Below, piece after piece: positions 1-64,000 of a stretch of 64,000 nucleotides of DNA; the first letter of the stretch is position 1, and the number at the start of each line of letters is the position of its first letter. The notes beneath the pieces were generated by a model. The model was not told the DNA's origin and searched no databases. It worked only from the letters and a program-made list of their open reading frames with translations. Both the position numbers and the translations under genes were made by a program. This stretch comes from a virus: the IMG/VR virus record IMGVR_UViG_3300025132_000021, positions 96,343-160,342 of that record; one strand, given 5' to 3'.

Positions 1-47
1 TGAAGAAAAACAGAACGCTTAAGTAGGTGCGTGCTTTTATTCTGCTT

Positions 48-518
48 ATGGATGCCGATAGTTTCTGGAAGGGTTATTTGATGGCTCGTCGGGAAAGATT
101 TGCACAAGAAAAGCGTGCTTTAATTGGTGGCGAATACAATTCTAATACCAAGTATTGGGATGGCATGATTGAACAAGAATGGCTTATTTTCAAAGATAGA
201 TTGTCTACGGGGTTTGATGTTTCCAAAGATGTTAAAGCCCAATTAGGATTAGATTTTTTCACTCTTGATGAAATCCACTCACCTGTCTCTGGAACTTACA
301 CTTTAGAATCAGGTGAAACTTTGCCGTTTTATGCTTATGAAGATTATGTGATGTTAAGTAATCAAGGTATTTTCCGAGAAGAAGATTTTATTTTAGACCG
401 TGAACGCCGTTGGCAACCCAAAGTTGAAAAACTTTTAGCCAAGTCAGGTTATCAACGAGTAGATGTTATTTGGGACGGAGGTGTGTCGTATCTTAGATTC
501 TGCAAAAGAACAGACTAA
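48..518 (+). CDS. hypothetical protein
   Basis: ORF track 27..518; CTTAAGTA box at 18 lies 30 nt before ATG at 48, so 48 is the likely start. Confidence 0.7.
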   Translation: MDADSFWKGYLMARRERFAQEKRALIGGEYNSNTKYWDGMIEQEWLIFKDRLSTGFDVSKDVKAQLGLDFFTLDEIHSPVSGTYTLESGETLPFYAYEDYVMLSNQGIFREEDFILDRERRWQPKVEKLLAKSGYQRVDVIWDGGVSYLRFCKRTD

Positions 519-561
519 ATGGGAAAAAGTTTCTGAACAAGAGTTCATCACTGTTCGGATT

Positions 562-1017
562 ATGATTAAGATTATTGTTTCTTTATCATTAGTGATTCAG
601 ATTCCATTTATTGCTATGGCCGAAATGTGGAATGTAGCACCCTTTAGTTTTGAATGGTGGATGATGCAATTTTTCGGATTTGTTATGGCAACCAACTTGG
701 GTGCTGTGATTTTGGCTATGATTGCTCAAGATTCTGCTACTAAAATTGGGGCGATACAATCTACTGCATTTACGGCTGAGTTTATGGAAGGTGTAGAAAC
801 TTTAACTAAAATAATGACTGTTTTTAATGAAACTGCGTCCGAAGAAAATGAATCTTTAGATGCTCAAATTGAAGAGTTTGCACCCGCATTCTACCGATTG
901 GGACTACAATACTTGCGAACTCATGCCCTTCCTTCGGAAGAACCACCCACTCTTGATGAGTTGGGTATCGCCGCCGCCGATTTCCAGTGTGAAGATGAAG
1001 AACTCTTTGAAGCATAA
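562..1017 (+). CDS. hypothetical membrane protein
   Basis: ORF 463..1017; two hydrophobic segments after the ATG at 562 (start uncertain); acidic C-terminus. Confidence 0.6.
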   Translation: MIKIIVSLSLVIQIPFIAMAEMWNVAPFSFEWWMMQFFGFVMATNLGAVILAMIAQDSATKIGAIQSTAFTAEFMEGVETLTKIMTVFNETASEENESLDAQIEEFAPAFYRLGLQYLRTHALPSEEPPTLDELGIAAADFQCEDEELFEA

Positions 1018-1060
1018 TGCCATAACACTTAAATAGTAAAAACCCACAAAAAGGAGTAAT

Positions 1061-1429
1061 ATGAACCGTCTTGTTAATTGGTATTTTTACATAGTCATCT
1101 TGTTATTATCTTCATGTGTCTATTACACTTATTTGGTAATGCAAGTAGGTTCTATGAATCCCCAAGTAATACGAGCCGAAATACTTAAAGATAGCACTTC
1201 ATTAGGCGCATGGGCATTTTTGTTAGATATTATCTTTTTGTTTTTGATTGGAGTATTCATTAAAAAACGCATGGTAAAAAGAAAAGAAACTAAATGGATG
1301 TCGGCGTTTGACGGACAATCTCAACTTATTATGGACTTAGAACCACTTCCAGTCCCGCATTTACCTCCACCACCTCCCACACCAGAACAAATGGAATTGT
1401 TAGGCATACTTAAAGATGAGAACCTTTAA
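1061..1429 (+). CDS. hypothetical membrane protein (2 TM, Pro-rich tail)
   Basis: two hydrophobic helices, PPPPP tract; CTTAAATA and AGGAG upstream. Confidence 0.7.
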   Translation: MNRLVNWYFYIVILLLSSCVYYTYLVMQVGSMNPQVIRAEILKDSTSLGAWAFLLDIIFLFLIGVFIKKRMVKRKETKWMSAFDGQSQLIMDLEPLPVPHLPPPPPTPEQMELLGILKDENL

Positions 1430-1454
1430 GTATCAGAACCAACCTATCTGAAGT

Positions 1455-1934
1455 ATGGCAAATCAAGACCCTCAACCAGAAGTCTACACAACCAGTCACC
1501 AATTCGCTGGTGCTGCTCTATCTGGAACTTCAAATGTAATCTCAATTTTTACCAACCAAGCAAACAACGAAGAAGTCCGTTTGTATGCTATTGGAATTGA
1601 AATGTTGGATGCTACCACTGGTTCGCCTTTAGCGGCAGACCTTGATTATTCCGTATCTATTCAAGTAGGTCCAAACAATGTTCCTTCTAACGCTTTCAGC
1701 GCAGGATTTATCAACAGCAAGAACGACCGCACTTTGGCTTTTAGTAGCCCAATTCTTTGTTTGTTCCAGCAACCACTTCAAGTAACCGTTACTACCAACC
1801 AAGCCGTTGCAGCCAACGGAAGCATTATCAAAGTAACACTCATTGGAGAACTTGCTATCCAAAAGATTGCAGTTCACGCTGGCAACTGGGAACATCAGAT
1901 GAACTCTATGGGACCACAATCTCGCCAACGCTAA
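1455..1934 (+). CDS. putative virion structural protein (beta-rich)
   Basis: TTTAAGTA at 1425 (-30); alternating hydrophobic beta-strand pattern; lies in the fibre gene cluster. Confidence 0.5.
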   Translation: MANQDPQPEVYTTSHQFAGAALSGTSNVISIFTNQANNEEVRLYAIGIEMLDATTGSPLAADLDYSVSIQVGPNNVPSNAFSAGFINSKNDRTLAFSSPILCLFQQPLQVTVTTNQAVAANGSIIKVTLIGELAIQKIAVHAGNWEHQMNSMGPQSRQR

Positions 1935-1977
1935 GTAGATGGAATGCTTTAAGTAGCAGACCCGTCATATTACGACT

Positions 1978-2685
1978 ATGAGCATTCGTCGTCAAGCCTA
2001 TGAGTGGCGAAACATTGTTCAGGGTTCTACTGCTATTGTCAGTAATTCTGGACATCCTATTTTGAATTACGCTGGTGATACCTCCGTAATAGGCAGAGCA
2101 ATTGAGATTCCGCCATTCGTTCCTTATGATATTATGGTCGGAGGCATCGGAAACAACTTAGAAGAACCAGCCATGCTTAGAGCGCATCAATTGATTGTAA
2201 TAGACCACATGGGTAGTTATCCTGCTTCAGCAGGTCTAAACATTCGTATTGGCACAACTCGTTATTTTCAAAATCCAGACGGTATTCCTGATATTGGAAT
2301 GCCCTCATCGGCTATGCCTTTTCAACCAATTACTATTTCGGTTGGTGAATCCAAGTTAGGATTTTTTGAAGAAATCACTCCTCCTGTCTATGTCTTACCC
2401 GGTCAAACATGGGGTATTGAGTTCACTTCTTTTGAAACTTTGAACTCTGGAAGTCCAGTTCCTACATCAGACACCCAAATTGCCAGAGCCTATGTGCGTT
2501 ATTTACTGATTGATGGTCCTGACCAACTAATTGCTATGAAACTTTTACAACAAAACATTCCTATCAGTCCAGAAAACATTCAGTGGTATAAGCAAAACTT
2601 AATTCGCAACCGACTTCGTGCTGATTTGGGAATGGAAGAAATGCTGGAAGAACGCCTCCGTGATAAAGAAAGGAGGTTGATTTGA
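1978..2685 (+). CDS. putative virion protein, paralogue of 2682..3452
   Basis: TTTAAGTA at 1948 (-30); shares YEW, IEIPPFV, PPVYVLPxQTW, TQIA, DGPDxLI and WY blocks with the next ORF. Confidence 0.6.
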   Translation: MSIRRQAYEWRNIVQGSTAIVSNSGHPILNYAGDTSVIGRAIEIPPFVPYDIMVGGIGNNLEEPAMLRAHQLIVIDHMGSYPASAGLNIRIGTTRYFQNPDGIPDIGMPSSAMPFQPITISVGESKLGFFEEITPPVYVLPGQTWGIEFTSFETLNSGSPVPTSDTQIARAYVRYLLIDGPDQLIAMKLLQQNIPISPENIQWYKQNLIRNRLRADLGMEEMLEERLRDKERRLI

Positions 2686-3452
2686 TGGCAATTACTTATC
2701 AAAACTATGAATGGACACTGGCAGGCCAAAGTTCTACGGGAGCAGCCAGACCCTCGGATTTTCCACCTGCTGGTGTAGAAACTTCTATCTTTGTAGGTGG
2801 TTTTGGAAATAACATTGAGATTCCACCATTTGTCAATGAAGACCAATTTGTAGTAATTGAAAAGTTTGGTAGCACAGGAGGTGTATTAGCAAATATCCGA
2901 GTAACAGGAGATGGAACACATAGATTAACAAACTTTGTTCCCAATGGTTTCATTCAAATTGTTATCAATTCAACTGGATATTATCAAGACCCACAAAACA
3001 CATGGCAACATGGAATTAGTGGTGATGCAGCCCCTTATCCATTCGGAACTACTGATATTCCACCCAGTTATGTGTTAGACCCTCCTGTTTATGTGCTTCC
3101 AGAGCAAACATGGGATATTCGCTACACCATGATGAATAATCTACCAGAGTTTATTCAAGCATACAATGTAACTAACACGCCAAATACTCTTAAGATTCCT
3201 CCAACCACTCAAATTGCCAAATGTCATGTGCAATATCATTTATTTGATGGACCAGATGCTTTAATTTGTCATCAACTTTTAGAATTGGGTATTCCTATCA
3301 ATGTCGCTACGGTAGAGTGGTATCGTAGAATCTTGCTTAAAAGTCGTGGTTTGGACACATCTACATGGGAACATTACTTGGAAGTTTCTCAAGCCTTCCG
3401 AGACAAAGAAAAAAAGTATGAAGAACTCTATGGTCGCCAAAGAAAGGCATAA
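2685..3452 (+). CDS. putative virion protein, paralogue of 1978..2685
   Basis: TGATG stop/start overlap, GGAGG SD; same conserved blocks as the previous ORF. Confidence 0.6.
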   Translation: MAITYQNYEWTLAGQSSTGAARPSDFPPAGVETSIFVGGFGNNIEIPPFVNEDQFVVIEKFGSTGGVLANIRVTGDGTHRLTNFVPNGFIQIVINSTGYYQDPQNTWQHGISGDAAPYPFGTTDIPPSYVLDPPVYVLPEQTWDIRYTMMNNLPEFIQAYNVTNTPNTLKIPPTTQIAKCHVQYHLFDGPDALICHQLLELGIPINVATVEWYRRILLKSRGLDTSTWEHYLEVSQAFRDKEKKYEELYGRQRKA

Positions 3453-3484
3453 ACTTTAAGTAGTCGGAGGAGGTAAGGATAAGT

Positions 3485-4444
3485 ATGTCAGGCTCGTATG
3501 GAGAAGATATTAGGGATGTTAAGCGTCCTTATCGTAAGAAAGCCTTCCAAACAGGTTATTCACAAAAAGGTTCTGCTGTTTCCAGCACACCGTTGCCACA
3601 GCACACCTATTCAACTACTACTACGCAACAAACTGAAGCCCAGAGACCGGGAGTAGACCCTCACACCTTTCGTCGTGCCGTCAGGCCAACCCCTGAATCT
3701 TTGGACGGAGGCACAGCAATTGCTGGTGCGTTTTATCCGTGGCATACATCACCTAAGCCAGAATCGGCTAACTTGGTTCAAAGACAAAAAGTAGATTTGA
3801 ATGCTACACCCCTTCCTCAAAACAATTATATTGATGCCGTAGTTATCAATGTATCAGATGGTTCAATAGGAACTACCTCTTGGGTCGCTGGAGTGCCAAC
3901 ACCCACTCCATTTACAGGAGTAGCACCAGCACCACAAATCGCTCAAAATGCAGGTTTAATTACGAATACGCCCGGTGCGCCCAGTTCAACTACACAGGCT
4001 AAAACTGTGTCTGCTTCTACTAATCCTAACTCTCCACAAGCCACAGGAGGAACAACATTTGTTCCACAAGGAGTTCCCGCAGGACCAGCACCCCAAGTGA
4101 ATGCTTTGATTACACCCGGTTCTAACCAAGAGATTTACCGAGTTTCTACATTTGGACACTCCGAAACCGCAGCAGGAACAGCAGGAGTCACTTATCAAAT
4201 CTGGGTAGATGGTTCATTGTTTATGGAATGGTCTGACTATCAATGGTCGCCTATTACTCCTCGTTCCTACCAATGGTTCTTTGATAATCCTATCGTAGTT
4301 CAACAACAAATTGTCTATCGTGTTATTAACGAAACTTCGGGTGCAATTAGCGCAGCAGGAGAAGTTGCTGAAGCCGCCTTTGCAGGTTGGACTGAACAAC
4401 GCTTCGGATACAACGATGTTGGATACACACAACTTCAATCTTGA
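3485..4444 (+). CDS. putative virion protein (Pro/Thr-rich, beta-rich C-terminal domain)
   Basis: TTTAAGTA at 3455 (-30); composition and position. Confidence 0.5.
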   Translation: MSGSYGEDIRDVKRPYRKKAFQTGYSQKGSAVSSTPLPQHTYSTTTTQQTEAQRPGVDPHTFRRAVRPTPESLDGGTAIAGAFYPWHTSPKPESANLVQRQKVDLNATPLPQNNYIDAVVINVSDGSIGTTSWVAGVPTPTPFTGVAPAPQIAQNAGLITNTPGAPSSTTQAKTVSASTNPNSPQATGGTTFVPQGVPAGPAPQVNALITPGSNQEIYRVSTFGHSETAAGTAGVTYQIWVDGSLFMEWSDYQWSPITPRSYQWFFDNPIVVQQQIVYRVINETSGAISAAGEVAEAAFAGWTEQRFGYNDVGYTQLQS

Positions 4445-4479
4445 TAAACTTTAAGTAGTTGTGCAACTAATGAAGGAAC

Positions 4480-7400
4480 ATGGCATCCTCTACGCCTCCA
4501 GAATATACGGGTTCAGACCGTGGTAGTGGTTTGCTTACGGTTACTGATGGCACAATTATTGGTAACAACATTAACGAAATCGTAGTCTCACCGGGAACTT
4601 TAGGAGTTACGGGACAAACAGCCACAATAGCCACAGGCGGAGGTGGCGGTGGTGGTTCTGGAACAGTCACTTCTGTTAGCACTACTTTATCTGGCATTAC
4701 TGTCAATAATTCTACTACGGCGGCTCAAATTGTGGGAACTTTAGGAGTTGCTTCAGGAGGAACAGGTGCAACTACATTAACCGATGGCGGAATCCTGTTG
4801 GGTTCTGGAACAGGGGTTATCACGGCTACGGCACAACCCGCTAATGGACAGTTGCTTATTGGTTCATCAGGTTCAGACCCCGTATTAGCAAACTTAACTG
4901 AAGGCACGAACATTACTATTCAAAATACTCCCGGTGGTATTGAAATTGGAACTACGGCTGCCGCTTACGGCAATTGGACTGTAAAAGCAGGAGCCTCAAC
5001 AGGTTTAGTAGCCTCTGGAGATGAAGTAGATTTTGTAGGTGGAACAGGTATAGCCACACCTACACTAACAGGTGCGAGTCCCAACTTTGATGTCAATATC
5101 GCTGTGGATAGCACAGTTCTGACTGTTTCTCCAGCACCGAGCGCAAATCAACTTCCTTATTTTAGTGGTGTGGGTGCAGGTATCAGCGCAGTAGGACCCC
5201 TTGCGAATGGAGAATTGTTGATTGGTAGCGGAGGTAGCGCACCAGTTCCCGCCGTTTTAACCGAAGGTGCAAACATTACTATTGCCGAAGGACCGGGAAC
5301 AATTACCATTGGAACAACAGGACTCGGAACTATGAGTCAATGGGATATAGCAGCAACGGCTGGTGCTACCCAATCAGTTCAGAACGGACAAGAAGTGGAG
5401 TTCTTAGGAGATACAGCCCTTTTACCTACTGTTGCAGCAGGAGGCATAGACTATACTTTAACTTACAGTATTATCCCAACAGGTGACATACAATCCAGTT
5501 CAAATGTTCAATTTAAGTTCACTCAAGCAACTGATTCCACAGATGGACCTGAACTTAGACTTCGCAAAACCAGAGGCAACACGGGTGCGCCTTCAGCCAT
5601 TTCAGACGGAGATACTCTCGGTCGCATTACTGCCTATCCTTACACAAGCACAGTTCCCACTTATGAATTATCTGGTGGATTAGGCTGGACAGCCAACGGC
5701 AACGCAGGAGATTCTCGGTATAGTGTTGATACTCAAGTTTCAAATGTTACTGCCATGCGATTTGGAACGACTAATGCAGGAAACTTTTACGCAGGTAATC
5801 TTACCGCAGCCACAGGATATGCTTTCCCACTCGTAGATGGTTCTGCTAATCAAACTTTAGTTACTGATGGTGGAGGAAACTTAAGTTTCGCTACCACAGG
5901 TTCAATCAGTAGCGGAGTTGCCACTCAAGTAGCCTTTTATTCCGCCACTAATACTTTAACAGGTTCAAGTAAGTTCACATGGGACGACACAGCAGCAGCA
6001 GAACACTTAGAGATTCAATCAAGCAATCCGTTGCCAATGATTATTGCTACCTCATCTTCAGGAATTAACGGAGCCAGAATGGATTTAACCAGCACAGCCA
6101 CAGCATTGGACAATCGTTCCGTAGGAATTATTGACTTTGCAGGACAGGATTCCGCAGGTAATTCAGATTATTATGTTATTGTTTCGGGCAAGTCTAAACT
6201 TACAACAAGTGGTTCAGAGCAAGGTTTATTGAGTTTCCAAGTAGCAGGAACTTCTGACACGGTGCAAGGATTCCCAGAAGTTATGACTTTAGATAACACA
6301 GGGGTTATTGTCAATCCGGGAACTTTAACTGAAATGGATTTCACAGTTGCCACAGCCAATTTTGATACTGCTTTCCAAATAGATGCTTCTTTAGACGATA
6401 TTGTTACCGCAGTTCCTTTCCGTAATGAAATTGAAATCAAAAAGATTGATGCAGGAATCAATGTAGGACCAGACTTAAAACTTTATAGAGATTCTGCTTC
6501 ACCTGCTGCTTCCGATATTTTAGGACAAGTTTTGTTTTCGGGCAACGATGATACATCACCTACTCCTGTGAAGATAAATTATGCTTCAATTACTGGATTT
6601 ATTACAGATGCTACCGCAGGGGCGCATGATGGTTCAATTGTATTCAACTGTGTGCGAAACGGCACAAGTGCGCCCTATATGAACATTGGTAAGTTATCTG
6701 CTGGTGGTGTGCGAAGTGTTACTATTAACGAAAATCAATTAGACAATGATTTTATCGTGGCGACCACTGGGCAAGCCGAAGCCCTCAAGATTGATGGTTC
6801 AACCGATACTCTCTCATTGGCTGTTCCTATTAACAGTTATCAGGGTTCAACCCCTGCTAATGGTGAATTACTGATTGGAAACGGCTCGCAATTCACTAAA
6901 AACACTTTAACACAAGGGACAGGAATCACCATTACCCCCGGTGCAGGTTCTATTGAAATTGCCGCTACAACATTGGGAACGGTCACAGAAGTAGGCTTGG
7001 CAGCCCCCGCCGCTTTCACGGTAAGTGGTTCACCAGTCACAGGTTCAGGAACTTTAACTTTCGCTGGTGCTGGAAACGCAACTCAAGTAGTTCTGGGAAA
7101 TGGAAACTTAGGAACAAAGTTTGAACAATTTACGGTTTCAGGCAATACAGGAACTCCTCAAGATATTACCACAGGCAACACCCTCAAGATTGATGGAACA
7201 GCAGCATCAGGAATTACCACCGAGGCTATTGCTACCGACACCTTAAGAGTAAGTTTAACTACCACAGGAGTTACTGCTGCAACTTATGGTTCGGAATCAG
7301 TTGTCCCAGTTATTACCGTAGATGCACAGGGGCGCATCACCAGCGTAGTTGATACTACTATCGCAGGATTTACTCTAACGGCTGATTCTGGTAGCAACCA

Positions 7401-8607
7401 AACAGTATCTATTGGCGAGACCATGGATATTGCTGGAGGAACAGCGATTAGCACAGTAGTCGGTGCTACGGATACTGTCACTATTAACCTTGATGACATA
7501 GCAGGTGTAGAAGGTGTTTATACCAATGCCGACATTACTGTTGATGGTCAAGGTCGTGTCACAGCCGCCGCAAGCGGTAGTGGTGGAGGCGGAGTCATAG
7601 TTCAAGACGAAGGAACACCATTAGCCACTACTGCCACCACTCTTAACTTTGTAGGTTCTGGCGTAGTAGCATCGGGAACAGGGGCTACCAAAACTATTAC
7701 CATCTCAGGTGGAAGTGGTTCAGGAACAGTCAATACAGCCAATCAATTTGAAGTTGCTTATTATGCCGCCGCAGGCACAGCAGTTAGTGGAAACACAGGT
7801 TTTACCTATAATGATACAGGAATCGCTGGCACAGCAGGATTATCTGTGGCCGAGGATATTTTCGTAGGTAGCAAATTACAACACTTGGGAGATGCTGATA
7901 CTTACCTTGAGTTCAGCGTAGATACTCTAAACGGCTTTACAGGTGGTAAAAACTGGCTTAATTCACAAGCCTCTCAAACCTCGGTTGGTTATGCTGATGA
8001 TTTAACAGCCCCGACAACTGGTTTTGCAGCGAACTTTCAGGCTTCCAGATTCAGCATTGAGTCTTTTAGCGACCAAATTGGCCGTTTTAACAAGAACGGC
8101 ACAGACAATCAAGTTACCCTAACTAAACTACACACAACGGCATTTGGACAATCTACTCGTGCGATTACGGGTTCTGGAACTACAACTGCGACTCCAGAAG
8201 GTTCTGGTGTTTATGCGGTTCAAACAACTGCCGCAGTAGTAGTTGATTTAACAGTGGGCATAATTGACTTAGGTGGTGGCAATCTGGGCGGTGTAGACAG
8301 CAGAACTGTGCCTGTTGGACAAGTCGCAGATACAGGATTTAATGGATATGGAACTTGGCAAGTCGGAGACCAAGTAACTATTATTGCTGATTGTGGAGGC
8401 ACACCTAACATTACTATTGTTTCACAATACAATGAAACAGATGGTGCAGGAAATGTAACCTCCGCAGCCGCAGGTCAAGTTAATATCAATCAAAGTGCTG
8501 CCCCAGTTACTATTACCACAGACTTTACAGCCAAAACTTTTGTTTTAGTTGAAGATAGTTCGGCAGGTGCAACCGCCCCTGATGTTCGTTGGGTCGCTAT
8601 CGGGTGA
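4480..8607 (+). CDS. tail fibre / spike / receptor-binding protein
   Basis: 1375 aa, Gly/Thr/Ser/Ala rich; repeats NGxLLIG...LTxGxxITI (x3) and TVDxQGRxT (x2) typical of viral fibres; TTTAAGTA at 4450 (-30). Confidence 0.75.
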   Translation: MASSTPPEYTGSDRGSGLLTVTDGTIIGNNINEIVVSPGTLGVTGQTATIATGGGGGGGSGTVTSVSTTLSGITVNNSTTAAQIVGTLGVASGGTGATTLTDGGILLGSGTGVITATAQPANGQLLIGSSGSDPVLANLTEGTNITIQNTPGGIEIGTTAAAYGNWTVKAGASTGLVASGDEVDFVGGTGIATPTLTGASPNFDVNIAVDSTVLTVSPAPSANQLPYFSGVGAGISAVGPLANGELLIGSGGSAPVPAVLTEGANITIAEGPGTITIGTTGLGTMSQWDIAATAGATQSVQNGQEVEFLGDTALLPTVAAGGIDYTLTYSIIPTGDIQSSSNVQFKFTQATDSTDGPELRLRKTRGNTGAPSAISDGDTLGRITAYPYTSTVPTYELSGGLGWTANGNAGDSRYSVDTQVSNVTAMRFGTTNAGNFYAGNLTAATGYAFPLVDGSANQTLVTDGGGNLSFATTGSISSGVATQVAFYSATNTLTGSSKFTWDDTAAAEHLEIQSSNPLPMIIATSSSGINGARMDLTSTATALDNRSVGIIDFAGQDSAGNSDYYVIVSGKSKLTTSGSEQGLLSFQVAGTSDTVQGFPEVMTLDNTGVIVNPGTLTEMDFTVATANFDTAFQIDASLDDIVTAVPFRNEIEIKKIDAGINVGPDLKLYRDSASPAASDILGQVLFSGNDDTSPTPVKINYASITGFITDATAGAHDGSIVFNCVRNGTSAPYMNIGKLSAGGVRSVTINENQLDNDFIVATTGQAEALKIDGSTDTLSLAVPINSYQGSTPANGELLIGNGSQFTKNTLTQGTGITITPGAGSIEIAATTLGTVTEVGLAAPAAFTVSGSPVTGSGTLTFAGAGNATQVVLGNGNLGTKFEQFTVSGNTGTPQDITTGNTLKIDGTAASGITTEAIATDTLRVSLTTTGVTAATYGSESVVPVITVDAQGRITSVVDTTIAGFTLTADSGSNQTVSIGETMDIAGGTAISTVVGATDTVTINLDDIAGVEGVYTNADITVDGQGRVTAAASGSGGGGVIVQDEGTPLATTATTLNFVGSGVVASGTGATKTITISGGSGSGTVNTANQFEVAYYAAAGTAVSGNTGFTYNDTGIAGTAGLSVAEDIFVGSKLQHLGDADTYLEFSVDTLNGFTGGKNWLNSQASQTSVGYADDLTAPTTGFAANFQASRFSIESFSDQIGRFNKNGTDNQVTLTKLHTTAFGQSTRAITGSGTTTATPEGSGVYAVQTTAAVVVDLTVGIIDLGGGNLGGVDSRTVPVGQVADTGFNGYGTWQVGDQVTIIADCGGTPNITIVSQYNETDGAGNVTSAAAGQVNINQSAAPVTITTDFTAKTFVLVEDSSAGATAPDVRWVAIG

Positions 8608-8612
8608 TTAAC

Positions 8613-9467
8613 ATGAGTCCACCAATTATTATCGGAGTTTGCGCTCAACAAAGTAGCGGAGGTGGAGGCGGAGGCATTACTTTTTCTATTAACTCCGTTG
8701 GTGGAAACAATCAGTCACCAGTTACTTCACCACCCGGTTCTTCTGCTTCATTTGCAGATGTCGGAAACTCATTTACCTTTCCTTTGGCAGTAGACAATCC
8801 ACCCAACTCCACAGGACTTGCCTCTACCCTTGTCGTAGGAGGCACACCCGGAGCAGGAAGGTATGATTGGGGCATCAGATATGATAGCACACCTTTTGAT
8901 GGTTCTCAAAATCTTTTTAGTGCTGGTAAGGTCTTAGACGGTGCTTCTTCAGGACCCAATGCAGGTAAGGCTATGAAAATCTCTTGGGAATATGATGTTT
9001 CAGTGCTTGGCGACCCCGGTTTAGTTGATGCTTTATACGAAACTTGGTGGGCTTTTGATGAGGAGAATCAACTTTACCCACCACTTTCTGCTTCACCCGG
9101 TAAGATAGAAGTTAATATACTTGGTGGCACAGTTCCCGTTAATGCTGTTATGCCCGGTGGAGGCGGATTGGTGACTGTTAATTTGGGCGACCCTGCGAAT
9201 CCATTTATTGAACCCGGTTCTATTATTAGAGTTACTTCTGATTCAGACCCCGACGGCATCCCTGCCTCCCCAGAATTATTCAAATGGGGTTCTAATGGTG
9301 CATATTTTGACAGTGGTGAGTTGGGAACACCTACAATCCCTATGCTTCAAACCATTACTTTTATCGCCCTTGATGGCACAGAAAGCACCGCCACTCAAAA
9401 TCTGATTTGGACTTGTGGATTGAACCCATTTGACACACCAATTGCAGATGTCTTAACTTATCCATGA
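8613..9467 (+). CDS. putative virion or fibre-associated protein
   Basis: ORF 8589..9467; ATG 8613 follows GGGTGA SD; Gly/Pro-rich beta composition. Confidence 0.55.
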   Translation: MSPPIIIGVCAQQSSGGGGGGITFSINSVGGNNQSPVTSPPGSSASFADVGNSFTFPLAVDNPPNSTGLASTLVVGGTPGAGRYDWGIRYDSTPFDGSQNLFSAGKVLDGASSGPNAGKAMKISWEYDVSVLGDPGLVDALYETWWAFDEENQLYPPLSASPGKIEVNILGGTVPVNAVMPGGGGLVTVNLGDPANPFIEPGSIIRVTSDSDPDGIPASPELFKWGSNGAYFDSGELGTPTIPMLQTITFIALDGTESTATQNLIWTCGLNPFDTPIADVLTYP

Positions 9468-9505
9468 TGTAAAGGTTTAAGTAAGTCCTACACGATAGTC
9501 TTATT

Positions 9506-9673
9506 ATGCCTACCGTAGAGTTAAGCAACGAAGATATTACGCTTCTTTTAGAAGTATTGAACCAAACCACCATTCAAGGTCGTGAAGGTGCGATTCGCTT
9601 TTTGAAAGTATATCATGCACTGGAAAACGGTCTTGAAGAATCCGAAGGAGATGAAAACCATGACGACAATTGA
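9506..9673 (+). CDS. small protein (55 aa, MPTVELSNEDITLLLEVLNQTTIQG...), not in ORF track
   Basis: TTTAAGTA at 9476 (-30); clear paralogue of the next ORF. Confidence 0.75.
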   Translation: MPTVELSNEDITLLLEVLNQTTIQGREGAIRFLKVYHALENGLEESEGDENHDDN

Positions 9674-9815
9674 ATTAGAAAATAAAGAAATTGGAATCCT
9701 ACTTCAAATCTTGAATACTACTCAAATACAAGGTGCAGAAAACATTAAAGTATTCATGGAAATCTGGGATAAACTGGTTTCAGTTTATGAACCCACTACT
9801 AACATTGAAGACTAA
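9660..9815 (+). CDS. small protein (MTTIELENKEIGILLQILNTTQIQG...)
   Basis: ORF 9615..9815; GGAGATGA SD before ATG 9660; paralogue of 9506..9673. Confidence 0.7.
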   Translation: MTTIELENKEIGILLQILNTTQIQGAENIKVFMEIWDKLVSVYEPTTNIED

Positions 9816-9847
9816 ACTTTAAGTAGTCGTGGGTAGTAATACTCACT

Positions 9848-10042
9848 ATGACTCCTGCTGACCGCACTTGGACATGGCTTTCTATGGGCTTTGCTGCTTT
9901 AGCCATGCTAACCAGTTTATTTGCTTTAGCCACCGACCCATCTTTTACCAAACAATCTGAAGTTGATTACTTAGATGAAAACCTTCCTGAAGAAGTCTTA
10001 GATGAGATGAGAGGCTTAGGAATGTCTACCTCGGACAACTAA
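9848..10042 (+). CDS. small membrane protein
   Basis: TTTAAGTA at 9818 (-30); one TM helix. Confidence 0.65.
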   Translation: MTPADRTWTWLSMGFAALAMLTSLFALATDPSFTKQSEVDYLDENLPEEVLDEMRGLGMSTSDN

Positions 10043-10080
10043 TACAAAGCATTAAGTATCAGCCACTATTATGAATAATC

Positions 10081-10287
10081 ATGTCGGAAGAGAGTCCAAT
10101 CCCTAAACGCATGACTGTCAAGAAGTTGGGTCAAAAAGTGGATGAACTACAAGAAGTCGTAGATATTATCCATAGTGATATTGGAGAACTCAAAGAACTT
10201 TTGAAGACTATGATTGAACTTCAAATTGTTAAAACTCCAGAAATTGCTGATTCCAATGCGGCTTGGGTAGACCGTATGTATTCATAG
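10081..10287 (+). CDS. small coiled-coil protein
   Basis: ATTAAGTA at 10051 (-30); heptad pattern. Confidence 0.6.
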   Translation: MSEESPIPKRMTVKKLGQKVDELQEVVDIIHSDIGELKELLKTMIELQIVKTPEIADSNAAWVDRMYS

Positions 10288-13200
10288 TTTCTCAAACAAA
10301 GTTTGTTGTTTGCCTAATTCTTTGCTTTCAAATGTTTCGGCTACCCATTTGCTCACTTGAGCATACAAGCCCGCAATATAATGATTACATCCATATTTGT
10401 CAATAAGGGTCTGCATCAGTCCATCATATTTACTAACACCACCTTCAGTCACAGTCAAAATCAAACGACCGGGACATAAAGTTTCTACTTCTTCGCCCGT
10501 GAATGGGTCAGTCTTGGTTTCCATAATAGTCCGACACTTACCACTCACAGGCACACGGCGATAACTTGCCCCACACTTAGGACATCTAACCTTTTGTTGC
10601 CCATAGGCTCTTAGATTACCTCGCATATCTCTGATAAGGTGTCTGTCTATCAATTTACTGGCTTGTTCTTTATTGTCCACAGAAGCCAACATCTCACCTA
10701 ATGCGAACTGTTCCATAGTTTTCCTTCGCATAGAATCTAAAGTATTGTAAGGATTGTTTCTTGGACCTGCTGCACAATCTTCAGTATCGTGCGTATAGCC
10801 GATTTTACCTACGGGCAATTCGCCAGCATCGGTTAAAGTTTCTACAATGGCTATGCCTTCAACTTTCAAAGCCGACTTCGGACTTGGTGGTTCATCTGCC
10901 TGAGTCAATTCATAAAACTCCACAGGATATTCCCAAACCACATCTACATTCAAGGCTTCTTTATCAATTTCAGTAGCCACAATTCTGGTTGTCAAAGTCA
11001 AAGGTGCGTCCATGCGTCCACCACGACTCTTAGGTAAAAACATACGGCTAAAGTTTATTAGTCCTTCTGCCAAGAGCAAGATACAATCAATATCTCCATC
11101 ACAATTTCGGCGTTTCGCTGCATGATAAAATGGATGTCCGTAATGACCTTTAACACCCGCTACACCAATGATACGAGCCAATACTGCCCCACTGGTATGC
11201 GGTGCAAGACCCATAATCAATTGTCCAATCAAACTTTCTTGAGGGTTATCTTCGTTGATTTCATAAAAAGGTTCAAGTTCATACATGGTTTCTAACATAT
11301 CATTAGTAAATCTCATAGCGGCGACCAAAGAGTTCACACAATTTTCAGCAACCACTACATCTTGAGGCATCAATTCAATAATCTGGTCATCTGCGACCAC
11401 AGGTTTTCCTTGACAATCTACCACATAACCTAAATCTACTGCTTGTGCTGCCGTTAGTCCGATTTCATCGGGTCTAAAATGAGTCATGGTAATATCTACC
11501 ATGTCAAAGCGAATAGTGCCATCACGGAAGGCACTCGTTCCATTTCGGTGTCTTAACACTCCTTTGAGCATAGCCTCTGGAGTTTTCTCAGCACTTCGTA
11601 GACCTTTGCTACCTTTTACTTCAGGTTCAGTGGCTTGATGAGTAGTTTCTAAACAATCTTTCCAAATCTCCTCTGTCCCCAGATGTTGTTTAATGACTCC
11701 TACAAAGTTTGTTTCCGTTGCCTCGTGCGGTGCTGTCGCATCGCCCGAACAAACACCCCGCCAAGTCTGTGTATCACAAGTTGGACACACACGGACACCT
11801 ACTGATACGCTTTCGTTCTTGCGAGCAGCATCACGAATACGGCGTTGAGAACCAGAGTTAAAACCCACAGGCCAAAGCCCATGCACAGGAGGATTCATCT
11901 CCCGATGTTTAGAACCTTCGGGCTTGCCCATTCTGGCTCCAATTCGCAAAGTTGTTCTGGGTCGGATTTCATAATCGGCCAAATCATTTAACCACTCTAT
12001 TGCGGATTCATAAATACTTAAGTTTATTTTCAAAGATTTCTCAACTTTGGCTAATAAATTAAGAACTAATAAACTTTCATCTCCAAACAGATTGCCCTCT
12101 GCGTCTATGTTAATCTGCGCTCGGTAGACCAATTCCCTAAACTTTTCAGGAACTTGAATCTTTTCTCCACACAGGCTAATCGTGATATTACTCATCAACT
12201 CATAACCTTCTTCGGCTGTCAAATCTTGCCAGCCTGTGGCGACATATTGAGGTGCAATTGGCACGCCATAAACTTTTGATTGTTCTACCGCTTCCAAGAA
12301 ATTAGCAGGTGCGCTAATCATTTCTTTCTTTAACACAGCATTGTGCCATTCTGAAACATAAGGACTCGGAGGAAGTGGATGGTTATTTTCTAAGAACTCA
12401 CCTAATGGAACTAAGAGTTCACCCAAGTCCCAAACTTTACGAATCGGCCACTCTGGTTCAGTTGGCAGAACCGTCCAATCGTCCTCTGGTTCTAATCCTG
12501 CTAAAACTTTCAACTCTGCATCGGAATTAAACCTCTGTGCCGAACCATCATTAAGTTCTACATAAGGTCCGTCAATACTTGTGCAAGGAGTTGCCACAGT
12601 TGCTTTACCCGGTCTCTCATATTTCATTTGAGTTCCACAGATAACGAAACCTGCCATAGCCATCATAGTAACTGGGTGCATAGCAGTTGTCGCCAATCCT
12701 GCTAATCGGCTTCGCCCATAGCGCAATCTTAACCCGCCGCTTTGCATGGGCAATCCAAACAAAGGTCGTCCTGCTAAGAAATCACTCATAAACTTATCAC
12801 TTGGTTTAATTTCCGTAGACCCTGTTTTTGTTTGCACAAAACTTTTTAGCCAATCCCAGCCATCAAGTTCTAACGCTTCCACATATTTTAGAATCTTTGG
12901 TGCTTTCAGAACCAGACCTTCACACATAACCAACAGCATACCTTCACGAACTTTGTTAGTTGGCACTCTGGGTAAATCACGCTGTCCTGTGACTTCACCA
13001 CCCACGCCTTCACCATCAACATAAACAGGACAATTTTGGGCAATTACTTCTAATTGAGGATTACTTGGTCTGTATTGTAGACCACGACTATATTTAGAAA
13101 CTTCTTCCTTGTATCTTTCCACTTCTGCAAAAGTAACTTTCGGAGTTCCCAAACCAAAATCACGGCGTAAGACATCTGCAATCAAAACACTAAGAGCCTG

Positions 13201-13848
13201 ACCTGTTCCACCTGCTGAACGAATTGGTCCAGCATAGTTCACGGCTAAACATTCCGTAGCGTCATCATTAGATAGAATCCGACAGGATACTACACCTTCC
13301 AGTGGGGCTACAAGGATTCCTTCAGTTAGCACCGCCAATCCTGCACAGATACCATGATACAAACAAGCAGAGATTCTCAAATGTTCACCACGAGCCTTCT
13401 GCGCTTCAGTTTCATAAGTTTCTAAAGTTTCTTTCCAATTGGCTTTTCCAATGTCATTATTGAATCCCATAACACTTCCAGTGCCTCCGCAATCATCACA
13501 CGGAACTTTCCAAGTGGGTGTTTTAGCAATTTCACCAGAACCATTACAAGGTTTGCACTTTTGTTTAACACCATACAATAAACTTTCAGCCGTTACAATA
13601 CGAGCAATATCAATTGCTACCAATTCACGGTTTCCATCGTGAATCTCTGTTAATTCACGGATTTGCTCTGCGGTGCGACGAAGATGTAAGAAATCCAGAA
13701 GTTTTTGAGTTCGGTCTGCCAAGTCGCTGGCTCTTGGGATTTCTACTGTTAAACGAGGGTCTAAACCTTTCGCACGAGCCTTATCTGCTAATTGATAAAC
13801 AACATCACACTCTTCTTCTAATCTCTGAATGTATGCTTCATAATCCAT
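10282..13848 (-). CDS. polC: DNA polymerase D large (catalytic) subunit DP2
   Basis: ARAKGLDP..VEIP, YAGPIRSAGGT, RLRYGRSRLAG, RIGARMGKPE, FRDGTIRFD, catalytic HAAKRRNCDGDxD, RGGRMDAPL, GNLRAYGQQKVRCPKC..YRRVP. Confidence 0.95.
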   Translation of the reverse strand: MDYEAYIQRLEEECDVVYQLADKARAKGLDPRLTVEIPRASDLADRTQKLLDFLHLRRTAEQIRELTEIHDGNRELVAIDIARIVTAESLLYGVKQKCKPCNGSGEIAKTPTWKVPCDDCGGTGSVMGFNNDIGKANWKETLETYETEAQKARGEHLRISACLYHGICAGLAVLTEGILVAPLEGVVSCRILSNDDATECLAVNYAGPIRSAGGTGQALSVLIADVLRRDFGLGTPKVTFAEVERYKEEVSKYSRGLQYRPSNPQLEVIAQNCPVYVDGEGVGGEVTGQRDLPRVPTNKVREGMLLVMCEGLVLKAPKILKYVEALELDGWDWLKSFVQTKTGSTEIKPSDKFMSDFLAGRPLFGLPMQSGGLRLRYGRSRLAGLATTAMHPVTMMAMAGFVICGTQMKYERPGKATVATPCTSIDGPYVELNDGSAQRFNSDAELKVLAGLEPEDDWTVLPTEPEWPIRKVWDLGELLVPLGEFLENNHPLPPSPYVSEWHNAVLKKEMISAPANFLEAVEQSKVYGVPIAPQYVATGWQDLTAEEGYELMSNITISLCGEKIQVPEKFRELVYRAQINIDAEGNLFGDESLLVLNLLAKVEKSLKINLSIYESAIEWLNDLADYEIRPRTTLRIGARMGKPEGSKHREMNPPVHGLWPVGFNSGSQRRIRDAARKNESVSVGVRVCPTCDTQTWRGVCSGDATAPHEATETNFVGVIKQHLGTEEIWKDCLETTHQATEPEVKGSKGLRSAEKTPEAMLKGVLRHRNGTSAFRDGTIRFDMVDITMTHFRPDEIGLTAAQAVDLGYVVDCQGKPVVADDQIIELMPQDVVVAENCVNSLVAAMRFTNDMLETMYELEPFYEINEDNPQESLIGQLIMGLAPHTSGAVLARIIGVAGVKGHYGHPFYHAAKRRNCDGDIDCILLLAEGLINFSRMFLPKSRGGRMDAPLTLTTRIVATEIDKEALNVDVVWEYPVEFYELTQADEPPSPKSALKVEGIAIVETLTDAGELPVGKIGYTHDTEDCAAGPRNNPYNTLDSMRRKTMEQFALGEMLASVDNKEQASKLIDRHLIRDMRGNLRAYGQQKVRCPKCGASYRRVPVSGKCRTIMETKTDPFTGEEVETLCPGRLILTVTEGGVSKYDGLMQTLIDKYGCNHYIAGLYAQVSKWVAETFESKELGKQQTLFEKL

Positions 13849-13888
13849 GGCTACGCCTCTCTATGATAACATAGGGGCTATCACTGGC

Positions 13889-16597
13889 TTAAACTTGTCC
13901 GTCCATGAAAGAATATGGGCTACGGTCGTTAATAGAAACAACTTTTAGTTCACCATTCCAAACTAAAGTAGAACCATTTTCTAACTTGCGAGAAGGAATT
14001 GGTGCTAACGCCAAATCAGGGAAAGACCCTGAATCTTTAGGGAAACCTTTCTCTACATTAAAACTTTCAATTTGCATCTCTGAACCATCTGGGAAAATCA
14101 GATAAATAAAATCTTCAGAATAAGTGTTGCCTAAATCTACGGCCACTACCATATCTTCGGATTTCCAATCCTCCATTCCTACATCATCAGCAGCCATTTC
14201 TATCCAGTTTAACAAATACTCGGCTAATTGAAAACTAATGTTTTCTAATCCATCGTTATTCTTTTCTTCAAAAGAAAGAATTGGTTGTCTAAGCATAGTA
14301 ATATCGCCATCATTATATCCTAAATAACTAAAACTAAATTGACGAGGTGAGCGAGCATTAGCATCTCTAATAAAACCAAAGTTTTTACTACGATAGATAC
14401 GGGCTAAGTTTCGGTGAAATACTAAGTTTTCATCTGACATCCAGAGCCAAAACAAATCAGCATCACTACTTACTGAACTTTCAGCCCCTTTTGCTAATGC
14501 CTTGTAGCAAGCACACTTTGGTTCAATTGCCGAGCAACTCATTGGCTCAGGTGCTTTCATGCAAACACAAGGATTGGATTTAGTAGCACCACAGCAACAC
14601 GAAGTTTTGCTAAGTTTTTCTTCAGCATCACGACGGCGTTTGAGCGACGGTGTTCCGTCCAGAGGAGTCCAGTTCACAGGTTCTCCAAACTCCATTGGTC
14701 TTTGAATAGGTGCAGAACCTTCTTCAGATGCAAAAGGATTTAATTTTTTAGCAGCAGTTTGAGCCTTATCTTTAATTTTTTGAGTTGCTGGCATCTGTTC
14801 TACGGTAGACCTTACTCCACCATATTTGCGGTTGCACCACTCTTCTTGTCTTTCTCTTTCCTCTACCAATGCCGACTCATCTTTAGTATTCGCAAAGACA
14901 GATGCTTTAATTGCATTCCCGAACTCTTGATAAAATGCTGCTTTTTCATTATGTGTCAGACCTGAGATTTCGGGGGCAACATCTTCTACCAACATATTAA
15001 CAATCATTGAGCAATTTATGTTCTTTTGAGGAGTTGAATACAGGGTGTAGTTATCATCACCAGCCCGACAATAAATACCCATAGCCCTCGCAATAGGCCA
15101 TGCCAATCTTTTAATTGCGCCTGATGGAATCTCAAACCGTTGCTTAACATAATCTTTACCTTCTTTCTTATCCACCATTGTTGCTTGTTTAGTAAAACTA
15201 CTAACCATTTCTGCAACACCCATCACTGAAGGTTCACTTGTTGCACTGGCGGTTGGAATCTTTGACATAGGTTCTCCACGAGCCAAGGCCGCTACCACAT
15301 CTAATGGAGATTGCACCACACCAGTTCCACTGACAGTAGGACCAGTAGTGCCTGTTTCTAATTGGGCTAACTCTTCCATCATAATTGATGACAAATCTCT
15401 GTAAAACTTCTGACTTTTATTTCCATAAGGCGGTGCAGCCACGACATAACCATCTTTGGCTAATCTTTTTAATCCACCAATTAAAGCGGCTCGTAATGGT
15501 TCAGTTCTTGATTTTGCCCCATCAACTTCTCCCTTAACATAATCTGCTTGAAAACTTTGTTCAGCACGCATTTCTGGAGGCTTATAGGTGCGACCCAACA
15601 AATCATAGATTTCTTCTTCAGTTGCCCCGCCGAGATACTCGTTGGTATCACGGTCAAACAATCCGTATTCATTAAGTTTCAAACCTTTGCGCTTGGCTGC
15701 CGAGCGCATACCAATGTTATATCCAGAAGGTCCTGTAAAATAAAGTAAGGCTGCGCCGATACCAGTAGGTGTGCTAACTTTAATATCTACTTTAACACCA
15801 TCAATAACTAATTGAGTTTTCTTTTCACCCAACCAATTATATTTCTCATAGTTTCCTTCTAAGTCGGCTACTATTTCTGGCAAAGTAATACCTTCTTTAA
15901 GAATAACTACTACATCAAGGTCGCCCGGGTCTTCCCGACCACGACGATAACTTCCACAAACTTCTACAAAGTCTGCATAAGGTTCTAACATATCTGAAAC
16001 TTTATTGGCTAAGAGTTCTGCTTCTGCACGAGTCATACGCTCTGATTCATCTCGGTCTTCTGCCCCAAACTTTTCAACTAATTGTTTCATAATTTCTTCT
16101 TCACTAATCAATCCTAATCTAACCATAGATTCCAACTGCAACAAAGTTTCTTGCATCTGGGCTTCTTCAATCATCTTTTGATACATCACAGCACGCTCGG
16201 CGTAACCTTTTGGAACTTTACCTCTGACCACGGCATTAAAAGTTTCAATTTCGTCCACATCAACTTCTTCCATAACATACAAAATACGATAAGCAGGTTC
16301 GTCGTCTAAACTTTCTTCTTGGAGAATGTAGGAAACTTGGTCTTCCGCTTCGCCACGAACACCAATGAAAACTTTGTAAGGTAAATCTGCTTTAGTAGAC
16401 ACGGCTTCTAAACTCACGAACTCATCAGCAGGCAAAAGTTCTTGAACACGATATTCCGCATCAAAGTCCATTAGATATTTAGAATTACGAAACATTTGTT
16501 GAGCAAATTGATAAGGCACTAAAACATACCTTTGATTATCTCTGGGGTCAGAAACAATAGTTCCCATAGGAGATACAGAAACAAAATTAAGTTGCAT
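13889..16597 (-). CDS. mosaic polyprotein containing a family X DNA polymerase core (approx. 15566..16036) and a Cys-rich module
   Basis: PolX motifs GSYRRG..GDLDVV, KVDIK, LLYFTG, GLKLNEYGLF, TEEEIY..LG..PPEMR; flanking modules unassigned. Confidence 0.85.
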   Translation of the reverse strand: MQLNFVSVSPMGTIVSDPRDNQRYVLVPYQFAQQMFRNSKYLMDFDAEYRVQELLPADEFVSLEAVSTKADLPYKVFIGVRGEAEDQVSYILQEESLDDEPAYRILYVMEEVDVDEIETFNAVVRGKVPKGYAERAVMYQKMIEEAQMQETLLQLESMVRLGLISEEEIMKQLVEKFGAEDRDESERMTRAEAELLANKVSDMLEPYADFVEVCGSYRRGREDPGDLDVVVILKEGITLPEIVADLEGNYEKYNWLGEKKTQLVIDGVKVDIKVSTPTGIGAALLYFTGPSGYNIGMRSAAKRKGLKLNEYGLFDRDTNEYLGGATEEEIYDLLGRTYKPPEMRAEQSFQADYVKGEVDGAKSRTEPLRAALIGGLKRLAKDGYVVAAPPYGNKSQKFYRDLSSIMMEELAQLETGTTGPTVSGTGVVQSPLDVVAALARGEPMSKIPTASATSEPSVMGVAEMVSSFTKQATMVDKKEGKDYVKQRFEIPSGAIKRLAWPIARAMGIYCRAGDDNYTLYSTPQKNINCSMIVNMLVEDVAPEISGLTHNEKAAFYQEFGNAIKASVFANTKDESALVEERERQEEWCNRKYGGVRSTVEQMPATQKIKDKAQTAAKKLNPFASEEGSAPIQRPMEFGEPVNWTPLDGTPSLKRRRDAEEKLSKTSCCCGATKSNPCVCMKAPEPMSCSAIEPKCACYKALAKGAESSVSSDADLFWLWMSDENLVFHRNLARIYRSKNFGFIRDANARSPRQFSFSYLGYNDGDITMLRQPILSFEEKNNDGLENISFQLAEYLLNWIEMAADDVGMEDWKSEDMVVAVDLGNTYSEDFIYLIFPDGSEMQIESFNVEKGFPKDSGSFPDLALAPIPSRKLENGSTLVWNGELKVVSINDRSPYSFMDGQV

Positions 16598-16623
16598 ATA
16601 ACTAAGTTATACTCAACCGATAC

Positions 16624-18009
16624 TTAAAGATATGGATAAGGAGTAGCACTCCAAACCTCTATGGTTTCCGCACCATATTCTCCAGACATCAATTCATAAC
16701 CAACAAACTTCCAGATTTCAGCCCATGAGCCTCCGCAGGAATTACACCTTACTTCTTGTAAGCCGTTTTCTAAAGAACCCTCGTAGCCAATATCGTCTGC
16801 ACCACACCAAGGACAGTGCATCAATTCTGCCATTTCCATGAAAGTTTCAGCATTCATAGCCTTGTCTATCTCCCAATCTCCATCATTATTCTCTTCATCA
16901 AGATAATTACGGGATACTCCAAGTTCATACACAGGTTCTTTATCCATGACACAAAGTTCATTTTCTTGCCAGAAAAAACTGATGTTATAGGCAATTGTAG
17001 AAGCCCAATCTACGGCTTCCCACGGAATCCAAGCAGTTAATACGATACGGTCAAAATCTTTTCCTTCTTCGCCTTTCATGTGGTCTATACCCTCATGTCC
17101 GAACAATGCCCCTGCGTAAAACTTACTCTGCCACAACCAAGAAGTAATCTTATCTCCATAAACTCCATATTGGTCTTGCTTTCTATTTTCCCAATTGCCT
17201 AATGAATCTACATTAACTGGTGTGCCTACGGGAACATAAAGAACTCTCCATGCTTGCATCATTATTCCATGGTCGTCATCAGAATACATCCAAGTTCCCT
17301 TTTCAAATCTTTCAAGCCAAATATCAAACATCCTCTCAAAGTATTCATCTTTAGTGGTATCTTCGCCAAGTTCCGAACCATCAGGCAAGTCAAACCCTTC
17401 CTCATAAGCCCCCAATCCTCCTCCAGCCATATTATGTTCTGCCCAATGTTTAATATCTTCTTGAGCAGGTGAATACCAAATCCGTTTTATTTCATTTATG
17501 ATATAATCTGTGCAAGCAAAGTTTTCTTCACTTGATTCTGCATCCAATCTACGGGTCTCATTGTTTTTGGGAAATAAACTGCTGCCCCAAAACTTTTTGC
17601 CAGTGCGCTTGGCCTTACGAACTACCATTGGAGTTCCTGTGCTATCACGAGGCACACGGTTTAGATAACCAGACTTGACTAAGTTCTCTAACTCATAAAC
17701 ACGGTTTAACAAATTGCGTCGCCAGTTTTCTACTCGGTGAACTCTGGTCGTTCCAGCAACTTTCACTCCATCTACCCAGTATTGCACTCGGATAGCATCA
17801 CGACCTTTCGCCCGACTGGTCTGCCCAGTCACGCTGGAATAAACTCGGATTTCGCCCTCACCCAAAGGACGGGTGAACACTCTTTCTTTGACAACTCGGA
17901 TTGCCCCACTGGGATATTTACTGGACCGTTCTTCTATGGAAAGTTCCCTAAAACTCAAGGCTTCCATAAAATCTTGCATTTGAGCCACGCTAATATCAAC
18001 ATAACTCAT
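16624..18009 (-). CDS. mosaic multi-domain protein (topoisomerase Zn-ribbon-like module, possible ART-like module, C-terminal Zn ribbon)
   Basis: TTTAAGTA at 18039 (-30); PMVVRK..GKKFWGSSLFP; CPWCG...CNSCG. Confidence 0.55.
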   Translation of the reverse strand: MSYVDISVAQMQDFMEALSFRELSIEERSSKYPSGAIRVVKERVFTRPLGEGEIRVYSSVTGQTSRAKGRDAIRVQYWVDGVKVAGTTRVHRVENWRRNLLNRVYELENLVKSGYLNRVPRDSTGTPMVVRKAKRTGKKFWGSSLFPKNNETRRLDAESSEENFACTDYIINEIKRIWYSPAQEDIKHWAEHNMAGGGLGAYEEGFDLPDGSELGEDTTKDEYFERMFDIWLERFEKGTWMYSDDDHGIMMQAWRVLYVPVGTPVNVDSLGNWENRKQDQYGVYGDKITSWLWQSKFYAGALFGHEGIDHMKGEEGKDFDRIVLTAWIPWEAVDWASTIAYNISFFWQENELCVMDKEPVYELGVSRNYLDEENNDGDWEIDKAMNAETFMEMAELMHCPWCGADDIGYEGSLENGLQEVRCNSCGGSWAEIWKFVGYELMSGEYGAETIEVWSATPYPYL

Positions 18010-18071
18010 AGATTATCTCAAGTCGTGCGACTACTTAAAGATTAAGTATCAAGGACTCGCAGCCCTCATCC

Positions 18072-18331
18072 CATCGGCTTCGCCTCAAGTGTCTACGACA
18101 CAGGGGGCAACCTATCCCTCTGTTGCTACGCAACATTCACCCCATCCGGGGAGAGGAGATTCCTCTTAGGGTATAGTCCACTTACTCGTTGAGGTCGGCC
18201 ATGCGGTCGCTCAAAAGCAATAGTGCTGATGCCCAAAGTCCGACAAAGATACCAAGGTTCTCGTCGTGAGCAAAGTAAATAGCAATACTACCCAAGATTG
18301 ATACAAGGCTTGCACCTAATCCCAACTTTTT
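18072..18331 (+). ncRNA. candidate structured non-coding RNA
   Basis: ATTAAGTA box at 18041 with no start codon at +30; CATCGGC(18072) pairs with GCTGATG(18225); GCCTCAA pairs with TTGAGGT; at least 5 internal hairpins; ends at a T-run; homologous to 39356..39455 (-). Confidence 0.55.
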
Positions 18332-18336
18332 CCAGT

Positions 18337-18759
18337 TCATGCCAATGCCTCCTGAAGTCGTGCCAACAAGTCTGCCTTCTTACCAGTGATAGGAAGGTTA
18401 AGTTCTTTGAGTCGGTCTTTAAGTTGAGCGACAGTCAGAGCCTTGAGTTCTTCAATTTCTTCAGTAGCCGACTCAACAGCAGAGTCCACCGCAGCATCTA
18501 CTACATCTTCAATGCTTTCTCCTGCTTCCAATGCTTCTTCTACATCGTCTACCACATCTTCTGCAACATCTTCTGCGGCAGAAGCAATAGTTTCAACGAC
18601 ACTATCAAGTTCTACATCAATGCCTGTGGCATCTTCAATAGCGTCTTCAATTTTGTCAGCAATTTGTTCAATCGTCTTTCCTCGGTTTTTGAGCCACCAG
18701 CCAGCGACAGCCGCCGTAGCGATGCCCAGACCAGTTAGCAATACGGTGTTTGGTTCCAT
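18337..18759 (-). CDS. membrane-anchored acidic protein with C-terminal SAP-like domain
   Basis: N-terminal TM; LTVAQLKDRLKELNLPITGKKADLLARL is a SAP signature; TTTAAGTA at 18789 (-30). Confidence 0.8.
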   Translation of the reverse strand: MEPNTVLLTGLGIATAAVAGWWLKNRGKTIEQIADKIEDAIEDATGIDVELDSVVETIASAAEDVAEDVVDDVEEALEAGESIEDVVDAAVDSAVESATEEIEELKALTVAQLKDRLKELNLPITGKKADLLARLQEALA

Positions 18760-18784
18760 GATTCTAATAAGTCGTATGACCTAC

Positions 18785-19735
18785 TTAAAGTTGTTCATCA
18801 TTGAGATTGTGTTTAACCTCTATGACTTCTGGCTTAGTGGGATACTGCATGGCCGTATCTTCATTAAGGAACATCACTTGAAATTGTCCCTTTGAGGTTT
18901 CTTCGGTTAATTCACTCTTGGATAAATAAATAGGTGGTCGGAACATTAAGTTATCATCAACACCTGTGGATACATCACTCATCATCTTGGCTTCGTATCT
19001 TTGCAGGATTTGTTCTAAGCGAGTTAAGTCCATATCTCCAGATGCCGAAATACGACCTGTGCTGGCAGCGTGAGCCGAAACTTTTGAATTGCCTAAGAAC
19101 TTGTTGGCTAAATCAGCATCAGAAATAATTAAACTTTCCAACTTTTGTCTAAGTATTGTCATTACTTGCGGTTTCCAAAACTCTGCTACTTCAAAAGGAC
19201 TCAAGGTGCTGTTCCAGTTTTCAAAGTCCACTTGCCACCAAATATCCATGTATTCAGCATCGGCTTCAGCAGGTGTAGCCTTTGGTCCCATTTGTTCTCC
19301 ACGACCAATAGTAGTTCCACCCAATCCCAGAATGCCTCCATAATATACTAATGAATAGTTTTCAGTTTTGACAAAGTTTGTTTGCCACTTACCACCAGTT
19401 CTGGAGATAACATATTCTTCAACTCCACTACCCGGAAAAGTTTCATAAGTTTGTCTGCTCATGGTTTTCACAGTGGTTTCTAATTCTTTTGCAGCCGCAG
19501 TTGCCGACTTTCCTTCATTCATTAGGTCAATCATTTCAAATCTTTTCTGTTCAGGTGTGCGAACAATTTCAAATCTGCGGTTCTTGATAATCCATTTAAT
19601 TCCTTTGGCAGCCAAATAACCTTTCAAAGTTTTCGGAGTAGTGCGTGCCAGTTTAGTGGCTCTGGTCATACTAATGCCACGACTCAATAACAAATCCAGA
19701 GCAATTAAGGCTCTTTGTTGGGTCAATGGATTCAT
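18785..19735 (-). CDS. hypothetical protein with N-terminal tandem HTH-like repeats
   Basis: GISMTRATKLARTTPKTL and GKSATAAAKELETTVKTM; GTTAAGTA at 19765 gives start 19735. Confidence 0.55.
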   Translation of the reverse strand: MNPLTQQRALIALDLLLSRGISMTRATKLARTTPKTLKGYLAAKGIKWIIKNRRFEIVRTPEQKRFEMIDLMNEGKSATAAAKELETTVKTMSRQTYETFPGSGVEEYVISRTGGKWQTNFVKTENYSLVYYGGILGLGGTTIGRGEQMGPKATPAEADAEYMDIWWQVDFENWNSTLSPFEVAEFWKPQVMTILRQKLESLIISDADLANKFLGNSKVSAHAASTGRISASGDMDLTRLEQILQRYEAKMMSDVSTGVDDNLMFRPPIYLSKSELTEETSKGQFQVMFLNEDTAMQYPTKPEVIEVKHNLNDEQL

Positions 19736-19760
19736 ATTATCACTATCTCCTATCAACTAC

Positions 19761-21485
19761 TTAACTGTTGTCATCGTCCCACATATCAGGTGGAAGCACT
19801 TGAATGAATGTGGCTTTCTGTATGTTTTTCTCTGTGCATTCCAACCAACCTTGGTTAATCATGTATTCCCATTCTTTGTCGCTAAATGGAACTCTGTCCC
19901 GCATTTCTTTGACATCTGCAAACGCTCTTTCTAAAGTTTGTGCATAGTCATTTAAGCGTTGGTGAACTTCAGCAATTCTTTTAGATGCCCCTGACTTAAT
20001 ATACTTCCAATCTCCATCTTGAATCAATGTATTCAAAGATTCAGTAAAGATGCGCTCGGCTTTTTCAATACTCATGCGAGAAACTACTCTTTCACCATTT
20101 AGTCGGGCAAACCCTTTGCACAGGTTCACAAACTCTTGAAACTTTCGGAAATCACGACTGGTTCTTTTGTCTAAGAAAGCAGCAGAGAACTCTGGCATCG
20201 CCTTAATACGATTCATGGCTTCACGAATGTCCATACGATGTGGAGTAATATCGGGTTCTTGTTCACTTACATACCTTAGATACTGACGGAAGAAACTTCT
20301 CCACATACTCAAGTTGTTGTTAAACTCTTTCTTGAGATACTTACCATTCATAGCATCAAGGATTTTATCTTCAATAGCATACTCGGTATCACCATCAGTC
20401 AAGGTCATACGAGCGAAAATCAATGTCAAACGACTAAGAATCTGTGGTGTGTATTCTCCAAAAGCACCTAACATACCCATTTTAGCAGGTCTACCATCTT
20501 TGGTTTCTGTTTTGGGGTCCCAATCACGAGGAGGATTACCTAAGAACATAAAATTAACTTTACCTTCTCTTTTGGTGTCCACTTGTCCTTTTTGCATTGT
20601 GAAACTACCATTAGCCATCACATTCATTAGTTCACCGAATACCTCTTGATTCCATGTTTGAAACTCGGACACAGCGATGCGTTCATTATTCATCTTTGGT
20701 ATCAATCCCAACTCAATTGAGTTGAGGTCTTCGCCACTCATGGCTCCGAATAACCCCGGAATTGTGCAAAGTTTTCCACTGGAGGCTACGCCACACGGCA
20801 CTAAAGGTTCAATCATCTGTTCAATCAAATGGTCTTTACCCTCGCCCATACTGCTGATAATACCCATGTGTAGCATATCAGTTTTCTTTTGAGGACTTAG
20901 GCAATACAACATAACTCCATATTTGATAGGAGGGTCTGCATAAAGTTTAGACCATAAAGTATCATCACGAACCATCAATTCTAATGGGCTGAAAGCAGGA
21001 CCGTGTTCATCACACAAAGCCATAAACTCCGTGAACTGTTCATCAGTCATCTGGCTACTTTGCATTTCAACATTCTTTTGAATGTCAGTGACTACAAAGA
21101 CCTTATCACGACCCATCATTTGATAAGCACCGCTTACCATGAGTTGTGAACCATCACGAATACTTTCAGTTAGCATCATCATTGTTTGACGCAGCCGTTC
21201 TGAATCCATACCACCGGGTCTGGAATCTAAACTACCATTATGTGCCATGCACTCTACGGCGTAAGTTCCATCACTGATGAAGAAACGAATAGCCGACTGG
21301 TCAGGATTAGGACTTTTAGAATTAAGAGGAACTTCTTCCATCTTCAGACAAATGCCTGAACCTATTTCTAAATGCTTCTGTGAAATCTTAGCGGCATAGA
21401 TGCGCTCAATGTTGGCATCGGTGCTATGATAGGTGGATGTTGCAGACTCTACGAACTCATGTATTTCGCTCGGAATGTCTAACAT
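19761..21485 (-). CDS. divergent MCM-like AAA+ helicase
   Basis: Walker A-like ISSMGEGKD, GKLCTIPGLFG (MCM GKxxSxxGL), AVSEF at Walker B, FLGNP, ILSRL arginine finger, RKFQEFVNLCKGFARL sensor 2. Confidence 0.7.
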   Translation of the reverse strand: MLDIPSEIHEFVESATSTYHSTDANIERIYAAKISQKHLEIGSGICLKMEEVPLNSKSPNPDQSAIRFFISDGTYAVECMAHNGSLDSRPGGMDSERLRQTMMMLTESIRDGSQLMVSGAYQMMGRDKVFVVTDIQKNVEMQSSQMTDEQFTEFMALCDEHGPAFSPLELMVRDDTLWSKLYADPPIKYGVMLYCLSPQKKTDMLHMGIISSMGEGKDHLIEQMIEPLVPCGVASSGKLCTIPGLFGAMSGEDLNSIELGLIPKMNNERIAVSEFQTWNQEVFGELMNVMANGSFTMQKGQVDTKREGKVNFMFLGNPPRDWDPKTETKDGRPAKMGMLGAFGEYTPQILSRLTLIFARMTLTDGDTEYAIEDKILDAMNGKYLKKEFNNNLSMWRSFFRQYLRYVSEQEPDITPHRMDIREAMNRIKAMPEFSAAFLDKRTSRDFRKFQEFVNLCKGFARLNGERVVSRMSIEKAERIFTESLNTLIQDGDWKYIKSGASKRIAEVHQRLNDYAQTLERAFADVKEMRDRVPFSDKEWEYMINQGWLECTEKNIQKATFIQVLPPDMWDDDNS

Positions 21486-21530
21486 TTATCATCACCTTCA
21501 CCTACCAATACTCGCTATTACCCTATTAAG

Positions 21531-21780
21531 GATGATGCAGTAGCCGCCGAACCCCTTTTTTGACGAAGGAGGGGGATTCATTATCACCAATTACGGTGTT
21601 TTGACCCAATCCATTCCTGACGCATTATTACTTTTCAATAACGCTAACGCCAATCATGTTAGTGGTGGCAACAACGGGGGTGTAAAGTCCGACGCAGCAA
21701 GGAGCCTTACAGGAAGGAGCCTATACGCTACGCCAGACCCTACATTACGAAGTCTGCATCAACCCCAGACGGGGCTGGTT
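21531..21780. other. structured intergenic element (possible ncRNA or cis-element)
   Basis: GATGCAG(21534) and CTGCATC(21754) close a ~230-nt domain with several hairpins; AAGGAGCCT direct repeat. Confidence 0.4.
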
Positions 21781-21784
21781 TGTC

Positions 21785-22333
21785 TCACTCTGATGGTGCA
21801 GGTGGGCTGTATGGTTCAGTAGTTTGCTGGTCAGCAGGGACTTCTGGTAGAGCCTCACGGAGAGCGTCAGCGTCAGCGTTTCGGATAATTCCGTGGAAGG
21901 ACTTGAAGGTTCTTCCTGCATTCTTCTGACTCTCGTTCATCTTACGAAGGAAGTCAAGTTGGACTGGCAAGTGATATTGGTTCTTACCATCTTCATTCAT
22001 TTCAACAAGGTTGTTCTGCTTGATAAAGCGTTCAAAGTCTTGCTTTTCGTATCCATTCAAGTAAAACTTGACACGGCGGCCTGCATCTGCTTCACCATCA
22101 TTACCCGGTGCGACACATCGTAGAACCATAGACTCACTACCCAGTGGGCTTGTGGTCTCGTTGTATGAAATTAGTGTGTATCCAGAATAGACTTTACCCA
22201 TCTCTGGCTTAATAACCTCATATACGGTGCGAGGGCCACGAGTTGCGGCACGCTCGGCTCGGCGGTCGTTGTCAATTGTTTCAAGTTCCGAAAGGAACGC
22301 ATCTACATCATTATTTACGGTTTCTTTGCTCAT
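21785..22333 (-). CDS. putative ssDNA-binding protein-like protein
   Basis: ORF 21785..22396; beta-rich core, acidic/Pro tail, upstream of MCM; GGAGATGA SD before ATG 22333; function is inference. Confidence 0.35.
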   Translation of the reverse strand: MSKETVNNDVDAFLSELETIDNDRRAERAATRGPRTVYEVIKPEMGKVYSGYTLISYNETTSPLGSESMVLRCVAPGNDGEADAGRRVKFYLNGYEKQDFERFIKQNNLVEMNEDGKNQYHLPVQLDFLRKMNESQKNAGRTFKSFHGIIRNADADALREALPEVPADQQTTEPYSPPAPSE

Positions 22334-22433
22334 TTTGTTCATCTCCATTTTTGTTTTCAGTTTTTTTTTTAATGCGCCCAATTCAGTGGTGGGCAATCTT
22401 ACTAAGTGGTATCACCCATATAAACATAAGCAT

Positions 22434-22493
22434 CTACTCGCAGAAGCGAATAGAAACCACATAGTTCTGATTGCTGACCTCCTTGTTGGACAT
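22434..22493 (-). CDS. 19-aa micro-ORF (MSNKEVSNQNYVVSIRFCE)
   Basis: TTTATATG box at 22523 exactly 30 nt before the ATG. Confidence 0.45.
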   Translation of the reverse strand: MSNKEVSNQNYVVSIRFCE

Positions 22494-22531
22494 AATACTA
22501 CTATGGGTCATCACCCATATAAAGTTGCAGA

Positions 22532-23032
22532 TTATTGGGTCTTAATCTTGGTTTCAACCGCTTTCACATGAAACAGAAAGCAGTGTTTTTGGTGTGAAGC
22601 AGGAATACTATTGATTCTATCCAGACCTTCTTTGCCAGTGTAATACAATTCAAAACCTTCATCTTGAATCGCCGCCCAGAATAACCAGAAATCTACTGTG
22701 CCATCATTCATTTCTTGAGACTTACGGCATATTTTGTCAAACGCCGTGGCTTCATCATCGTCTAAGTAATCCTCAAACTCCTGTTGATAAAATGAAGTCA
22801 CTCGCATACTTTTTAACATTTCCAATAAGTTCTCGTAAATATCTTGGTCAGTCATGGGTAAATAACGAATACGGGTTTTAGTAATCGGCAGTTTGGCAGG
22901 ATTACTTTTAGACACACGCATGAGTAACACCTTATTAGGTGGCGCACGAGTCCAGTTGATAATATCTATTGGGTTCATCAATAACTCACCATTAGGGCAT
23001 CTCCATCTACTTCTACATAGAAAATATCCCAA
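22532..23032 (-). CDS. hypothetical protein
   Basis: ORF track; true start probably at MNPIDIINW, overlapping the upstream stop. Confidence 0.65.
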   Translation of the reverse strand: MGYFLCRSRWRCPNGELLMNPIDIINWTRAPPNKVLLMRVSKSNPAKLPITKTRIRYLPMTDQDIYENLLEMLKSMRVTSFYQQEFEDYLDDDEATAFDKICRKSQEMNDGTVDFWLFWAAIQDEGFELYYTGKEGLDRINSIPASHQKHCFLFHVKAVETKIKTQ

Positions 23033-23904
23033 CGGTCAATTGCTTTACCTAAACTTTTTGATTTGGCAGTTTCTACATGAACAGAAGTTGTATCTGAATA
23101 AGTAATAGTAATACCTGATTCTTTGAACCATTCTGTCAAAGCAGAAATTGTAGACATCATACGGTCGCCCAAAAGTTTTACCTCTTCACAGACCATCCAA
23201 CCCTTTGGAGGAGTTTCCATCATGGCTTCTTCACCAGTTTTGATATTGACGCAAAGTTTTTCACGACCTGTGAACATTCCGCCTCTAACTGTTTGTTTAG
23301 TTTTATCCGCCATAGCAGTATAACCACTATATTCTACTTCAGCGATTTCTCCAGAGAGCGAATTATCATTGATTGCTAAGTTTTGTTCCATAACTACATC
23401 AGGTGGTAAAAACATTTTGAGGTTTTCTTTTCTCATAAACAAACACCAATGTCCTTTCGCAGCGATTATCATTGGCGCAGCCATAGCCGCAGGAACAAGG
23501 TCTTTTGAAGAAATAATCACAAAGTTTTCAGGGTCAGGATTCTGCACCCAATCTACGATATTAACTTCATAACCAATACCCAGATAAGGTGGTGCATAAC
23601 CATTCATAATTTGTCCTAAAACATAATCCGTCATTTTTCCATTGTGTTCTGGATTTTCAAACAGAGTCATCTGTCCATTAAAATTGATAATCTCGGTAGC
23701 CTCTCCTAATTGACGCTCATATTCTTGTTCACTCATAGATTCAAGTTGGTCTTGTTTATCCATTTGTTCGTCCCAACCCTTGTCGTAATCCTCTTTATCA
23801 CTATCGGGTAGTCCTGATTCAGTAAATGCTTGTTCTTTTGCATCTTTGTAAGGTTTAACCATTCCACGACTCATTATACCATGCCTCCTCTGGCATTTAG
23901 CCAA
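22978..23904 (-). CDS. hypothetical protein
   Basis: 308-aa ORF in operon-like overlap; contains QMTLF. Confidence 0.7.
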   Translation of the reverse strand: MAKCQRRHGIMSRGMVKPYKDAKEQAFTESGLPDSDKEDYDKGWDEQMDKQDQLESMSEQEYERQLGEATEIINFNGQMTLFENPEHNGKMTDYVLGQIMNGYAPPYLGIGYEVNIVDWVQNPDPENFVIISSKDLVPAAMAAPMIIAAKGHWCLFMRKENLKMFLPPDVVMEQNLAINDNSLSGEIAEVEYSGYTAMADKTKQTVRGGMFTGREKLCVNIKTGEEAMMETPPKGWMVCEEVKLLGDRMMSTISALTEWFKESGITITYSDTTSVHVETAKSKSLGKAIDRWDIFYVEVDGDALMVSY

Positions 23905-26009
23905 TCACGGGCTTCATCTTCTTCTTCAAAGATTATATCTTCTCCATAAGTAGTTGCTACCCACGAGTTTGTATCCGTATTCCAAATGCCCCATTGATTT
24001 TCAGATTGTGTTTCTGCACGCTGTAATTGTTCTTGCATTTGAGTGTTTTCATCTAATGCTTTTTGCACATCAGGGTCAGAACCGTCCATTTCATTAAGTG
24101 CTTGTGCCGTATCTTCTAAGGCTTCTTTCATCGCCTCACGGTCTTCGGGATTATACGGATTCATAGCATCCATCGCTTCTTTGGATTTATCATGCGCTTC
24201 TAACGCTTTTTCTTGAGCATTTTCTAATTCATCAGGACTACTGGCATCTTGCGAGTCGTTAATACTTTCTTTAGCCTTTTCTGATGCTTCTTTCGCTTTG
24301 TTTTGACATTCGGCTCTATCCTCTTGTCGGTCTTTAACTTCTTCGTGCGCTTCTTGTAGCATATCACGAAGTTTGTCTGCGGTTTCTTCATCTATTTCAT
24401 CGGCTTGTTCAGCGTAATCAATTGCCCATTCTGCATCTTCAATGGCTTGCATAGCCGAATCGTCTGCATCAGCCATGTTTTTCTGGTCTTGAGTATTACG
24501 CTCATCACCTTTTTCGTTAGCACGGTCGGCGGCTTCTTTAGAAGCCATAGCCTGTTCAATAGCCTCCATCATAGCATCAGCACTATTGTCATCTCTTTTT
24601 TCGGCTTCATCTTTGGCTTCTGATGCGGCCTCTTGATGTGCCTTTGCTTCTTGAGCAGCCATACCCGATGGGCTGGTATCTTGCCCCGGTTTCATATCAT
24701 CTACTGCATCTTTGAGAGCATCTGCCTTGGTTTTTTGAGCATCGGCTTGCTCTTGAGTCATATCACCTTGTTCTACGGCTTTATCTGCGGCTTCTTTGGC
24801 TGCGTCCAAAGCATCTTTAGCATCTTGCTTGGCTTGTTCGGCCATATCTACTTCATCAGGTTTATCAGGATTACAGTTTCCGCAACATTCTCTTGCCCCA
24901 TCAACTGCTTCTTTAGCGGCTTGCGCTGCTTGTTCAAAGTCCGAAGGCATTTCTCCACCGCCAGATGGGTCGCCATCTTCAGAGGGTTCTCCACCTTCTC
25001 CAGTTCCCGATGGTTCGCCTTCACCTTCTCCTGAACCTTCTCCTTCACCGCCTTCGCCTTCGCCTTCGCCGCCCTCTCCAGAACCTTCTCCCCCTTCGCC
25101 ACCTTCACTTCCGCTTCCAGAACCTTCGCCACTACCTTCTCCGCCTTCTCCGCCTCCGCTTCCACTGCTTTCGCCTGAACCCGAACCGCTTCCTTCAGAA
25201 CCATCACTTTCGCCGCCGCCTTTGCCTGCTGCTTTTTCTGCATCGGCTTTACCTTGCGCTGCTCTTTCTGCACCTTGTTGCATACCTTGTTGGCGTTGGG
25301 CTTCAGATTGAGCCTGTGATTTTTGAGCATCAGATTGACCTTTAGATTCTGCGGAACTTTCTCCACTTCCAGAGCCACTACCTTCTCCTCCACTCATACC
25401 ATTGATTCCTTCTCCTTCGCCACCTTCTCCATCTAAAAATGGGTCTGGTCCGGGGAATGGTGGTGGTTGTTCGGGAGATGGTCCCGGTGATGGTCCCGGT
25501 GATGGACCCGGTGCTGGCCCGGGTCTTGCTGGTCCTCTTTGTGGCCCGGGTGTCGGTGTTCCTCTTTGTCCTCCTCCTCCGCCCGGTGGTGCTTCATCAT
25601 AAACGAAATCATCATCTGTGGCATCGGACATCCCGACCCATTGAGATTTTTCAGGCCATGTGGTTCTCTCTACATAAGTAAATACTAAAGCATCTCCGAA
25701 ACCAGACATTTCAATACACCAAAATTGAGTTAGTGCATCAGCGATTACATCTATGTCAGAGGGATTTACTACAAAACCTTCTACCCGATATACTGCATCA
25801 TTGGCAGGATTGCGAATCAGTTTAACTTCTTCTAACGAAGTATTGGCACGCAACCATTCTGCGAAACTGACCAGTGTGCTACGAAAAATAGAACCTTTAA
25901 CTATTACCCATTTTACAGGCAACCAACCCTCATTGGCTTGATAGAGGTTTTCATCACCTTCTATTATCTCACCAGAGCCTACATTAACCCATTGAACCGT
26001 TGCCATCAC
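23874..26009 (-). CDS. large acidic low-complexity / coiled-coil protein
   Basis: PGPS repeats, Gly/Glu/Ser tract, Ala/Glu/Asp helical region; ATTAAATA upstream. Confidence 0.75.
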   Translation of the reverse strand: MMATVQWVNVGSGEIIEGDENLYQANEGWLPVKWVIVKGSIFRSTLVSFAEWLRANTSLEEVKLIRNPANDAVYRVEGFVVNPSDIDVIADALTQFWCIEMSGFGDALVFTYVERTTWPEKSQWVGMSDATDDDFVYDEAPPGGGGGQRGTPTPGPQRGPARPGPAPGPSPGPSPGPSPEQPPPFPGPDPFLDGEGGEGEGINGMSGGEGSGSGSGESSAESKGQSDAQKSQAQSEAQRQQGMQQGAERAAQGKADAEKAAGKGGGESDGSEGSGSGSGESSGSGGGEGGEGSGEGSGSGSEGGEGGEGSGEGGEGEGEGGEGEGSGEGEGEPSGTGEGGEPSEDGDPSGGGEMPSDFEQAAQAAKEAVDGARECCGNCNPDKPDEVDMAEQAKQDAKDALDAAKEAADKAVEQGDMTQEQADAQKTKADALKDAVDDMKPGQDTSPSGMAAQEAKAHQEAASEAKDEAEKRDDNSADAMMEAIEQAMASKEAADRANEKGDERNTQDQKNMADADDSAMQAIEDAEWAIDYAEQADEIDEETADKLRDMLQEAHEEVKDRQEDRAECQNKAKEASEKAKESINDSQDASSPDELENAQEKALEAHDKSKEAMDAMNPYNPEDREAMKEALEDTAQALNEMDGSDPDVQKALDENTQMQEQLQRAETQSENQWGIWNTDTNSWVATTYGEDIIFEEEDEARDWLNARGGMV
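25477..25524. repeat. 12-bp tandem repeat (GATGGTCCCGGT-like x4) encoding PGPS
   Basis: seen directly; lies within the CDS. Confidence 0.8.
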
Positions 26010-26082
26010 TATACCGTATGCGTAGCAACTATTTAATGTTTGTTATGGTTAATCTTAAATAGTTGAGTCCTAAACAATAAAC

Positions 26083-26838
26083 ATGGTTGCCAATGTTGCC
26101 ATTCAAATCTCTGCGTGGTGGGGTGAGATTGATGATGACTCCACAGCCTTTACTTCATTTTCTGGTCAAAGAATTATGTTGGCTCAAAACTTTGATATTA
26201 AGAAATTGATGACTATGACTAATCAACAAGCCTTAAAACATTTTGTAGTTAATGTAGATATGAGAGGGCCTCAACAGATTTATGCTGATAAAGAGGGTTA
26301 TGCAAAAGCCATAGACGGAGTTCGTAATAAACCCATCAAAAGTCTTAGTTATAGTCCCAGTTCAATCACTGATGGAAATAATGATTGGCTCTGGATTGAT
26401 TTATACCCAGTAGAGTTCTTGGCTCACGAGGACACCGAATCAGAGTTTGCGATGTTTAACGAATCACTTGGGGATGATGAGAGCCTAAATTACTTTAACT
26501 TTTGCTATAATCTAAAAGAATGGCTCACTGCATGGAATAGACAACTCCAGTTCACAGAGGGTTCAAAAAAAATAATCTCCAAACTATCAGCAGGCCGTAT
26601 GCCTCTTTTTGAAAGTTTTAAGACAATACCTGATTATGTAGGACCTCCGGGAATAAATGTAGATGAAACTTACACAAATCTCATAGATAATCCTGAATAT
26701 CAAAGATTAAAAGATTTTGGCATTTATTTGATGTCTTCCGAAGCAGCCACAGATTTTAGAAGGCTTCTGGGTAATTTAACTAATTCTATTCTAAATTGGA
26801 CACAAACTTCGGTTGATGACCTGCTAAACTTTAAGTAG
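26083..26838 (+). CDS. hypothetical protein with LNW C-terminal tag
   Basis: CTTAAATA at 26054; ends ILNWTQTSVDDLLNFK. Confidence 0.7.
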   Translation: MVANVAIQISAWWGEIDDDSTAFTSFSGQRIMLAQNFDIKKLMTMTNQQALKHFVVNVDMRGPQQIYADKEGYAKAIDGVRNKPIKSLSYSPSSITDGNNDWLWIDLYPVEFLAHEDTESEFAMFNESLGDDESLNYFNFCYNLKEWLTAWNRQLQFTEGSKKIISKLSAGRMPLFESFKTIPDYVGPPGINVDETYTNLIDNPEYQRLKDFGIYLMSSEAATDFRRLLGNLTNSILNWTQTSVDDLLNFK

Positions 26839-26859
26839 TCGTGCGACAGCATGGTAACT

Positions 26860-27657
26860 ATGGAACCTTGGCGTAAGCACTTTGAAATGTTTTCAGCAGA
26901 TGCTCTGGAGGACATGAAAACTTATTCTGACAATACTCACGAAGAAAGGGAATGGATGTGTTATGTCTACGAAAAGGATGGTCGTTATGAACTTGGCTCG
27001 CCGTCGCTTGGCACAGAATCTCGTATTGAGGTTAATCCAGTCGCTAAGGCAGCGCAAGATGCTGGCAAAGGTTTGACTAATCGTATGTGGACTATCCACG
27101 GACACCCTCTAAAAGATGGTAAGATTTACACAGGTCGCCAATACTTTTCCTCTACGGATATTATCAATGAGTTCCTAAAAACTCGTGATACCAACGAACC
27201 CGTAGTTCAATGGATTACTTATCCTCATCAACAATTAGATACTAATACTGGTAAGAAAGTTATTCACAACCGATGCCGAACTTTAGTGTTTCCATCTCGT
27301 GATGTAGTTATCAAGGCCATGCAAGTTAGCAATCCAGATGTAGATGTTATGGCAATTACCAGAGAATCTGGACAAAACCGCAACGCTGCCGATGGTAGTT
27401 TAGTAAATGATTCAGGTATTGATTGGTTCGCTTTCCAAGAAGCACTGGGAGATATGGGCTACATGGGCATTATGGATTTAGAAGGACCAGCCGCAGGAGC
27501 CAAGCCTTTCCGTAGTGAATCTATGTTTGTGAAAAAGTTTGGAATGCTTTCTGTGATTGCACTCGGAATTGCAGGATTCGCATACTTGAGCAAAACTCAA
27601 GGATTTGGTGCAGAAGTTGAAGTCGTTGATGGCTTAGGCGAATGGCACGAAATCTGA
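26860..27657 (+). CDS. JAB/MPN-like metallopeptidase domain protein with C-terminal TM
   Basis: EREW...IHGHP...FSSTD matches E..HxH..SxxD; TTTAAGTA at 26830 (-30). Confidence 0.55.
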   Translation: MEPWRKHFEMFSADALEDMKTYSDNTHEEREWMCYVYEKDGRYELGSPSLGTESRIEVNPVAKAAQDAGKGLTNRMWTIHGHPLKDGKIYTGRQYFSSTDIINEFLKTRDTNEPVVQWITYPHQQLDTNTGKKVIHNRCRTLVFPSRDVVIKAMQVSNPDVDVMAITRESGQNRNAADGSLVNDSGIDWFAFQEALGDMGYMGIMDLEGPAAGAKPFRSESMFVKKFGMLSVIALGIAGFAYLSKTQGFGAEVEVVDGLGEWHEI

Positions 27658-27666
27658 TGTGAGTTT

Positions 27667-29289
27667 ATGTTTGGTAAGATTGTGGGTGCAGGACAAGCAG
27701 GATTCGTTTTTGAGAATCCCAAAAATCCCGATAGTTATTACAAAATTGTGGCTTTACCAGAACAACCTTTAGAAAAAATGCCTTTGCGTTCCACGAAAGC
27801 CCGATTAGGTGCTATCAATCAAAATCAAGCAGAACTTTTCTTTAGACTCTACCAAGAAGACTTGGACATCCCACAACTTCCAAAAGTTTTTGCTTTCTAC
27901 ACTGGGACAGTAACGCCGAAACTGCGCCGAAACTTATTGAACGCTGCTTCTGAAGATGAGGAACTTGAAAGTTTAGTTCGTGGTCTCAAAACTAATCAAA
28001 AAATTGCTGTGTGGGAAATGGAACGCATACCTTGTTTGAGCGAAAATGATTTCTGCGAGCGTTATCCTACTCGTCAGCCTCATAATAATCCAGATTATCA
28101 AAACTTATTGGATACTATGTTAGACCTTGGTTTTGTAGTTCGTGATGTTGCCAATCCTGAAAACTTTGGTTATCGTGAAAATGGAACACAAGTTTTCTAC
28201 GACCCTATTGTGGCTCCTTGGCCTGTGCAAGAGGTAACAAAAGTTTCAGACCCGAACCGTTATGCTCGTTTCGTAGCCAGTTTTGGTCCCGACCAGATTA
28301 GCACCACTCGTCGTGCGATTCAATCTGGAGATTATTTCGGTTGGTATCATAGTGGAGGAGTTATGGAGGCAGAAATGTCCCATGAACAGGATGCTGACAT
28401 AGTTAATGAATACCGATATGCAACATTTATTCTAATTGCTCGCACGCCAAGTGGTAATGATTACCAAGTTTCACCTTTAAGCGAACATAATTCGGCTTGG
28501 AGAACCGCTTTTGGCAAGAAACCACACGGCGTAGAAGAATTAGTTGAAGAAATTGCTTTCATATTTGATAATCTGGGGACAGCACCTAATCCCTATGCCA
28601 TTGATATTTTCCTTTTAGTTCCTGATGGAAGGCTGAAGTTAGCAGGTGTAATCAAATATGGTAAAGTAGAAGCCAGTTATCCTTACGAGAACCTTGCTAA
28701 ACTTTTGAATCGTCGTCTGGACTTTGAGCGTTCTGCTGAAACTTTGCAGGACAACTATTTCCCAGAAGGAACTATTTACAATCCTAATCAATCAGGAGCC
28801 ATAAACTGGATTAAACCTGCACCTTATTTAGACATCTGGGCTTCTTTTTATGGTGATATTGTAGAGTGGCTACAAGAAAATGTTTATGAAATGGATGATG
28901 ATGGCGATTCAGCCATAGAAATGTGGGAACGATTCTCACCTGACTTAAAACCACTTATGGAGTATGTTCAACAAAACGATTTAGACCCCGATGATATTTT
29001 ACCAGAAATCATGGAGGAATCTCCATTGAACAGACCTTATTCAACAGTTTCTAAACCCCAACTAATCAAATCCAGAAATGCAGGATTTTTGAACTTCATG
29101 CGTAGAGCCACTTTATCCGTTCCATGTGCTGAATGTTATGGTAAAGGATACATCAATCGCACAGCAGGAGAATACGATGAACACGAGTGGACAGAAGAGT
29201 GCGAAACTTGTAATGAAGAAGGAGAAGTAGATATTGATAACACTGATAATCGCTATTATAGACAGCATAAGGAGGACTACCCACTATGA
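27667..29289 (+). CDS. protein-kinase-like N-terminal domain in a mosaic protein; C-terminal CxxCxGxG zinc finger
   Basis: GAGQAGFVF, YYKIV, RDVANPENFG catalytic loop, FYDP; CAECYGKG...CETCNEEG. Confidence 0.6.
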   Translation: MFGKIVGAGQAGFVFENPKNPDSYYKIVALPEQPLEKMPLRSTKARLGAINQNQAELFFRLYQEDLDIPQLPKVFAFYTGTVTPKLRRNLLNAASEDEELESLVRGLKTNQKIAVWEMERIPCLSENDFCERYPTRQPHNNPDYQNLLDTMLDLGFVVRDVANPENFGYRENGTQVFYDPIVAPWPVQEVTKVSDPNRYARFVASFGPDQISTTRRAIQSGDYFGWYHSGGVMEAEMSHEQDADIVNEYRYATFILIARTPSGNDYQVSPLSEHNSAWRTAFGKKPHGVEELVEEIAFIFDNLGTAPNPYAIDIFLLVPDGRLKLAGVIKYGKVEASYPYENLAKLLNRRLDFERSAETLQDNYFPEGTIYNPNQSGAINWIKPAPYLDIWASFYGDIVEWLQENVYEMDDDGDSAIEMWERFSPDLKPLMEYVQQNDLDPDDILPEIMEESPLNRPYSTVSKPQLIKSRNAGFLNFMRRATLSVPCAECYGKGYINRTAGEYDEHEWTEECETCNEEGEVDIDNTDNRYYRQHKEDYPL

Positions 29290-30458
29290 AAACAATACCA
29301 AACTTTCCGTTTCCTGAACCCGACTTAGCACCCACTGGCAAAGCCCTTGATGTAGAGGCTCGTAAGCCTCGTCAAATGTTTAACCCTGCTAATGGTTCAG
29401 AATGGTGGTGTCTCAACAAATATGACGGTGTTCGTTCTTTATCAGGATATTGGGCTGTCAATGATTACTTAGCCCAGACCAGTCGCAAAGACAACATCCA
29501 AGATGGATATAACACTGAATACCCCCGTGAATGTCTACAAGAGGTTTATCGTTATCTTCGTGATGCAGGAGTCTGGAAACAAGTAGGCGAGGGCGTAGGG
29601 CCTGTTATTGATGGTGAGATGTATGATGACCGAGTAACTGCCGACCCTGACTATTTTGATACCTTAAGTGGTATGGTTCGTAAATCTTCAGGAACATCAC
29701 CGGGCTTTGAAGGTATTTACTATTTGATATTTGATTGCTATTGGCCTGATGACCCAGACTTAGTATATCAAGACCGCATGACTCGTTTAATTGCTGATAT
29801 GCAATATGCTTTGGGATTGTTAGAACCCACTTGGCCGAATCAAAGAAAAAATAAATTGCGTTTCTGTTCTATTCCCACTTCTGGTGAATCTTATTTTCTA
29901 TACAATGACCCTGCACTTGCACCTGCATACAGCACCACTCCCGATACCTTAGACCTTAGCACTCCGTCAGAATCTTTTGTTCCCAAAGACCACGCCGCTA
30001 TTAACATTTTGAATCCTGATTATTGGAAGATTTTAGGTATAGGAACTTCTTCTTATACGGATACTGCCGAGTTATTGGTTTATTATTTAGAATCTGCTGA
30101 AAGTTTAGGTTTAGAAGGAATTATGGTTCGTAGTAATCACAGAGGATATATCGGTGGACGAGCAGGAACAAATCTTTACAAGTTAAAATCTTTTGAAGAT
30201 GACGAGTTTGAAATTATTGGCTACAATGGAGTAATGTCTGAAGCAGGAATACTTTTGAATCGTCCAGTATGGAAATGTATTACTAAATCTGGAGAAGAGT
30301 TCTTAGCCAGCGCACCGGGAACTCATGCTTCACAAGAGCAACAATGGGAAGACCGAGACAAGATTGTTGGCAAGATGCTGACTGTCAAATATCAAAACCT
30401 TTCGGCCAGAGGTGTCCCAAGATTCCCCAAAGGTGTAGCCATTCGTGATTACGAGTAA
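29286..30458 (+). CDS. lig: ATP-dependent DNA ligase
   Basis: KYDGVR, IDGE, IFD, EGIMVR, KLK, OB-fold ending VKYQ..GVPRFP. Confidence 0.9.
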   Translation: MKTIPNFPFPEPDLAPTGKALDVEARKPRQMFNPANGSEWWCLNKYDGVRSLSGYWAVNDYLAQTSRKDNIQDGYNTEYPRECLQEVYRYLRDAGVWKQVGEGVGPVIDGEMYDDRVTADPDYFDTLSGMVRKSSGTSPGFEGIYYLIFDCYWPDDPDLVYQDRMTRLIADMQYALGLLEPTWPNQRKNKLRFCSIPTSGESYFLYNDPALAPAYSTTPDTLDLSTPSESFVPKDHAAINILNPDYWKILGIGTSSYTDTAELLVYYLESAESLGLEGIMVRSNHRGYIGGRAGTNLYKLKSFEDDEFEIIGYNGVMSEAGILLNRPVWKCITKSGEEFLASAPGTHASQEQQWEDRDKIVGKMLTVKYQNLSARGVPRFPKGVAIRDYE

Positions 30459-30495
30459 AATCCCAATTGGATATTTGAAAATATCGGGGTTTTTT
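30457..30495 (+). terminator. hairpin plus T-run between convergent genes
   Basis: AAAATCCC..GATATT-TGAA-AATATC-GGGGTTTTTT. Confidence 0.55.
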
Positions 30496-30522
30496 GAGCC
30501 TTGTCAAAATTGAAACTTATGC

Positions 30523-31068
30523 TTATTCCGATTCCCAAGCCATCTTAATAGCATCAAACACCGCATCCGAATCAGAGGCCATAATGTTTAACCAAATATA
30601 GTCCTCTGGAATCTGCGAAACTTCAGTTTCACTTGGGTCTCCTCGGTTATCCCAATGAACTTCCCAATCTGGATAAGTTCTTTCCAAACGCTCACGCTGT
30701 AAATCTTCTTCAATATGAAGTCTCACGATTCGCCAGCCCTGTGCTGATAACTTTTCTGCTTCATTGATAAATCTCACATCATCTACAATTGCTACATCAT
30801 ATTTATCTGCTGCAAAATCTTCGTCAATGGTGCGATTCATATAATCAATCCAAACATCAGGTCGGATTTCTCGCATCTTCATTCCAATTTGCTGTAAAAG
30901 TTTTCTATCCTTTTCTACCATTCCAAAAAGATTACTACCAATTTCTTTAACTTTGGTTGCTAATGAATGACGCTCTACTCGGTAGTCCAGTGAAATTAAC
31001 TCCTCTTGCATTTTGTTTGCTAATGTGGATTTACCACTTGCCATCTGCCCTGCAATCGCAATCTTCAT
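30523..31068 (-). CDS. deoxynucleotide monophosphate kinase-like P-loop protein
   Basis: GQMASGKS, RKLLQQIG, DDVRFINE, SET. Confidence 0.8.
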   Translation of the reverse strand: MKIAIAGQMASGKSTLANKMQEELISLDYRVERHSLATKVKEIGSNLFGMVEKDRKLLQQIGMKMREIRPDVWIDYMNRTIDEDFAADKYDVAIVDDVRFINEAEKLSAQGWRIVRLHIEEDLQRERLERTYPDWEVHWDNRGDPSETEVSQIPEDYIWLNIMASDSDAVFDAIKMAWESE

Positions 31069-31593
31069 TTACTCACCCCACATCTTAATTTCTGTATCGC
31101 CTTCATATCCACGCTTCATGTGAATTGCTGCCGCAGGGAATCCAAATGGGAATCCACAACGACTGGCTCCAATAATGTGCATTGAGACAAAACCACCATA
31201 GTCTAAAACTTTGTTGATACGACGCAAACTTGAAACCACTTTTGCCAGAGGCACTAAGAAACAAACATTATCTGCAATTTTAAGTGAATGAGTCAAAAAC
31301 TCTTCAAAGATACTATATGGCGGGTTGCTAATAATCCAATCTACTGAATCAGTGTAAGCGAAAAAGTCTCGCCCTTCGCTAATCTCGCACCAATCTTTTT
31401 CACAATCAGCAGGATAGTTATTGTAAAACACTCCTTCTCCCGAACAAGGGTCTAAAACCTTTGCACCTTTAGGAATATCATAAAGAGCAATCATTTCTTT
31501 AGCAATCGGTTCTGGTGTCAAAATAACATCATTCGGCTTCAAGGCAGGATTGGTCTTGAAAGTTCCGCTTCCAAAAGATTCATGCACACTCAT
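31069..31593 (-). CDS. small DNA amino-methyltransferase (m6A/m4C)
   Basis: TP, LDPCSGEG (motif I), ISNPPY (motif IV). Confidence 0.85.
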   Translation of the reverse strand: MSVHESFGSGTFKTNPALKPNDVILTPEPIAKEMIALYDIPKGAKVLDPCSGEGVFYNNYPADCEKDWCEISEGRDFFAYTDSVDWIISNPPYSIFEEFLTHSLKIADNVCFLVPLAKVVSSLRRINKVLDYGGFVSMHIIGASRCGFPFGFPAAAIHMKRGYEGDTEIKMWGE

Positions 31594-31715
31594 TCTTTCA
31601 CCTCATCAAGTTTATACGGCGGGTCGCAGAAAAAACATTCTCCTTTTTTTGTCAAACTCGGTGATGGATAACGCTCTCCACAAGTGATACAAGGTTTCCA
31701 TTCAATTCCTGTCAT
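31590..31715 (-). CDS. small Zn-finger protein (CITC..CFFC), not in ORF track
   Basis: 41-aa ORF overlapping both neighbours by stop/start. Confidence 0.5.
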   Translation of the reverse strand: MTGIEWKPCITCGERYPSPSLTKKGECFFCDPPYKLDEVKE

Positions 31716-31945
31716 CAAAACCACCCAAGCAACTTACCCAGTGCTAAGGCACTGAATACCGCCGCCATCAAGGAGGTCATGGTTCGCATTAGTTCCATTT
31801 TGTGATTATGACGGTCAAGCCAAGATTCAATTTTTCCTCTTTGAGAATTACCTCCCAAGAAGTTCTTTCCATTCCGTGTTTCCCAATCTGTGATTTTTTC
31901 ACTCCATTGGTCAAGCCAAGCATCCATTTCAGGTGAGCGTGTCAT
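31715..31945 (-). CDS. small membrane protein
   Basis: C-terminal TM helix. Confidence 0.6.
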   Translation of the reverse strand: MTRSPEMDAWLDQWSEKITDWETRNGKNFLGGNSQRGKIESWLDRHNHKMELMRTMTSLMAAVFSALALGKLLGWF

Positions 31946-31963
31946 ACTCTTACCTATGGTATA

Positions 31964-34204
31964 TCACCCTATTAAACTTTGTTGAATACCATTGGCTGTC
32001 AAACCTTCGTTGGCTTCTATGGACTCACATAAATGAGTTGGCAAGAAGTTTTTCAAGGCTCGTCCATCAATGCCCTTGCTATATTGAAACCAAAAGGTTG
32101 GGTCAATAATGTAGGTATTAGCAGTATCGGTTCGGCTACGAACTGCACGACCACACATTTGAGCCAAAGCAATTCCTGTTTGTTGATTATACCATGCAGG
32201 ATTAGCCTTCATTTTCTTAGCAGTTCGCACATCTCCCAAACTAAGGTGAGGAAGTTTGACTACAATACAAAAGGCTGCATCTTTTCCATCAAAACCTTGA
32301 TTTAGATAAGTAGACATTATCACACCGCCCTTAGAACTTTTCCATTCTTCAATAGCAGCGTCCCGACCATGTGCAGACTTGTCGTGCTGAATCAATCTTT
32401 GCGCTTGTGTTCTGTCTAATTCATGGATAAGTTCACTAAGTTGTTTTTCAATTCGGTCAGTGTAGGGCAAGATTATTCCTTGTTGATTAGGATGTTGCTT
32501 CATAATATCTAAGATAGTCTCTGCGGTTTGTTTCCAATCTTTGTCGCCTTGGCCTTTGCGTGTTAGCAATCCACCCGTTTCACGGGTATAAATGGGCCGA
32601 TTCTTCAATGGGAAACTACTATAACCAATTCTAATAAAAGCAGTTTCCTCAATTTTCAAACCCAGTTCATCACAAAACATTTTAGGGTCGCCAATAGTAG
32701 CACTCAAAAAGATTCTCCTCTTGCCTGCGTGCAACAACAAACTTTCTGCAAACTCTTTAATCTCAATACATTTGAAATTAACAAAAGTTTTCTCATCACT
32801 CATTTGCCAAATCCAGTTAGAAGTATCGTGAGTCAATCCTGCCACAATTGTTTCCAATCTTTGAGTAGTCCTCATGGCTAACTTTAGGTCTTTGGTATCC
32901 TCGTAGCGATTATGTTTAAGGTTCATTTGTATTTCTTTGTCTAAATCAGTAAGATAAGCAATCCATACCGCAGCCGCCTTATTCAAAATATCTTCGGACA
33001 TTCTCATATCTACGCTGGGAATCCTTGGGAATCCCATATTACCTGTTCTGGGTCTCCACGGACTTAACCTTTCTTTACGAAGTTCGTGAGCCTTAACTTG
33101 GTCTGAACCAGATAATTCTAAAATCTCTGTCAAACTTTTAATCTGAAGTAGTCTTTCTAACATTCTTTCACTTAAGTCCAAACTAAATGCACTTACCATT
33201 ACATCTGGTAGATTATGGGCTTCGTCTACAATCAAAAACTCTCTTTGTGGCAACATCGGGGTCATTCCAATTGCCGTAGCGTAAGCCATATTTGCTACGA
33301 AATACTCTGCGTTTTGAGCCTTCGTCAATGAACCGTAGTAATCACACAAAGTATCTACGGGAACATCCCAACGGATTCCTCGTTCCGAATCTTTTGGATT
33401 CTTGAATGGACATTGAAAATCTTTGATAGTTACGCAAGGTGCAGTATCGGCTGTGCAACTATGACCGCCTTTAATTCCTGCTCTTGCTCGTTGAACTGCT
33501 GCTTCTGCCACTTCTGCATCACGACATCCTGCTTCAACATCTAAACGACACGAATAATTTCCACGACCCATAATACTTTCCATGAAGGGCATTTCACTAA
33601 GGTATTGACTCTGCAAACCTTTCAAATGAGTTAGCACATAGGAACTTTTCTTCTGACTACCAAACATCTTAGGTAAGACCATACTGAAAGCAGACTTTCC
33701 ACTTCCAGTGGGACTTTCAATGATTATGTTTTTGTATCCTTGTCTCAAAAGTTTTGCTACCGACGGAATAACTTGCTGTTGCTCTGGTCGTGCATCTTCA
33801 AACAAAGTTCCATCAACCCATTGTTGATAGTTAGTAAAATCAACCTCTGATTCAGCAGTTAAATGTAATTCCACATAACCCGGTGCTTGTTCGGCTTCTT
33901 TAGGTGGTAGTAAAGTTTCCTTACCTACTTTACCAAGTTCTGATTGCTTCGTAGACTTGAAAGTTTCTAACTTAAATGTGTCAAGGTCGTCCTCCTCTAC
34001 CGCACTTCGTTCAAATCTGATACCATCTACTCTAATGTCTAACTTGAACTTATCACAAAACTTTACTAAGTTCTTGATGCGACGCTCATTAAGAGCCATA
34101 TCTCCTGCGTAGCAATAGTTATTTCCATCCCAACGCAAGTCATAAGTATTTCTTAAGACATCACGAAATCTACGAGTAGAACCTCTAACTTCAACTAAGA
34201 CCAT
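31964..34204 (-). CDS. XPD/DinG-family SF2 helicase
   Basis: SPTGSGKS, GRGNYSC plus further Cys (FeS region), VDEAH, SAT, QMCGRAVRS; TTTATGTA at 34234 gives start 34204. Confidence 0.9.
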   Translation of the reverse strand: MVLVEVRGSTRRFRDVLRNTYDLRWDGNNYCYAGDMALNERRIKNLVKFCDKFKLDIRVDGIRFERSAVEEDDLDTFKLETFKSTKQSELGKVGKETLLPPKEAEQAPGYVELHLTAESEVDFTNYQQWVDGTLFEDARPEQQQVIPSVAKLLRQGYKNIIIESPTGSGKSAFSMVLPKMFGSQKKSSYVLTHLKGLQSQYLSEMPFMESIMGRGNYSCRLDVEAGCRDAEVAEAAVQRARAGIKGGHSCTADTAPCVTIKDFQCPFKNPKDSERGIRWDVPVDTLCDYYGSLTKAQNAEYFVANMAYATAIGMTPMLPQREFLIVDEAHNLPDVMVSAFSLDLSERMLERLLQIKSLTEILELSGSDQVKAHELRKERLSPWRPRTGNMGFPRIPSVDMRMSEDILNKAAAVWIAYLTDLDKEIQMNLKHNRYEDTKDLKLAMRTTQRLETIVAGLTHDTSNWIWQMSDEKTFVNFKCIEIKEFAESLLLHAGKRRIFLSATIGDPKMFCDELGLKIEETAFIRIGYSSFPLKNRPIYTRETGGLLTRKGQGDKDWKQTAETILDIMKQHPNQQGIILPYTDRIEKQLSELIHELDRTQAQRLIQHDKSAHGRDAAIEEWKSSKGGVIMSTYLNQGFDGKDAAFCIVVKLPHLSLGDVRTAKKMKANPAWYNQQTGIALAQMCGRAVRSRTDTANTYIIDPTFWFQYSKGIDGRALKNFLPTHLCESIEANEGLTANGIQQSLIG

Positions 34205-34265
34205 GTTATAACTAAGGCGAAGCACCTACATAAACATTAAGTATCAGCGCAACCCAGAATCTATT

Positions 34266-34355
34266 ATGAACACTCCAAAAGTCTTGAATTGGATTAGGTT
34301 TCCTTATGATTACCACGAAATGCAGTTTTTCACATTCGCAGAATTGTTTGGTTAA
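34266..34355 (+). CDS. 29-aa micropeptide MNTPKVLNWIRFPYDYHEMQFFTFAELFG (LNW motif)
   Basis: ATTAAGTA at 34236 exactly -30; KVLNWxxFP matches the end of 50815..51339. Confidence 0.6.
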   Translation: MNTPKVLNWIRFPYDYHEMQFFTFAELFG

Positions 34356-34387
34356 ACTTTAAGTATCAAGTCCTCGTATGAAATACC

Positions 34388-35134
34388 ATGCTAATCATGG
34401 GTTATGCTAACATTCCCAGAGAAGATAAAGTTTCAGACGGCGGTGATGACGCATGGTTTGTCACTAATTCTATTGTTAATGCGATGGGTGTTGCTGATGG
34501 CGTAGGTTCTTGGAGAAGAATGGGTATCAATGCAGGCAATTGCGCTCGGTGTGTAATGCGAGTTGCTAAAGATTATTTTATTAACGGTAGAGAAGTTGTT
34601 TCAGAAAGTTTAGAAGAAGCCAATAGTTCTTGCAGAGAACAAGGGTCCACCACAGCCTTAGTAGCCTACTTAGATGATGCCCAATTACTAAACATTAGTC
34701 AAATCGGAGATTCCAATTTAATTATTATTCGTGATGGTGAAGTAAAGTTTCAAACATCTTCTGGAACTCACTCCCGAAATGTTCCGTTTTCTATGGGTCT
34801 CGGTTCTAAAGATAAGTTTAACAAAGTTTTAACTGATTACACATTTTATTGTAAAACTGGAGACATTATTATCATGGGAACTGATGGTCTTTGGGATAAT
34901 CTTTATCCAGTCCAAGTCATAGATATTCTCAAGGCTACTAATCTTAAAAGTCCCACTCGTATGGCTAAAGTTTTATGCAATATCGCTTACAACATGAGTG
35001 AGGACGAAGAAATCTGGAGTCCCTTTGCTCAAGATGCTTATGAAGCAGGAGATATTTATGATACTTTAGATTTGTCAATTTGGGAAGGTGGTAAGCCTGA
35101 TGATATTACTATCGTTGTGGCTATCGTTGAATAA
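34388..35134 (+). CDS. PP2C-family (PTC7-like) protein phosphatase
   Basis: GDDA, GVADGVGSW, GSTT, IGDS, TDGLWDN, GGKPDDIT; TTTAAGTA at 34358 (-30). Confidence 0.9.
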   Translation: MLIMGYANIPREDKVSDGGDDAWFVTNSIVNAMGVADGVGSWRRMGINAGNCARCVMRVAKDYFINGREVVSESLEEANSSCREQGSTTALVAYLDDAQLLNISQIGDSNLIIIRDGEVKFQTSSGTHSRNVPFSMGLGSKDKFNKVLTDYTFYCKTGDIIIMGTDGLWDNLYPVQVIDILKATNLKSPTRMAKVLCNIAYNMSEDEEIWSPFAQDAYEAGDIYDTLDLSIWEGGKPDDITIVVAIVE

Positions 35135-35239
35135 GTTTTTCCACTTCTGCTCTCAAATTATTGTAGGCCGTCGTCGCAAACCAAGTAAAAAAACCAGCCC
35201 AACAACTCAAACTAAAGCAAAGTAAAATCCAGAACTCAT

Positions 35240-35455
35240 TCATTCTTCACTCAACTCATAAGAAACGCCGTAGAGAAAATCTTTCTCATACTCGGTGCTT
35301 ACAGATTTATCCTGTATCAACGGTTTAACTTCTTTTAGCAAATCATTAGTAAGTTGATATTGCAGTTCAAACATAGCATTAAAATGTTGATACAACAACA
35401 TAGCCGTAATAACCATTAACAGCACACAAGCCACAAAGGTAGGAACATCAATCAT
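35240..35455 (-). CDS. small membrane protein
   Basis: N-terminal TM. Confidence 0.55.
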   Translation of the reverse strand: MIDVPTFVACVLLMVITAMLLYQHFNAMFELQYQLTNDLLKEVKPLIQDKSVSTEYEKDFLYGVSYELSEE

Positions 35456-35461
35456 CAGGAA

Positions 35462-36550
35462 TCAACTCCCAAAGCCAACGATACCCAATTGTCCCAATGC
35501 TGCTTCAGGAGTCAGCAACCCCGCCTCAACCTTTTCAGTTAAGACACCATAGGGCAAACAATGATTTTTCCAATCGCAATATCGGCACTGCCAATCACCA
35601 ATTTGAGCCAAAGGTTTCTTTTCCCAAGTGTTTGCACCAGTTTTACTGATGTCGCCAGAAGCCATCTTCTTTTCAAAAGTTTCTTCATCAAATCTGATTT
35701 GGTAATCTCGGTCAGGTGGATTTTCTACATCTTTTAAGTAATCTTGCATCATGTAATACCTGTCCATAATGTTATCCATAGTGAGTCCACCAACACGATT
35801 AAGAGTAATACCTGCCTCTAATGAAGCCAAAGCATCAGGTTCAATACGGTTGCCGTTGCGGTCTTTAATGATAACCTCTCCACCGTAGCCATCACTAAGG
35901 CTGATGTCAAAGTAAGTTGTCAAACCATCATCTACTTGACAATAAACAATACGGAATGAATCAATTTCCACACCATAGTATTCTTCTAATTTCCAGCGCA
36001 TTCGCAAATACAATGCGGTTTGCATTACATGGTCCATCTTAGGGTGTCCCATAGGATACCTCTTGTTGCCGATACCATAAACTTCTTTCTTAGAAAAGAA
36101 ACCACGGTTGGTCTTCATTTCCATACCGATAGCCTTAGTAGTAGAAATATCTGTAATCTCTCCTTCTTCATTCATTTCAAAATCACGAAGAAGTCCGTCT
36201 ACTTCACCAGAAATAATAAGTTCACCACGAGGGTCTCCATTTGAAATATCTTCACGGATAGGGATGTTGCCTTCAATCAGCACACCCATACGATTCCAAT
36301 GTGTCTGAAAGTTCTCTTCCATAGCATGACCTACGGCAAACTTGATGAAAGTTTGGTCATCAGGTCTGTTGGTTCGTGGCACGCCTGTTTTGCTATACCA
36401 AACTGCTCTATGGCACTTACCAATCAACTTTTCGTTGCCCACTTCGTCTGTAATTATGCAAGATGCACCTGTTGGGTTAAGTCCACCCTTACTGTATCTT
36501 ACATTTCCTTTTCTCATGCTGTTAAACACTGGTTTCAATATGTCTGTCAT
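35462..36550 (-). CDS. Cas4/RecB-like PD-(D/E)XK nuclease
   Basis: N-terminal CHR, GH, GEVD, EMKT, QxxLY, C-terminal CRYC....C. Confidence 0.8.
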   Translation of the reverse strand: MTDILKPVFNSMRKGNVRYSKGGLNPTGASCIITDEVGNEKLIGKCHRAVWYSKTGVPRTNRPDDQTFIKFAVGHAMEENFQTHWNRMGVLIEGNIPIREDISNGDPRGELIISGEVDGLLRDFEMNEEGEITDISTTKAIGMEMKTNRGFFSKKEVYGIGNKRYPMGHPKMDHVMQTALYLRMRWKLEEYYGVEIDSFRIVYCQVDDGLTTYFDISLSDGYGGEVIIKDRNGNRIEPDALASLEAGITLNRVGGLTMDNIMDRYYMMQDYLKDVENPPDRDYQIRFDEETFEKKMASGDISKTGANTWEKKPLAQIGDWQCRYCDWKNHCLPYGVLTEKVEAGLLTPEAALGQLGIVGFGS

Positions 36551-36627
36551 CGTCTATCACCTTTTCAATCAACAGGCTGGTGCGCCTATCTCTTAATTAT
36601 CCCTAATGTGTAGGACTCATATAAAGG

Positions 36628-36792
36628 TTATGCACTACGACCCGCACGCTTGAACTCATCTTTGAGGCAAACACCGACAACAATTCTTGCACCTGAAGCA
36701 TCTTCAATAGTAACTTTCAAATGTTTTTTCTTTTCACCATAGTCTTCAAAGACTAACCATTTGCCTTCTCCGAGTTCTAATCTAACTTGCAT
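36628..36792 (-). CDS. small hypothetical protein (MQVRLELGEGKW...), not in ORF track
   Basis: 54-aa ORF with GGTGA SD. Confidence 0.55.
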   Translation of the reverse strand: MQVRLELGEGKWLVFEDYGEKKKHLKVTIEDASGARIVVGVCLKDEFKRAGRSA

Positions 36793-36803
36793 TTAATCAC
36801 CAA

Positions 36804-37292
36804 TCAGAAAAGTTCTTCATCTTCTGGGTTAGACTCTGCATCTGGCTCGGACTCTCCTGTGCCTTGATTAGCAAACATGAAATCCATACGAGGCATCATA
36901 CTCAATGTCCCATCTTTTACAAAGCGAACTAAGTTTTCACCGATAATGGCTTCAGTAGATTCTGCTACATCTGCCAATTTATTCCAATCGCCAAACCATG
37001 CGACATCGTGGCGTGTAATTGGAGTATCTTGATACATCATCACCATTTTCTTATGTTTCAACCCATGACTTTCAGCCACAGCACGGAAAAAGAAATCAGT
37101 TTGAGTATTGTCGGCAGATTCATTAGGGTCTGCAAACATAAAGACCATTACGAAACCATCAGGAATAGTTTCATTTTCTTCTAATTGTTTCATTACATCT
37201 CGCAAATCGTGAGATTCTGGTTGATGCTCGCAACTATCCGTAGCGCAGCAATCGTGTTCTTCTTCTTTTTCATTATCTTTACTAATACTCAT
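36804..37292 (-). CDS. hypothetical acidic protein
   Basis: ORF track; ATGA overlap. Confidence 0.65.
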   Translation of the reverse strand: MSISKDNEKEEEHDCCATDSCEHQPESHDLRDVMKQLEENETIPDGFVMVFMFADPNESADNTQTDFFFRAVAESHGLKHKKMVMMYQDTPITRHDVAWFGDWNKLADVAESTEAIIGENLVRFVKDGTLSMMPRMDFMFANQGTGESEPDAESNPEDEELF

Positions 37293-37870
37293 TGTCTTTC
37301 ACCTAACATTTGTTCAATCTGGTCATCAGGAACGCCCTTGCTCTTAAGATAAGTAGCAAAGTCAAACCCTTCCCAGTTTTTAATCACATCTAACATCGTT
37401 TGAAAATCTCCAAACAATTGTTCAGTCGGAACTTTTTGATTCTTCTGCACCACTTCTTTTTGACCCGGAATCTTATAATGACTTACATTGACAAAGTATT
37501 TCTTATCAATCATAGAAGAAACTACTGCACGAGCCAAGTCTGCATTCTTTTGTGAATCCAGATTAACACGAACCTTTTCTTGAGAGTGTGGTAAAAGTTC
37601 TGCTTGATGTTGAACAATAGCATTCAGAAATAAGTCTGGGTTGCTATCCAACCAACCTTTAATTTCTCCATCAGTAGTTCCACGCTGCTTCAAAAACTCT
37701 GTAAAGTTTCCTGCTGTGCTAACCACGAAACGCAAAGGATTATCTAAAATGTTAAACATGACGAAATAAACATCATCTCGGTCAGCCGTGTTTCGCATCA
37801 CGACTTCAGAAGTTACGACAACTTCCATATCATTGTTCAAGCCAAGTTGAACCTTGTTAATCTTGTCCAT
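37289..37870 (-). CDS. hypothetical protein
   Basis: TTTAAGTA at 37900 gives start 37870. Confidence 0.7.
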   Translation of the reverse strand: MDKINKVQLGLNNDMEVVVTSEVVMRNTADRDDVYFVMFNILDNPLRFVVSTAGNFTEFLKQRGTTDGEIKGWLDSNPDLFLNAIVQHQAELLPHSQEKVRVNLDSQKNADLARAVVSSMIDKKYFVNVSHYKIPGQKEVVQKNQKVPTEQLFGDFQTMLDVIKNWEGFDFATYLKSKGVPDDQIEQMLGERQ

Positions 37871-37891
37871 ACTGTTATTATGCCCCATGAC

Positions 37892-38446
37892 TTACTTAAA
37901 CCTTCGTAAGATTTCGGGCAAATCTTCAATCGGGTGCATATCTTCATCGTTTTCTAACCAAACATTGGCGCAGATAGTTTGCACATCTACACCTTTGGCT
38001 TTAACTTCGTGAGCATAGTTCCAACCCATAAGTTTTACTTTGGGTTTCTTAGAATCTCCGTCGGCAGTAGTCCAAACCACGATAGCATCATCACGAACAT
38101 AACTTTTCAATTGATTAGGAGGAATCATTCGCTTGAACTTGTCCCATTGATGAGGTCGCAAACCTTTGATTTCAAGAGCCTGTCCATAAACATTCAAATC
38201 TCCTTTCAAAGTTTTGTTAGTAAAATCAATGTAGTGTTCTACAATATCTTCTTTCGGAATAAATCTTTTCAGATAAACCGCAGTTGCCTTTTCTGATTTG
38301 ACTCCAACCAGATTACTACTTATTTTATTATGATTGTAAGCACCAGAACCTTTTGAACCTTCGCCACCATAATGATTGACGATATTTTCAGCGTGTTGCT
38401 GACACCACTTTAATTCTTTCGGGAATAGTTTGACTGTGGCTACCAT
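37892..38446 (-). CDS. small PD-(D/E)XK nuclease-fold protein
   Basis: GVKSE...GDL...LEIKG pattern. Confidence 0.5.
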   Translation of the reverse strand: MVATVKLFPKELKWCQQHAENIVNHYGGEGSKGSGAYNHNKISSNLVGVKSEKATAVYLKRFIPKEDIVEHYIDFTNKTLKGDLNVYGQALEIKGLRPHQWDKFKRMIPPNQLKSYVRDDAIVVWTTADGDSKKPKVKLMGWNYAHEVKAKGVDVQTICANVWLENDEDMHPIEDLPEILRRFK

Positions 38447-38743
38447 GTTTCCTCAAGACTCCTACACCATCAATCTACTTAAACCTTTGGTTAAAGTTCA
38501 GAGGGTGAACCTGCACCTTCCCAACAAGATTTTTGACAATACCAATCGTGAAATGGATTATGATTGCGATTGATGATGAGTTCTGTTGAATCGGCCTTAC
38601 GCCCACAAAAAGCACATTTCATTAGAGCCTCCCTCCAAAAACATTACAGCCAACACAACAACCATTCTGTTTGAAACAAGAAAGTTCTCGGTAATCCCAA
38701 AGAACCTTTCCACAAAGTTGGCAGGAAACTTCATCACTCATTA

Positions 38744-38974
38744 TTACCACCACTTCTCTGTTTGCTTGTATGCGTGCTTTACAACTTTAGCAGGGTCTTC
38801 CCATTTCTCCAGAGGAATCTTTATTTCCGATTTACAGTTTTCATTCTTACAGATGACTTCAATAAATCCATACTCATGTTTCTTCTTATTTCTTGTGGGG
38901 TGAAATATAACTACGGCTTGTTCTTGATGACAAATGATACAATGTTTGTTCTCTTCTGCGTGTATGGTGTCCAT
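38744..38974 (-). CDS. small Zn-binding protein
   Basis: CIIC...CKNENC; GTTAAGTA upstream. Confidence 0.55.
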   Translation of the reverse strand: MDTIHAEENKHCIICHQEQAVVIFHPTRNKKKHEYGFIEVICKNENCKSEIKIPLEKWEDPAKVVKHAYKQTEKWW

Positions 38975-39339
38975 ACATAATAGTATGGTGCATCTAACTA
39001 CTTAACCATTCGCTTCGCTCTTTCGCTGTTGCGTTTCATGTTGGCAGTAGTGTTAATACCATATCGCCAAATATCAATCAATGCTAAAGTTAGCAACACT
39101 CCAAAACTCGCTAAGACAATTTCCCAGACCATAGATTAACTATGACCGACGACTGTTATGAACTTTACATAGCGTCCATCAATTTCTTGAGGTGTTTCCT
39201 CAAAACTTCAATTGGTTCTTTGAGATATTCCTTTCTATCCCACGCTTGCACAACATTTAGTGCAGCCAGCAGCACTTCCTCATTATGATAGTTCCCATCC
39301 ATCACTTAGTCCTAAATCATACTGTGATATAAACTTTCA

Positions 39340-39472
39340 GGTTGAACTTGACCAGATAAGGGTATTTCCCTCCCCGGATAAGGGAGGCGCATAGCGACGG
39401 GAAAAGGCTGTTCCTGTAACGGAAGCGAAGCGACGACCCTACCGAGGGCTACGAAAGTTTTCTCGGTAGATG
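39340..39472 (-). ncRNA. structured element 3' of the HNH gene, homologous to 18057..18168
   Basis: CTACCGAG/CTCGGTAG stem, then a hairpin series sharing TCG.AGCCCTC, GCTTCGC, ACAGG, GCTAYGC and ATCCGGGGAG with the 18.1-kb element. Confidence 0.5.
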
Positions 39473-39473
39473 A

Positions 39474-40349
39474 CTACTGGATTCCCGGTTTGTCTAATGG
39501 TGGTGCTTCTAAATAATTCAACAAACTTTTAGCCCAAACTTCAGGACAATCATGCTTCTTAATCAAACCTTCCATCGTATTACAATGGCTACATAGCACA
39601 CCACGAATCTTACCTGTCTCATGGTCATGGTCAATACAAGCAATCTTAGGATTACTTGCCCCGCCGTTTCTGTGTTCTATATCAGTTCCACAGATTTGAC
39701 AATTATGAACAGTCATAATATGGTTCTTTAACACATGAGCCGTAGTAGAATACTTGCCTTTCTTCATCACACAGGCTCCACATACCATTACGCTTTCATC
39801 TAAGTCAAAAGTCATAGCAATACCTTTTTGCCCAGAGATTCCACAGCACCAACAAGTTTCACCTTTGTATTGTTCGTGGCTAACGCAAGTGCTACAAAGT
39901 TGATAAGTGCTATTCGTGATACGACGAAACTCTCCACAACTTTGGCATTCTGCCTCGGTTCTGGTTCTGATTCTATCTGCTTTTGGCACAGTGATTAAAT
40001 CTGTATCCTTAAAAGTTGGCGGTCGCTCAACCCATGCTTCACGGTATTCCAAAAATCTTTCCCATGCCCAACCTTTACATTTTCTGGACCAAACTTTATG
40101 GCAGCCATTACAAAGCATTTTATTTTCTTTGATATGAAAGGCTTCGTCTGCTTGACAAACTTTTCCGCAACTATCACAAGTTTCTTGATTATATCTCCAT
40201 TTATTAGCACAGCCCGCACACAATTGATATTTACCTTGCCAAATAGCAGCCAGTTCATTACAACCACCACGACAAATGCCTAAGCCTTTGTTTTTGATTC
40301 GTTGTTCAGGAGAAACTTCTGGTAACGGACAGTTTCGCCATGCTACCAT
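39474..40349 (-). CDS. Endonuclease VII-type HNH nuclease with multiple N-terminal CxxC zinc fingers
   Basis: CQICG..IDHDHETGKIRGVLCSHCN; repeated YQLCxxC..ETCxxCG units; TTTAAGTA at 40379 gives start 40349. Confidence 0.85.
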   Translation of the reverse strand: MVAWRNCPLPEVSPEQRIKNKGLGICRGGCNELAAIWQGKYQLCAGCANKWRYNQETCDSCGKVCQADEAFHIKENKMLCNGCHKVWSRKCKGWAWERFLEYREAWVERPPTFKDTDLITVPKADRIRTRTEAECQSCGEFRRITNSTYQLCSTCVSHEQYKGETCWCCGISGQKGIAMTFDLDESVMVCGACVMKKGKYSTTAHVLKNHIMTVHNCQICGTDIEHRNGGASNPKIACIDHDHETGKIRGVLCSHCNTMEGLIKKHDCPEVWAKSLLNYLEAPPLDKPGIQ

Positions 40350-40366
40350 ACTACTTCTAAAGTGTA

Positions 40367-40597
40367 TCACTTACTTAAACTATCTTCAGGCGCACAGCCT
40401 TCGCAACAATAAAGATAACCACCTTGCATAATATCAAAGTCCTCATGGCAGACCCGACAAACTCGGTGTCGCCATCTAAGAGCATAACAAACAACCAAAC
40501 GGGCTTCTTCAAGGCTTACTGCGGCCTCGTTTTGAATTAAACCACTCTCTACGGTCAAGCCTTTTACTTGACACCATGATTCCAGCATAGTAGGCAT
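40367..40597 (-). CDS. small Cys-rich protein
   Basis: CRVC...YCCEGC. Confidence 0.5.
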   Translation of the reverse strand: MPTMLESWCQVKGLTVESGLIQNEAAVSLEEARLVVCYALRWRHRVCRVCHEDFDIMQGGYLYCCEGCAPEDSLSK

Positions 40598-40636
40598 AGG
40601 TCGTCAGACCTACATAAAACTAACGACTACTTAAAT

Positions 40637-40969
40637 CTATTCATCCCAGCGTGATTCTACATAGGATTCAGAATCTCTGTCCCAAAACATCAGAGATAGA
40701 GTCGGTGGATTTGGTCGGTGCATATACACCACATCATAAGATTTCAAAAATGCTACGGTGCATTGAGTTAGTCCCGTGATAAACAAACGAATATGATTTT
40801 GTTTCTTACCCAAACGATTGAACCAACCTAATGCTCTGGATTCTAACCATTCCATATCAAGCATACGCTCTGTGGGAATAGATTCCCACACCGCTTCGCT
40901 TACCGCCGCATCTTGCCATGTGATTTCGTGTCGCCCTTTAATCAATGCTACATTTACTTCTTCACTCAT
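40637..40969 (-). CDS. hypothetical protein
   Basis: ORF track; GGAGG SD. Confidence 0.6.
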   Translation of the reverse strand: MSEEVNVALIKGRHEITWQDAAVSEAVWESIPTERMLDMEWLESRALGWFNRLGKKQNHIRLFITGLTQCTVAFLKSYDVVYMHRPNPPTLSLMFWDRDSESYVESRWDE

Positions 40970-41114
40970 AATTCATTCCTCCGCCTTCAATATCCATAAA
41001 TCCGCACTTCGGACAATACCAAACTTCATGTTTCTCAATCCGTGTGGGTGCTAAGACCATCATGCTACGACAAATCGGACACGGTGGACCCGTGGGTCTC
41101 CGATAGGTCATCAT
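40962..41114 (-). CDS. small Zn-ribbon protein (CPIC..CPKCG), not in ORF track
   Basis: 50-aa ORF. Confidence 0.55.
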   Translation of the reverse strand: MMTYRRPTGPPCPICRSMMVLAPTRIEKHEVWYCPKCGFMDIEGGGMNYE

Positions 41115-41125
41115 AGGGCATCACT

Positions 41126-41569
41126 TCAGTTGTAGCGGTTGTTGTATTCCGCATAGAGTTCATCGGTCAAATCAAAGATTTGCTGAACCATATTCTGTGG
41201 TTGATTCTCGGCATCCATTTGCGCTGCAATCAAAGCCGTAGCATTGTTCAAACACATACCCAAAGTAATGCGTTGTTGTGTAGACATTACTCCTGCACTG
41301 GAGTCGCCAATGTAAATCTTTTCACCACTTGGAGAAATTAGCGTAATCTTTGCGTGTTCGGACTTGCTAACCAAAGCAAATTGCACCTTAGAGCCTTCCG
41401 CAGACTTAAACTTACCTGCATATCGCCCTTTCAGGTCAAACATTCCAATCTCGCCTTTAGGATTTGAAACACCAGCAGGCCCTTTGAAGTAATATCTTAG
41501 GGTTTCTCCTCGTTCAAATCTTTTAGCATCGTATCCATCTTCGCATTCAATTTCTATATTTACGCTCAT
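41126..41569 (-). CDS. hypothetical protein
   Basis: ORF track; GGAGATGA SD. Confidence 0.65.
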   Translation of the reverse strand: MSVNIEIECEDGYDAKRFERGETLRYYFKGPAGVSNPKGEIGMFDLKGRYAGKFKSAEGSKVQFALVSKSEHAKITLISPSGEKIYIGDSSAGVMSTQQRITLGMCLNNATALIAAQMDAENQPQNMVQQIFDLTDELYAEYNNRYN

Positions 41570-41636
41570 CTTATCATCTCCTAACCATTCTGGTCGGTTC
41601 TTACTTTACCATAGGTCAGATGACCCTAATAAAGTT

Positions 41637-42203
41637 TTAGTCCAAACGGATTTCTCTCCACTCTACACGACCTGCTTTGATTAAATCACGAATCCTGCGT
41701 TGCTTAGTAGTCAATTGCGATTTCGCAGCCTTAACATCAAGTAGCACCACTTTACCTTCGGCCATATTCTTTTCTTTATCTTTATACCATTCCCAAACCA
41801 CATAGTCTAATGGATTACCCAGAAAACTCCAATCTTCGGGTTTCCATGCCTCATCAATCTGGTCGTGATTCAAGAACGGTGTCCATTTCTCAAGGATTTG
41901 ACCTTTACTACTATGGGCGGATTGCGCCCTGCCCTTCTGATGACGAACTTCATTTTTCAAAGTTTGGATTTCATCGTCCCGACGGATAATATGGTTCTCC
42001 ATATCTTCTCGTAAAGTTTGCATCTGTGTTTGTAGAGTTAATTGTTGTTCTTCTAAATGTTTCTTACCCTCTGTGGCGATGGCTAAAGCCAAAGTTTCTT
42101 CTTGTATTTTAGTTTCCAATGATTTTACCTTTTGAAAGTAATACCAAATACCAAATGCAAAACTGGCAACTTCAGCAATAATTACAATCCAAAGCCAAAG
42201 CAT
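41637..42203 (-). CDS. membrane-anchored Holliday-junction-resolvase-like endonuclease
   Basis: TM plus coiled coil, then GQILEKWTPFL, FLGNPLDYVV, DVK, SQLTTKQRRIRD..GRVEW. Confidence 0.8.
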   Translation of the reverse strand: MLWLWIVIIAEVASFAFGIWYYFQKVKSLETKIQEETLALAIATEGKKHLEEQQLTLQTQMQTLREDMENHIIRRDDEIQTLKNEVRHQKGRAQSAHSSKGQILEKWTPFLNHDQIDEAWKPEDWSFLGNPLDYVVWEWYKDKEKNMAEGKVVLLDVKAAKSQLTTKQRRIRDLIKAGRVEWREIRLD

Positions 42204-42229
42204 TAGTTAAGAATGTCCGAGGAAGTATT

Positions 42230-42751
42230 TCAATCTTCCTTTTTCGCTTCCCTGACTAACAACGACACAAACTTTCCTACCTCATTACTATATGGGGTGG
42301 GTTGAATATCCTCAAACAATTCCATACTGGCTCTATTGGTAGGCCATTCGGCTATGCCTCTTAATGAGATTGGGTAGCCGAGCATCATTAGAGCCGTCCA
42401 ATCTGGAATAGTTGCTCTTAGCAACGACTCAATTCTCCAATCACGACTTGCTCTTAATTGTTGTATCATCATTAAAATTGTTTCGTCTTCGTCTTCATCG
42501 GTGCTAACCTCTGGATACGGGTTATCAATATCTCCTTTCAAACTTGTTTCCAGAATATACAGCATACTTAAATCTAATCTAAACCTTTCGTGGTCTGGCA
42601 TCTTCTTAACTTTATCACCTTCAATCATTGAATTGAGATACTCCGCACTATATGGAATAAATATGTAATCTGTTTCGGAAATAGGAGATAGCCAAACTAC
42701 CACTAATTGATGGTTATTAGCACACCAGTTAATCGGAAGGGCAGATGTCAT
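42230..42751 (-). CDS. hypothetical protein
   Basis: ORF track; ATTAAGTA at 42782. Confidence 0.65.
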   Translation of the reverse strand: MTSALPINWCANNHQLVVVWLSPISETDYIFIPYSAEYLNSMIEGDKVKKMPDHERFRLDLSMLYILETSLKGDIDNPYPEVSTDEDEDETILMMIQQLRASRDWRIESLLRATIPDWTALMMLGYPISLRGIAEWPTNRASMELFEDIQPTPYSNEVGKFVSLLVREAKKED

Positions 42752-42781
42752 CAATTACACCTTTGCACTACGACTACTTAA

Positions 42782-43744
42782 TCATTCACTTGATGCAGGG
42801 TTATCAGGGTTTAGCCCCAATACACCACACATCTCTTTGAAACGATTACGAATAGTGACTTCGGTTACACCTGCAACATCAGCCACTTCACGCTGGGTTC
42901 TGCGATTCTCCATGAGAATACCTGCCAAGTAAATACTTGCTGCGGCAATACCTGTTGGACCACGGCCAGCCATAGCAGCATGGTTCTGGGTTTTATCCAA
43001 AAGTTCCATAGCCTTTGATTGAACCTTAGTTGGTAGGTTAAGGTCTGTGCAGAAACGAGGCACATACTCAATAGGCATGGTTGGTGGAACACGAACCTTC
43101 AAGGCTTTGCATAGCGCACGATAGGTGCGTCCAATTTCCTTGCGTCCTGTCTTGCTGTAAGCCCCGACTTCATCCAAAGTGCGAGCATTACCACTACGAC
43201 GACAAGCGGTAAAGATACACGCAGCCACCATACCTTCAATACTACGACCACGAACCAACTTGGCTTCAACGGCTTTACGATAAATATAAGCAGCCTCTTC
43301 ACGAACAGAAGTAGGCAATCCCATACGACCCGCCAATCTTTCAAGTTCACCCAGAGCCAACACAAGGTTGCGTTCTGTGCTGTTGCGAACACGGGTTCTG
43401 GAATGCTGACGGCGCATACGGTTGATACGCTTTGCCGCATCACCAGAAATCTTAGCACCTGCATAGTCTTTGTTTTGCCAACCCATATCAGTTGTCAAAC
43501 CTTTGTCGTGCAAGAGATTTGTAGACGGCATACCTGTGCGTTCTTGAGAAGCACCTTCACCATCAGAGAAAACACGCCAGTCCTTACCATAATCAATTTC
43601 ATAGTCTTGACGCACCATGCCACATAGTTTGCACCATGTTTCGCCTCGTCCTTCGTCCTTATGCCAATCCTTTGCACCGCATTCTTCGCAAGGTTGGTCG
43701 TCTTCGTGCATATAATGGTGTTCTGTATCATCTTTCTTTGTCAT
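42782..43744 (-). CDS. tfb: transcription initiation factor IIB (TFB)
   Basis: Zn ribbon CEECG..CKLCG, IDYGKDWRVF, HDKGLTT, ERNL..AL, two cyclin repeats GRSIE and GRGPTG, VAGVTEVTIRNRFKE; GGAGTGA SD before ATG 43744. Confidence 0.95.
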   Translation of the reverse strand: MTKKDDTEHHYMHEDDQPCEECGAKDWHKDEGRGETWCKLCGMVRQDYEIDYGKDWRVFSDGEGASQERTGMPSTNLLHDKGLTTDMGWQNKDYAGAKISGDAAKRINRMRRQHSRTRVRNSTERNLVLALGELERLAGRMGLPTSVREEAAYIYRKAVEAKLVRGRSIEGMVAACIFTACRRSGNARTLDEVGAYSKTGRKEIGRTYRALCKALKVRVPPTMPIEYVPRFCTDLNLPTKVQSKAMELLDKTQNHAAMAGRGPTGIAAASIYLAGILMENRRTQREVADVAGVTEVTIRNRFKEMCGVLGLNPDNPASSE

Positions 43745-43749
43745 CTGTA

Positions 43750-44211
43750 TCACTCCTCTCCCCATGTCTTAAATCGCAATTCGGCAATATAAGCATCACC
43801 GGGAATGTTATCTGTTAGGTCATCTGACCCAGAGGCTCTTACATGAACCGTAAAGTTTCCACTTTGATTAAAAGTGTGATTAAACTCTTGAATTAGAGTG
43901 TCGTTAGTTTCATAAGACCAAGTGTAGTTATCGTGAACCAAACTAAGGTTAAACATTCCTTTGTCCCAAACTAAGGAATCGTGAAAGCGGGTGTATAAGT
44001 CAATATACAACACAGTGGATTCATTGAGCGTGATGTTAAAAGATTCACCATAAGACATAGGTGCTGCATTATTGAATTGATAGGAACTATTGTTATAATG
44101 CCAATTGTAAGTCGGTTCTTCCACTGTTTGTGAAGTATTACCATCAGCAGTTGCCAAGCAACCTGCCAGCATCATCATTAAAATTATCGGAATTGTTCTC
44201 AATTGGTTCAT
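43750..44211 (-). CDS. putative lipoprotein
   Basis: LAGC lipobox after a hydrophobic N-terminus; many NxS/T sequons. Confidence 0.65.
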   Translation of the reverse strand: MNQLRTIPIILMMMLAGCLATADGNTSQTVEEPTYNWHYNNSSYQFNNAAPMSYGESFNITLNESTVLYIDLYTRFHDSLVWDKGMFNLSLVHDNYTWSYETNDTLIQEFNHTFNQSGNFTVHVRASGSDDLTDNIPGDAYIAELRFKTWGEE

Positions 44212-44277
44212 AAACTTGCCCCTCACTACTCGTATATGCCCACCACCCTTATTAAGTTGTAGGTTTCTTTCATATAA

Positions 44278-44580
44278 CTACTCGCCATCCTCTGGGATTA
44301 CGATAATTACATTTCCGTCTTTCCAATACTCTATGGCCTTGTATAGTTTCTCAAAGTCTTGCCCATGTTTGTTTTGGAAAAATAAGTATTCATCAGCACG
44401 ACCCACAATCCATTGGCCTAAGTCCTCTAATTCTTCTTTAGTCATTAGAGATTCGTCGCAATAGATAATAACCCACACGCCTCTGTGTTTCTTAGCATAC
44501 GCTTGTGCGCCTCGCTTGGTTTTGTAGTGCCTCCAATAATCCCACCACTTTTTGTTGCCCGTGTCTTCCCTTACTCCCAT
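44278..44580 (-). CDS. hypothetical protein
   Basis: ORF track; CTTAAATA upstream. Confidence 0.6.
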   Translation of the reverse strand: MGVREDTGNKKWWDYWRHYKTKRGAQAYAKKHRGVWVIIYCDESLMTKEELEDLGQWIVGRADEYLFFQNKHGQDFEKLYKAIEYWKDGNVIIVIPEDGE

Positions 44581-44620
44581 ACTATACCATTACGGGGTTT
44601 CCCCTATTTAAGTGTTACGG

Positions 44621-45181
44621 TTAATCCCACTGTTTGAGCATGGCCTTCACTAATGGATAATCGGCATACAGAGGATTGAAACGATATTCTTTAGACTTGC
44701 TTGAACCCGTTTGGCGGGACTCTAACAAATGTCGGAACATACTTAGATTAGAAGAAACTGAACTGGTAGTCAAAGTCCATAAAGTTATTCTGTCGTCCAG
44801 AAACTTTGCGATGTCTCCTGCCGACCACCATTCTTTAGGACTATCTCGCAACAATCTAAAAATCATATACCGTAGAAAACCTTTGCTACCCTTAAGTTTT
44901 TTACGAGCAGCGTTATGACAACTACGATTACAAAAACTTCTGTTAGCCTTGCTATGGTAATACTTTAGTTCTGTGGGTTTTCCGCAACTATCACAATGAC
45001 TTTCAATCACAGGATATTTTACTTGATTACGATGATGTTTGTTATCGCTCTTAGGAACAAGTTTGTAGCCATCAGTCACATACCGATAACAATACAGACT
45101 ACAAAAATTATGTTGAGTTAAGTTATGTGGATTACAGGAACTAAATACGCTTCTATCGCAAGCAGGATTAGCGCACTTCAT
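44621..45181 (-). CDS. Zn-finger plus winged-HTH putative regulator
   Basis: FCSLYC, CDSCG..RSFCNRSC, C-terminal wHTH-like; paralogue of 61789..62340. Confidence 0.6.
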   Translation of the reverse strand: MKCANPACDRSVFSSCNPHNLTQHNFCSLYCYRYVTDGYKLVPKSDNKHHRNQVKYPVIESHCDSCGKPTELKYYHSKANRSFCNRSCHNAARKKLKGSKGFLRYMIFRLLRDSPKEWWSAGDIAKFLDDRITLWTLTTSSVSSNLSMFRHLLESRQTGSSKSKEYRFNPLYADYPLVKAMLKQWD

Positions 45182-45334
45182 ACCAACACAGCCCGACGAA
45201 TCATAGTAAAAAGAACTTCGTCAGTATTTTCAAGTTCCATAGCGTGTCGCTCGGCATCGTTGCGGTTATCATACAATAACTCGCTCACATCACGGCGACC
45301 ATCTACAAACTCAAGTAGAATAACATATCGTTGC

Positions 45335-45631
45335 TTAGACTCGCTCATACGGATACCCCTCTGCATACCTCATACCTGATAGACCCCAAATGGCTACCAG
45401 ATGACTCTTACTCTTCAACAAAGAAGAATTGTGAGTCGTTCCCACTTTAACAAATCTACTATCACCATTCAAAGCAGCAGTAATACTGCGTGCTGATGGT
45501 GCGTGTCTGAAACGAGCCGACAGTTGTTGCTCAATATCTACACTTCTCATGGCTCTCATTTCTAACATACCCCGAACCGCAGGTATCCATTTCTTTTGCT
45601 TACTCATGTAATCACCCGTTGTGGCGAGCAA
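45335..45631 (-). CDS. small wHTH-like protein
   Basis: helical pattern ending in a wing-like VAIWGL. Confidence 0.45.
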   Translation of the reverse strand: MLATTGDYMSKQKKWIPAVRGMLEMRAMRSVDIEQQLSARFRHAPSARSITAALNGDSRFVKVGTTHNSSLLKSKSHLVAIWGLSGMRYAEGYPYERV

Positions 45632-45839
45632 TTTCTAACATCTTTCTGACGGCATTTGTGTGCTTACAGTTCTTGTAGTGTCGGAAACCCAAGCAATCGC
45701 ATTTCAAATCGTCTGACCACCTAATCACGGTGTATTGCTTTGTTCCATCACTACTCTTAACATTCCAAACATCGTTGCCCTTTCGTTCAACGCTGTTATT
45801 GATAATCACAGTCCATGCCTTCATCTCTTTGTTTTCCAT
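45612..45839 (-). CDS. SWIM zinc-finger protein
   Basis: VKSS..QYTV..CDC......CKH. Confidence 0.75.
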   Translation of the reverse strand: MENKEMKAWTVIINNSVERKGNDVWNVKSSDGTKQYTVIRWSDDLKCDCLGFRHYKNCKHTNAVRKMLEIARHNG

Positions 45840-46002
45840 TGGCTCACCATATCTACATAGTGTAAGCACTGATATAAACTTTATGCAAAAACAGCGAATA
45901 AAGCCAAAAATACAACTGCACTTAGAATTAAATATGGCAACACCTTAACGGAGGCTGTGTCTGTTGGAGGTTCATACAAACCCCACCCACCTCCTAATTT
46001 AC

Positions 46003-46548
46003 TCATATCCATTCTCTCCTGAAATCTTTAGTGAAAAAGTTTGTCTGTAACACGCTGTTCGTCTTCAGTAAAACTCCAGAAGATTTATCGGAAACTTTTA
46101 GCCCGGGTTTCATCTTAAGATAATTAGTGCTTCTTGTTCCCATCTTAATATCTTGGAATAAAGTTTTCATATCTTGAGTATTATTTAGATTAACCAGAAT
46201 GGTTGCTTTATGATAGTTTAACATGATTTCACAAATACAATCTAAACCATCTCCTAAGTCCATAACTGTATCTACCCAATCAATCAATGTGTCAGGCAAA
46301 TCGTCTTCTATACCAAAGAGATACAATCCATCTTGTTTGCGAGGTGTTCCATACATAGCCACACCAATAAGTTTTGGTTCGTCCATTAGTTCTTCATCAT
46401 AACCAATCACAGGAAAAAGTTCTGCACTCCTCCAGTTACGAAGATAAGTTTTACCTAACTCTCTGATGTGTCCTTCTAAAGATTCTTCAGAATCATATTT
46501 AGATTCTAAATACTTTTGCCATTCAGAAGGGCTGTTCCAGACGGACAT
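46003..46548 (-). CDS. hypothetical protein
   Basis: TTTATATC at 46578 gives start 46548. Confidence 0.7.
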   Translation of the reverse strand: MSVWNSPSEWQKYLESKYDSEESLEGHIRELGKTYLRNWRSAELFPVIGYDEELMDEPKLIGVAMYGTPRKQDGLYLFGIEDDLPDTLIDWVDTVMDLGDGLDCICEIMLNYHKATILVNLNNTQDMKTLFQDIKMGTRSTNYLKMKPGLKVSDKSSGVLLKTNSVLQTNFFTKDFRREWI

Positions 46549-46579
46549 ATACCTACTATGTAATTTCAGTGATATAAAA

Positions 46580-47485
46580 CTATGCAGTAGAAATATAACC
46601 GCCGTATCTTTTACCACCGAGAGTCATTAGTGGCACAACGCCATAGCCGCCTGCTTTCTTAGCATCTGCGTATTTCCAACCGCTTGGTCGCATTCGGTCA
46701 AAACCGCCGCCGCTTGGCACGGTAATATCATACCACGCACCTTTGATAAAACCTTTCCACTTGATTCGGTCTCCCGGTTTTAGGTCAGCGAACTCTTTGG
46801 CTTCTTTTCCTTGTAGCATAGCCAACGCAATAGTTTGTCCATCAACAGCCAAACCCACTGGGAACAATAAAGTGTCAGAACTTACAGTATAAGGACCTTT
46901 AATATCCTTAAACTTTTCAAATGCACGGCATTCTGGACAAGTCTTTCCTGCTTTACTATCTTTCCATTTCTCATCAGTTGTCCATTTGTTTCCACAGTTG
47001 GTGCATTGACGGTCAATCATAACATAATCAATCACTGTATTGTAAGGTCCTGATTCAAAGGCCGTAGTAGATTTTCTTTTAGTTCCTGTTCGCAAGTCCA
47101 AACCTTTGGTGACTACAAAAGTTAAGTCATCTTGGCCTGCGGAACGCTGCGCTCTGGTAGGAATGTTTTCTTTACCATTGGATTTATTCATAGCCGAAAG
47201 CACTTCCCAAAACTTTCCCCATTTCTTATTAGTAATCGGATATTTAACTTGAGGAGATTTAACCGAGTGTCCTCCATAAGAACTTTTGGCTTTTTTAGAC
47301 CCGCTACTGGTTCGGGTAGTTGTTCTGCTTAGGGTGCTGCTGGACTCCTCATCACGAGTTGCGGCTAATAATTCATCAAAAAAAGCATCGGGCGCATCGT
47401 TAGTATCATGCCAAAAATTGATAATAGGTGTATCTGCCCACTGCTTGCGAGCCTCTATCAATTCTTTTTCTTCTTTAGAAACCAT
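46580..47485 (-). CDS. hypothetical basic protein with Zn ribbon
   Basis: CTNCG..CPEC; TTTAAGTA at 47515 (-30). Confidence 0.7.
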   Translation of the reverse strand: MVSKEEKELIEARKQWADTPIINFWHDTNDAPDAFFDELLAATRDEESSSTLSRTTTRTSSGSKKAKSSYGGHSVKSPQVKYPITNKKWGKFWEVLSAMNKSNGKENIPTRAQRSAGQDDLTFVVTKGLDLRTGTKRKSTTAFESGPYNTVIDYVMIDRQCTNCGNKWTTDEKWKDSKAGKTCPECRAFEKFKDIKGPYTVSSDTLLFPVGLAVDGQTIALAMLQGKEAKEFADLKPGDRIKWKGFIKGAWYDITVPSGGGFDRMRPSGWKYADAKKAGGYGVVPLMTLGGKRYGGYISTA

Positions 47486-47510
47486 GAATAATAGTGAGCC
47501 TTACTGCTAC

Positions 47511-48101
47511 TTAAAGACTTACCCACACTTGTCGGGGAACTCCCATCAAGCCCTCACGCTCTTTGAATTGTTTTTTCTTAGCCATTTCTAAAAAGTTTCT
47601 ATTGTTTAGACCATATCCACTACCACCAACTAATACAGCAGGTGCAAGATTTAACTTTTCACGGTGCGCTTTAATTACAACTCTAAATAATGATTGGTAA
47701 TCTTCTGCATCTAACCAAAAATAACCTTCTTCATAAGTTGCTTCTCCAATCCATTCGTGTTCGGTGCGGTGGTCTTCACCCACTGCTCGCAAACTTTCCA
47801 TTTCTTGGTCTAACTTTGGAGGTGTTGCCATTTCATGTTGGCAATTAGCGCAAGTTCCTTTAGATTTAGATTTATCATAAACTATTCCAAAACAATAATC
47901 TCTTTGTTTCATGCTTCTTTTGGTTTCTACTTTTCCTGTGCGGGGATTGTGCTGTTTGAGTTCACTACATTCTGGACAAAAGACTACACTGGCAACAAAA
48001 GTTTCTGTTTTACCAAACTGGTGGTGATAACCAGCCTTTTCTACAACTGGTTCGTAATACTCAAAGCCTGTAATGGCCTGACCAACTTCAACTTGTTTCA
48101 T
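47511..48101 (-). CDS. hypothetical Zn-binding protein
   Basis: CPEC..CANC. Confidence 0.6.
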   Translation of the reverse strand: MKQVEVGQAITGFEYYEPVVEKAGYHHQFGKTETFVASVVFCPECSELKQHNPRTGKVETKRSMKQRDYCFGIVYDKSKSKGTCANCQHEMATPPKLDQEMESLRAVGEDHRTEHEWIGEATYEEGYFWLDAEDYQSLFRVVIKAHREKLNLAPAVLVGGSGYGLNNRNFLEMAKKKQFKEREGLMGVPRQVWVSL

Positions 48102-48102
48102 T

Positions 48103-48258
48103 TCACCACTTACCTAATGGGCAAGATTCAGAACTTTTCTGCGCCTTAAGTCTTAGAATACAACCACACAGCCGACAATAACTACCTGTAAGTTTCTTCG
48201 CCATTTCGGGACACTCCCTACAAATCTCCATTCGCTTGGTGAACTCTTTAACTCCCAT
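48103..48258 (-). CDS. 51-aa Cys-rich protein (RMEICRECP..CRLCGC..K..CPLGKW), not in ORF track
   Basis: TTTAAGTA at 48288 (-30); Cys pattern common in small viral proteins. Confidence 0.75.
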   Translation of the reverse strand: MGVKEFTKRMEICRECPEMAKKLTGSYCRLCGCILRLKAQKSSESCPLGKW

Positions 48259-48289
48259 ACTATCACATTAGGTTATCTCTTACTTAAAC

Positions 48290-48892
48290 TTAGAGTCCAA
48301 ACAGGTTTCGCAACGATTCCGTCGTTTTCCAATTTAGTAGCGATTCAAAGTTTGACAAACTAAACTCTAAAAATATAGGTAAATTAGATTTTGTGCCAGC
48401 AGTTCCTACGATAACCTCATTGATGAACTTACTCCAAGGTGTATAACTCCAGTCATCATCAGTATCAAACCACGACCCACCGACCACCTTAAAATCTTTA
48501 GGTAATTCTTCAATAGGTTTCTCTCCTGAAAGTTGCTCAATTTCAGTAAAACCTACTTGTAATAAATCTCCTACCTTCCATTCGGCTTGATTACTCAATG
48601 TGGCTAATCCTTTGAAGTTAGTCAAACACAAAGGCGTTCCTTCTAACACAATGTATGCTTGACCAGTGCGAGTCATAATAACTCCATTTCCCTCTACCCA
48701 CGCTTCCAGACAATCTACAAAGTAAGGATTTTCACTTACCCACGCATTAAAATCTTCGGCATCGGCTGTGCTATCGTGGAGTCCCTCTGTGAACCAAGCC
48801 TCGTGAGCATCACCAAACTTTTCCCAAGCAGCCGTAGTTGGGTCGCCTTTGTATTTCAAATAAAAATCTGCTACATCTTGAAAAGTTACCAT
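48290..48892 (-). CDS. hypothetical protein with LNW C-terminal tag
   Basis: ends LLNWKTTESLRNLFGL. Confidence 0.7.
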   Translation of the reverse strand: MVTFQDVADFYLKYKGDPTTAAWEKFGDAHEAWFTEGLHDSTADAEDFNAWVSENPYFVDCLEAWVEGNGVIMTRTGQAYIVLEGTPLCLTNFKGLATLSNQAEWKVGDLLQVGFTEIEQLSGEKPIEELPKDFKVVGGSWFDTDDDWSYTPWSKFINEVIVGTAGTKSNLPIFLEFSLSNFESLLNWKTTESLRNLFGL

Positions 48893-48896
48893 CTTA

Positions 48897-49181
48897 TCAC
48901 CTGCGGTCGTTTTGTAATTGTTTCTTTAGTCCCGGAATGTTCCAAAAGTTTGCTACTTGGTCGGCAGTTATTTCGTCTGAAACAGGCGACTTTGGTGCGC
49001 CCATGTTTTTATTTCCTGCAACTTTTTGTTGGCCTCGTCCTGCATTGGCTTGTTCTTGCATATCTCTAACTATATCTTCCGCAGTAAGTGGAGGAGGTGG
49101 AGTTACCGTAGAACTCAAAAGTTTGTTTCTTTCTGCTGCAATTGCTTTCAAAATATCTTCTTGACTTGTCATTTTAATCAC
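48897..49181 (-). CDS. hypothetical protein
   Basis: ORF track. Confidence 0.55.
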   Translation of the reverse strand: MIKMTSQEDILKAIAAERNKLLSSTVTPPPPLTAEDIVRDMQEQANAGRGQQKVAGNKNMGAPKSPVSDEITADQVANFWNIPGLKKQLQNDRR

Positions 49182-49783
49182 CTTAATAAAAACTCTATGT
49201 TAGCATTAGACCAGTTCAAAGTTTTTCTCATTATCTCTTCTTGACTCATAGTTGTTTTCCAAACATTTAATCCAGTAGAGCAATTTGCCCAGACCACAGC
49301 AATATCGTCTTGTAGTTCGCCAGACCAATCATCGCCCCAATCTAACATTTGAGCGCAAACTTTTTCATCCATTTGGACTAAGTTTTTCCCAAACCAATTA
49401 CAAGTTTGTGTTTTTACTACATTGTTAGACTGTGTGAAATTACCAGTTATCAGCCAAGAAGAACTTTCCCACCTTTTTTGTTTTGTATCATACCCAATAT
49501 ACCACCAAACATAGGGGAAAACGCTATCAGAATCTTTAGACCACATTAGTAGTATTCCATTACCCCTGCCAATCCAAGGGAAATAAGTATTCAGCCACAA
49601 CTGTTCAAACTCCGTCCAAGTCTGAGGAGGCTCATTATCTACATCCCATCTTTCTACCAATTCCATATTCACTTGGTCAGAGAAGGCCATAGTTTTAAGC
49701 ATAGTTGAATCTATATCATCGTCGCCATTTATTTCGTTAAGAAATACCTGAATATCAATAGGATTCATAGTAACAGTAATCAT
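49178..49783 (-). CDS. Trp-rich hypothetical protein with LNW C-terminal tag
   Basis: ends TLNWSNANIEFLLR. Confidence 0.7.
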   Translation of the reverse strand: MITVTMNPIDIQVFLNEINGDDDIDSTMLKTMAFSDQVNMELVERWDVDNEPPQTWTEFEQLWLNTYFPWIGRGNGILLMWSKDSDSVFPYVWWYIGYDTKQKRWESSSWLITGNFTQSNNVVKTQTCNWFGKNLVQMDEKVCAQMLDWGDDWSGELQDDIAVVWANCSTGLNVWKTTMSQEEIMRKTLNWSNANIEFLLR

Positions 49784-49799
49784 TAAGTGTCTTTGATAC

Positions 49800-50753
49800 T
49801 TAAAGATTCCACATAGGCATTCCTCTTTGCCACACTTCAGTAGCAGGGTGAATCCCCATTTCAGGAAAATCTGGACGCTCGTATTCGTTTTTGGTTGTCC
49901 ATGGGTGAATAGTAGTTATGATTTCCCAAAGACTTACTTCAAAGTTTTCTTCTACCAGATTTTCTAAGGCTGTTCTTTCTTCTGCATCTAAAGGCCAAAC
50001 CACTTGTCCAGTTTTTGGATGAATACTATATGGACAACGAATCACACCTTGTCTTTGAATCGGTGCTAAGTCTAAGTAGTTAATAGGAGTTGAGGCTGCT
50101 TCTTCATAAATAGTTTCAGTAACCGTGCGATAAAGTTTTGCTTGGTAGCGCAAAGGGTCATTCTGCGTCGCAAAGGTTTTCTTCCAATGAGGACTAATTT
50201 TAGAAACCAAACTTTCGGCTTCTTCAGCGTGCAACCAAACATGGAAACCTTTGGAACCTGAAAACACAATTTGTGGGTTGAGACCGTGTTTAGATTCCAA
50301 AAACTTTGCGATGTCATTAGCCACGCCGAAAGCAGCACCCGGATGATTAGGATAATCTACATCCCAAACTAAATCTTTTCCCTGATAAATTGTCTCAAAG
50401 TTTATTTGTAGTTCCTTACAGCCTTCTCGTGTCAAGGTTTTCTTCCAAAAGTTCCTAAAATCTTTCATAGCATCTTTGTTAAAACCTGAAACGCCTCGCA
50501 CTCGCAACGGAGGAGGTAATCTTAACATTGTCCACTCTACACGATTTGTTCCCACGAACAAACTTATTCTACGCTCTGGGTGTCCCACAAGTTTCAAAGT
50601 TTTGCCCACCGAATCTGATTTGTGAAATCTTTGCTGTCTGAAACCAAAATCTTCTGCACGGTCGTCGGAACGATGAATCGTAAGTTTTACTTCTCTGGGT
50701 CTGGCAAAGTTGGCAATTGCCCCTTGAACTGCTTGTGTATCTAACCAACCCAT
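49800..50753 (-). CDS. archaeo-eukaryotic primase catalytic subunit (PriS-like)
   Basis: DLVWDVD, VFSGSKGFHVW, D..IRCPYSIHPKTG; TTTATGTA at 50783 (-30). Confidence 0.85.
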   Translation of the reverse strand: MGWLDTQAVQGAIANFARPREVKLTIHRSDDRAEDFGFRQQRFHKSDSVGKTLKLVGHPERRISLFVGTNRVEWTMLRLPPPLRVRGVSGFNKDAMKDFRNFWKKTLTREGCKELQINFETIYQGKDLVWDVDYPNHPGAAFGVANDIAKFLESKHGLNPQIVFSGSKGFHVWLHAEEAESLVSKISPHWKKTFATQNDPLRYQAKLYRTVTETIYEEAASTPINYLDLAPIQRQGVIRCPYSIHPKTGQVVWPLDAEERTALENLVEENFEVSLWEIITTIHPWTTKNEYERPDFPEMGIHPATEVWQRGMPMWNL

Positions 50754-50814
50754 AGTATCTTATCAGCGTATCACTTACATAAACATTAAGTATCAGGGTC
50801 TATTTATGATAACT

Positions 50815-51339
50815 ATGATTCCTTATGTCCAATCAAAGAAAGAGTTGATTCCTACTTTGAAGGCATGGCATCTCTTATCTTATGTGGCACTTTGGCCTGA
50901 AACTTCCAACCCAACTATTCAACACAACATTGATGAAATACCTTACTCTGTTTATGCAGACACAGATGGTTTTATGGCTTTTTACGAGGCTGCAAAAGAA
51001 GGAGAACCTACTTCCGACAATGTTTGGTCAGTCGTAGATACCGAAAATAAAATTACGGTTTGGTTCATTCCCACACTGGGAGAATCAACTATGATAGGAC
51101 CACTAAGATACAGTTATCTTTCTGGAACTAAAACTTTGAGTTATCAGCATTATATTACAGATTCAGATTTACAAGAAGGTGCAGAATTGTTTCAAGTAGA
51201 ATTAGATACTACCATGTTTCTATATGACAATGGTGAGAAATTACCAAAATGGTCTTTTTATCGTTTTGAACCTCATGGCATTTACCTACCATTCAAAGTT
51301 CTAAATTGGAGGGAGTTCCCAGATGAAATACTTTACTAA
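50815..51339 (+). CDS. hypothetical protein with LNW C-terminal tag
   Basis: ATTAAGTA at 50785 (-30); ends KVLNWREFPDEILY. Confidence 0.7.
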   Translation: MIPYVQSKKELIPTLKAWHLLSYVALWPETSNPTIQHNIDEIPYSVYADTDGFMAFYEAAKEGEPTSDNVWSVVDTENKITVWFIPTLGESTMIGPLRYSYLSGTKTLSYQHYITDSDLQEGAELFQVELDTTMFLYDNGEKLPKWSFYRFEPHGIYLPFKVLNWREFPDEILY

Positions 51340-51559
51340 TTGTTCTCAATGTGGACAAGAACTTGATGAAACTGTATCAGCCACTTTATATCAAGAAATG
51401 ATGTCTGATAAAAAACTCGGAAAGTGGTGGCGAGCCAACCTATGTATTCCTTGTAATATCACCAAATCTACTGAAATGCTAAAATTAGAACAGCAACTTA
51501 ACCAAGTTTTTGGCTGGCAGTGTTTGAATTGGGAGAAGTTTCCTCACGAATTGCTTTAA
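51323..51559 (+). CDS. small Zn-finger protein with LNW C-terminal tag
   Basis: CSQC..CIPC; ends CLNWEKFPHELL. Confidence 0.65.
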   Translation: MKYFTNCSQCGQELDETVSATLYQEMMSDKKLGKWWRANLCIPCNITKSTEMLKLEQQLNQVFGWQCLNWEKFPHELL

Positions 51560-51872
51560 CTTCAGAATACTTGCGTCCAAACCTTTCTTCGTAAGCGGTT
51601 TCGCAGGCTTCACAAACTGGTAAAGTTTGAGCGAACTCATCACTTAAACATCGTTCAGGCCACCACCCTTTTTCTGCATCACAAAGATAAGGTTTATCCC
51701 ACCCGCTAATATGTATTACCGTCGGTGTCTCTAAAGTTTTTTGATGTTCTGCCCAGCGTCGGTCTTCTTCTTTCAAAGGACAGTTGCGAGCCGTGTGTCC
51801 TGCATCTCCACAAAGTCCACATTTGCGTTTAGTTCCCAATTTCTTCACCCCAAGTTGATTGTTCATGTCCAC
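51498..51872 (-). CDS. CCHC zinc-knuckle protein
   Basis: RKCGLCGDAGHTARNCP. Confidence 0.6.
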   Translation of the reverse strand: MDMNNQLGVKKLGTKRKCGLCGDAGHTARNCPLKEEDRRWAEHQKTLETPTVIHISGWDKPYLCDAEKGWWPERCLSDEFAQTLPVCEACETAYEERFGRKYSEVKAIREETSPNSNTASQKLG

Positions 51873-52191
51873 ACTCTTGACAAGTTAAAGTTTTTTCAGA
51901 AGTTAGTCGCAAGGAATGTGGGTCTTGACACTCCTCACAAACAGTGGCTAAACTTTTCTGCCGATGTAAGTAGTATTCTTTGAGAGTCATTCCACCAGTT
52001 CCGGGAACTCTGGAAGTCTCTGCTGTAAAACTTTTCAAGTAAAAATCCTCTAATGTTGGCTTGCGTCGCTGTGCTATTCGTCCAGTCAAAGTTTCTACCA
52101 ACCAGCCACATAGATACATAGTTCCAAATAACAATGTCATTAGGATTATCTCATTCCAAAACATAGTTATTCCTTCTTCGCAATATCCCAT
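51829..52191 (-). CDS. membrane-anchored Zn-ribbon protein
   Basis: TM; CEEC..CQECG. Confidence 0.55.
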   Translation of the reverse strand: MGYCEEGITMFWNEIILMTLLFGTMYLCGWLVETLTGRIAQRRKPTLEDFYLKSFTAETSRVPGTGGMTLKEYYLHRQKSLATVCEECQDPHSLRLTSEKTLTCQECGHEQSTWGEEIGN

Positions 52192-52274
52192 TCTTCGTAA
52201 ATGTATTCTTCAGTTTCAATTCTAATCTTTAGTGTATCCATTATTTCACCCTCGTTGTTTCTCATATAAAAACT

Positions 52275-53126
52275 TTACTCCATATAAGTAAAAATATGGG
52301 CTACCACATCTACTGTCCAGCCGTTGCCAATCATCTTATATCTTTCATACTTGCTCACACCTTCAGTATAATTTTCAGGTAAAGTTTGTAATCGTTCTGC
52401 TTCTACTGGACTCAAAGCCTCAATCTTGTCTTTGTGATAGTCTCCAAAGTTGTGAGGTAAAACTTTCGCTGGCCTACCATCGCCATTGACTCCTTTTGAA
52501 TAACTTGCAGTAATACAATTAAACTTATCAGTTGCCGTGCGAACAATCTGCCGAGGTTTTCCACCAGAAGGTTTTCTGGTTGTCGCAATCTCGTATCTGG
52601 GGTCGTCTAACAAAGACTTGCCTGTAATTCCTTTGTCAGCAGGTTGCTCAACATTCGGAATGTTAGTCCAATATAACCTTAATCGGTTTTGACCCGATAC
52701 TAAAGCCGAGTTAATTTTAATCGGCTCGCAACCCAGCAACTTACTAATCTCTTCTTCTACGGCTTTTGCCATTTTGACATTCTCCAGCATCCAGTATTTT
52801 GGTTTAATTTCTTTTAGCAATCTAACAAAGTCAAAAAACAACTTGCTGCGTTCATCATCAAAGTTTAGTTTCTTACCAATCATGCTAAAACCCTGACAAG
52901 GACTTCCACCAATCAATAAATCTATATCATCTGGTAAATCTTTGGATTCAAGTTTGGTAATGTCTCCAAGTTGAATAGTGTTAGGATAATTCTTTTGAGC
53001 AATTTGCATGGCGGGTTCATCAATTTCACTTGCATAATAAGTTTCGTATTCTATACCAGCACGCTCAAGGGCAATTTGCCCACAACTCATACCATCAAAA
53101 GTTCCTAATACACCTCGTAATTTCAT
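52275..53126 (-). CDS. DNA (cytosine-5) methyltransferase 1
   Basis: FDGMSCG, GGSPCQGFS, ENV, QNRLR, ERLQ, GNGW. Confidence 0.95.
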   Translation of the reverse strand: MKLRGVLGTFDGMSCGQIALERAGIEYETYYASEIDEPAMQIAQKNYPNTIQLGDITKLESKDLPDDIDLLIGGSPCQGFSMIGKKLNFDDERSKLFFDFVRLLKEIKPKYWMLENVKMAKAVEEEISKLLGCEPIKINSALVSGQNRLRLYWTNIPNVEQPADKGITGKSLLDDPRYEIATTRKPSGGKPRQIVRTATDKFNCITASYSKGVNGDGRPAKVLPHNFGDYHKDKIEALSPVEAERLQTLPENYTEGVSKYERYKMIGNGWTVDVVAHIFTYME

Positions 53127-53128
53127 TT

Positions 53129-54019
53129 CTATTCCTCCATATAACTAAAGATGTGAGCAATAACTTTTACCGTCCAACCATTTCCAACAGCACGGCGACG
53201 CTGCGTAGGTGCAATTCCTTCTGTGTAATTATCTGGTAAAGTTTGTAGTCTTTCGGCCTCAACATTAGTCAAGTTTCGCCAATCGTCTGCATGAACGCCA
53301 TAAGCATCGGGATAACGACCGTGAGGTAAGCGACAAATTACTACATCTTTACTTACCGTTGTCAAACATTGAGTTTTATCTGGATTCTTTTTTACTTGGA
53401 TACATTGAGTAATAGGTAAAGTTTTATCGTAGTCTTTCCGAACTCCTGCGGAGTTCAATCTTCGCCCGACGATGTGAGCAGAACTCCAGTCTTTATCTGT
53501 TTCCAGAATCTCGGAAAGTTTTACACCGAGGTCATCTGGTTGTTCCACTCCGGGAATGTTGGTCCAGTAAAGTCTCTTACGCATTTGTGCTGAAACTTTT
53601 TGGGAATCAATAAAGATGGGTTCAACTCCGAGTTCTGCTGTAATGGCATCTTGAATATCTTGTTGCATTAAAACATTTTCCAACAGCCAATACTTGGGTT
53701 TGTAATGTCTAATAATATCTAAGAACTCAAAGAAAAGTTTGCTACGGTCATCATCAAAGTTCAATCTTTTACCTGCTACCGAAAAACCTTGACAGGGACT
53801 ACCACCTATAATCAAATCTATATTTTCTAAATCCCAAGTTTTCCAATCCGTGATATTTCCAAGTTGAATAGTGTTGGGATAATTCTTTTGAGTAATCTTA
53901 ATGCAATTTTTATCAATCTCGCTGGCGTAATACTTTTCGTATTCTACTCCTGCTTCGGCCAAAGCCACTTGTCCACAACTTATTCCATCAAACAATCCTA
54001 AAGCATTTCTAATTTTCAT
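53129..54019 (-). CDS. DNA (cytosine-5) methyltransferase 2
   Basis: same motifs; ATGA overlap with the upstream paralogue. Confidence 0.95.
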   Translation of the reverse strand: MKIRNALGLFDGISCGQVALAEAGVEYEKYYASEIDKNCIKITQKNYPNTIQLGNITDWKTWDLENIDLIIGGSPCQGFSVAGKRLNFDDDRSKLFFEFLDIIRHYKPKYWLLENVLMQQDIQDAITAELGVEPIFIDSQKVSAQMRKRLYWTNIPGVEQPDDLGVKLSEILETDKDWSSAHIVGRRLNSAGVRKDYDKTLPITQCIQVKKNPDKTQCLTTVSKDVVICRLPHGRYPDAYGVHADDWRNLTNVEAERLQTLPDNYTEGIAPTQRRRAVGNGWTVKVIAHIFSYMEE

Positions 54020-54915
54020 TTGTATTCCTCCATAAATCCAAAGATATGGGCTATCACATCTACTGTCCAACCATTACCTATGGCTTTGTATCTTTGAGTA
54101 TTACTTAGATTATCAGTATAGCCATCAGGCAAAGTTTGTAATCTTTCACATTCCAGAGGTGTAAGTTTTCTCCAAGTGGTTTCACTCGTAGAAACCTTTG
54201 ATTCACGATTTCCACCCATGCTGGTTGTTAAGGTCGGAGATTTCCCATCGGGGTGATAAACTCTTTTCAAAGATTGAATACCATTTAAGTTTGCAGTTCC
54301 AATATGACACAGCCCTCTGGGAGAAAGTTTTCCTTCTTTATCTTTGAAGTATTCTTCCAAGTCACCTCCTCTGATTTCGGCTTCAGGTAAAGTTTCCAAA
54401 ATATCTTTGAGATAAATCCCTTTGTCATCAGGTAAAGTTTCAATAGGAATGTTAGTCCAATACAACCTGTCCCTACTTTGTGCCGAGACCAAACCTGAAT
54501 TGATTAGCACAGGCTCTACACCAAGTTCGGCACTTATCGCATCTTGAACATCTTTCTTCATTTTGACATTTTCTAACAACCAGTATTTTGGTTGATAATG
54601 TTTAATGATTTCAACAAACACAAAGAATAACTTGCTACGCTCGTCATCAAAGTTCAATCTTTGACCCGCCATTGAAAATCCTTGACACGGACTTCCCCCG
54701 ATAATCAAATCTATATCTTCTAAATCCCACGATTTCCAGTCATTTATGTTTCCTAATTGTATAGTATTAGGAAAGTTCTTTTGTGTTGCACTTATTGGGT
54801 ATTTGTCAATTTCGCTGGCATAGTATTTGTTAAACTTAACACCTGCTCGGTGTAGGGCTAATTGCCCACAACTGATGCCGTCAAATAATCCCAGTGCATT
54901 GTTAATCTGTATCAT
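54016..54915 (-). CDS. DNA (cytosine-5) methyltransferase 3
   Basis: same motifs; start approximate. Confidence 0.95.
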   Translation of the reverse strand: MIQINNALGLFDGISCGQLALHRAGVKFNKYYASEIDKYPISATQKNFPNTIQLGNINDWKSWDLEDIDLIIGGSPCQGFSMAGQRLNFDDERSKLFFVFVEIIKHYQPKYWLLENVKMKKDVQDAISAELGVEPVLINSGLVSAQSRDRLYWTNIPIETLPDDKGIYLKDILETLPEAEIRGGDLEEYFKDKEGKLSPRGLCHIGTANLNGIQSLKRVYHPDGKSPTLTTSMGGNRESKVSTSETTWRKLTPLECERLQTLPDGYTDNLSNTQRYKAIGNGWTVDVIAHIFGFMEEYK

Positions 54916-55017
54916 CGGCATCAGCCTCAACTTCAACCAATTCCTTAGAAATTAGTGTCTTTGTGCCATCTGCGTTCTTTCTCATCTTAACTCGCCACAT
55001 CTTTTCGCTCATGTCAA

Positions 55018-55356
55018 TCACTCCAAAGCCAAATAAGGGTTTGATGCTTTCATTTCATCCATCTGTGCCTTCAAGCGGTCATACTTTGCTTGTTGGGCTT
55101 CATCAATTTGTTGCTTGGCACATTCCAACACATCAGCAACGGTGTTGTCTTCATGGTCAATCTCAACCACGATATAACGCTTCATATCCATTTCTGCATC
55201 ATAGGAATGGCAAGAGTTTAGAATAATAGTTTGCACCAAACGGTGTGCTGGCATTACTTGTTGCCACCCACAGCCATTTAGGTATTCTTCAGCATACGCA
55301 AGTGCTTCTTCTTTTGTTTCCCAAATTGATACGATATGATTTCCACGGTAGGTCAT
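55018..55356 (-). CDS. hypothetical protein
   Basis: TTTATATG at 55386 gives start 55356 and removes the overlap with the upstream ORF. Confidence 0.65.
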   Translation of the reverse strand: MTYRGNHIVSIWETKEEALAYAEEYLNGCGWQQVMPAHRLVQTIILNSCHSYDAEMDMKRYIVVEIDHEDNTVADVLECAKQQIDEAQQAKYDRLKAQMDEMKASNPYLALE

Positions 55357-55396
55357 AATTCTACTAAGTAGAACCACCCATATAAAGTTTTGGCTC

Positions 55397-55843
55397 CTAT
55401 TGAACCCAGTCTTGTTCTTCTGCGTCCCATTCCCAGCGTTCTTTACCGTAGGTATCGTAAGCAAACAATTGTGCATACTCCCCATCACCACCATAACTGA
55501 TGGTGTAAATCCATTCCTCGCCTATATCGTGAATACCCAGAGGAATCAATTGAATACGGTTATCATCAAAAGCAGGAGATTTCCATTCACGGTGTCCTGT
55601 TGCTGGGTCACGGATATAAGTTTTCAATTGAGCAACCGCACTGGCAGCCAAACTGCCCATTCCCAAATAAGATTCTCTATCACGAATGTCTTTCATACCT
55701 ACTACTGGACCTCGCATGACAATATCTTTTAGTTCTTCACCCATAACTGTTAGGTAGCCATCAAATTGCCGATAAATCCGACAAAGTTCTTGACCTTCTT
55801 CATTCTCAACTACTGTTATACTACGAGTTCCCATACTTATCAA
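55397..55843 (-). CDS. conserved viral hypothetical protein (MGTRS...YRQFDGY type)
   Basis: N-terminal pattern familiar from small phage proteins; function unknown. Confidence 0.6.
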   Translation of the reverse strand: MISMGTRSITVVENEEGQELCRIYRQFDGYLTVMGEELKDIVMRGPVVGMKDIRDRESYLGMGSLAASAVAQLKTYIRDPATGHREWKSPAFDDNRIQLIPLGIHDIGEEWIYTISYGGDGEYAQLFAYDTYGKERWEWDAEEQDWVQ

Positions 55844-56229
55844 CTCTCAAAAATAAACATATCGCCACTTACATATTCAGTAGCCTTGTGAATGGCTCTA
55901 AGCAAATCAATAAAGTGGTCGCTCACTCCCGTAGGTATTTTTAACTCGTATTCTGCATTTCCACCATAAGGTCTTTCAATCACGAACACGGTTTCCTCGC
56001 CCATATCATAGGCAGCCAACCATTCACTTAGATATTCATGTAGCGAACCTGTGTCAAAAATAAATAATCCGGGTGCGCCCGCATCACGACCCACATAGAC
56101 TTCTGCCATTTCATCCATTTCAGGCAATCCCATAATTTCGCCAATTTCGGAAGGTTGGTCGCCAAAAACATACTTGTAGAAATGTCGTTCCGAGCCACCC
56201 TCTGATAAGTAATTCAAGTATCGTCCCAT
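55840..56229 (-). CDS. hypothetical protein
   Basis: ORF track. Confidence 0.6.
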   Translation of the reverse strand: MGRYLNYLSEGGSERHFYKYVFGDQPSEIGEIMGLPEMDEMAEVYVGRDAGAPGLFIFDTGSLHEYLSEWLAAYDMGEETVFVIERPYGGNAEYELKIPTGVSDHFIDLLRAIHKATEYVSGDMFIFES

Positions 56230-56232
56230 TTT

Positions 56233-57558
56233 TTAGTCCTCCATCTCTCTTAGTTTCTTAGCGGCTTCCATTGAGGCTCTTTGCATCTCCTCTACCGCAG
56301 GTCGTCCCAACAAGACACCTTCACGCCACAAATCAAAATCGTCAAACTCTCTGGAGGCTTGCATTAGCATACGAGCATCTGGATTCAACAAAGGCGACAT
56401 GGCTTCTGCTGAACCACACATAGAACAAATCTCGGAAACATTATCCCAACGGCTCATAGCACCGGGATACTTACCTTCGTGTTCTGCATTCGGGATTGGG
56501 CCTTCACAAATTGGACATAGATGCTTGTTCATCACTATACCGTAGGTATCGCTACTATAAGAAGTTTTCGCTTCAGCCTCCCAAGATGATTCTTTGTGTG
56601 GTGCTACATTTTGGTTATACTCCCAAGCCTTACGAGGAGTTGTTCGGGCATAAACTTTTTTCCCACCCAACATATATCTTTGGTGAGCAAGGTATCCATC
56701 AGTAAAAACATCTCCAAATAACTTTTTAGTTAATCTTCCATGAGGAATAAACCAATTGCCTTTTTGACTATAACGAGAATTGTATTGAGCAGGCTGTAAT
56801 TCCAAATACCACAAAAACGGTCGCAGTGGGTTAGGGCTAAGTTCCATATAGTCCATGATAATAGATGAATCTTTCCAATTCAAAAGTTTCATGTTAGGAA
56901 TAGTTTGAAAGTCACGGATTTCTACCAGCCGACTAACTTTTGGTGTTGTTAATTCGTTAATTTCTGTCCAAGTTAAACCAGAGCGATTATGTGTTAAGTT
57001 TTTGTGGGCAATTTCTAACAAATCAGTTATCCACGACTTTGCCATTTGCTTTCTAACCATAGTCACCACATAATAAGGTGGCTTGAATACTGACCAGTCA
57101 TAACCTGCTGTGGCATAACATTCTCTCAAGTCAATTGCTACCAACACAAAGTCTACTTTGGGTTGCACCAGAACTACAAAACTTCCAAACTTTAAGTCTT
57201 TATGCCGTCCCGTTTTAGAAAACCAAGATTTAGCAGACGATTGAGAAGGAATACTAAGGTAAGGTATTTTGTTCCATAATATGTGGGCTATCTCTTGTGG
57301 ATAAATCCTTGCATCACGGAGTTTTCTTTTGTCAAAGTATTTTTCTTCTACGATGTCTCCAAAGTATTCATAGACAGGGTAGGTTTCTGACAAAACTTTT
57401 GCTAAGTCCTGCCCACCGAATTGTAAGTCTACCTTCCAAAGTTCTGGATGTTCAGGTTCATCAAAATCTTTTAGAAAATCATACCAATCTTCGGTTTGCC
57501 AATTGCCCCAATCTTTCAGTGGGTATCCAGATTTGGCAGCCGAATCAAAACTTACCAT
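56233..57558 (-). CDS. hypothetical mosaic protein with internal LNW and C-terminal Zn-binding module
   Basis: KLLNWKD; CPIC..SRWDN..ICSMCG. Confidence 0.7.
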   Translation of the reverse strand: MVSFDSAAKSGYPLKDWGNWQTEDWYDFLKDFDEPEHPELWKVDLQFGGQDLAKVLSETYPVYEYFGDIVEEKYFDKRKLRDARIYPQEIAHILWNKIPYLSIPSQSSAKSWFSKTGRHKDLKFGSFVVLVQPKVDFVLVAIDLRECYATAGYDWSVFKPPYYVVTMVRKQMAKSWITDLLEIAHKNLTHNRSGLTWTEINELTTPKVSRLVEIRDFQTIPNMKLLNWKDSSIIMDYMELSPNPLRPFLWYLELQPAQYNSRYSQKGNWFIPHGRLTKKLFGDVFTDGYLAHQRYMLGGKKVYARTTPRKAWEYNQNVAPHKESSWEAEAKTSYSSDTYGIVMNKHLCPICEGPIPNAEHEGKYPGAMSRWDNVSEICSMCGSAEAMSPLLNPDARMLMQASREFDDFDLWREGVLLGRPAVEEMQRASMEAAKKLREMED

Positions 57559-58022
57559 TATTCCACTCCCACCAAACTTTCAATATCAGAAACTAACCAA
57601 TTAAGAATCTTATAGTCTGGGAAGTCTAATACTAAGAGTAGTTCATCAACTAACAAAGCCGTGTCTAAAAGTTCTTGCATCTCTCTCATTTCCGAAGAAG
57701 CAACTTTTTTTCCGAAGACCAACCCCACAAGGAAAGTGTGTTTTCCTTTATGTTTTCCTTTAATGGCTGTCGTGCCAGTGTTAATCAAAAGAAATTGTGA
57801 ATCTTTATCTCCAATATGATAGATTCCGGGATTATTGAAGGCAAATTGTTTATCCACCGAGAGCGTAGTCCAGTTGTTTGGTATTTGTGTGAAAAAATCT
57901 TTGTATTTATCTTCGTCGGTATTATCAATTAGATTAAGATAAAACTCATTGACTTTATCTACCAGAGCAGGTCTTGAACGACTTGGTGTTGTAATGACCT
58001 TGTAAGCCTCTGATAATTCCAT
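57558..58022 (-). CDS. hypothetical protein with LNW C-terminal tag
   Basis: ends KILNWLVSDIESLVGVE. Confidence 0.7.
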   Translation of the reverse strand: MELSEAYKVITTPSRSRPALVDKVNEFYLNLIDNTDEDKYKDFFTQIPNNWTTLSVDKQFAFNNPGIYHIGDKDSQFLLINTGTTAIKGKHKGKHTFLVGLVFGKKVASSEMREMQELLDTALLVDELLLVLDFPDYKILNWLVSDIESLVGVE

Positions 58023-58026
58023 TTGC

Positions 58027-64000: not shown

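Follow-up and report, generated by a model that had tools for sequence, protein, structure and literature searches.

The DP2 gene and its protein

The window, meaning the whole analysed stretch of 64,000 nucleotides, corresponds to positions 96343-160342 of a 160-kb parent contig (C1). The final gene of its minus-strand arm encodes DP2, the large subunit of PolD, in an intact ORF with exact boundaries and no internal stop. The features of this gene are as follows.

10282-13848, minus strand: PolD large subunit DP2, 1188 amino acids
11086-11109, minus strand: catalytic motif RNCDGDID, residues 914-921
13369-13572, minus strand: insertion of ~70 amino acids in the N-terminal domain, DnaJ-like zinc finger with two CxxC, residues ~93-160
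10474-10584, minus strand: C-terminal zinc finger, C1089-C1125
10294-10308, minus strand: C-terminal QQTLF, resembling a PIP box
13888-13893, minus strand: TATA-like TTTAAG, putative promoter element

The N-terminal, central and two-barrel catalytic domains of DP2 are all matched in Pfam (E values of 8e-83 to 1e-104), and the protein scores 929 bits against TIGR00354, above the cut-off of 702. The motif RNCDGDID retains all three Asp of the cellular NCDGDED, and NC/ADGDxD is conserved in every one of the 121 clade members. The full-length DP2 with intact DGDxD proposed in the original prediction is thereby borne out, and the predicted model resembles P. abyssi PolD with a TM of 0.74 (0.73-0.74 over the PolD structures). 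Archaeal PolD (P. abyssi, T. kodakarensis; PDB 6T8H, 6HMS, 6KNB) shares the three DP2 domains, NCDGDxD, the C-terminal zinc finger, recognised here together with the PIP motif at the sequence level, a PIP-like tail, and a DP1 with Mre11-like metal motifs. The viral DP2 differs in lying on a virus-like genome, in its DnaJ-like insertion and in having DGDID for DGDED. The polymerase itself is an ordinary member of the PolD family; what is new is its location.

The zinc-finger insertion, which is predicted to form a β-hairpin finger and a helix, marks the viral clade and is found in none of the aligned cellular DP2s; at a guess, it may tether DP2 to a viral partner. In cellular PolD, the C-terminal zinc-finger domain of DP2 binds DP1. 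The spacer in this domain, 19 amino acids here, is of a length common to Poseidoniales: it measures 19-21 amino acids in the viral proteins, 18-25 in Poseidoniales and 1-2 in nearly all others scored. A PIP-like pattern occurs in 98 of 121 clade members, and by analogy with Thermococcales the QQTLF sequence could dock on the viral PCNA described below. The TATA-like element is located ~40 nt before the DP2 start and overlaps the upstream stop codon. DP2 is under purifying selection (dN 0.03 versus dS 0.60, dN/dS ~0.05), and the GC3 of DP2 (0.312) and DP1 (0.335) can be compared with a genome mean of 0.318 +/- 0.038.

DP1, PCNA and the rest of the replication set

The other genes of DNA replication, repair and transcription discussed here are listed below; the two numbered on C1 lie outside the window on the same contig.

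C1:19245-20588, plus strand: DP1
C1:31072-31809, plus strand: PCNA
13889-16597, minus strand: 902-aa mosaic protein with a repair-type PolX module (Pol beta palm/thumb, residues ~130-348)
19761-21485, minus strand: divergent MCM-like helicase
29286-30458, plus strand: ATP-dependent DNA ligase
31964-34225, minus strand: SF2 helicase, XPD/DinG-like (Pfam)
39474-40370, minus strand: Endonuclease VII domain protein, candidate junction resolvase
42782-43765, minus strand: transcription factor TFB
49800-50753, minus strand: primase small subunit PriS-like, weak match

The MCM, primase, ligase and helicase first noted in the window were all located, the MCM-like match being weak (Pfam E 5.6e-4). This helicase is 62% identical in a second genome, G001, and its counterpart in locus L014 gives a clear PF00493 match. 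The contig carries TBP in addition to TFB, PriS and the ligase, as well as a 5'-3' exonuclease, NrdJ, a dNMP kinase and a deaminase. The PolX-module protein varies among relatives, being present in L008 and L190 and not detected at the same position in L009.

DP1 and PolB had been reported missing from the window, which is correct. The accompanying suggestion that DP1 and PCNA might be borrowed from the host does not hold: a search of the rest of the contig found both, and both are also present in G001, G003 and G005, with PCNA in G004 as well. PolB (PF00136) was not found on the contig or in any of five records, two of them covered end to end. The DP1 combines an OB fold with Mre11-like phosphoesterase motifs, matches PRK04036 (E 1e-124) and DP1 structures in the PDB (E 1e-69), and has complete metal-binding and exonuclease motifs; DxH, GD, GNHD, HG and GHxH are present in five viral copies. 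Its 417 bits are slightly below the PRK04036.1-3 cut-off of 445 and well above every other family. The Pfam DNA_pol_E_B search overlooked this gene, a false negative that was recovered by the motif scan. Viral DP1s are 420-460 amino acids long versus 540-570 in Poseidoniales, and lack an N-terminal part that is reported to bind GINS in Thermococcus (PMC9023282).

PriL, GINS, RPA and RFC were not recognised and MCM and PriS are divergent, and therefore part of the replisome must be either the host's or unrecognised. The RFC clamp loader and RNA polymerase seem to be borrowed from the host. In the scheme we propose, DP1 would bind the C-terminal domain of DP2 and proofread, as in the PolD biology of Thermococcales, with unwinding by the MCM-like helicase and priming by PriS. 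Okazaki fragments could be completed by the 5'-3' exonuclease and the ATP ligase, and dNTPs supplied through NrdJ, the dNMP kinase and the deaminase. Host RFC would load the clamp, and viral TBP and TFB would recruit host RNA polymerase. Gene orientation and GC skew suggest two forks that set out from the terminal repeats and converge close to the 3' end of DP2.

On the one hand, the missing RFC and the weak MCM and PriS matches could also indicate that the viral PolD is an accessory, acting as a boost, in repair or as a decoy for parts of the host replisome, with host PolD or PolB performing the bulk of replication. The DP1 and DP2 genes are 86 kb apart on opposite arms and not in one operon, and the genome has another host mimic, a stalk peptide. 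On the other hand, catalytic motifs are complete in both subunits across a clade of 53-96% identity, which a decoy would not need; PCNA, a ligase, a nuclease and the dNTP supply are all encoded by the genome itself, which has no other replicase gene. The distance between the genes also loses weight, as archaea, too, often carry the two subunit genes at separate loci. An accessory role appears quite improbable.

Candidate virion genes and the nature of the element

The structural arm, the packaging candidate and the right-hand end are represented by the following features.

1978-2685, plus strand: candidate capsid protein with a single jelly-roll; each genome has 4-6 such paralogues
2682-3452, plus strand: adjoining jelly-roll paralogue
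4480-8607, plus strand: fibre/spike-like protein, 1375 amino acids
C1:64730-65914: HerA-family ATPase, candidate packaging ATPase
63902-64000, no strand: right-hand inverted terminal repeat (ITR), 99 bp

DP2 had been described as abutting virion genes, and this is roughly so: the fibre-like and jelly-roll genes are near, but four short convergent ORFs and a 292-aa ORF, in that order from DP2, lie between. That host syntenic neighbours are missing could be confirmed at this locus and at six related loci. The possibility that the contig is a chimera created in assembly, or a piece of the chromosome of some reduced archaeon, has to be weighed here, considering that DP1, DP2, PCNA, TBP, TFB and PriS are normally cellular, that CheckV puts the completeness of the record at 65% and classes a relative (IMGVR_UViG_3300038530_004289) as a 'provirus', and that chimeras occur in IMG/VR (L187). 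However, G001 (166 kb) is colinear from end to end, with 138 of its 197 ORFs in common and an ITR of 3.46 kb, and a long-read relative measures 165,272 bp. Both junctions flanking DP2, at ~10.2 and 13.9 kb, are crossed by contigs of independent assemblies and runs, the gene layout is repeated in six other assemblies, and GC and GC3 are uniform along the contig. Ribosomal proteins, synthetases, RNA polymerase and metabolic core genes were not found among the ORFs scanned. The contig is neither a chimera nor a cell fragment; that explanation is already largely refuted and its residual probability is minute. In the raw-read run X23 the stretch is barely represented, and in the RNA run X16, which may hold DNA, genes and gaps are evenly covered at low depth, so that it gives no expression signal.

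The layout is linear, with two unequal arms, genes co-oriented within each and a GC-skew switch. The 99-bp ITR is probably the margin at which the assembler collapsed a kb-long repeat, and its length is not taken as that of the true repeat. One AlphaFold model of the capsid candidate (pLDDT 78) adopts a predicted jelly-roll whose best match is SPV1 VP4 with Z 7.8, below the VIA caution line of Z 8 (rmsd 3.3 over 127 residues; next Z 5.9). Foldseek gave E 6e-4 in BFVD and 2.5e-3 in the PDB, where nothing fell below E 0.001. Its Atlas neighbours, P2_N/P2_C at 0.76-0.77, give no more than a lead. The jelly-roll paralogues, in adjacent pairs, and the HerA ATPase are conserved in all four large genomes. 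A PHROG labelled terminase matches the HerA-type ATPase, which Atlas and Pfam assign to DUF87/HerA. Terminase PF03237 was not found in five records, nor portal, HK97 capsid or terminase by PHROGs on the structural arm, searches that divergent forms could escape. The fibre-like protein varies by strain and has a weak PHROG tail-fibre match (E 2.7e-4); a holin-like match, methylases and UV repair genes are also present. The four to six proteins with a single jelly-roll, taken together with the HerA ATPase, hint at a putative virus without a tail.

Among single-jelly-roll archaeal viruses, SPV1 (Portogloboviridae) and HHIV-2/HCIV-1 (Halopanivirales; Z 5.0/4.9 for the modelled capsid candidate) have a HerA/FtsK-type ATPase in common with the PolD group, and HHIV-2/HCIV-1 likewise have ITRs. 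Their genomes are ~20-31 kb and are not known to encode PolD, whereas the PolD group has ~165 kb, 4-6 jelly-roll paralogues, a full replisome, TBP and TFB; PHROGs gave no sequence-level match to these viruses. Magrovirales and Adrikavirales are alike in being marine, in their inferred host order, Poseidoniales, and in archaeal-type replication genes, but they are tailed Caudoviricetes of ~100 kb, with PolB in Magrovirales and no polymerase in Adrikavirales (PMC11706807). The PolD group is linear with ITRs and PolD, and terminase and the PolB typical of Magrovirales were not found in it.

The features of Borgs and mini-Borgs of Methanoperedens, namely linearity, long ITRs, unequal replichores, PCNA, single-jelly-roll capsid-like proteins and transcription factors without RNA polymerase (PMC12660748), raise another possibility: a linear extrachromosomal element of Poseidoniales with its own PolD and no infectious virion, whose jelly-roll proteins serve on the surface or in vesicles. 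The co-oriented arms, GC-skew switch and own TBP/TFB, the failure to find terminase and HK97 capsid, and the modest capsid fold match agree with this. However, the size of ~165 kb, the fibre-like gene, holin-like match, HerA ATPase, methylases and UV repair genes suit a lytic virus, and the multicopy jelly-roll genes are conserved in adjacent pairs. Pieces of the group are mis-binned into unrelated MAGs and none was seen in 61 Poseidoniia genomes, unlike a stable resident. All Borgs encode PolB (PMC12660748), which was not found in the five records, and host and habitat differ, the host signal here being Poseidoniales and not Methanoperedens; the likeness noted here is one of features. Such an element seems rather unlikely, and the PolD conclusion stands under it as well. 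We therefore prefer, with a probability of about 0.7, a linear ~165-kb dsDNA tailless virus of Poseidoniales, probably with a single-jelly-roll icosahedral capsid, whose genome is replicated by a heterodimeric PolD that it encodes itself. The virus-like lineage with PolD and without PolB envisaged at the outset is upheld.

Origin, host and distribution

Two DP2 trees were relied on, a quick tree and a careful LG+C20 tree of 29 rows, sampled without Thermococci, Nitrososphaeria and Asgard. In the latter, the viral DP2 clade (100/100) is sister to Poseidoniales (98/98), a join that connects two long branches, and its placement outside cellular Thermoplasmatota is rejected by the AU test (p=0.023). 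The predicted capture of PolD agrees with this phylogeny, in which the clade has a long stem and is not nested shallowly in a host species. The sisterhood is supported by the DP2 tree and a shared indel, and DP1, TFB and the stalk mimic are concordant. DP1 is 43-48% identical to MGII versus 34-39% to MGIII; the DP1 tree had too few outgroups to place the viral clade. TFB, whose nearest relative among the Poseidoniia tested is that of Poseidoniales, is 53-57% versus 45-46% identical. For the ribosomal-stalk mimic, the ending GLGSLFG-stop occurs in 19 of 20 genomes of MGII type and in none of the 21 remaining Poseidoniia genomes. A tRNA-Ala search of 301 Poseidoniia genomes gave only 72-79% or very short matches and is uninformative on the host. 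From these sequence comparisons, the hosts are probably Marine Group II archaea (Poseidoniales).

The viral DP2 clade comprises at least 120 sequence clusters, and this group of large ocean viruses or virus-like elements is widespread; neither the phages of INPHARED nor the plasmids of PLSDB contained a match to DP2. Both PolD subunits were probably acquired in a single event, which preceded the split of the sampled Poseidoniales families and had a stem relative of this order as donor, and they have been inherited since. We lean, with some caution, towards the broader view that these are an undescribed global order-level group of ~150-180-kb tailless single-jelly-roll MGII viruses. On this view they would be the first known viruses to use a complete PolD for replication, obtained in a single capture from a stem Poseidoniales ancestor, and would break the split between two-barrel and palm polymerases. 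A 2016 survey states that no viral PolD was found, Kazlauskas et al. 2020 assign PolD to archaea alone and describe as enigmatic the division by which two-barrel polymerases belong to cells and those with a palm to viruses (PMC7281927), and Yutin et al. 2024 still list viruses with PolA, B and C only (PMC11348598). Reports of viral PolD were not found in the open-access PMC and bioRxiv literature, and an earlier report elsewhere is possible. A viral clade that retained both subunits from a time earlier than the divergence of the sampled Poseidoniales would mean that this split is not absolute. It would offer a system for asking why capture of PolD is so rare and a mesophilic PolD-PCNA set for biochemistry, and it points to an overlooked group of large viruses whose hosts rank among the most abundant archaea of the surface ocean.

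A motif scan of IMG/VR returned three clade members, two matches that are non-coding or unrelated, and a contig of 6.3 kb. The latter joins a Methanomicrobia-like DP2 of 42-45% GC to phage genes of 24-32% GC and is probably chimeric, and thus a second PolD virus lineage is not established. In one MAG of Woesearchaeota, DP1 and DP2 of the viral type occur alongside the MAG's own copies; further viral-type copies are labelled Flavobacteriaceae and Thorarchaeota, and for this reason the Woesearchaeota copy is read as mis-binning and not as a sign of the host. The viral clade accounts for such stray 'DP2' genes in unrelated MAGs, which can mislead when DP2 serves as a marker for archaea.

The polymerase and its partners

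The original prediction was of a full-length DP2, the large subunit of family D DNA polymerase (PolD), with an intact DGDxD motif, and the gene product bears this out. The open reading frame is stop-free over 1188 residues, matches all three Pfam DP2 domains and scores above the TIGR00354 cut-off, and its AlphaFold model compares with P. abyssi PolD at a TM of 0.73-0.74. In the catalytic motif, RNCDGDID, all three aspartates known from cellular NCDGDED are retained. Strong purifying selection is indicated by a dN of 0.03 against a dS of 0.60 between relatives. Judged by these features, the enzyme appears to be a true PolD.

Replication and transcription genes (record, whole 160,342-bp sequence)
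Window 10282-13848, minus strand: DP2
Record 19245-20588: DP1, small subunit of PolD, 447 aa
Record 31072-31809: PCNA, sliding clamp
Record 15740-16381, plus strand: TBP
Window 42782-43765, minus strand: TFB

It had also been supposed that DP1 and PCNA were borrowed from the host. Both are encoded on the record, outside the window, and therefore the borrowing idea falls and the finding gains strength. DP1 was recognized by a motif scan (DxH, GD, GNHD, HG and GHxH), and matches in NCBIfam (E 1e-124) and in PDB (E 1e-69) back its identity. The virus-like genome carries the genes for the complete PolD holoenzyme and its clamp. PolB, likewise sought in the rest of the contig, was not found on the record, nor were RFC and terminase. 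No gene for any other replicase was recognized.

The IMG/VR record, of which the window is the right-hand 64 kb, is a single sequence with a GC content of 41%, about 94% coding, bounded by an exact 99-bp inverted terminal repeat; genes are directed inward from either end, and the GC skew switches sign at about 105 kb, where the 3' end of DP2 lies. It encodes a PriS-like primase, MCM-like and XPD-like helicases, a 5'-3' exonuclease and an ATP ligase; an XPF nuclease, endonuclease VII, a Holliday resolvase-like nuclease, Fpg, UvsE and a PolX module; and, probably for nucleotide supply, NrdJ, a dNMP kinase and a deaminase. Short TTTAAGTA promoter-like motifs lie 5' of small ORFs (9457-10070).

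Judged from known PolD structures and from replication in archaea, the replicase would consist of viral DP1-DP2 working on viral PCNA, with PriS making primers behind the MCM-like helicase and the host supplying RFC and RNA polymerase; by analogy with archaeal replication, strands could be matured by the exonuclease and ligase. Skew and gene orientation suggest that forks start from both ends. Neither a protein-primed PolB nor a protelomerase turned up on the record, and the resolvases hint, as a guess, at end completion by a recombination or hairpin route.

Integrity of the contig and its relatives

Chimerism at 10.2 or 13.9 kb is opposed by independent contigs from two other sequencing runs, which bridge both the 10.28-kb junction (X4, 9339-12683; X2, 10033-10972, zero differences) and the 13.87-kb junction (X4, 13570-16849; X2, 13400-17042). 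In GC3, both DP2 and DP1 match the mean for the genome, and no ribosomal proteins, tRNA synthetases or RNA polymerase were found among the ORFs scanned. The record is neither a chimera nor a cell fragment, and its virus-like character is upheld.

The relative 3300046163_000066 (166,176 bp) has 138 of 197 ORFs in common with it, in the same order end to end, including DP2 (71%), DP1 (79-80%), PCNA, TBP and TFB. Because this colinear genome has a 3.46-kb terminal repeat (copies 99.4%), the 99-bp repeat is suggested to be the edge of a collapsed repeat, and the genome would in truth span about 165 kb; one relative sequenced with long reads is 165,272 bp long. DP1, DP2 and PCNA are all present in a third record, of 150 kb, and DP2 and PCNA in a truncated one of 123 kb. 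The 123-kb IMGVR_UViG_3300038530_004289 is classed by IMG/VR as 'provirus'.

The genes 5' of DP2 are built as mosaics from shuffled modules (window 13889-18009, minus strand; h_50624-54749 in 3300046163_000066), in which the PolX module is present in some relatives and absent from others, and runs X4 and X16 show a 690-bp deletion. Cytosine methyltransferases adjoin DP2 in relatives, unlike in this record.

Window 52275-54936, minus strand: three C5 cytosine methyltransferases in tandem

Origin of the polymerase and the host

The best 120 homologue-search clusters are 53-96% identical, whereas with cellular DP2s the identity over long segments reaches 35-44%. Context was virus-like at every clade locus inspected, a subset of these clusters, and the clade shares an insertion of roughly 70 residues, bearing a DnaJ-like zinc finger, that is absent from aligned cellular DP2s. 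The sequencing runs in which the stretch occurs come from 17 studies and are marine.

In trees from which several archaeal phyla are absent, the viral DP2s form one long-stemmed clade, sister to DP2s of 1300-1450 aa (FastTree; LG+C20 quick tree, SH-aLRT 99; careful tree, 98/98), identified by name look-up as Poseidoniales. The phylogeny against cellular homologues agrees with the predicted long branch. Since two long branches meet at this join, it was checked further. Without Poseidoniales, the viral clade stayed within Thermoplasmatota beside other Poseidoniia (support 82) and did not shift to the DPANN outgroup; an AU test rejected its placement outside cellular Thermoplasmatota (p=0.023). 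Within the C-terminal zinc finger, the spacer has 19-21 residues in viruses, 18-25 in Poseidoniales and 1-2 in nearly all others scored, and viral DP1 and TFB are nearer Poseidoniales than MGIII. The virus branches beside the sampled Poseidoniales as their sister and not among them, so the capture is old.

Record 9296-9907 (L001:9296-9907): GLGSLFG peptide, two copies, matched to the C terminus of Poseidoniales ribosomal P1/P0
Record 80312-80385: single tRNA-Ala(TGC)

The viral peptide ends in GLGSLFG and matches the C terminus of the ribosomal stalk proteins in 19 of the 20 Poseidoniales-type genomes, against 0 of the 21 other Poseidoniia genomes; the same pattern gave nothing in 3300046163_000066. 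The tRNA has no close match among 301 Poseidoniia genomes. We infer that the host is probably Poseidoniales.

Viral-type DP1/DP2 occur in public MAGs that bear the labels Woesearchaeota, Thorarchaeota and Flavobacteriaceae (L020, L102 (G006) and other clusters), and a 'Dialister' MAG holds a Methanomassiliicoccales-type DP2 (L059); marker trees are open to error from such bin contamination. The 6.3-kb IMGVR_UViG_3300001598_000765, a Methanomicrobia-like DP2 fragment with low-GC phage genes, was set aside as a probable mis-assembly.

Nature of the element

The Poseidoniales viruses described so far have tails and either encode PolB or lack a polymerase (PMC11706807), and none of three surveys reports viral PolD (PMC4889955, PMC7281927, PMC11348598). 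The viral DP2 has no match among GenBank phages and PLSDB plasmids, and no report of viral PolD was found in the open-access literature. The PolD-carrying lineage is real and probably undescribed.

Record 53113-65914: conserved cluster of a MoxR-like AAA protein with a large insertion, a vWA-like protein and a HerA ATPase

All four large records keep a protein family with 4-6 paralogues in each genome, arranged as adjacent pairs and modelled (pLDDT 78) as a jelly-roll with a helical tail. Of 48,161 chains compared, the top match to the model is the capsid protein of SPV1, a single-jelly-roll archaeal virus, at a borderline Z of 7.8 (127 residues, rmsd 3.3 A; the next chain scores 5.9); a BFVD search also returned SPV1 VP4 (E 6e-4). 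With the HerA-family ATPase conserved among relatives, the modelled paralogues fit a tailless single-jelly-roll virus. The main rival is a Borg-like element (PMC12660748) in place of a virus, and the PolD result is independent of that choice. The viral lineage appears to fit none of the families tested.

Other genes
Window 26851-27657, plus strand: JAMM/MPN+-like protein (HxH...S..D), candidate protease, 268 aa, 69% identity in 3300046163_000066
Window 27667-29289, plus strand: kinase-like ORF with DnaJ-type zinc finger
Window 34388-35134, plus strand: PP2C-family phosphatase match, placed by motifs
Record 46473-47618 (L003:8473-9618): Get3/ArsA-family ATPase, above the TIGR00345 cut-off, also in 3300046163_000066

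Follow-up and report, generated by a model that had tools for sequence, protein, structure and literature searches.

A conserved, multi-copy cluster of short hairpins as a candidate new family of small structured RNAs in large marine archaeal viruses

The viral DNA analysed here, a 64,000-nucleotide stretch (the window), makes up the final 64 kb of a record that is 160,342 bp long and carries inverted terminal repeats. Its hairpin cluster at positions 18050-18181 (plus strand) is real: it is a structured element that is conserved and occurs in multiple copies. Comparative sequence analysis leans, with reserve, towards regarding it as a member of a conserved family of small structured RNAs of ~110-130 nt in a clade of large (~160 kb) viruses of marine archaea, where each genome has two to four diverged copies. 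The family most likely represents new, apparently undescribed small viral RNAs. To our knowledge, descriptions of non-coding RNAs from archaeal viruses are very few, and the literature searches made here turned up neither this element nor a small RNA from any virus of marine group II archaea. Under the favoured reading, the RNA would be a row of five or six short hairpins whose stems are free to change in sequence as long as pairing persists, with two apical loops (CARCCUW and CYAUCC), a 5' motif and a 3' tail as its constant parts.

All genes around the first copy of the element in the window (copy 1) lie on the minus strand. From higher to lower coordinates, the locus contains the following features:

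19761-21485, minus strand: MCM-like helicase.
18785-19756, minus strand: 323-aa protein.
18337-18759, minus strand: 140-aa SAP-domain protein, with the SAP DNA-binding domain at its end.
18182-18340, minus strand: ORF of 52 aa for a hydrophobic, predicted two-helix membrane microprotein; not part of the element.
18050-18181, plus strand: copy 1 of the structured element (full covariance-model match).
18042-18048, plus strand: TTAAGTA(TCA) promoter box pointing into the element, present in the window and in the 99% relative L001 only.
18031-18038, minus strand: promoter box TTTAAGTA of the 461-aa gene, conserved in all copy-1 relatives.
16624-18009, minus strand: 461-aa protein, with its ATG at 18009.
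13889-16597, minus strand: PolX-containing 902-aa protein.
10282-13848, minus strand: large subunit DP2 of PolD.

The initial annotation had placed a structured RNA of ~290 nt in a ~260-nt gap, closed by two long-range stems and ending in a run of T. These boundaries have to be abandoned, as 18182-18340 is taken up by the 52-aa ORF and the true non-coding gap is 18010-18181 only (172 nt), with the core of the element at 18050-18181. The proposed closing stems (CATCGGC/GCTGATG and GCCTCAA/TTGAGGT) have their 3' halves within this ORF and are not conserved, each losing at least one pair in 90%-identical relatives and being absent where the neighbouring gene differs, and the T-run (18328-18332) corresponds to Lys-Lys codons of the same ORF and is likewise not conserved. 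The 52-aa ORF overlaps the SAP-domain gene by ATGA, from which translational coupling is predicted, and the pair is conserved, the 52-aa product being 75-96% and the SAP protein 39-88% identical in relatives. As a property of the family, a type I toxin-antitoxin arrangement, in which a plus-strand RNA would be antisense to the 52-aa gene, was discarded: the other copies lack such a neighbour.

Within the core, the five short hairpins of the initial annotation are found where it had placed them, together with GGC-TTC-GCC. Comparative data show that two of them are better drawn in another register, namely AGGGG/UCCCU over CAGGGGG/CCCTCTG and UC.CC/GG.GA over CCCC/GGGG. The parts of copy 1, all on the plus strand, are as follows:

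18056-18067: conserved 5' motif CUCGCAGCCCUC, family consensus UCGYAGCMCUC.
18076-18084: hairpin H0, GGC-UUC-GCC, whose GCUNCGC core is retained in nearly all copies.
18089-18101: hairpin H1, GUGUC-UAC-GACAC, which covaries (UUUCC/GGAAA in L012).
18102-18119: hairpin P_A, AGGGG/UCCCU, with the near-invariant loop GCAACCUA, family consensus CARCCUW.
18121-18135: hairpin H2, UGUUGC-UAC-GCAACA, with both-sided changes at six of six pairs.
18137-18152: hairpin P_B, UC.CC/GG.GA, with the loop CCAUCC and then GG, near-invariant, family consensus CYAUCCGG.
18153-18165: hairpin H4, GAGGA-GAU-UCCUC, which covaries.
18166-18181: conserved tail UUAGGGUAUAGUCCAC, family consensus GUAUnGUYCAA.

The general architecture is thus one of five to six hairpins, H1 being missing from some lineages, with two near-invariant C/U-rich loops, CARCCUW and CYAUCC-GG. 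No U-run follows the tail at 18166-18181, nor does any conserved U-run, terminator or other 3' end signal follow it in the family. Further pairings noticed by eye, between the tail and the 5' motif (ACUC with GRGU) and between CCUCU and AGAGG or GGACU and AGUCC, were discarded, as they are not consistently retained. The G+C content of copy 1 is 57% versus 41% for the genome (53-57% across elements), and a G+C content above the genome average is usual for RNA genes.

Relatives of the locus were collected by an alignment-based scan with homologues of the 323-aa protein, which yielded 82 related metagenomic loci; such a scan was needed, since single-protein scans of IMG/VR with the SAP, 323-aa and 461-aa proteins returned no matches. 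The element was located by nhmmer downstream of the 323-aa gene in many loci and adjoins that gene in 38 of the 82, at protein identities down to ~61%. Alignment by MAFFT alone misplaced the variable hairpins, and RNAalifold applied to that alignment recovered three helices only. This misalignment was solved by iterating a covariance model, which was built from the six closest sequences with a six-helix structure, searched against all loci and rebuilt twice.

The resulting comparison reveals strong covariation among homologues, the very signal that the initial annotation had proposed to look for. Across three model-made alignments, 96-98% (96.5-97.9%) of paired cells can pair versus 79-84% in shuffles, figures inflated by the fitting of the alignments to the structure and by the relatedness of the sequences; 13-18 pairs have changed on both sides, none of 500 shuffles reaches the observed pairing values, and sliding the partners reduces pairing to 48-58%. 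Even with such generous numbers, the covariation signal lies far beyond the controls. Stems may differ fully between lineages and nevertheless remain complementary, with the segments between them nearly invariant: one hairpin appears as GTGTC/GACAC, TTTCC/GGAAA, GTAGCC/GGCTAC or TCAACC/GGTTGA, and another as TGTTGC/GCAACA, TGGGC/GCCCA, TGTGGC/GCCACA or GAAGCC/GGCTTC. Conserved secondary structure with compensatory changes, a feature expected of a free-standing small RNA gene, is therefore present.

The same comparison indicates which strand folds, and here the earlier proposal of a structured element folding on the plus strand is borne out. The paired columns hold 29 G.U pairs, at nine positions and in several lineages, against 3 A.C (24 against 3 in another count); since an A.C cell is a G.U pair on the other strand, this asymmetry identifies the plus strand of the window as the folding strand of copy 1. 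Folding of 18010-18181 gave a z-score of -3.26 for the plus strand, with none of 200 shuffles as good, and of -1.35 for the minus strand, and the RNAalifold consensus energy is -16.6 kcal/mol in the sense and -12.8 kcal/mol in the antisense direction. In single-sequence folding, the purine-rich antisense strand has the lower energy in 23 of 26 sequences. A 33-aa ORF at 18035-18136 (minus strand) was rejected, since indels in the loops break its frame; because these indels are not multiples of three, the element is not a small ORF.

The locus is not the single free-standing one that had been supposed, as covariance models find exactly two copies, in opposite orientation, in the whole 160,342-bp genome. 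The second copy is the following:

39342-39461, minus strand: copy 2 of the element, found by covariance model and inverted relative to copy 1.

Copy 2 scores 18.7 bits (E ~0.001-0.002) under the first model, which was built from copy-1 sequences only, and matches copy 1 in its 5' motif and tail, in the GCUUCGC hairpin and in the two conserved loops. It begins 12 nt past the stop of an endonuclease VII gene (39474-40370, minus strand), and a TTTATAT box lies ~10 nt beyond its end. Four copies are present in a related record of 166 kb that has terminal repeats, and one of them, behind a homologous gene, is the positional counterpart of copy 2; the copy-2 lineage also lies behind the endonuclease VII gene in four further relatives, in which the neighbouring proteins range from 91% down to 49% identity. 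Within a genome, copies can diverge widely (52.8 versus 123.7 bits under model R2). In a more distant 150-kb relative (G002), the covariance models find no copy. The element outlasts changes in its surroundings, being retained where a 195-aa gene has been inserted on one side (L002 and L009) and where a reversed 184-aa gene has been inserted on the other (L025). Beyond these viruses, a loose DNA pattern scan of IMG/VR gave chance hits only, and a tighter pattern recovered from IMG/VR only the already known 166-kb relative. The tighter pattern was also run against 596 Gb of cellular genomes, where, among the matches listed, 80 checked loci scored no higher than 14-17 bits and all belong to high-G+C bacterial MAGs, so these loci were treated as chance.

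Several other features were noted near copy 2 and its counterparts. The 298-aa product of the gene at 39474-40370 (minus strand) is a recombination endonuclease VII (PF02945); marine metagenomes contain ~100 homologues, and the name 'ribosomal protein S14' given to one member in a public source is apparently a mis-annotation. The region downstream of copy 2 (38447-39341, minus strand) holds a series of very small ORFs preceded by TTTATAT and TTAAGTA boxes; several of these ORFs have paired Cys-x-x-Cys motifs, and the first starts ATGGATGGG. In L341, a 93-nt tRNA-Ile(TAT) gene, long enough for an intron, lies between the endonuclease VII gene and the element (positions 2411-2503 of that locus, plus strand).

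In agreement with the initial annotation, which could match the locus to no known RNA family, a search of the whole window against Rfam 15 at gathering thresholds returned no match. When E values up to 10 were admitted for both copies, four chance-level hits appeared, with 12-17 bits where the cut-offs are 42-75; the two at copy 1 fall outside the core, and of the two at copy 2 one is internal to the element and the other touches its 3' tail. ARAGORN detected no tRNA or tmRNA in the window, and the element itself is not tRNA-shaped, having neither a tRNA-like closing stem nor a CCA end. As for guide RNAs, the conserved columns contain neither box C (RUGAUGA) nor box D (CUGA) of archaeal C/D-box RNAs, an ACA after H1, as an H/ACA guide would carry, is seen by eye in some lineages only, and snoRNA models score 12-17 bits. 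Resemblances to the sarcin-ricin loop (CGAGAGGA), to 5S rRNA (CCCAUCC) and to helix 45 of 16S rRNA were dropped as lineage-specific or unsupported by Rfam.

If the element acts as an RNA it would have to be transcribed, and promoter boxes offer candidate starts. TTAAGTA occurs 35 times in the genome versus 11 expected, and 19 of these 35 boxes are followed, exactly 29 nt downstream, by an ATG that opens an ORF, a fixed distance that fits leaderless or near-leaderless mRNAs. The box that the initial annotation had seen at 18041, pointing into the gap, is a genuine copy of this promoter type (18042-18048) and, as had been stated, lacks a matching ATG, none being found at +18 to +40; by the 29-nt rule, transcription from it is predicted to start at ~18071. 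It closely resembles the promoters of the plus-strand genes at 34388 and 50806 and adjoins the oppositely oriented box of the 461-aa gene (18038..18032), the two lying back to back. It is, however, peculiar to the lineage of the window and no family feature, other family members having only the TATA box of a neighbouring gene or a position just behind an ORF. In most relatives, the only TATA-like box upstream of the element is TACTTAAA, the box of the 461-aa gene read on the plus strand. The 5' end of copy-1 members abuts the TATA box of this divergent gene, and the 5' motif at 18056-18067 lies at the start expected from the shared box (spacing counted by eye): the conserved A of UCGYAGCC is, by our own count, 25-30 nt from the start of the reversed TATA, approximately where a divergent start is expected. 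In L343, where a reversed gene has been inserted upstream, a TATTTAAGTATA box faces the element and places position 31 on the conserved A; the sense-strand boxes of the window (18042) and of L343 arose separately. No TATA-like box precedes copy 2 of the window. In L341, the element comes immediately after the tRNA-Ile gene, which has the same orientation, and the T5 run behind it, an arrangement seen in one lineage only. The L343 box, the adjacency to this tRNA gene and the high G+C content together favour an RNA product. Several relatives carry a palindrome (such as GTTGTTC...GAACAAC in L027) between the shared TATA box and the expected start, which an RNA begun there could not contain, so that a simple small-RNA gene leaves the palindromes unexplained. 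Taken as a model, copy 1 in the window genome would be transcribed antisense to its neighbours from its own late-type TTAAGTA box, and copy 2, directly behind an ORF on the coding strand, could come from the transcript of that gene.

The same promoter signals were observed elsewhere in the window. An apparently empty stretch of 800 nt at a switch of gene orientation and GC skew (9468-10281, plus strand) contains three ORFs (55, 64 and 68 aa) that all begin precisely 29 nt past a TTAAGTA box and are probably real leaderless microprotein genes. A further TTAAGTA box at 59030-59036 (plus strand), with no ATG within 18-40 nt, lies in a ~1.4-kb stretch (58687-60087) devoid of ORFs of at least 100 aa and may mark a non-coding transcript. 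Back-to-back promoter pairs built like 18031-18048 were also seen at 50753-50806 and 34225-34388: a TTAAGTATCA box is linked to a TTTATGTA(G/A)GTG box of the opposite strand, and both boxes drive protein genes.

Other explanations of the conserved structure have to be weighed against a free small RNA. One is that it acts in cis within longer viral transcripts, as a module of the 3'-UTR or intergenic region, by fixing or shielding the 3' ends of mRNAs, by marking a processing site or by insulating the next promoter. This appears fairly unlikely, even though its position is suggestive: every copy occupies the space from the stop of one gene to the TATA box of the next, copies of other lineages lie on the coding strand, mostly starting 0-12 nt past the stop codon, such co-directional copies end 0-50 nt before the TATA box, copy 2 of the window has no promoter of its own in front, and no terminator follows the tail. 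Copy 1 is difficult to accommodate in this scheme, as its members run against the direction of both flanking genes in every relative, which would put the wrong strand into an operon transcript, and wobble pairs still favour the sense strand. Moreover, the upstream gene points away from the element in L343 and L025, the T5 run of L341 separates it from the upstream tRNA, and the invariant loops point to specific recognition and not to a mere stable 3' end.

A signal at the DNA level, acting as folded ssDNA or as a cruciform and serving as an origin, a priming site or a loading site for the viral MCM/PolD machinery, is quite improbable. Copy 1 is embedded in a replication module (MCM-like helicase, SAP protein, PolX and PolD DP2) and copy 2 adjoins the endonuclease VII gene; such a signal would need neither promoter nor terminator, would be free in its orientation relative to genes and could occur in several copies per genome. 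The C-GNA-G loop is a very stable form of DNA, and the ssDNA alternative of the initial annotation rested on such loops, which do exist: minus-strand hairpin loops are mostly C-GTA-G, C-GAA-G or C-AAA-G (C-UAC-G, C-UUC-G and C-UUU-G on the folding strand), and GNA three-base loops on the opposite strand of nearly all hairpins are an unusual choice for an RNA. In the ssDNA initiation signals of phages G4 and phiX174, as in the d(GCGAAGC) mini-hairpin, the GNA loops belong to the active strand itself. The element resembles the phage signals in being a cluster of short hairpins with C-GNA-G loops and the mini-hairpin in having an exact GCGAAGC on its minus strand (18084..18078), but the wobble pairs (29 versus 3) disfavour this alternative by supporting the plus strand, which lacks GNA loops, and a cruciform would require pairing on both strands. 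Other differences from G4 and phiX174 are the carrier, a large virus with double-stranded DNA, the invariant loops and the occurrence in several copies. It also differs from an archaeal replication origin, with a G+C content of 57%, the opposite of an unwinding region, with each motif present once and with no repeated origin-recognition boxes or other repeated binding sites. The turning point of the cumulative GC skew lies at genome positions ~97-105 kb and coincides with neither copy (114.4 and 135.7 kb), and in one relative the element stands beside a same-strand tRNA gene. Finally, a miniature selfish repeat of MITE or REP type, spread through intergenic spaces with no function of its own, is barely credible: the element is indeed multi-copy, found in either orientation and always intergenic, but the same pairs and loops are kept in highly diverged copies within a genome, positions are fixed across relatives whose neighbouring proteins are only 39-49% identical, and no complementary ends are visible by eye.

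For the small RNA that remains the favoured reading, we infer that the conserved C/U-rich loops would be the part that contacts a partner, either a protein or an RNA rich in purines, for example a Shine-Dalgarno-like leader. The conserved stretches that are unpaired or half-paired are CCUAUCCCUCU and AUUCACCCCAUCC in the window and UCUCCCC in another lineage. These stretches show complementarity to the leaders of GGUGA, GGAG and GGGG type found ahead of many viral genes that are not leaderless, and AUUCACCCC likewise to leaders of GGUGA or GGAG type. Pairing of the loops with ribosome-binding sequences is put forward as a proposal. Regulatory RNAs that pair with ribosome-binding sites through C-rich loops include RNAIII and the Rsa RNAs of Staphylococcus aureus (UCCC loops) and sRNA41 of Methanosarcina mazei. 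The element is like these in its multiple hairpins with conserved C/U-rich segments, its status as a small RNA being predicted, and unlike them in that there is no sequence relationship, that part of each C-run is paired inside its own hairpin and that a search of the viral genome revealed no long complementary target. A more specific idea, to be regarded as very doubtful, is that the family might serve as decoys or masks for ribosome-binding sequences, the C/U-rich stretches soaking up the Shine-Dalgarno-type leaders of host and early viral mRNAs. Such stretches would then imitate parts of the 3' end of 16S rRNA, UCACC in one lineage and CUCC in another.

If the decoy idea were true, translation would shift towards leaderless late mRNAs from TTTAAGTA promoters, the type that would drive copy 1 in the window genome. 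The family is carried by an abundant, uncultured group of ocean viruses with archaeal-type replication machinery, and the covariance model provides a direct handle for finding it in metatranscriptomes, with the two invariant loops offering clear sites for mutation or for use as bait.

What the first reader, a model, noticed from the sequence alone, without database searches (positions are those of the whole stretch)
26791..57605. Shared LNW C-terminal tag on unrelated proteins, plus a micropeptide that is mostly the tag
Seen: six otherwise dissimilar proteins end in LNW followed by 8-12 residues with a hydrophobic pair: ILNWTQTSVDDLLNFK (26791), LLNWKTTESLRNLFGL (48329), TLNWSNANIEFLLR (49211), VLNWREFPDEILY (51301), CLNWEKFPHELL (51524) and ILNWLVSDIESLVGVE (57597). 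A 29-aa ORF with its own promoter reads MNTPKVLNWIRFP (34284), and internal copies occur at 56875 and 14204. Codons vary synonymously (CTA/TTG/CTT, AAT/AAC), so selection is on the peptide. None of the recognisable replication enzymes ends this way. Inference: an undescribed addressing system, i.e. a docking, packaging, export or degradation signal read by one receptor, with the micropeptide as competitor or regulator.
Basis: partly seen in the sequence, partly recalled or inferred. Interest (0 to 1): 0.8.

Follow-up and report, generated by a model that had tools for sequence, protein, structure and literature searches.

The report
Shared LNW tail on viral proteins
A sub-lineage of large, undescribed marine archaeal viruses ends seven or eight of its fast-changing, otherwise unrelated accessory proteins with the same short peptide (hydrophobic-Leu-Asn-Trp plus 8-14 residues). 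It looks like a docking label for one common partner, but that partner has not been found.

Summary
In the 160-kb genome that holds the window, LNW is the most over-represented tripeptide in protein C-termini (6-7 seen, 0.26 expected). A 166-kb relative (G001) repeats this with 8 seen and 0.30 expected. A six-frame profile scan finds exactly 8 instances in each genome. Fourteen of the 16 end 0-3 residues before a stop.

The tails are better conserved than the protein bodies in all 8 orthologue or paralogue pairs, and all six Leu codons are used. Carriers are soluble, acidic and lineage-specific: 2 of 14 are shared between the two genomes, against 274 of 392 other proteins. Bodies show no profile similarity once the tails are cut off, apart from one shared 43-residue module in A251 and F154.

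The two "internal copies" are at noise level. The 29-residue micro-ORF is a true motif instance and is intact in one close relative.

More distant relatives lack the tag. An IMG/VR-wide DNA pattern scan found it only in this clade.

No receptor was identified, so the "addressing system" reading is plausible but unproven. This scan has already reported analogous terminal tags in other archaeal viruses, also without a receptor.

The parts
26083..26838 (+). Carrier A251 (251 aa, ORFan). Tail ILNWTQTSVDDLLNFK at 26788-26835. Its C-terminal ~79 aa start with a module shared with F154.
48290..48892 (-). Carrier B200 (200 aa, ORFan). Tail LLNWKTTESLRNLFGL at 48293-48340.
   Evidence: Orthologues are 73-78% identical and the tail is almost unchanged.
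49178..49783 (-). Carrier C201 (201 aa, ORFan, Trp-rich). Tail TLNWSNANIEFLLR at 49181-49222. Lies downstream of an AEP primase-like gene.
   Evidence: (10 homologues down to 48% identity keep LNWSNANxExLLG)
50806..51339 (+). Carrier D177 (177 aa, ORFan). Class 2 tail VLNWREFPDEILY at 51298-51336.
   Evidence: Orthologues are 37% identical in the body and 69-77% in the tail (VMNWRDFPDGILN).
51323..51559 (+). Carrier E78 (78 aa, CxxC...CxxC zinc-ribbon-like). Class 2 tail CLNWEKFPHELL at 51521-51556.
   Evidence: A6: cysteines and LNW..FP..LL are invariant at 53-55% identity
57558..58022 (-). Carrier F154 (154 aa). Tail ILNWLVSDIESLVGVE at 57561-57608. A relative (L001 263-838) has an extra paralogue with tail ILNWLMSDYTELVEVE.
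   Evidence: paralogue: body 22% identical, tail 69%
34266..34355 (+). 29-aa micro-ORF MNTPKVLNWIRFPYDYHEMQFFTFAELFG. It carries the class 2 motif near its N-terminus and ends in ELFG.
   Evidence: Scores 19.3 bits against a tail profile built without it, while shuffled proteomes reach at most 12.3. Intact at the same length in L010.
34228..34247 (+). Promoter-like element ACATAAACATTAAGTATCAG in front of the micro-ORF. It is an exact copy of the element in front of D177.
50777..50796 (+). The same promoter-like element in front of D177, in the divergent gap next to the primase-like gene.
56233..57558 (-). 441-aa protein with an internal LLNW at 56875. Not supported as a motif instance.
   Evidence: 8.8 bits, within the range reached by shuffles
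13889..16597 (-). 902-aa PolX-type protein with an internal LLNW at 14204. Not supported as a motif instance.
   Evidence: not among hits of 11 bits or more

Best explanation
The LNW tail is a short linear docking motif. Its form is a hydrophobic residue, then Leu-Asn-Trp, then 8-14 residues with a hydrophobic pair.
- Class 1: h-LNW-(3-5 polar residues)-h-[DE]-x-[LF]-h.
- Class 2: h-LNW-x-x-F-P-x-x-h-h.

It is specific to one sub-lineage of large PolD-encoding marine archaeal viruses. It is carried by seven or eight soluble, acidic, rapidly turning-over accessory proteins per genome, and by one conserved core protein encoded next to the HerA-type packaging ATPase gene.

Shown: the tag is non-random, C-terminal, selected at the peptide level, better conserved than the bodies, sits on bodies without detectable homology, and is confined to this clade.

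Inferred: the tail is exposed and brings all carriers to one common partner, viral or host. The tags spread partly by exchange or duplication of 3' gene ends, as seen in the A-F module and the D-E-micro-ORF group.
For: - Enrichment and position in G000, replicated in G001.
- Six-frame profile scan: 8 + 8 hits of 14.5 bits or more, all in real ORFs. Fourteen end 0-3 residues before the stop. Nothing else reaches 11 bits, and shuffles reach at most 12.3.
- Tail identity exceeds body identity in 8 of 8 pairs, for example D177 0.37 against 0.69-0.77 and the F paralogue 0.22 against 0.69.
- Synonymous codon variety.
- No body similarity by blastp or by hhalign with the tails removed (all probabilities under 1%). 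E78 has a CxxC...CxxC pair suggestive of a zinc ribbon; the other carriers show no such paired motif.
- Carriers are lineage-specific: 2 of 14 shared, against 274 of 392 other proteins (Fisher 4e-5).
- Carriers have no transmembrane segment and are more acidic than size-matched proteins.
- The core carrier G279 keeps h-[IL]-N-[WY]-x-x-[ST]-G-h-x-x-h-h down to 21-24% identity.
- The tag is absent from more distant relatives G002, G003 and G005, and from the first 80 of 110 IMG/VR pattern hits outside this clade.
Against: - No partner was identified, and no structural evidence shows that the tail is exposed. The two AlphaFold2 models were poor (pLDDT 56 and 48, tails under 40).
- With each family left out of the profile, its own tails score only 2-15 bits. 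What the families truly share is h-LNW, the position, and a weak hydrophobic pattern. The two classes might therefore not bind the same site.
- Partial homology exists (A-F module; D, E and the micro-ORF are neighbours or share a promoter). Some tails are therefore related by descent rather than acquired independently.
- Hydrophobic residues at -5/-4, -1 and 0 before NW fit a helix that could pack on the carrier's own body.
Confidence: 0.5

Rival explanations
1. Cryptic multigene family. The carriers are fast-diverging paralogues of one or a few ancestral genes. Their bodies have drifted beyond recognition while a functionally constrained C-terminal element persisted. This does not exclude a docking role for that element.
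For: - The F154 paralogue in L001 already has only 22% body identity against 69% tail identity.
- A251 and F154 share a 43-residue module.
- Carriers cluster (B-C, D-E, F plus its paralogue) and are similar in size and charge.
Against: - hhalign of family profiles without tails gives probabilities under 1%.
- E78 has a CxxC...CxxC pair suggestive of a zinc ribbon, and G279 is a conserved 279-aa core protein.
- Lengths range from 78 to 279 aa.
Confidence: 0.2
2. Intramolecular or self-association element. The tail is a C-terminal amphipathic helix that caps the carrier's own fold or drives homo-oligomerisation. It has been spread by exchange of 3' gene ends, and there is no common receptor.
For: - AlphaFold2 draws both tails as helices running through LNW, at low confidence.
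- The upstream hydrophobic spacing is helical, and the helical moment is slightly raised (0.35 against 0.28, p 0.025).
Against: - A purely structural cap would not be expected to keep the same Leu-Asn-Trp on unrelated bodies, or to stay restricted to lineage-specific accessory proteins.
- Class 2 has a conserved Pro in the middle, and the micro-ORF has no body to cap.
Confidence: 0.15
3. Turnover or processing signal. The tail is a degron or recognition site for a viral or host protease. One candidate is the gene directly after A251, which the first reader calls a JAB/MPN enzyme. The signal would time the removal or maturation of accessory proteins.
For: - A251 is followed 12 bases later by that gene.
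- Carriers are accessory proteins that might be needed only transiently.
Against: - Pfam gave no JAB/MPN match for that gene.
- The tails have no conserved terminal residue or cleavage-type motif.
- The conserved core carrier G279 is unlikely to be a degradation target.
Confidence: 0.1
4. Chance, or a DNA-level signal (terminator, promoter or recombination site) that happens to translate as LNW.
For: None beyond the shortness of the core. Some tails overlap the next gene's start or promoter (D/E overlap; the micro-ORF end overlaps a TTTAAGTA box).
Against: - Six Leu codons and two Asn codons are used.
- Enrichment p values are 3e-7 and 1e-9 in two genomes.
- Conservation is at the amino-acid level, with nucleotide change in orthologues.
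Confidence: 0.02

Closest known systems
PIP box and other PCNA/clamp-binding C-terminal peptides (Q-x-x-[LIM]-x-x-[FY]-[FY]; own knowledge)
   Same: A short peptide at the extreme C-terminus of unrelated proteins, with a hydrophobic pair at i, i+3/i+4 spacing. The virus encodes its own PCNA, and several carriers flank a primase-like gene.
   Different: - There is no conserved Gln and no aromatic pair.
- The invariant part (LNW) has no PIP counterpart.
- The viral DP2 ends in a different, PIP-like QQTLFEKL.
- None of the recognisable replication enzymes carries LNW.
Capsid-targeting sequence of phage T4 internal proteins, and encapsulin cargo-loading peptides (own knowledge)
   Same: One short terminal tag on unrelated proteins, read by one shell or scaffold receptor. 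Encapsulin tags are C-terminal. The only conserved carrier (G279) is encoded beside the packaging ATPase gene.
   Different: - No evidence that the carriers are in the particle.
- No cleavage site.
- The T4 CTS is N-terminal.
- The capsid here is reported as jelly-roll type with an inner membrane (earlier notes, not tested by me).
Terminal tags reported earlier by this scan in other archaeal viruses (e1-831089 [IK][TN]NW[KR]x[VI]L[KN]; e1-5346240 A-F-x-x-[AG]-W-x-x-[LVI]-K; e1-3426696)
   Same: The same architecture: a Trp-containing 10-16-residue peptide at the termini of fast-changing, unrelated viral proteins, uniform within a lineage, with the receptor unknown.
   Different: A different sequence, a different virus lineage and probably a different host. 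These are AI notes and were not checked here.
Poxvirus ankyrin/PRANC (F-box-like) terminal-region families (own knowledge)
   Same: Variable, lineage-specific accessory proteins that share a conserved C-terminal adaptor element linking them to one hub.
   Different: PRANC is a folded domain of about 30-50 residues with a known host partner (Skp1). Here the element is shorter and the partner is unknown.

Membership tests
PIP-box PCNA clients | Consensus Q-x-x-[LIVM]-x-x-[FYW]-[FYW] at or near the C-terminus | tested here: not met
   Only A251 (QTSVDDLL) has Gln at the right spacing, and none has an aromatic pair. In class 2, F-P occupies that place.
PIP-box PCNA clients | Binds the hydrophobic pocket under the interdomain connecting loop of PCNA | not testable with these tools
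Capsid or encapsulin cargo-targeting peptides | The same terminal peptide on otherwise unrelated proteins of one virus or compartment | tested here: met
Capsid or encapsulin cargo-targeting peptides | Carriers are found inside the particle, and the tag binds a shell or scaffold protein (and is often removed by the maturation protease) | not testable with these tools
No virion proteome and no cultured virus.
Archaeal ribosomal stalk (aP1/aP0) C-terminal tail mimics | Extreme C-terminus h-x-x-L-[FL]-G | tested here: not met
   This holds only for B200 (LRNLFGL), F154 (IESLVGVE), the micro-ORF (AELFG) and C201 orthologues (LEILLG). It is absent from A, D, E, G279 and all G001 tails.
Pex14-type W-x-x-x-[FY] motif and receptor | Trp and an aromatic residue four positions apart, with a receptor carrying a complete Pex14_N three-helix domain | tested here: not met
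   Class 2 has W-x-x-F (three apart). The 199-aa protein matches only profile positions 28-46 of Pex14_N (24.5 bits), and no PDB sequence matches it.
Single paralogous protein family | Detectable similarity of the bodies once the shared tail is removed | tested here: not met
   blastp and hhalign without tails (probabilities under 1%). The exception is the A251/F154 43-residue module. A fold-level test was inconclusive because the models were poor.

The most novel reading that the evidence does not exclude
The LNW tail is an address label read by one virus-encoded receptor in the assembly and packaging module, the natural partner of the conserved protein G279 encoded beside the HerA-type ATPase gene. 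In one sub-lineage, fast-evolving acidic accessory proteins have copied G279's tail so that they are loaded into the particle, or gathered at the assembly site, and delivered to the next host cell. The 29-residue peptide would then be a tag-only competitor or a bivalent adaptor (LNW motif plus a stalk-like ELFG end).
Probability: 0.12. Interest if true: 0.8.

Novelty: new variant of a known kind. Interest (0 to 1): 0.5.

Why it matters
Terminal address peptides such as PIP boxes, the T4 capsid-targeting sequence and encapsulin cargo tags are among the few ways to assign a function to ORFan viral proteins. Here one peptide links about 8 of some 230 proteins per genome. Nearly all of them have no detectable homologue outside a narrow clade, in a virus group for which I found no description.

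Finding the single receptor would place all carriers in one pathway at once. It would also give a portable tag for archaeal-virus cell biology. The recurrence of Trp-containing terminal tags in several unrelated archaeal virus lineages, noted earlier in this scan, suggests a general strategy. Without the receptor, the finding remains descriptive.

Tried and rejected
- **Complex prediction.** One job combined the viral PCNA (A5), the 199-aa HeH/Pex14_N-like protein (A7) and E78 (A6) as partner. It gave no verdict (score 0.00, controls not run). This is neither for nor against binding.
- **AlphaFold2 models.** Models of the G279 family (A3) and the C201 family (A1) reached pLDDT 56 and 48. They were too poor for fold comparison, so no fold search was run.
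- **Family libraries.** Pfam and PHROGs gave nothing for any carrier in G000 or G001. The protein atlas gave chance-level scores for G279.
- **Database-wide tail-profile search.** Not run, because members score only 17-26 bits, below what 1.8 billion sequences would require.
- **Host-mimicry test** (do Poseidoniales proteins end in LNW tails?). Not possible.
- **Large ENA contigs of relatives** could not be opened by handle. Distant G279 homologues sit on contigs of about 1.4 kb.
- **Phylogenetic-profile filter for a viral receptor.** Proteins shared by G000 and G001 but absent from the LNW-free relatives still number about 30, which is not discriminating.
- **Stalk-tail link.** h-x-x-L-h-G C-termini are enriched in G000 (6 against 1.0) but not in G001, so this was rejected as a general explanation.
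- **N-glycosylation sequon (N-W-[ST]).** Present in only about half of the tails, and the carriers have no signal peptide or transmembrane segment. Rejected.
- **IMG/VR pattern hits outside the clade.** These were one recurring identical 31-codon frame (ILNWLRFPNLFL*) in about 15 related contigs, plus scattered short frames. Treated as chance.
Full report
**Setting.** The window is the last 64 kb of a single 160,342-bp virus record with inverted terminal repeats. Earlier notes of this scan describe it as a large, undescribed marine archaeal virus with PolD, its own PCNA, jelly-roll capsid genes and a Get3 homologue. I confirmed the following:
- the PCNA;
- a PolX-type domain in the 902-aa protein;
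- an MCM-like protein, a ligase and an XPD-like helicase;
- an AEP primase-like gene;
- a Holliday-junction resolvase and an endonuclease VII;
- three C5 methyltransferases and a TFB in syntenic relatives.

No close phage record exists. The described Poseidoniales viruses I read about are different: 87-kb tailed viruses.

- LNW is expected 3.4 times overall and 0.26 times in the last 20 residues. It is seen 6 times there, or 7 with the 78-aa ORF that my caller dropped.
- It is the most enriched C-terminal tripeptide (Poisson 3e-7). No tripeptide in 400 shuffled proteomes was as extreme.
- Six of 12 LNW occurrences have 8-14 residues after the Trp, where 2.7% is expected.
- All six Leu codons and both Asn codons occur.

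A seventh C-terminal carrier, here called G279, lies outside the window at genome 65946-66785 and ends VLNWTITGCDDLIRANL.

**Independent replication.** A TFB search led to IMGVR_UViG_3300046163_000066 (G001, 166,176 bp, ITRs), which I fetched whole.
- It shares 139 of 234 proteins with G000, at a median 52% identity.
- LNW is again the top C-terminal tripeptide: 8 seen, 0.30 expected, 1e-9.
- A profile built from the tails, run over all six frames of both genomes, finds exactly 8 + 8 hits of 14.5 bits or more and nothing else above 11 bits. All hits are in long ORFs except the micro-ORF. Fourteen end 0-3 residues before the stop.
- Twenty shuffled double proteomes never exceed 12.3 bits.

**Anatomy of the motif.** There are two sub-forms.
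- Class 2 is h-LNW-x-x-F-P-x-x-h-h-x: D177, E78, the micro-ORF and five G001 proteins.
- Class 1 is h-LNW, then 3-5 polar residues, then h-[DE]-x-[LF]-h, often followed by Gly: A, B, C, F, G279 and three G001 proteins.

Position -1 is hydrophobic in 11 of 14 tails, and position -2 is almost never hydrophobic. Positions -4 and -5 are often hydrophobic, which is a helical spacing. The helical moment from the Trp onward is slightly above that of other C-termini.

One important limit: when a family is left out of the profile, its own tails score only 2-15 bits. What is truly common to all families is therefore h-LNW, the distance to the C-terminus and a weak hydrophobic pair. The statistical case rests on the enrichment and position tests, not on a long shared sequence.

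**Conservation.**
- The C201 family (10 sequences, down to 48% identity) keeps LNWSNANxExLLG.
- Syntenic metagenome contigs supply orthologues of B, C, D, E and F. In all 8 orthologue or paralogue pairs the tail is more conserved than the body. The clearest cases are D177 (body 0.37, tail 0.69-0.77) and an extra F154 paralogue in L001 (body 0.22, tail 0.69).
- G279 is a core protein. Its family keeps P-x-T-x-H-[IV]-LNW-x-x-TGCD...L down to 33% identity. Homologues at 21-24% identity still end h-[IL]-N-[WY]-x-x-[ST]-G-h-x-x-h-h.

**Are the carriers related?**
- blastp of all carriers against the genome finds nothing significant outside the tails.
- hhalign of five family profiles with the tails cut off gives probabilities under 1% for every pair.
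- E78 has a CxxC...CxxC pair suggestive of a zinc ribbon.
- There is partial homology. A251 residues 173-212 match F154 residues 1-43 (42% identity).
- D and E are adjacent genes, and the micro-ORF sits behind an exact copy of D177's promoter-like element.

Some tails are therefore related by descent through exchange of gene ends. A fold-level test failed: both AlphaFold2 models were poor. None of the carriers matches Pfam or PHROGs.

**Who carries the tag?** The carriers are soluble (no hydrophobic 19-mer above 1.24) and acidic: -6.7 charges per 100 residues, against -2.9 for size-matched proteins, p 0.04.

Above all, they are lineage-specific. Only G279 is a shared orthologue with the C-terminal tag. 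Counting both genomes, 2 of 14 carriers have a counterpart in the other genome, against 274 of 392 other proteins (Fisher 4e-5).

No recognisable replication enzyme ends this way. DP2 ends in a PIP-like QQTLFEKL.

Gene positions:
- C201 and B200 follow an AEP primase-like gene, and D/E are divergent from it.
Pfam did not confirm this.

**Range.** Relatives whose PCNA is only 26-31% identical (G002 150 kb, G003 123 kb, G005 56 kb, fetched whole) have no LNW tails; the best profile score is 5.4 bits.
- G002's G279 homologue ends GLFGNYPERGAAHLLNAL.
- A handful of small G002 proteins end x-NW plus 8-13 residues, which is only weakly above expectation.
- A degenerate DNA pattern for the class 2 tail, run over IMG/VR, returned 110 stretches, about the chance number. 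Among the 80 listed, only the G000-like contig and G001 have it at the end of a long ORF.

The tag is thus a recent, clade-specific elaboration, possibly modelled on the ancient tail of G279. However, G279's tail scores only 4.5-6.6 bits against a profile of the other families, so that link is weak.

**The micro-ORF (34266-34355).** It scores 19.3 bits against a tail profile that did not include it. It lies 20 bases behind a promoter-like box identical to D177's.

It is intact, with the same length, in a close relative (L010). There, all but one of the substitutions fall in about 12 central codons, nearly all non-synonymous, while MNTPKVLNWIRFPY and ELFG are unchanged. Because the unchanged parts overlap promoter-like DNA, and a 12-codon patch stays open by chance about half the time, translation is likely but not proven. 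A competitor or regulator role is untested.

**The internal copies.** The sites at 56875 and 14204 are at noise level. The six LNW occurrences that are not C-terminal tails fit the chance expectation of 3.4.

**Mechanism.** I favour a docking tag for one common partner (0.5). It best explains four things together:
- the same invariant tripeptide at a fixed distance from the end;
- its presence on bodies with no detectable similarity;
- tail conservation that exceeds body conservation;
- restriction to fast-turning-over accessory proteins plus one core protein.

Rivals are a cryptic paralogous family (0.2, not exclusive of docking), a self-packing or oligomerising helix (0.15), a degron or processing signal (0.1), and chance or a DNA signal (0.02).

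The partner is unknown. Gene neighbourhood gives only weak pointers to the packaging module, the replisome or the gene after A251.

**Comparison with known systems.** The tag works like PIP boxes, T4/encapsulin cargo tags or poxvirus PRANC adaptors, but it meets the sequence definition of none of them (see the membership table).

This scan has reported analogous Trp-containing terminal tags in other archaeal viruses, also without a receptor. The kind is therefore not new, but this motif and its clade are. I found no paper that describes it.

Noticed in passing
window 37289-37888 (-): A 199-aa protein with two copies of an F-x-x-[FY]-L-K-x-x-G-x-x-x-x-[EQ]-I-x-x-x-L motif. The second copy matches the last 19 positions of Pfam Pex14_N (24.5 bits). 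The protein also holds an internal, conserved V-I-K-N-W-E-G-F-D-F. It is 58% identical in G001, and a similar C-terminus (KKWEGFDL) is present in G002.
   Followed up: partly
window 34228-34247 and 50777-50796: An exact 20-base duplicate, ACATAAACATTAAGTATCAG. Both copies sit in short divergent intergenic gaps (helicase/micro-ORF and primase/D177). It looks like a bidirectional promoter cassette.
   Followed up: partly
window 34302-34340 against L010: A patch of about 14 substitutions in roughly 12 codons of the micro-ORF, nearly all non-synonymous, flanked by otherwise almost identical DNA on both sides. This could be gene conversion or diversifying selection.
   Followed up: partly
L001 263-838 (+): A relative carries an extra 191-aa F154 paralogue with its own LNW tail. 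It is inserted between the tail-anchored 219-aa protein gene and the F154 orthologue.
   Followed up: yes
genome-wide C-termini of G000 (e.g. window 48290-48892, 57558-58022, 37289-37888; genome 9296-9907): C-termini of the form h-x-x-[LFM]-h-G-x(0-3) are enriched in G000 (6 seen, 1.0 expected, 0 of 300 shuffles). They include the stalk-tail mimic noted by an earlier agent. The enrichment does not hold in G001 (3 against 1.1).
   Followed up: partly
protein P0026 (118 aa): A GIY-YIG-like N-terminus fused to the last 48 residues of a G279 homologue, including the LNW tail. This could be a homing endonuclease inserted in the G279 gene of some relative, or a gene-call artefact.
   Followed up: no
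window 49800-50753 (-): A 317-aa AEP primase/PrimPol-like protein, just below the Pfam cut-off (26.2 bits against 26.8). It heads the operon that contains C201 and B200.
   Followed up: partly
G002 (IMGVR_UViG_3300027845_000169) 17093-17650, 100030-100362, 112235-112423: In this LNW-free relative, three small proteins end F-G-N-W..., T-N-W... and K-N-W... plus 8-11 residues, and the G279 homologue has F-G-N-Y. This may be a weaker or older 'NW' dialect. A fourth, 13 residues from its end, brings the count to 4 against about 1.2 expected, so the evidence is thin.
   Followed up: partly
L078, L086, L091 and about 12 more IMG/VR loci: An identical 31-codon frame ending ILNWLRFPNLFL* recurs in about 15 contigs, mostly of sample 3300045988. 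It is one conserved DNA stretch of an unrelated virus group and was treated as a chance match.
   Followed up: no

Follow-up and report, generated by a model that had tools for sequence, protein, structure and literature searches.

A putative family of structured small RNAs in marine archaeal viruses, one copy of which follows an Endonuclease VII-type nuclease gene

Introduction

The IscB/TnpB nucleases and their omega-RNA (HEARO, RF02033) share with the locus studied here an HNH-superfamily nuclease gene beside a structured non-coding element and the occurrence of stand-alone copies of that element. The original prediction for this locus was therefore either a nuclease-RNA system with cis and trans RNAs or a mobile unit with a structured end. 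However, the nuclease has no RuvC domain, the element has neither a HEARO match nor a guide-like flank, the two do not strictly co-occur, and the nuclease gene belongs to the syntenic viral core rather than to a transposon. Enzymes of the T4 endonuclease VII type recognise DNA shape without RNA. The C-terminal 75 aa of the nuclease resemble T4 endonuclease VII (1e7d) and Hpy99I (3fc3), the metal-finger motif being invariant; unlike these enzymes, it carries about 210 additional N-terminal residues, which are predicted to form two repeated modules of paired zinc ribbons.

The element itself can be compared with two other groups. ERIC/REP-type bacterial repeats are structured intergenic sequences of ~130 nt, which occur in either orientation and are present or absent at orthologous sites. 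The viral element is similar in length, intergenic position, variable orientation, presence/absence and conservation across genomes; however, it has no overall palindrome, is limited to 2-4 copies and resides in genomes of archaeal viruses, and its paralogues are deeply diverged, the stems being compensated and the loops invariant. On the other hand, small RNAs derived from 3'-UTRs and free-standing small RNAs exist in prokaryotes and phages, and phi29 pRNA is a structured RNA encoded by a virus. The element shares size, a multi-hairpin build and conserved loop motifs with these RNAs, and like the 3'-UTR-derived and free-standing ones it lies directly after a stop codon or has a putative promoter of its own. 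It differs in having no sequence or Rfam relation to them and in being known from sequence alone. To our knowledge, hardly any structured RNA family has been described from archaeal viruses, and we know of no comparable one; a literature search returned neither a comparable RNA family in archaeal viruses nor a description of the RNAs of this virus group.

The virus and its nuclease gene

The window, a stretch of 64,000 nucleotides, corresponds to bases 96343-160342 of the IMG/VR virus record IMGVR_UViG_3300025132_000021 (160 kb), on which inverted terminal repeats are present. It encodes the PolD large subunit DP2, PolX, an MCM-like ATPase, an XPD-like helicase and an Hjc-like nuclease; relatives, which originate from marine metagenomes (TARA among them), additionally encode TFIIB and the PolD small subunit. 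Gene starts are preceded by a TTTAAGTA-type box ~27 nt 5' of the ATG. Based on the PolD/MCM-like/TFIIB-type gene content and these boxes, the source is judged to be an archaeal virus or virus-like element. The nuclease gene and its presumed promoter are as follows:

39474..40349, minus strand: nuclease gene, 291 aa plus stop, with zinc-ribbon modules and an Endonuclease VII-type His-Me finger
40370-40379, minus strand: TATA-like box TTTAAGTAAG, read from the sequence, ~27 nt 5' of the nuclease ATG

The open reading frame spans 39474..40370(-), and the ATG at 40349 is its most likely start, giving 291 aa, because the 91%-identical homologue P0001 starts likewise. Boxes of the TTTAAGTAAG type are also located ahead of neighbouring genes, and the one here is a putative leaderless-type promoter of the nuclease.

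The nuclease matched Pfam Endonuclease_7 (PF02945) over aa 217-288 (46.7 bits against a cut-off of 23.6, E 3e-12) as well as endonuclease VII families in PHROGs, and a PDB profile search retrieved T4 endonuclease VII 1e7d (E 3e-8) and Hpy99I 3fc3 and nothing else. The His-Me finger domain occupies aa ~215-291. It had been claimed that about ten CxxC pairs are arranged in repeated units, and both parts of this description hold: nine CxxC and one CxxxC were counted, and in the AlphaFold model, which has a pLDDT of 91.7 and shows an E-E-H module twice, the N-terminal ~210 residues form a tandem duplication, each module combining helices with two zinc ribbons. Across 40 homologues neither the Cys pairs nor the IDHDH...RGVLC..CN motif varied, D240, H241, H243, N257 and the flanking Cys pairs being invariant. 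The duplicated module measures ~85 aa within aa 20-211, and its matches to the LIM-domain fold were weak. Foldseek with the model gave only weak LIM and Hpy99I matches and none to Cas9, IscB or TnpB, and no RuvC domain was found by Pfam, the PDB profile search or Foldseek. Judged by these features, the nuclease is unusually built though of the ordinary Endonuclease VII type. It is probably an ordinary structure-specific DNA endonuclease of that type for which RNA is not needed, a judgement made jointly with the explanation of the element given below.

Altogether 98 full-length homologues were found, while a search of viral contigs for related loci gave just two full-length relatives. From 91% down to ~45% identity the order TFIIB, a gene, the Hjc-like nuclease, three small genes and the nuclease is kept; on the basis of this order, the nuclease is counted among the syntenic core genes of PolD-encoding marine archaeal viruses. 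A free-standing homing endonuclease gene was considered and rejected, since the distribution was not sporadic and insertion-like. The idea of a mobile unit with a structured end was given up on the same synteny and on the lack of terminal inverted repeats in the element.

Two copies of the element in the window

Copy A starts 4 nt after the nuclease stop codon:

39340..39469, minus strand: element copy A
39439-39469, minus strand: H0, 5' hairpin of copy A
39416-39437, minus strand: H1 of copy A, degenerate
39400-39414, minus strand: H2, hairpin of copy A
39386-39398, minus strand: H3, hairpin of copy A
39371-39385, minus strand: CCUUAUCCGG motif/H4 of copy A
39360-39370, minus strand: H5, hairpin of copy A
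39340-39353, minus strand: 3' block, end of copy A
39326..39337, minus strand: TATA-like box AAAGTTTATATC of a 46-aa ORF (~39165-39302), abutting the 3' end of copy A

The AAAGTTTATATC box is conserved together with the small gene in the relatives L033, L037 and L120. Copy B lies inside a block of replication genes and is antisense to both flanking genes:

10282-21485, minus strand: replication block (DP2, PolX-core protein, 461-aa protein, copy B, SAP-type protein, MCM-like ATPase)
18053..18181, plus strand: element copy B
18053-18067, plus strand: 5' motif, start of copy B
18089-18101, plus strand: H1, hairpin of copy B
18102-18121, plus strand: H2, hairpin of copy B
18122-18134, plus strand: H3, hairpin of copy B
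18140-18151, plus strand: H4 of copy B
18152-18166, plus strand: H5, hairpin of copy B
18169-18181, plus strand: 3' block, end of copy B
18030..18049, no strand assigned: promoter region beside copy B, with the box of the divergent 461-aa gene (minus strand) and a TATA-like ATTAAGTAT (plus strand)
18182-18340, minus strand: 52-aa two-helix membrane ORF adjoining copy B, with nucleotide conservation in the relative G001

In the replication block DP2 has 1188 aa, the PolX core lies inside a 902-aa protein, the 461-aa protein has a zinc ribbon at its end, and the MCM-like ATPase was assigned by a weak Pfam match (E 5.6e-4). The changes of the 52-aa ORF against G001 are codon-like, as in a real minus-strand gene.

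The co-linear homology of the ~130 nt after the nuclease with 18057..18168(+), which had been noticed in the sequence, was confirmed. Read as its reverse complement, 39340-39473 can be aligned co-linearly with 18045-18185(+) in the blocks that had been listed, and the A/B pair was the best non-self match under four scoring schemes (~3200 genome windows, both strands). Moreover, an nhmmer profile made from the nuclease-side copies of six viruses, copy B being excluded, retrieved B as the sole other match in the 160-kb genome (E 7e-4), so that the free-standing homologue is real. In covariance-model searches copy A scored 118.6 and 113.1 bits and copy B 70.3 and 74.8 bits. A chance similarity of two G+C-rich intergenic stretches would agree with the modest pairwise score under strict scoring, which was reached by 6 of 2000 dinucleotide shuffles, and with the failure of a BLAST-type self search with either copy to link A and B. 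However, such a coincidence is extremely improbable, given the top genome-wide match under all four schemes, the profile and covariance-model detections made independently of the copy found, and the compensatory changes across 16 homologous copies.

Copy B folded with z -3.5, and copy A folded no better than shuffles. At copy A, 39331-39338, in the stretch overlapping the TATA box of the next gene, is perfectly complementary over 8 nt to 39453-39460 in the H0 loop; this long-range complement is also present in L033 and absent from the wider family.

Copies in related viruses

In total 16 distinct copies of the element were collected, with 2-4 per genome (two in the 160-kb record and four in the 166-kb relative G001). 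Orthologues of copy A are present in L033, L200, L199, L036, L037, L120 and L121. The element follows the nuclease stop immediately in the 91%, 70% and 57% relatives (L033-L035, L200, L199), and a diverged subtype without H3 stands right after the stop in L039, L124, L125, L129 and L128. In L036 (68% relative) a tRNA-Ile(UAU) with an intron separates nuclease and element, and in L121 and L122 the element is 1.3 kb 3' of the nuclease. At ~17 other full-length nuclease loci the downstream DNA examined held no element, the next promoter or gene being immediate.

As for the intervening sequences, the tRNA of L036 (5911-6003, 93 nt, anticodon UAU) scored 60 bits with the Rfam tRNA model, and therefore the spot between nuclease stop and element hosts another RNA gene too. 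A 241-aa gene on the opposite strand is inserted at L037:5906-6631 and at the same position in L120, and the element of these two sits between two diverging TATA boxes.

In G001, whose nuclease is 39% identical and located at 27 kb, three further copies at 50.5, 83.9 and 123.6 kb were found by covariance model R1, built without any G001 sequence (E 1e-11, 1e-9 and 2e-3). None of them is near the nuclease, and the proposed covariance-model search for orphan copies was thus productive. The 50.5-kb copy (L207) and copy B are positional orthologues, since they have the same flanks; the other two of these three lie between unrelated small genes. The weak model matches at 95.7 and 39.6 kb of G001 were discarded as coding sequence and that at L033:1293-1388 as A+T-rich noise.

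A motif-pair scan of viral contigs returned only a near-identical contig and chance matches, and a refined pattern only the two known virus lineages. With the refined strict pattern 24 matches were obtained in cellular genomes, all of them chance by model score, so no host copy was found. Rfam 15, with gathering and permissive (E<=10) thresholds, gave nothing relevant for the window, both copies, the relatives or the G001 copies.

These distributions bear on the reading in which the Endonuclease VII-type nuclease would use the copy after its gene as a cis-encoded RNA cofactor or guide, and the remaining copies would supply it with RNAs in trans. A copy adjoins the nuclease stop in two deep clades, window/L033/L200/L199 and L039/L124/L125/L129/L128, whose proteins are 39-40% identical; in the latter clade the stop codon lies inside the first hairpin, and the nuclease-side copies are distinct subtypes in which H1 is degenerate or H3 lost. 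However, the ~17 loci without the element, the tRNA, opposite-strand gene or 1.3 kb intervening in L036, L037, L120 and L121, and the position of three of the four G001 copies and of copy B far from any nuclease are difficult to reconcile with it. Gene order around the nuclease is also conserved in general. Moreover, the variable parts of the element are paired stems and its ends are conserved blocks, leaving no single-stranded guide; Rfam gave no HEARO/omega-RNA match, and the nuclease has no RuvC domain or resemblance to IscB, Cas9 or TnpB. The nuclease-RNA system of the original prediction is not upheld. Examination of the homologous loci gave the expected conserved 3' structure at part of them and no variable single-stranded guide flank, and about half of the nuclease homologues lack a downstream element while others carry it. 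We regard a cofactor or guide role as improbable, and it keeps its small probability because the copy has stayed at the stop in two deep clades. Still a little less probable is that the nuclease-side paralogue would be a dedicated RNA partner of the His-Me finger nuclease, the other paralogues serving other proteins; if true, archaeal viruses would possess a nuclease that associates with RNA without belonging to the IscB/Cas9/TnpB lineage.

A selfish or semi-selfish intergenic repeat (MITE- or ERIC-like), which spreads to new sites with little function of its own and would travel in transcripts in either orientation, was also considered. G001 copy L206 (123.6 kb), flanked by the gene of a small zinc-finger protein and by a 124-aa gene, has no counterpart at the orthologous site of G000 (C1 ~38000-38200, L241:1320-1500), which is what such a repeat would produce. 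The same could be said of the copy number varying from 2 to 4, of both orientations relative to neighbours, and of the fact that copies within a genome are more alike (0.74, 0.62) than positional orthologues (0.50, 0.48). On the other hand, there are neither terminal inverted repeats nor target duplications; the paralogues are only 50-74% identical, so there was no recent burst; A, next to the nuclease, and B, within one and the same pair of neighbours, are each position-stable across viruses with nucleases ~40% identical; and the invariant unpaired motifs and compensated stems indicate selection on a folded molecule. A selfish repeat is thus unlikely in our estimation. The within-genome likeness points towards concerted evolution or towards co-evolution with a partner specific to each genome. 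At the L206 site, the small zinc-finger gene of G001 runs into the first hairpin of the element, and in G000 the stop codon of this gene directly adjoins the following TATA box.

Structure and constraint

The element is ~120-140 nt long and consists of a row of short hairpins. H0, the 5' hairpin, carries a UC-N-Y-AG-N-C motif in its loop and is followed by H1, a short hairpin degenerate in the clade of copy A. H2 has a 5-bp stem and the 7-nt loop CAACCUU (CAGCCUU in some copies); in H3, which one subtype lacks, the stem measures 4-9 bp and the loop 3-4 nt. 3' of H3 follows the nearly invariant CCUAUCCGG motif with a purine run, then H5, sometimes H6, and a GCGUCCA-like 3' block.

In a 12-copy alignment, 91.8% of the pairing cells were complementary (shuffles gave 85.2% and controls with slid partners 53-72%), and there were 14 cells with double-sided changes against 4.1 expected; none of 500 shuffles reached this count or the covariation score. 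Since the alignment was fitted to the model and comprises only ~6 deep lineages, these figures lend support without being final. Among the paralogues the stem of H3 occurs in four unrelated sequences, and four of its five pairs show compensatory changes; H2 covaries at three of five pairs once the H3-less subtype is included, and H5 and H0 covary as well. Loop lengths and sequences vary while the stems are retained. The earlier statement that stems are kept despite sequence change thus stands for H3 and H5 and falls for H4, which had no compensatory support in the 12 copies, and the conserved H4 letters therefore probably act unpaired. H1 could not be scored in this way, its columns being out of register on the model alignment.

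The element is more conserved than the adjacent nuclease gene, with DNA identities of 97% vs 73% (L037/L120), 99% vs 81% (L036/L200) and 83% vs 62% (L199/L037), and on this comparison it is non-coding DNA under purifying selection. A small ORF was rejected, because conserved motifs spaced by 16, 30, 31, 36 or 39 nt do not stay in one reading frame. The genome is not enriched in complements of the conserved loops, no oligo-T terminator was found 3' of the element, and a search by eye for a closing stem or pseudoknot among the 5' region, conserved loops and 3' block gave lineage-specific pairings only (GGACU/AGUCC in copy B and the 8-nt pair in copy A).

A weak strand signal came from the modelled helices, where G-U exceeded A-C cells 21 to 8 (~7 to 2 by individual hairpins). 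Folding energies favour neither strand, and this neutrality would be compatible with a DNA-level signal, i.e., a single-stranded priming or replication signal or a protein-binding site, acting as folded or duplex DNA and not as RNA. The location of copy B inside the replication block (among DP2, PolX, the 461-aa gene and the MCM-like gene) and the promoter abutted by every copy would also be compatible with it, and so would the mirror pattern of the G001 copies at ~43(+), 82(+), 116(+) and 138(-) kb in G000 orientation, which local transcription does not explain. However, the stems keep complementarity and not sequence, unlike duplex protein-binding sites; one of the strands tolerates G-U pairs, which in DNA would be G-T; the elements are G+C-rich with no unwinding region; and in a compact genome promoter adjacency is expected for any intergenic element. 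A DNA signal is therefore given about the same low probability as a selfish repeat.

Discussion

Based on the results above, the element is best explained, with moderate confidence, as an undescribed family of virus-encoded structured small non-coding RNA, and the adjacency of copy A to the nuclease gene as conserved gene order rather than functional pairing. Complementarity without conservation of the stem sequences, invariant loops and mostly one-sided G-U pairs indicate a folded single strand, most simply RNA. The working form is most likely RNA of the nuclease-sense strand at copy A and of the plus strand at copy B. Such an RNA would fold as a row of hairpins (H0, H1, H2, H3, H5 and sometimes H6), whose stems could change freely if pairing is kept and would hold three nearly invariant, mostly unpaired motifs, namely the H2 loop CAACCUU, CCUAUCCGG with the purine run, and the GCGUCCA-like 3' block.

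Copies adjacent to a stop codon may be the 3' trailer of the upstream mRNA, because H0 begins just 4-10 nt after the stop codon and in one clade even contains that codon. The copies beside a divergent promoter (B, L037, L120 and L207) could be separate transcription units. The exposed pyrimidine-rich unpaired motifs might bind a viral or host protein or purine-rich RNA, and the element is probably a binding platform; if so, the RNA could serve either as a trans-acting regulator or decoy or as a cis-acting signal for processing or stability. However, some points speak against RNA. There is no promoter room ahead of the stop-adjacent copies, the shared TATA box at the divergent-promoter copies would put the start inside H0, and a signal in single-stranded DNA should show covarying hairpins as well.

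The constraint on the element is stronger than that on the neighbouring proteins, and since a genome holds several diverged copies with compensatory changes, the element very probably does something specific during infection, the context of which would be uncultured marine archaea. With ~130 nt it is a defined and synthesisable target for structure probing and for the fishing of partners, and its covariance model can mark this virus group in metagenomes. At the same time, the tempting reading as a new RNA-guided nuclease is removed as unsupported.

Two minor observations concern the history of the element. In copy B, 18058-18075 and 18129-18146 form an 18-nt direct repeat, 78% identical, which relates the 5' motif region to the H3/H4 region and may be the trace of an ancient duplication inside the element. 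In the 38% relative L127, positions 1079-1110 directly 3' of the nuclease stop resemble the H0-loop motif alone (..AACTCGCAGAC..) and may be the remnant of a lost copy.
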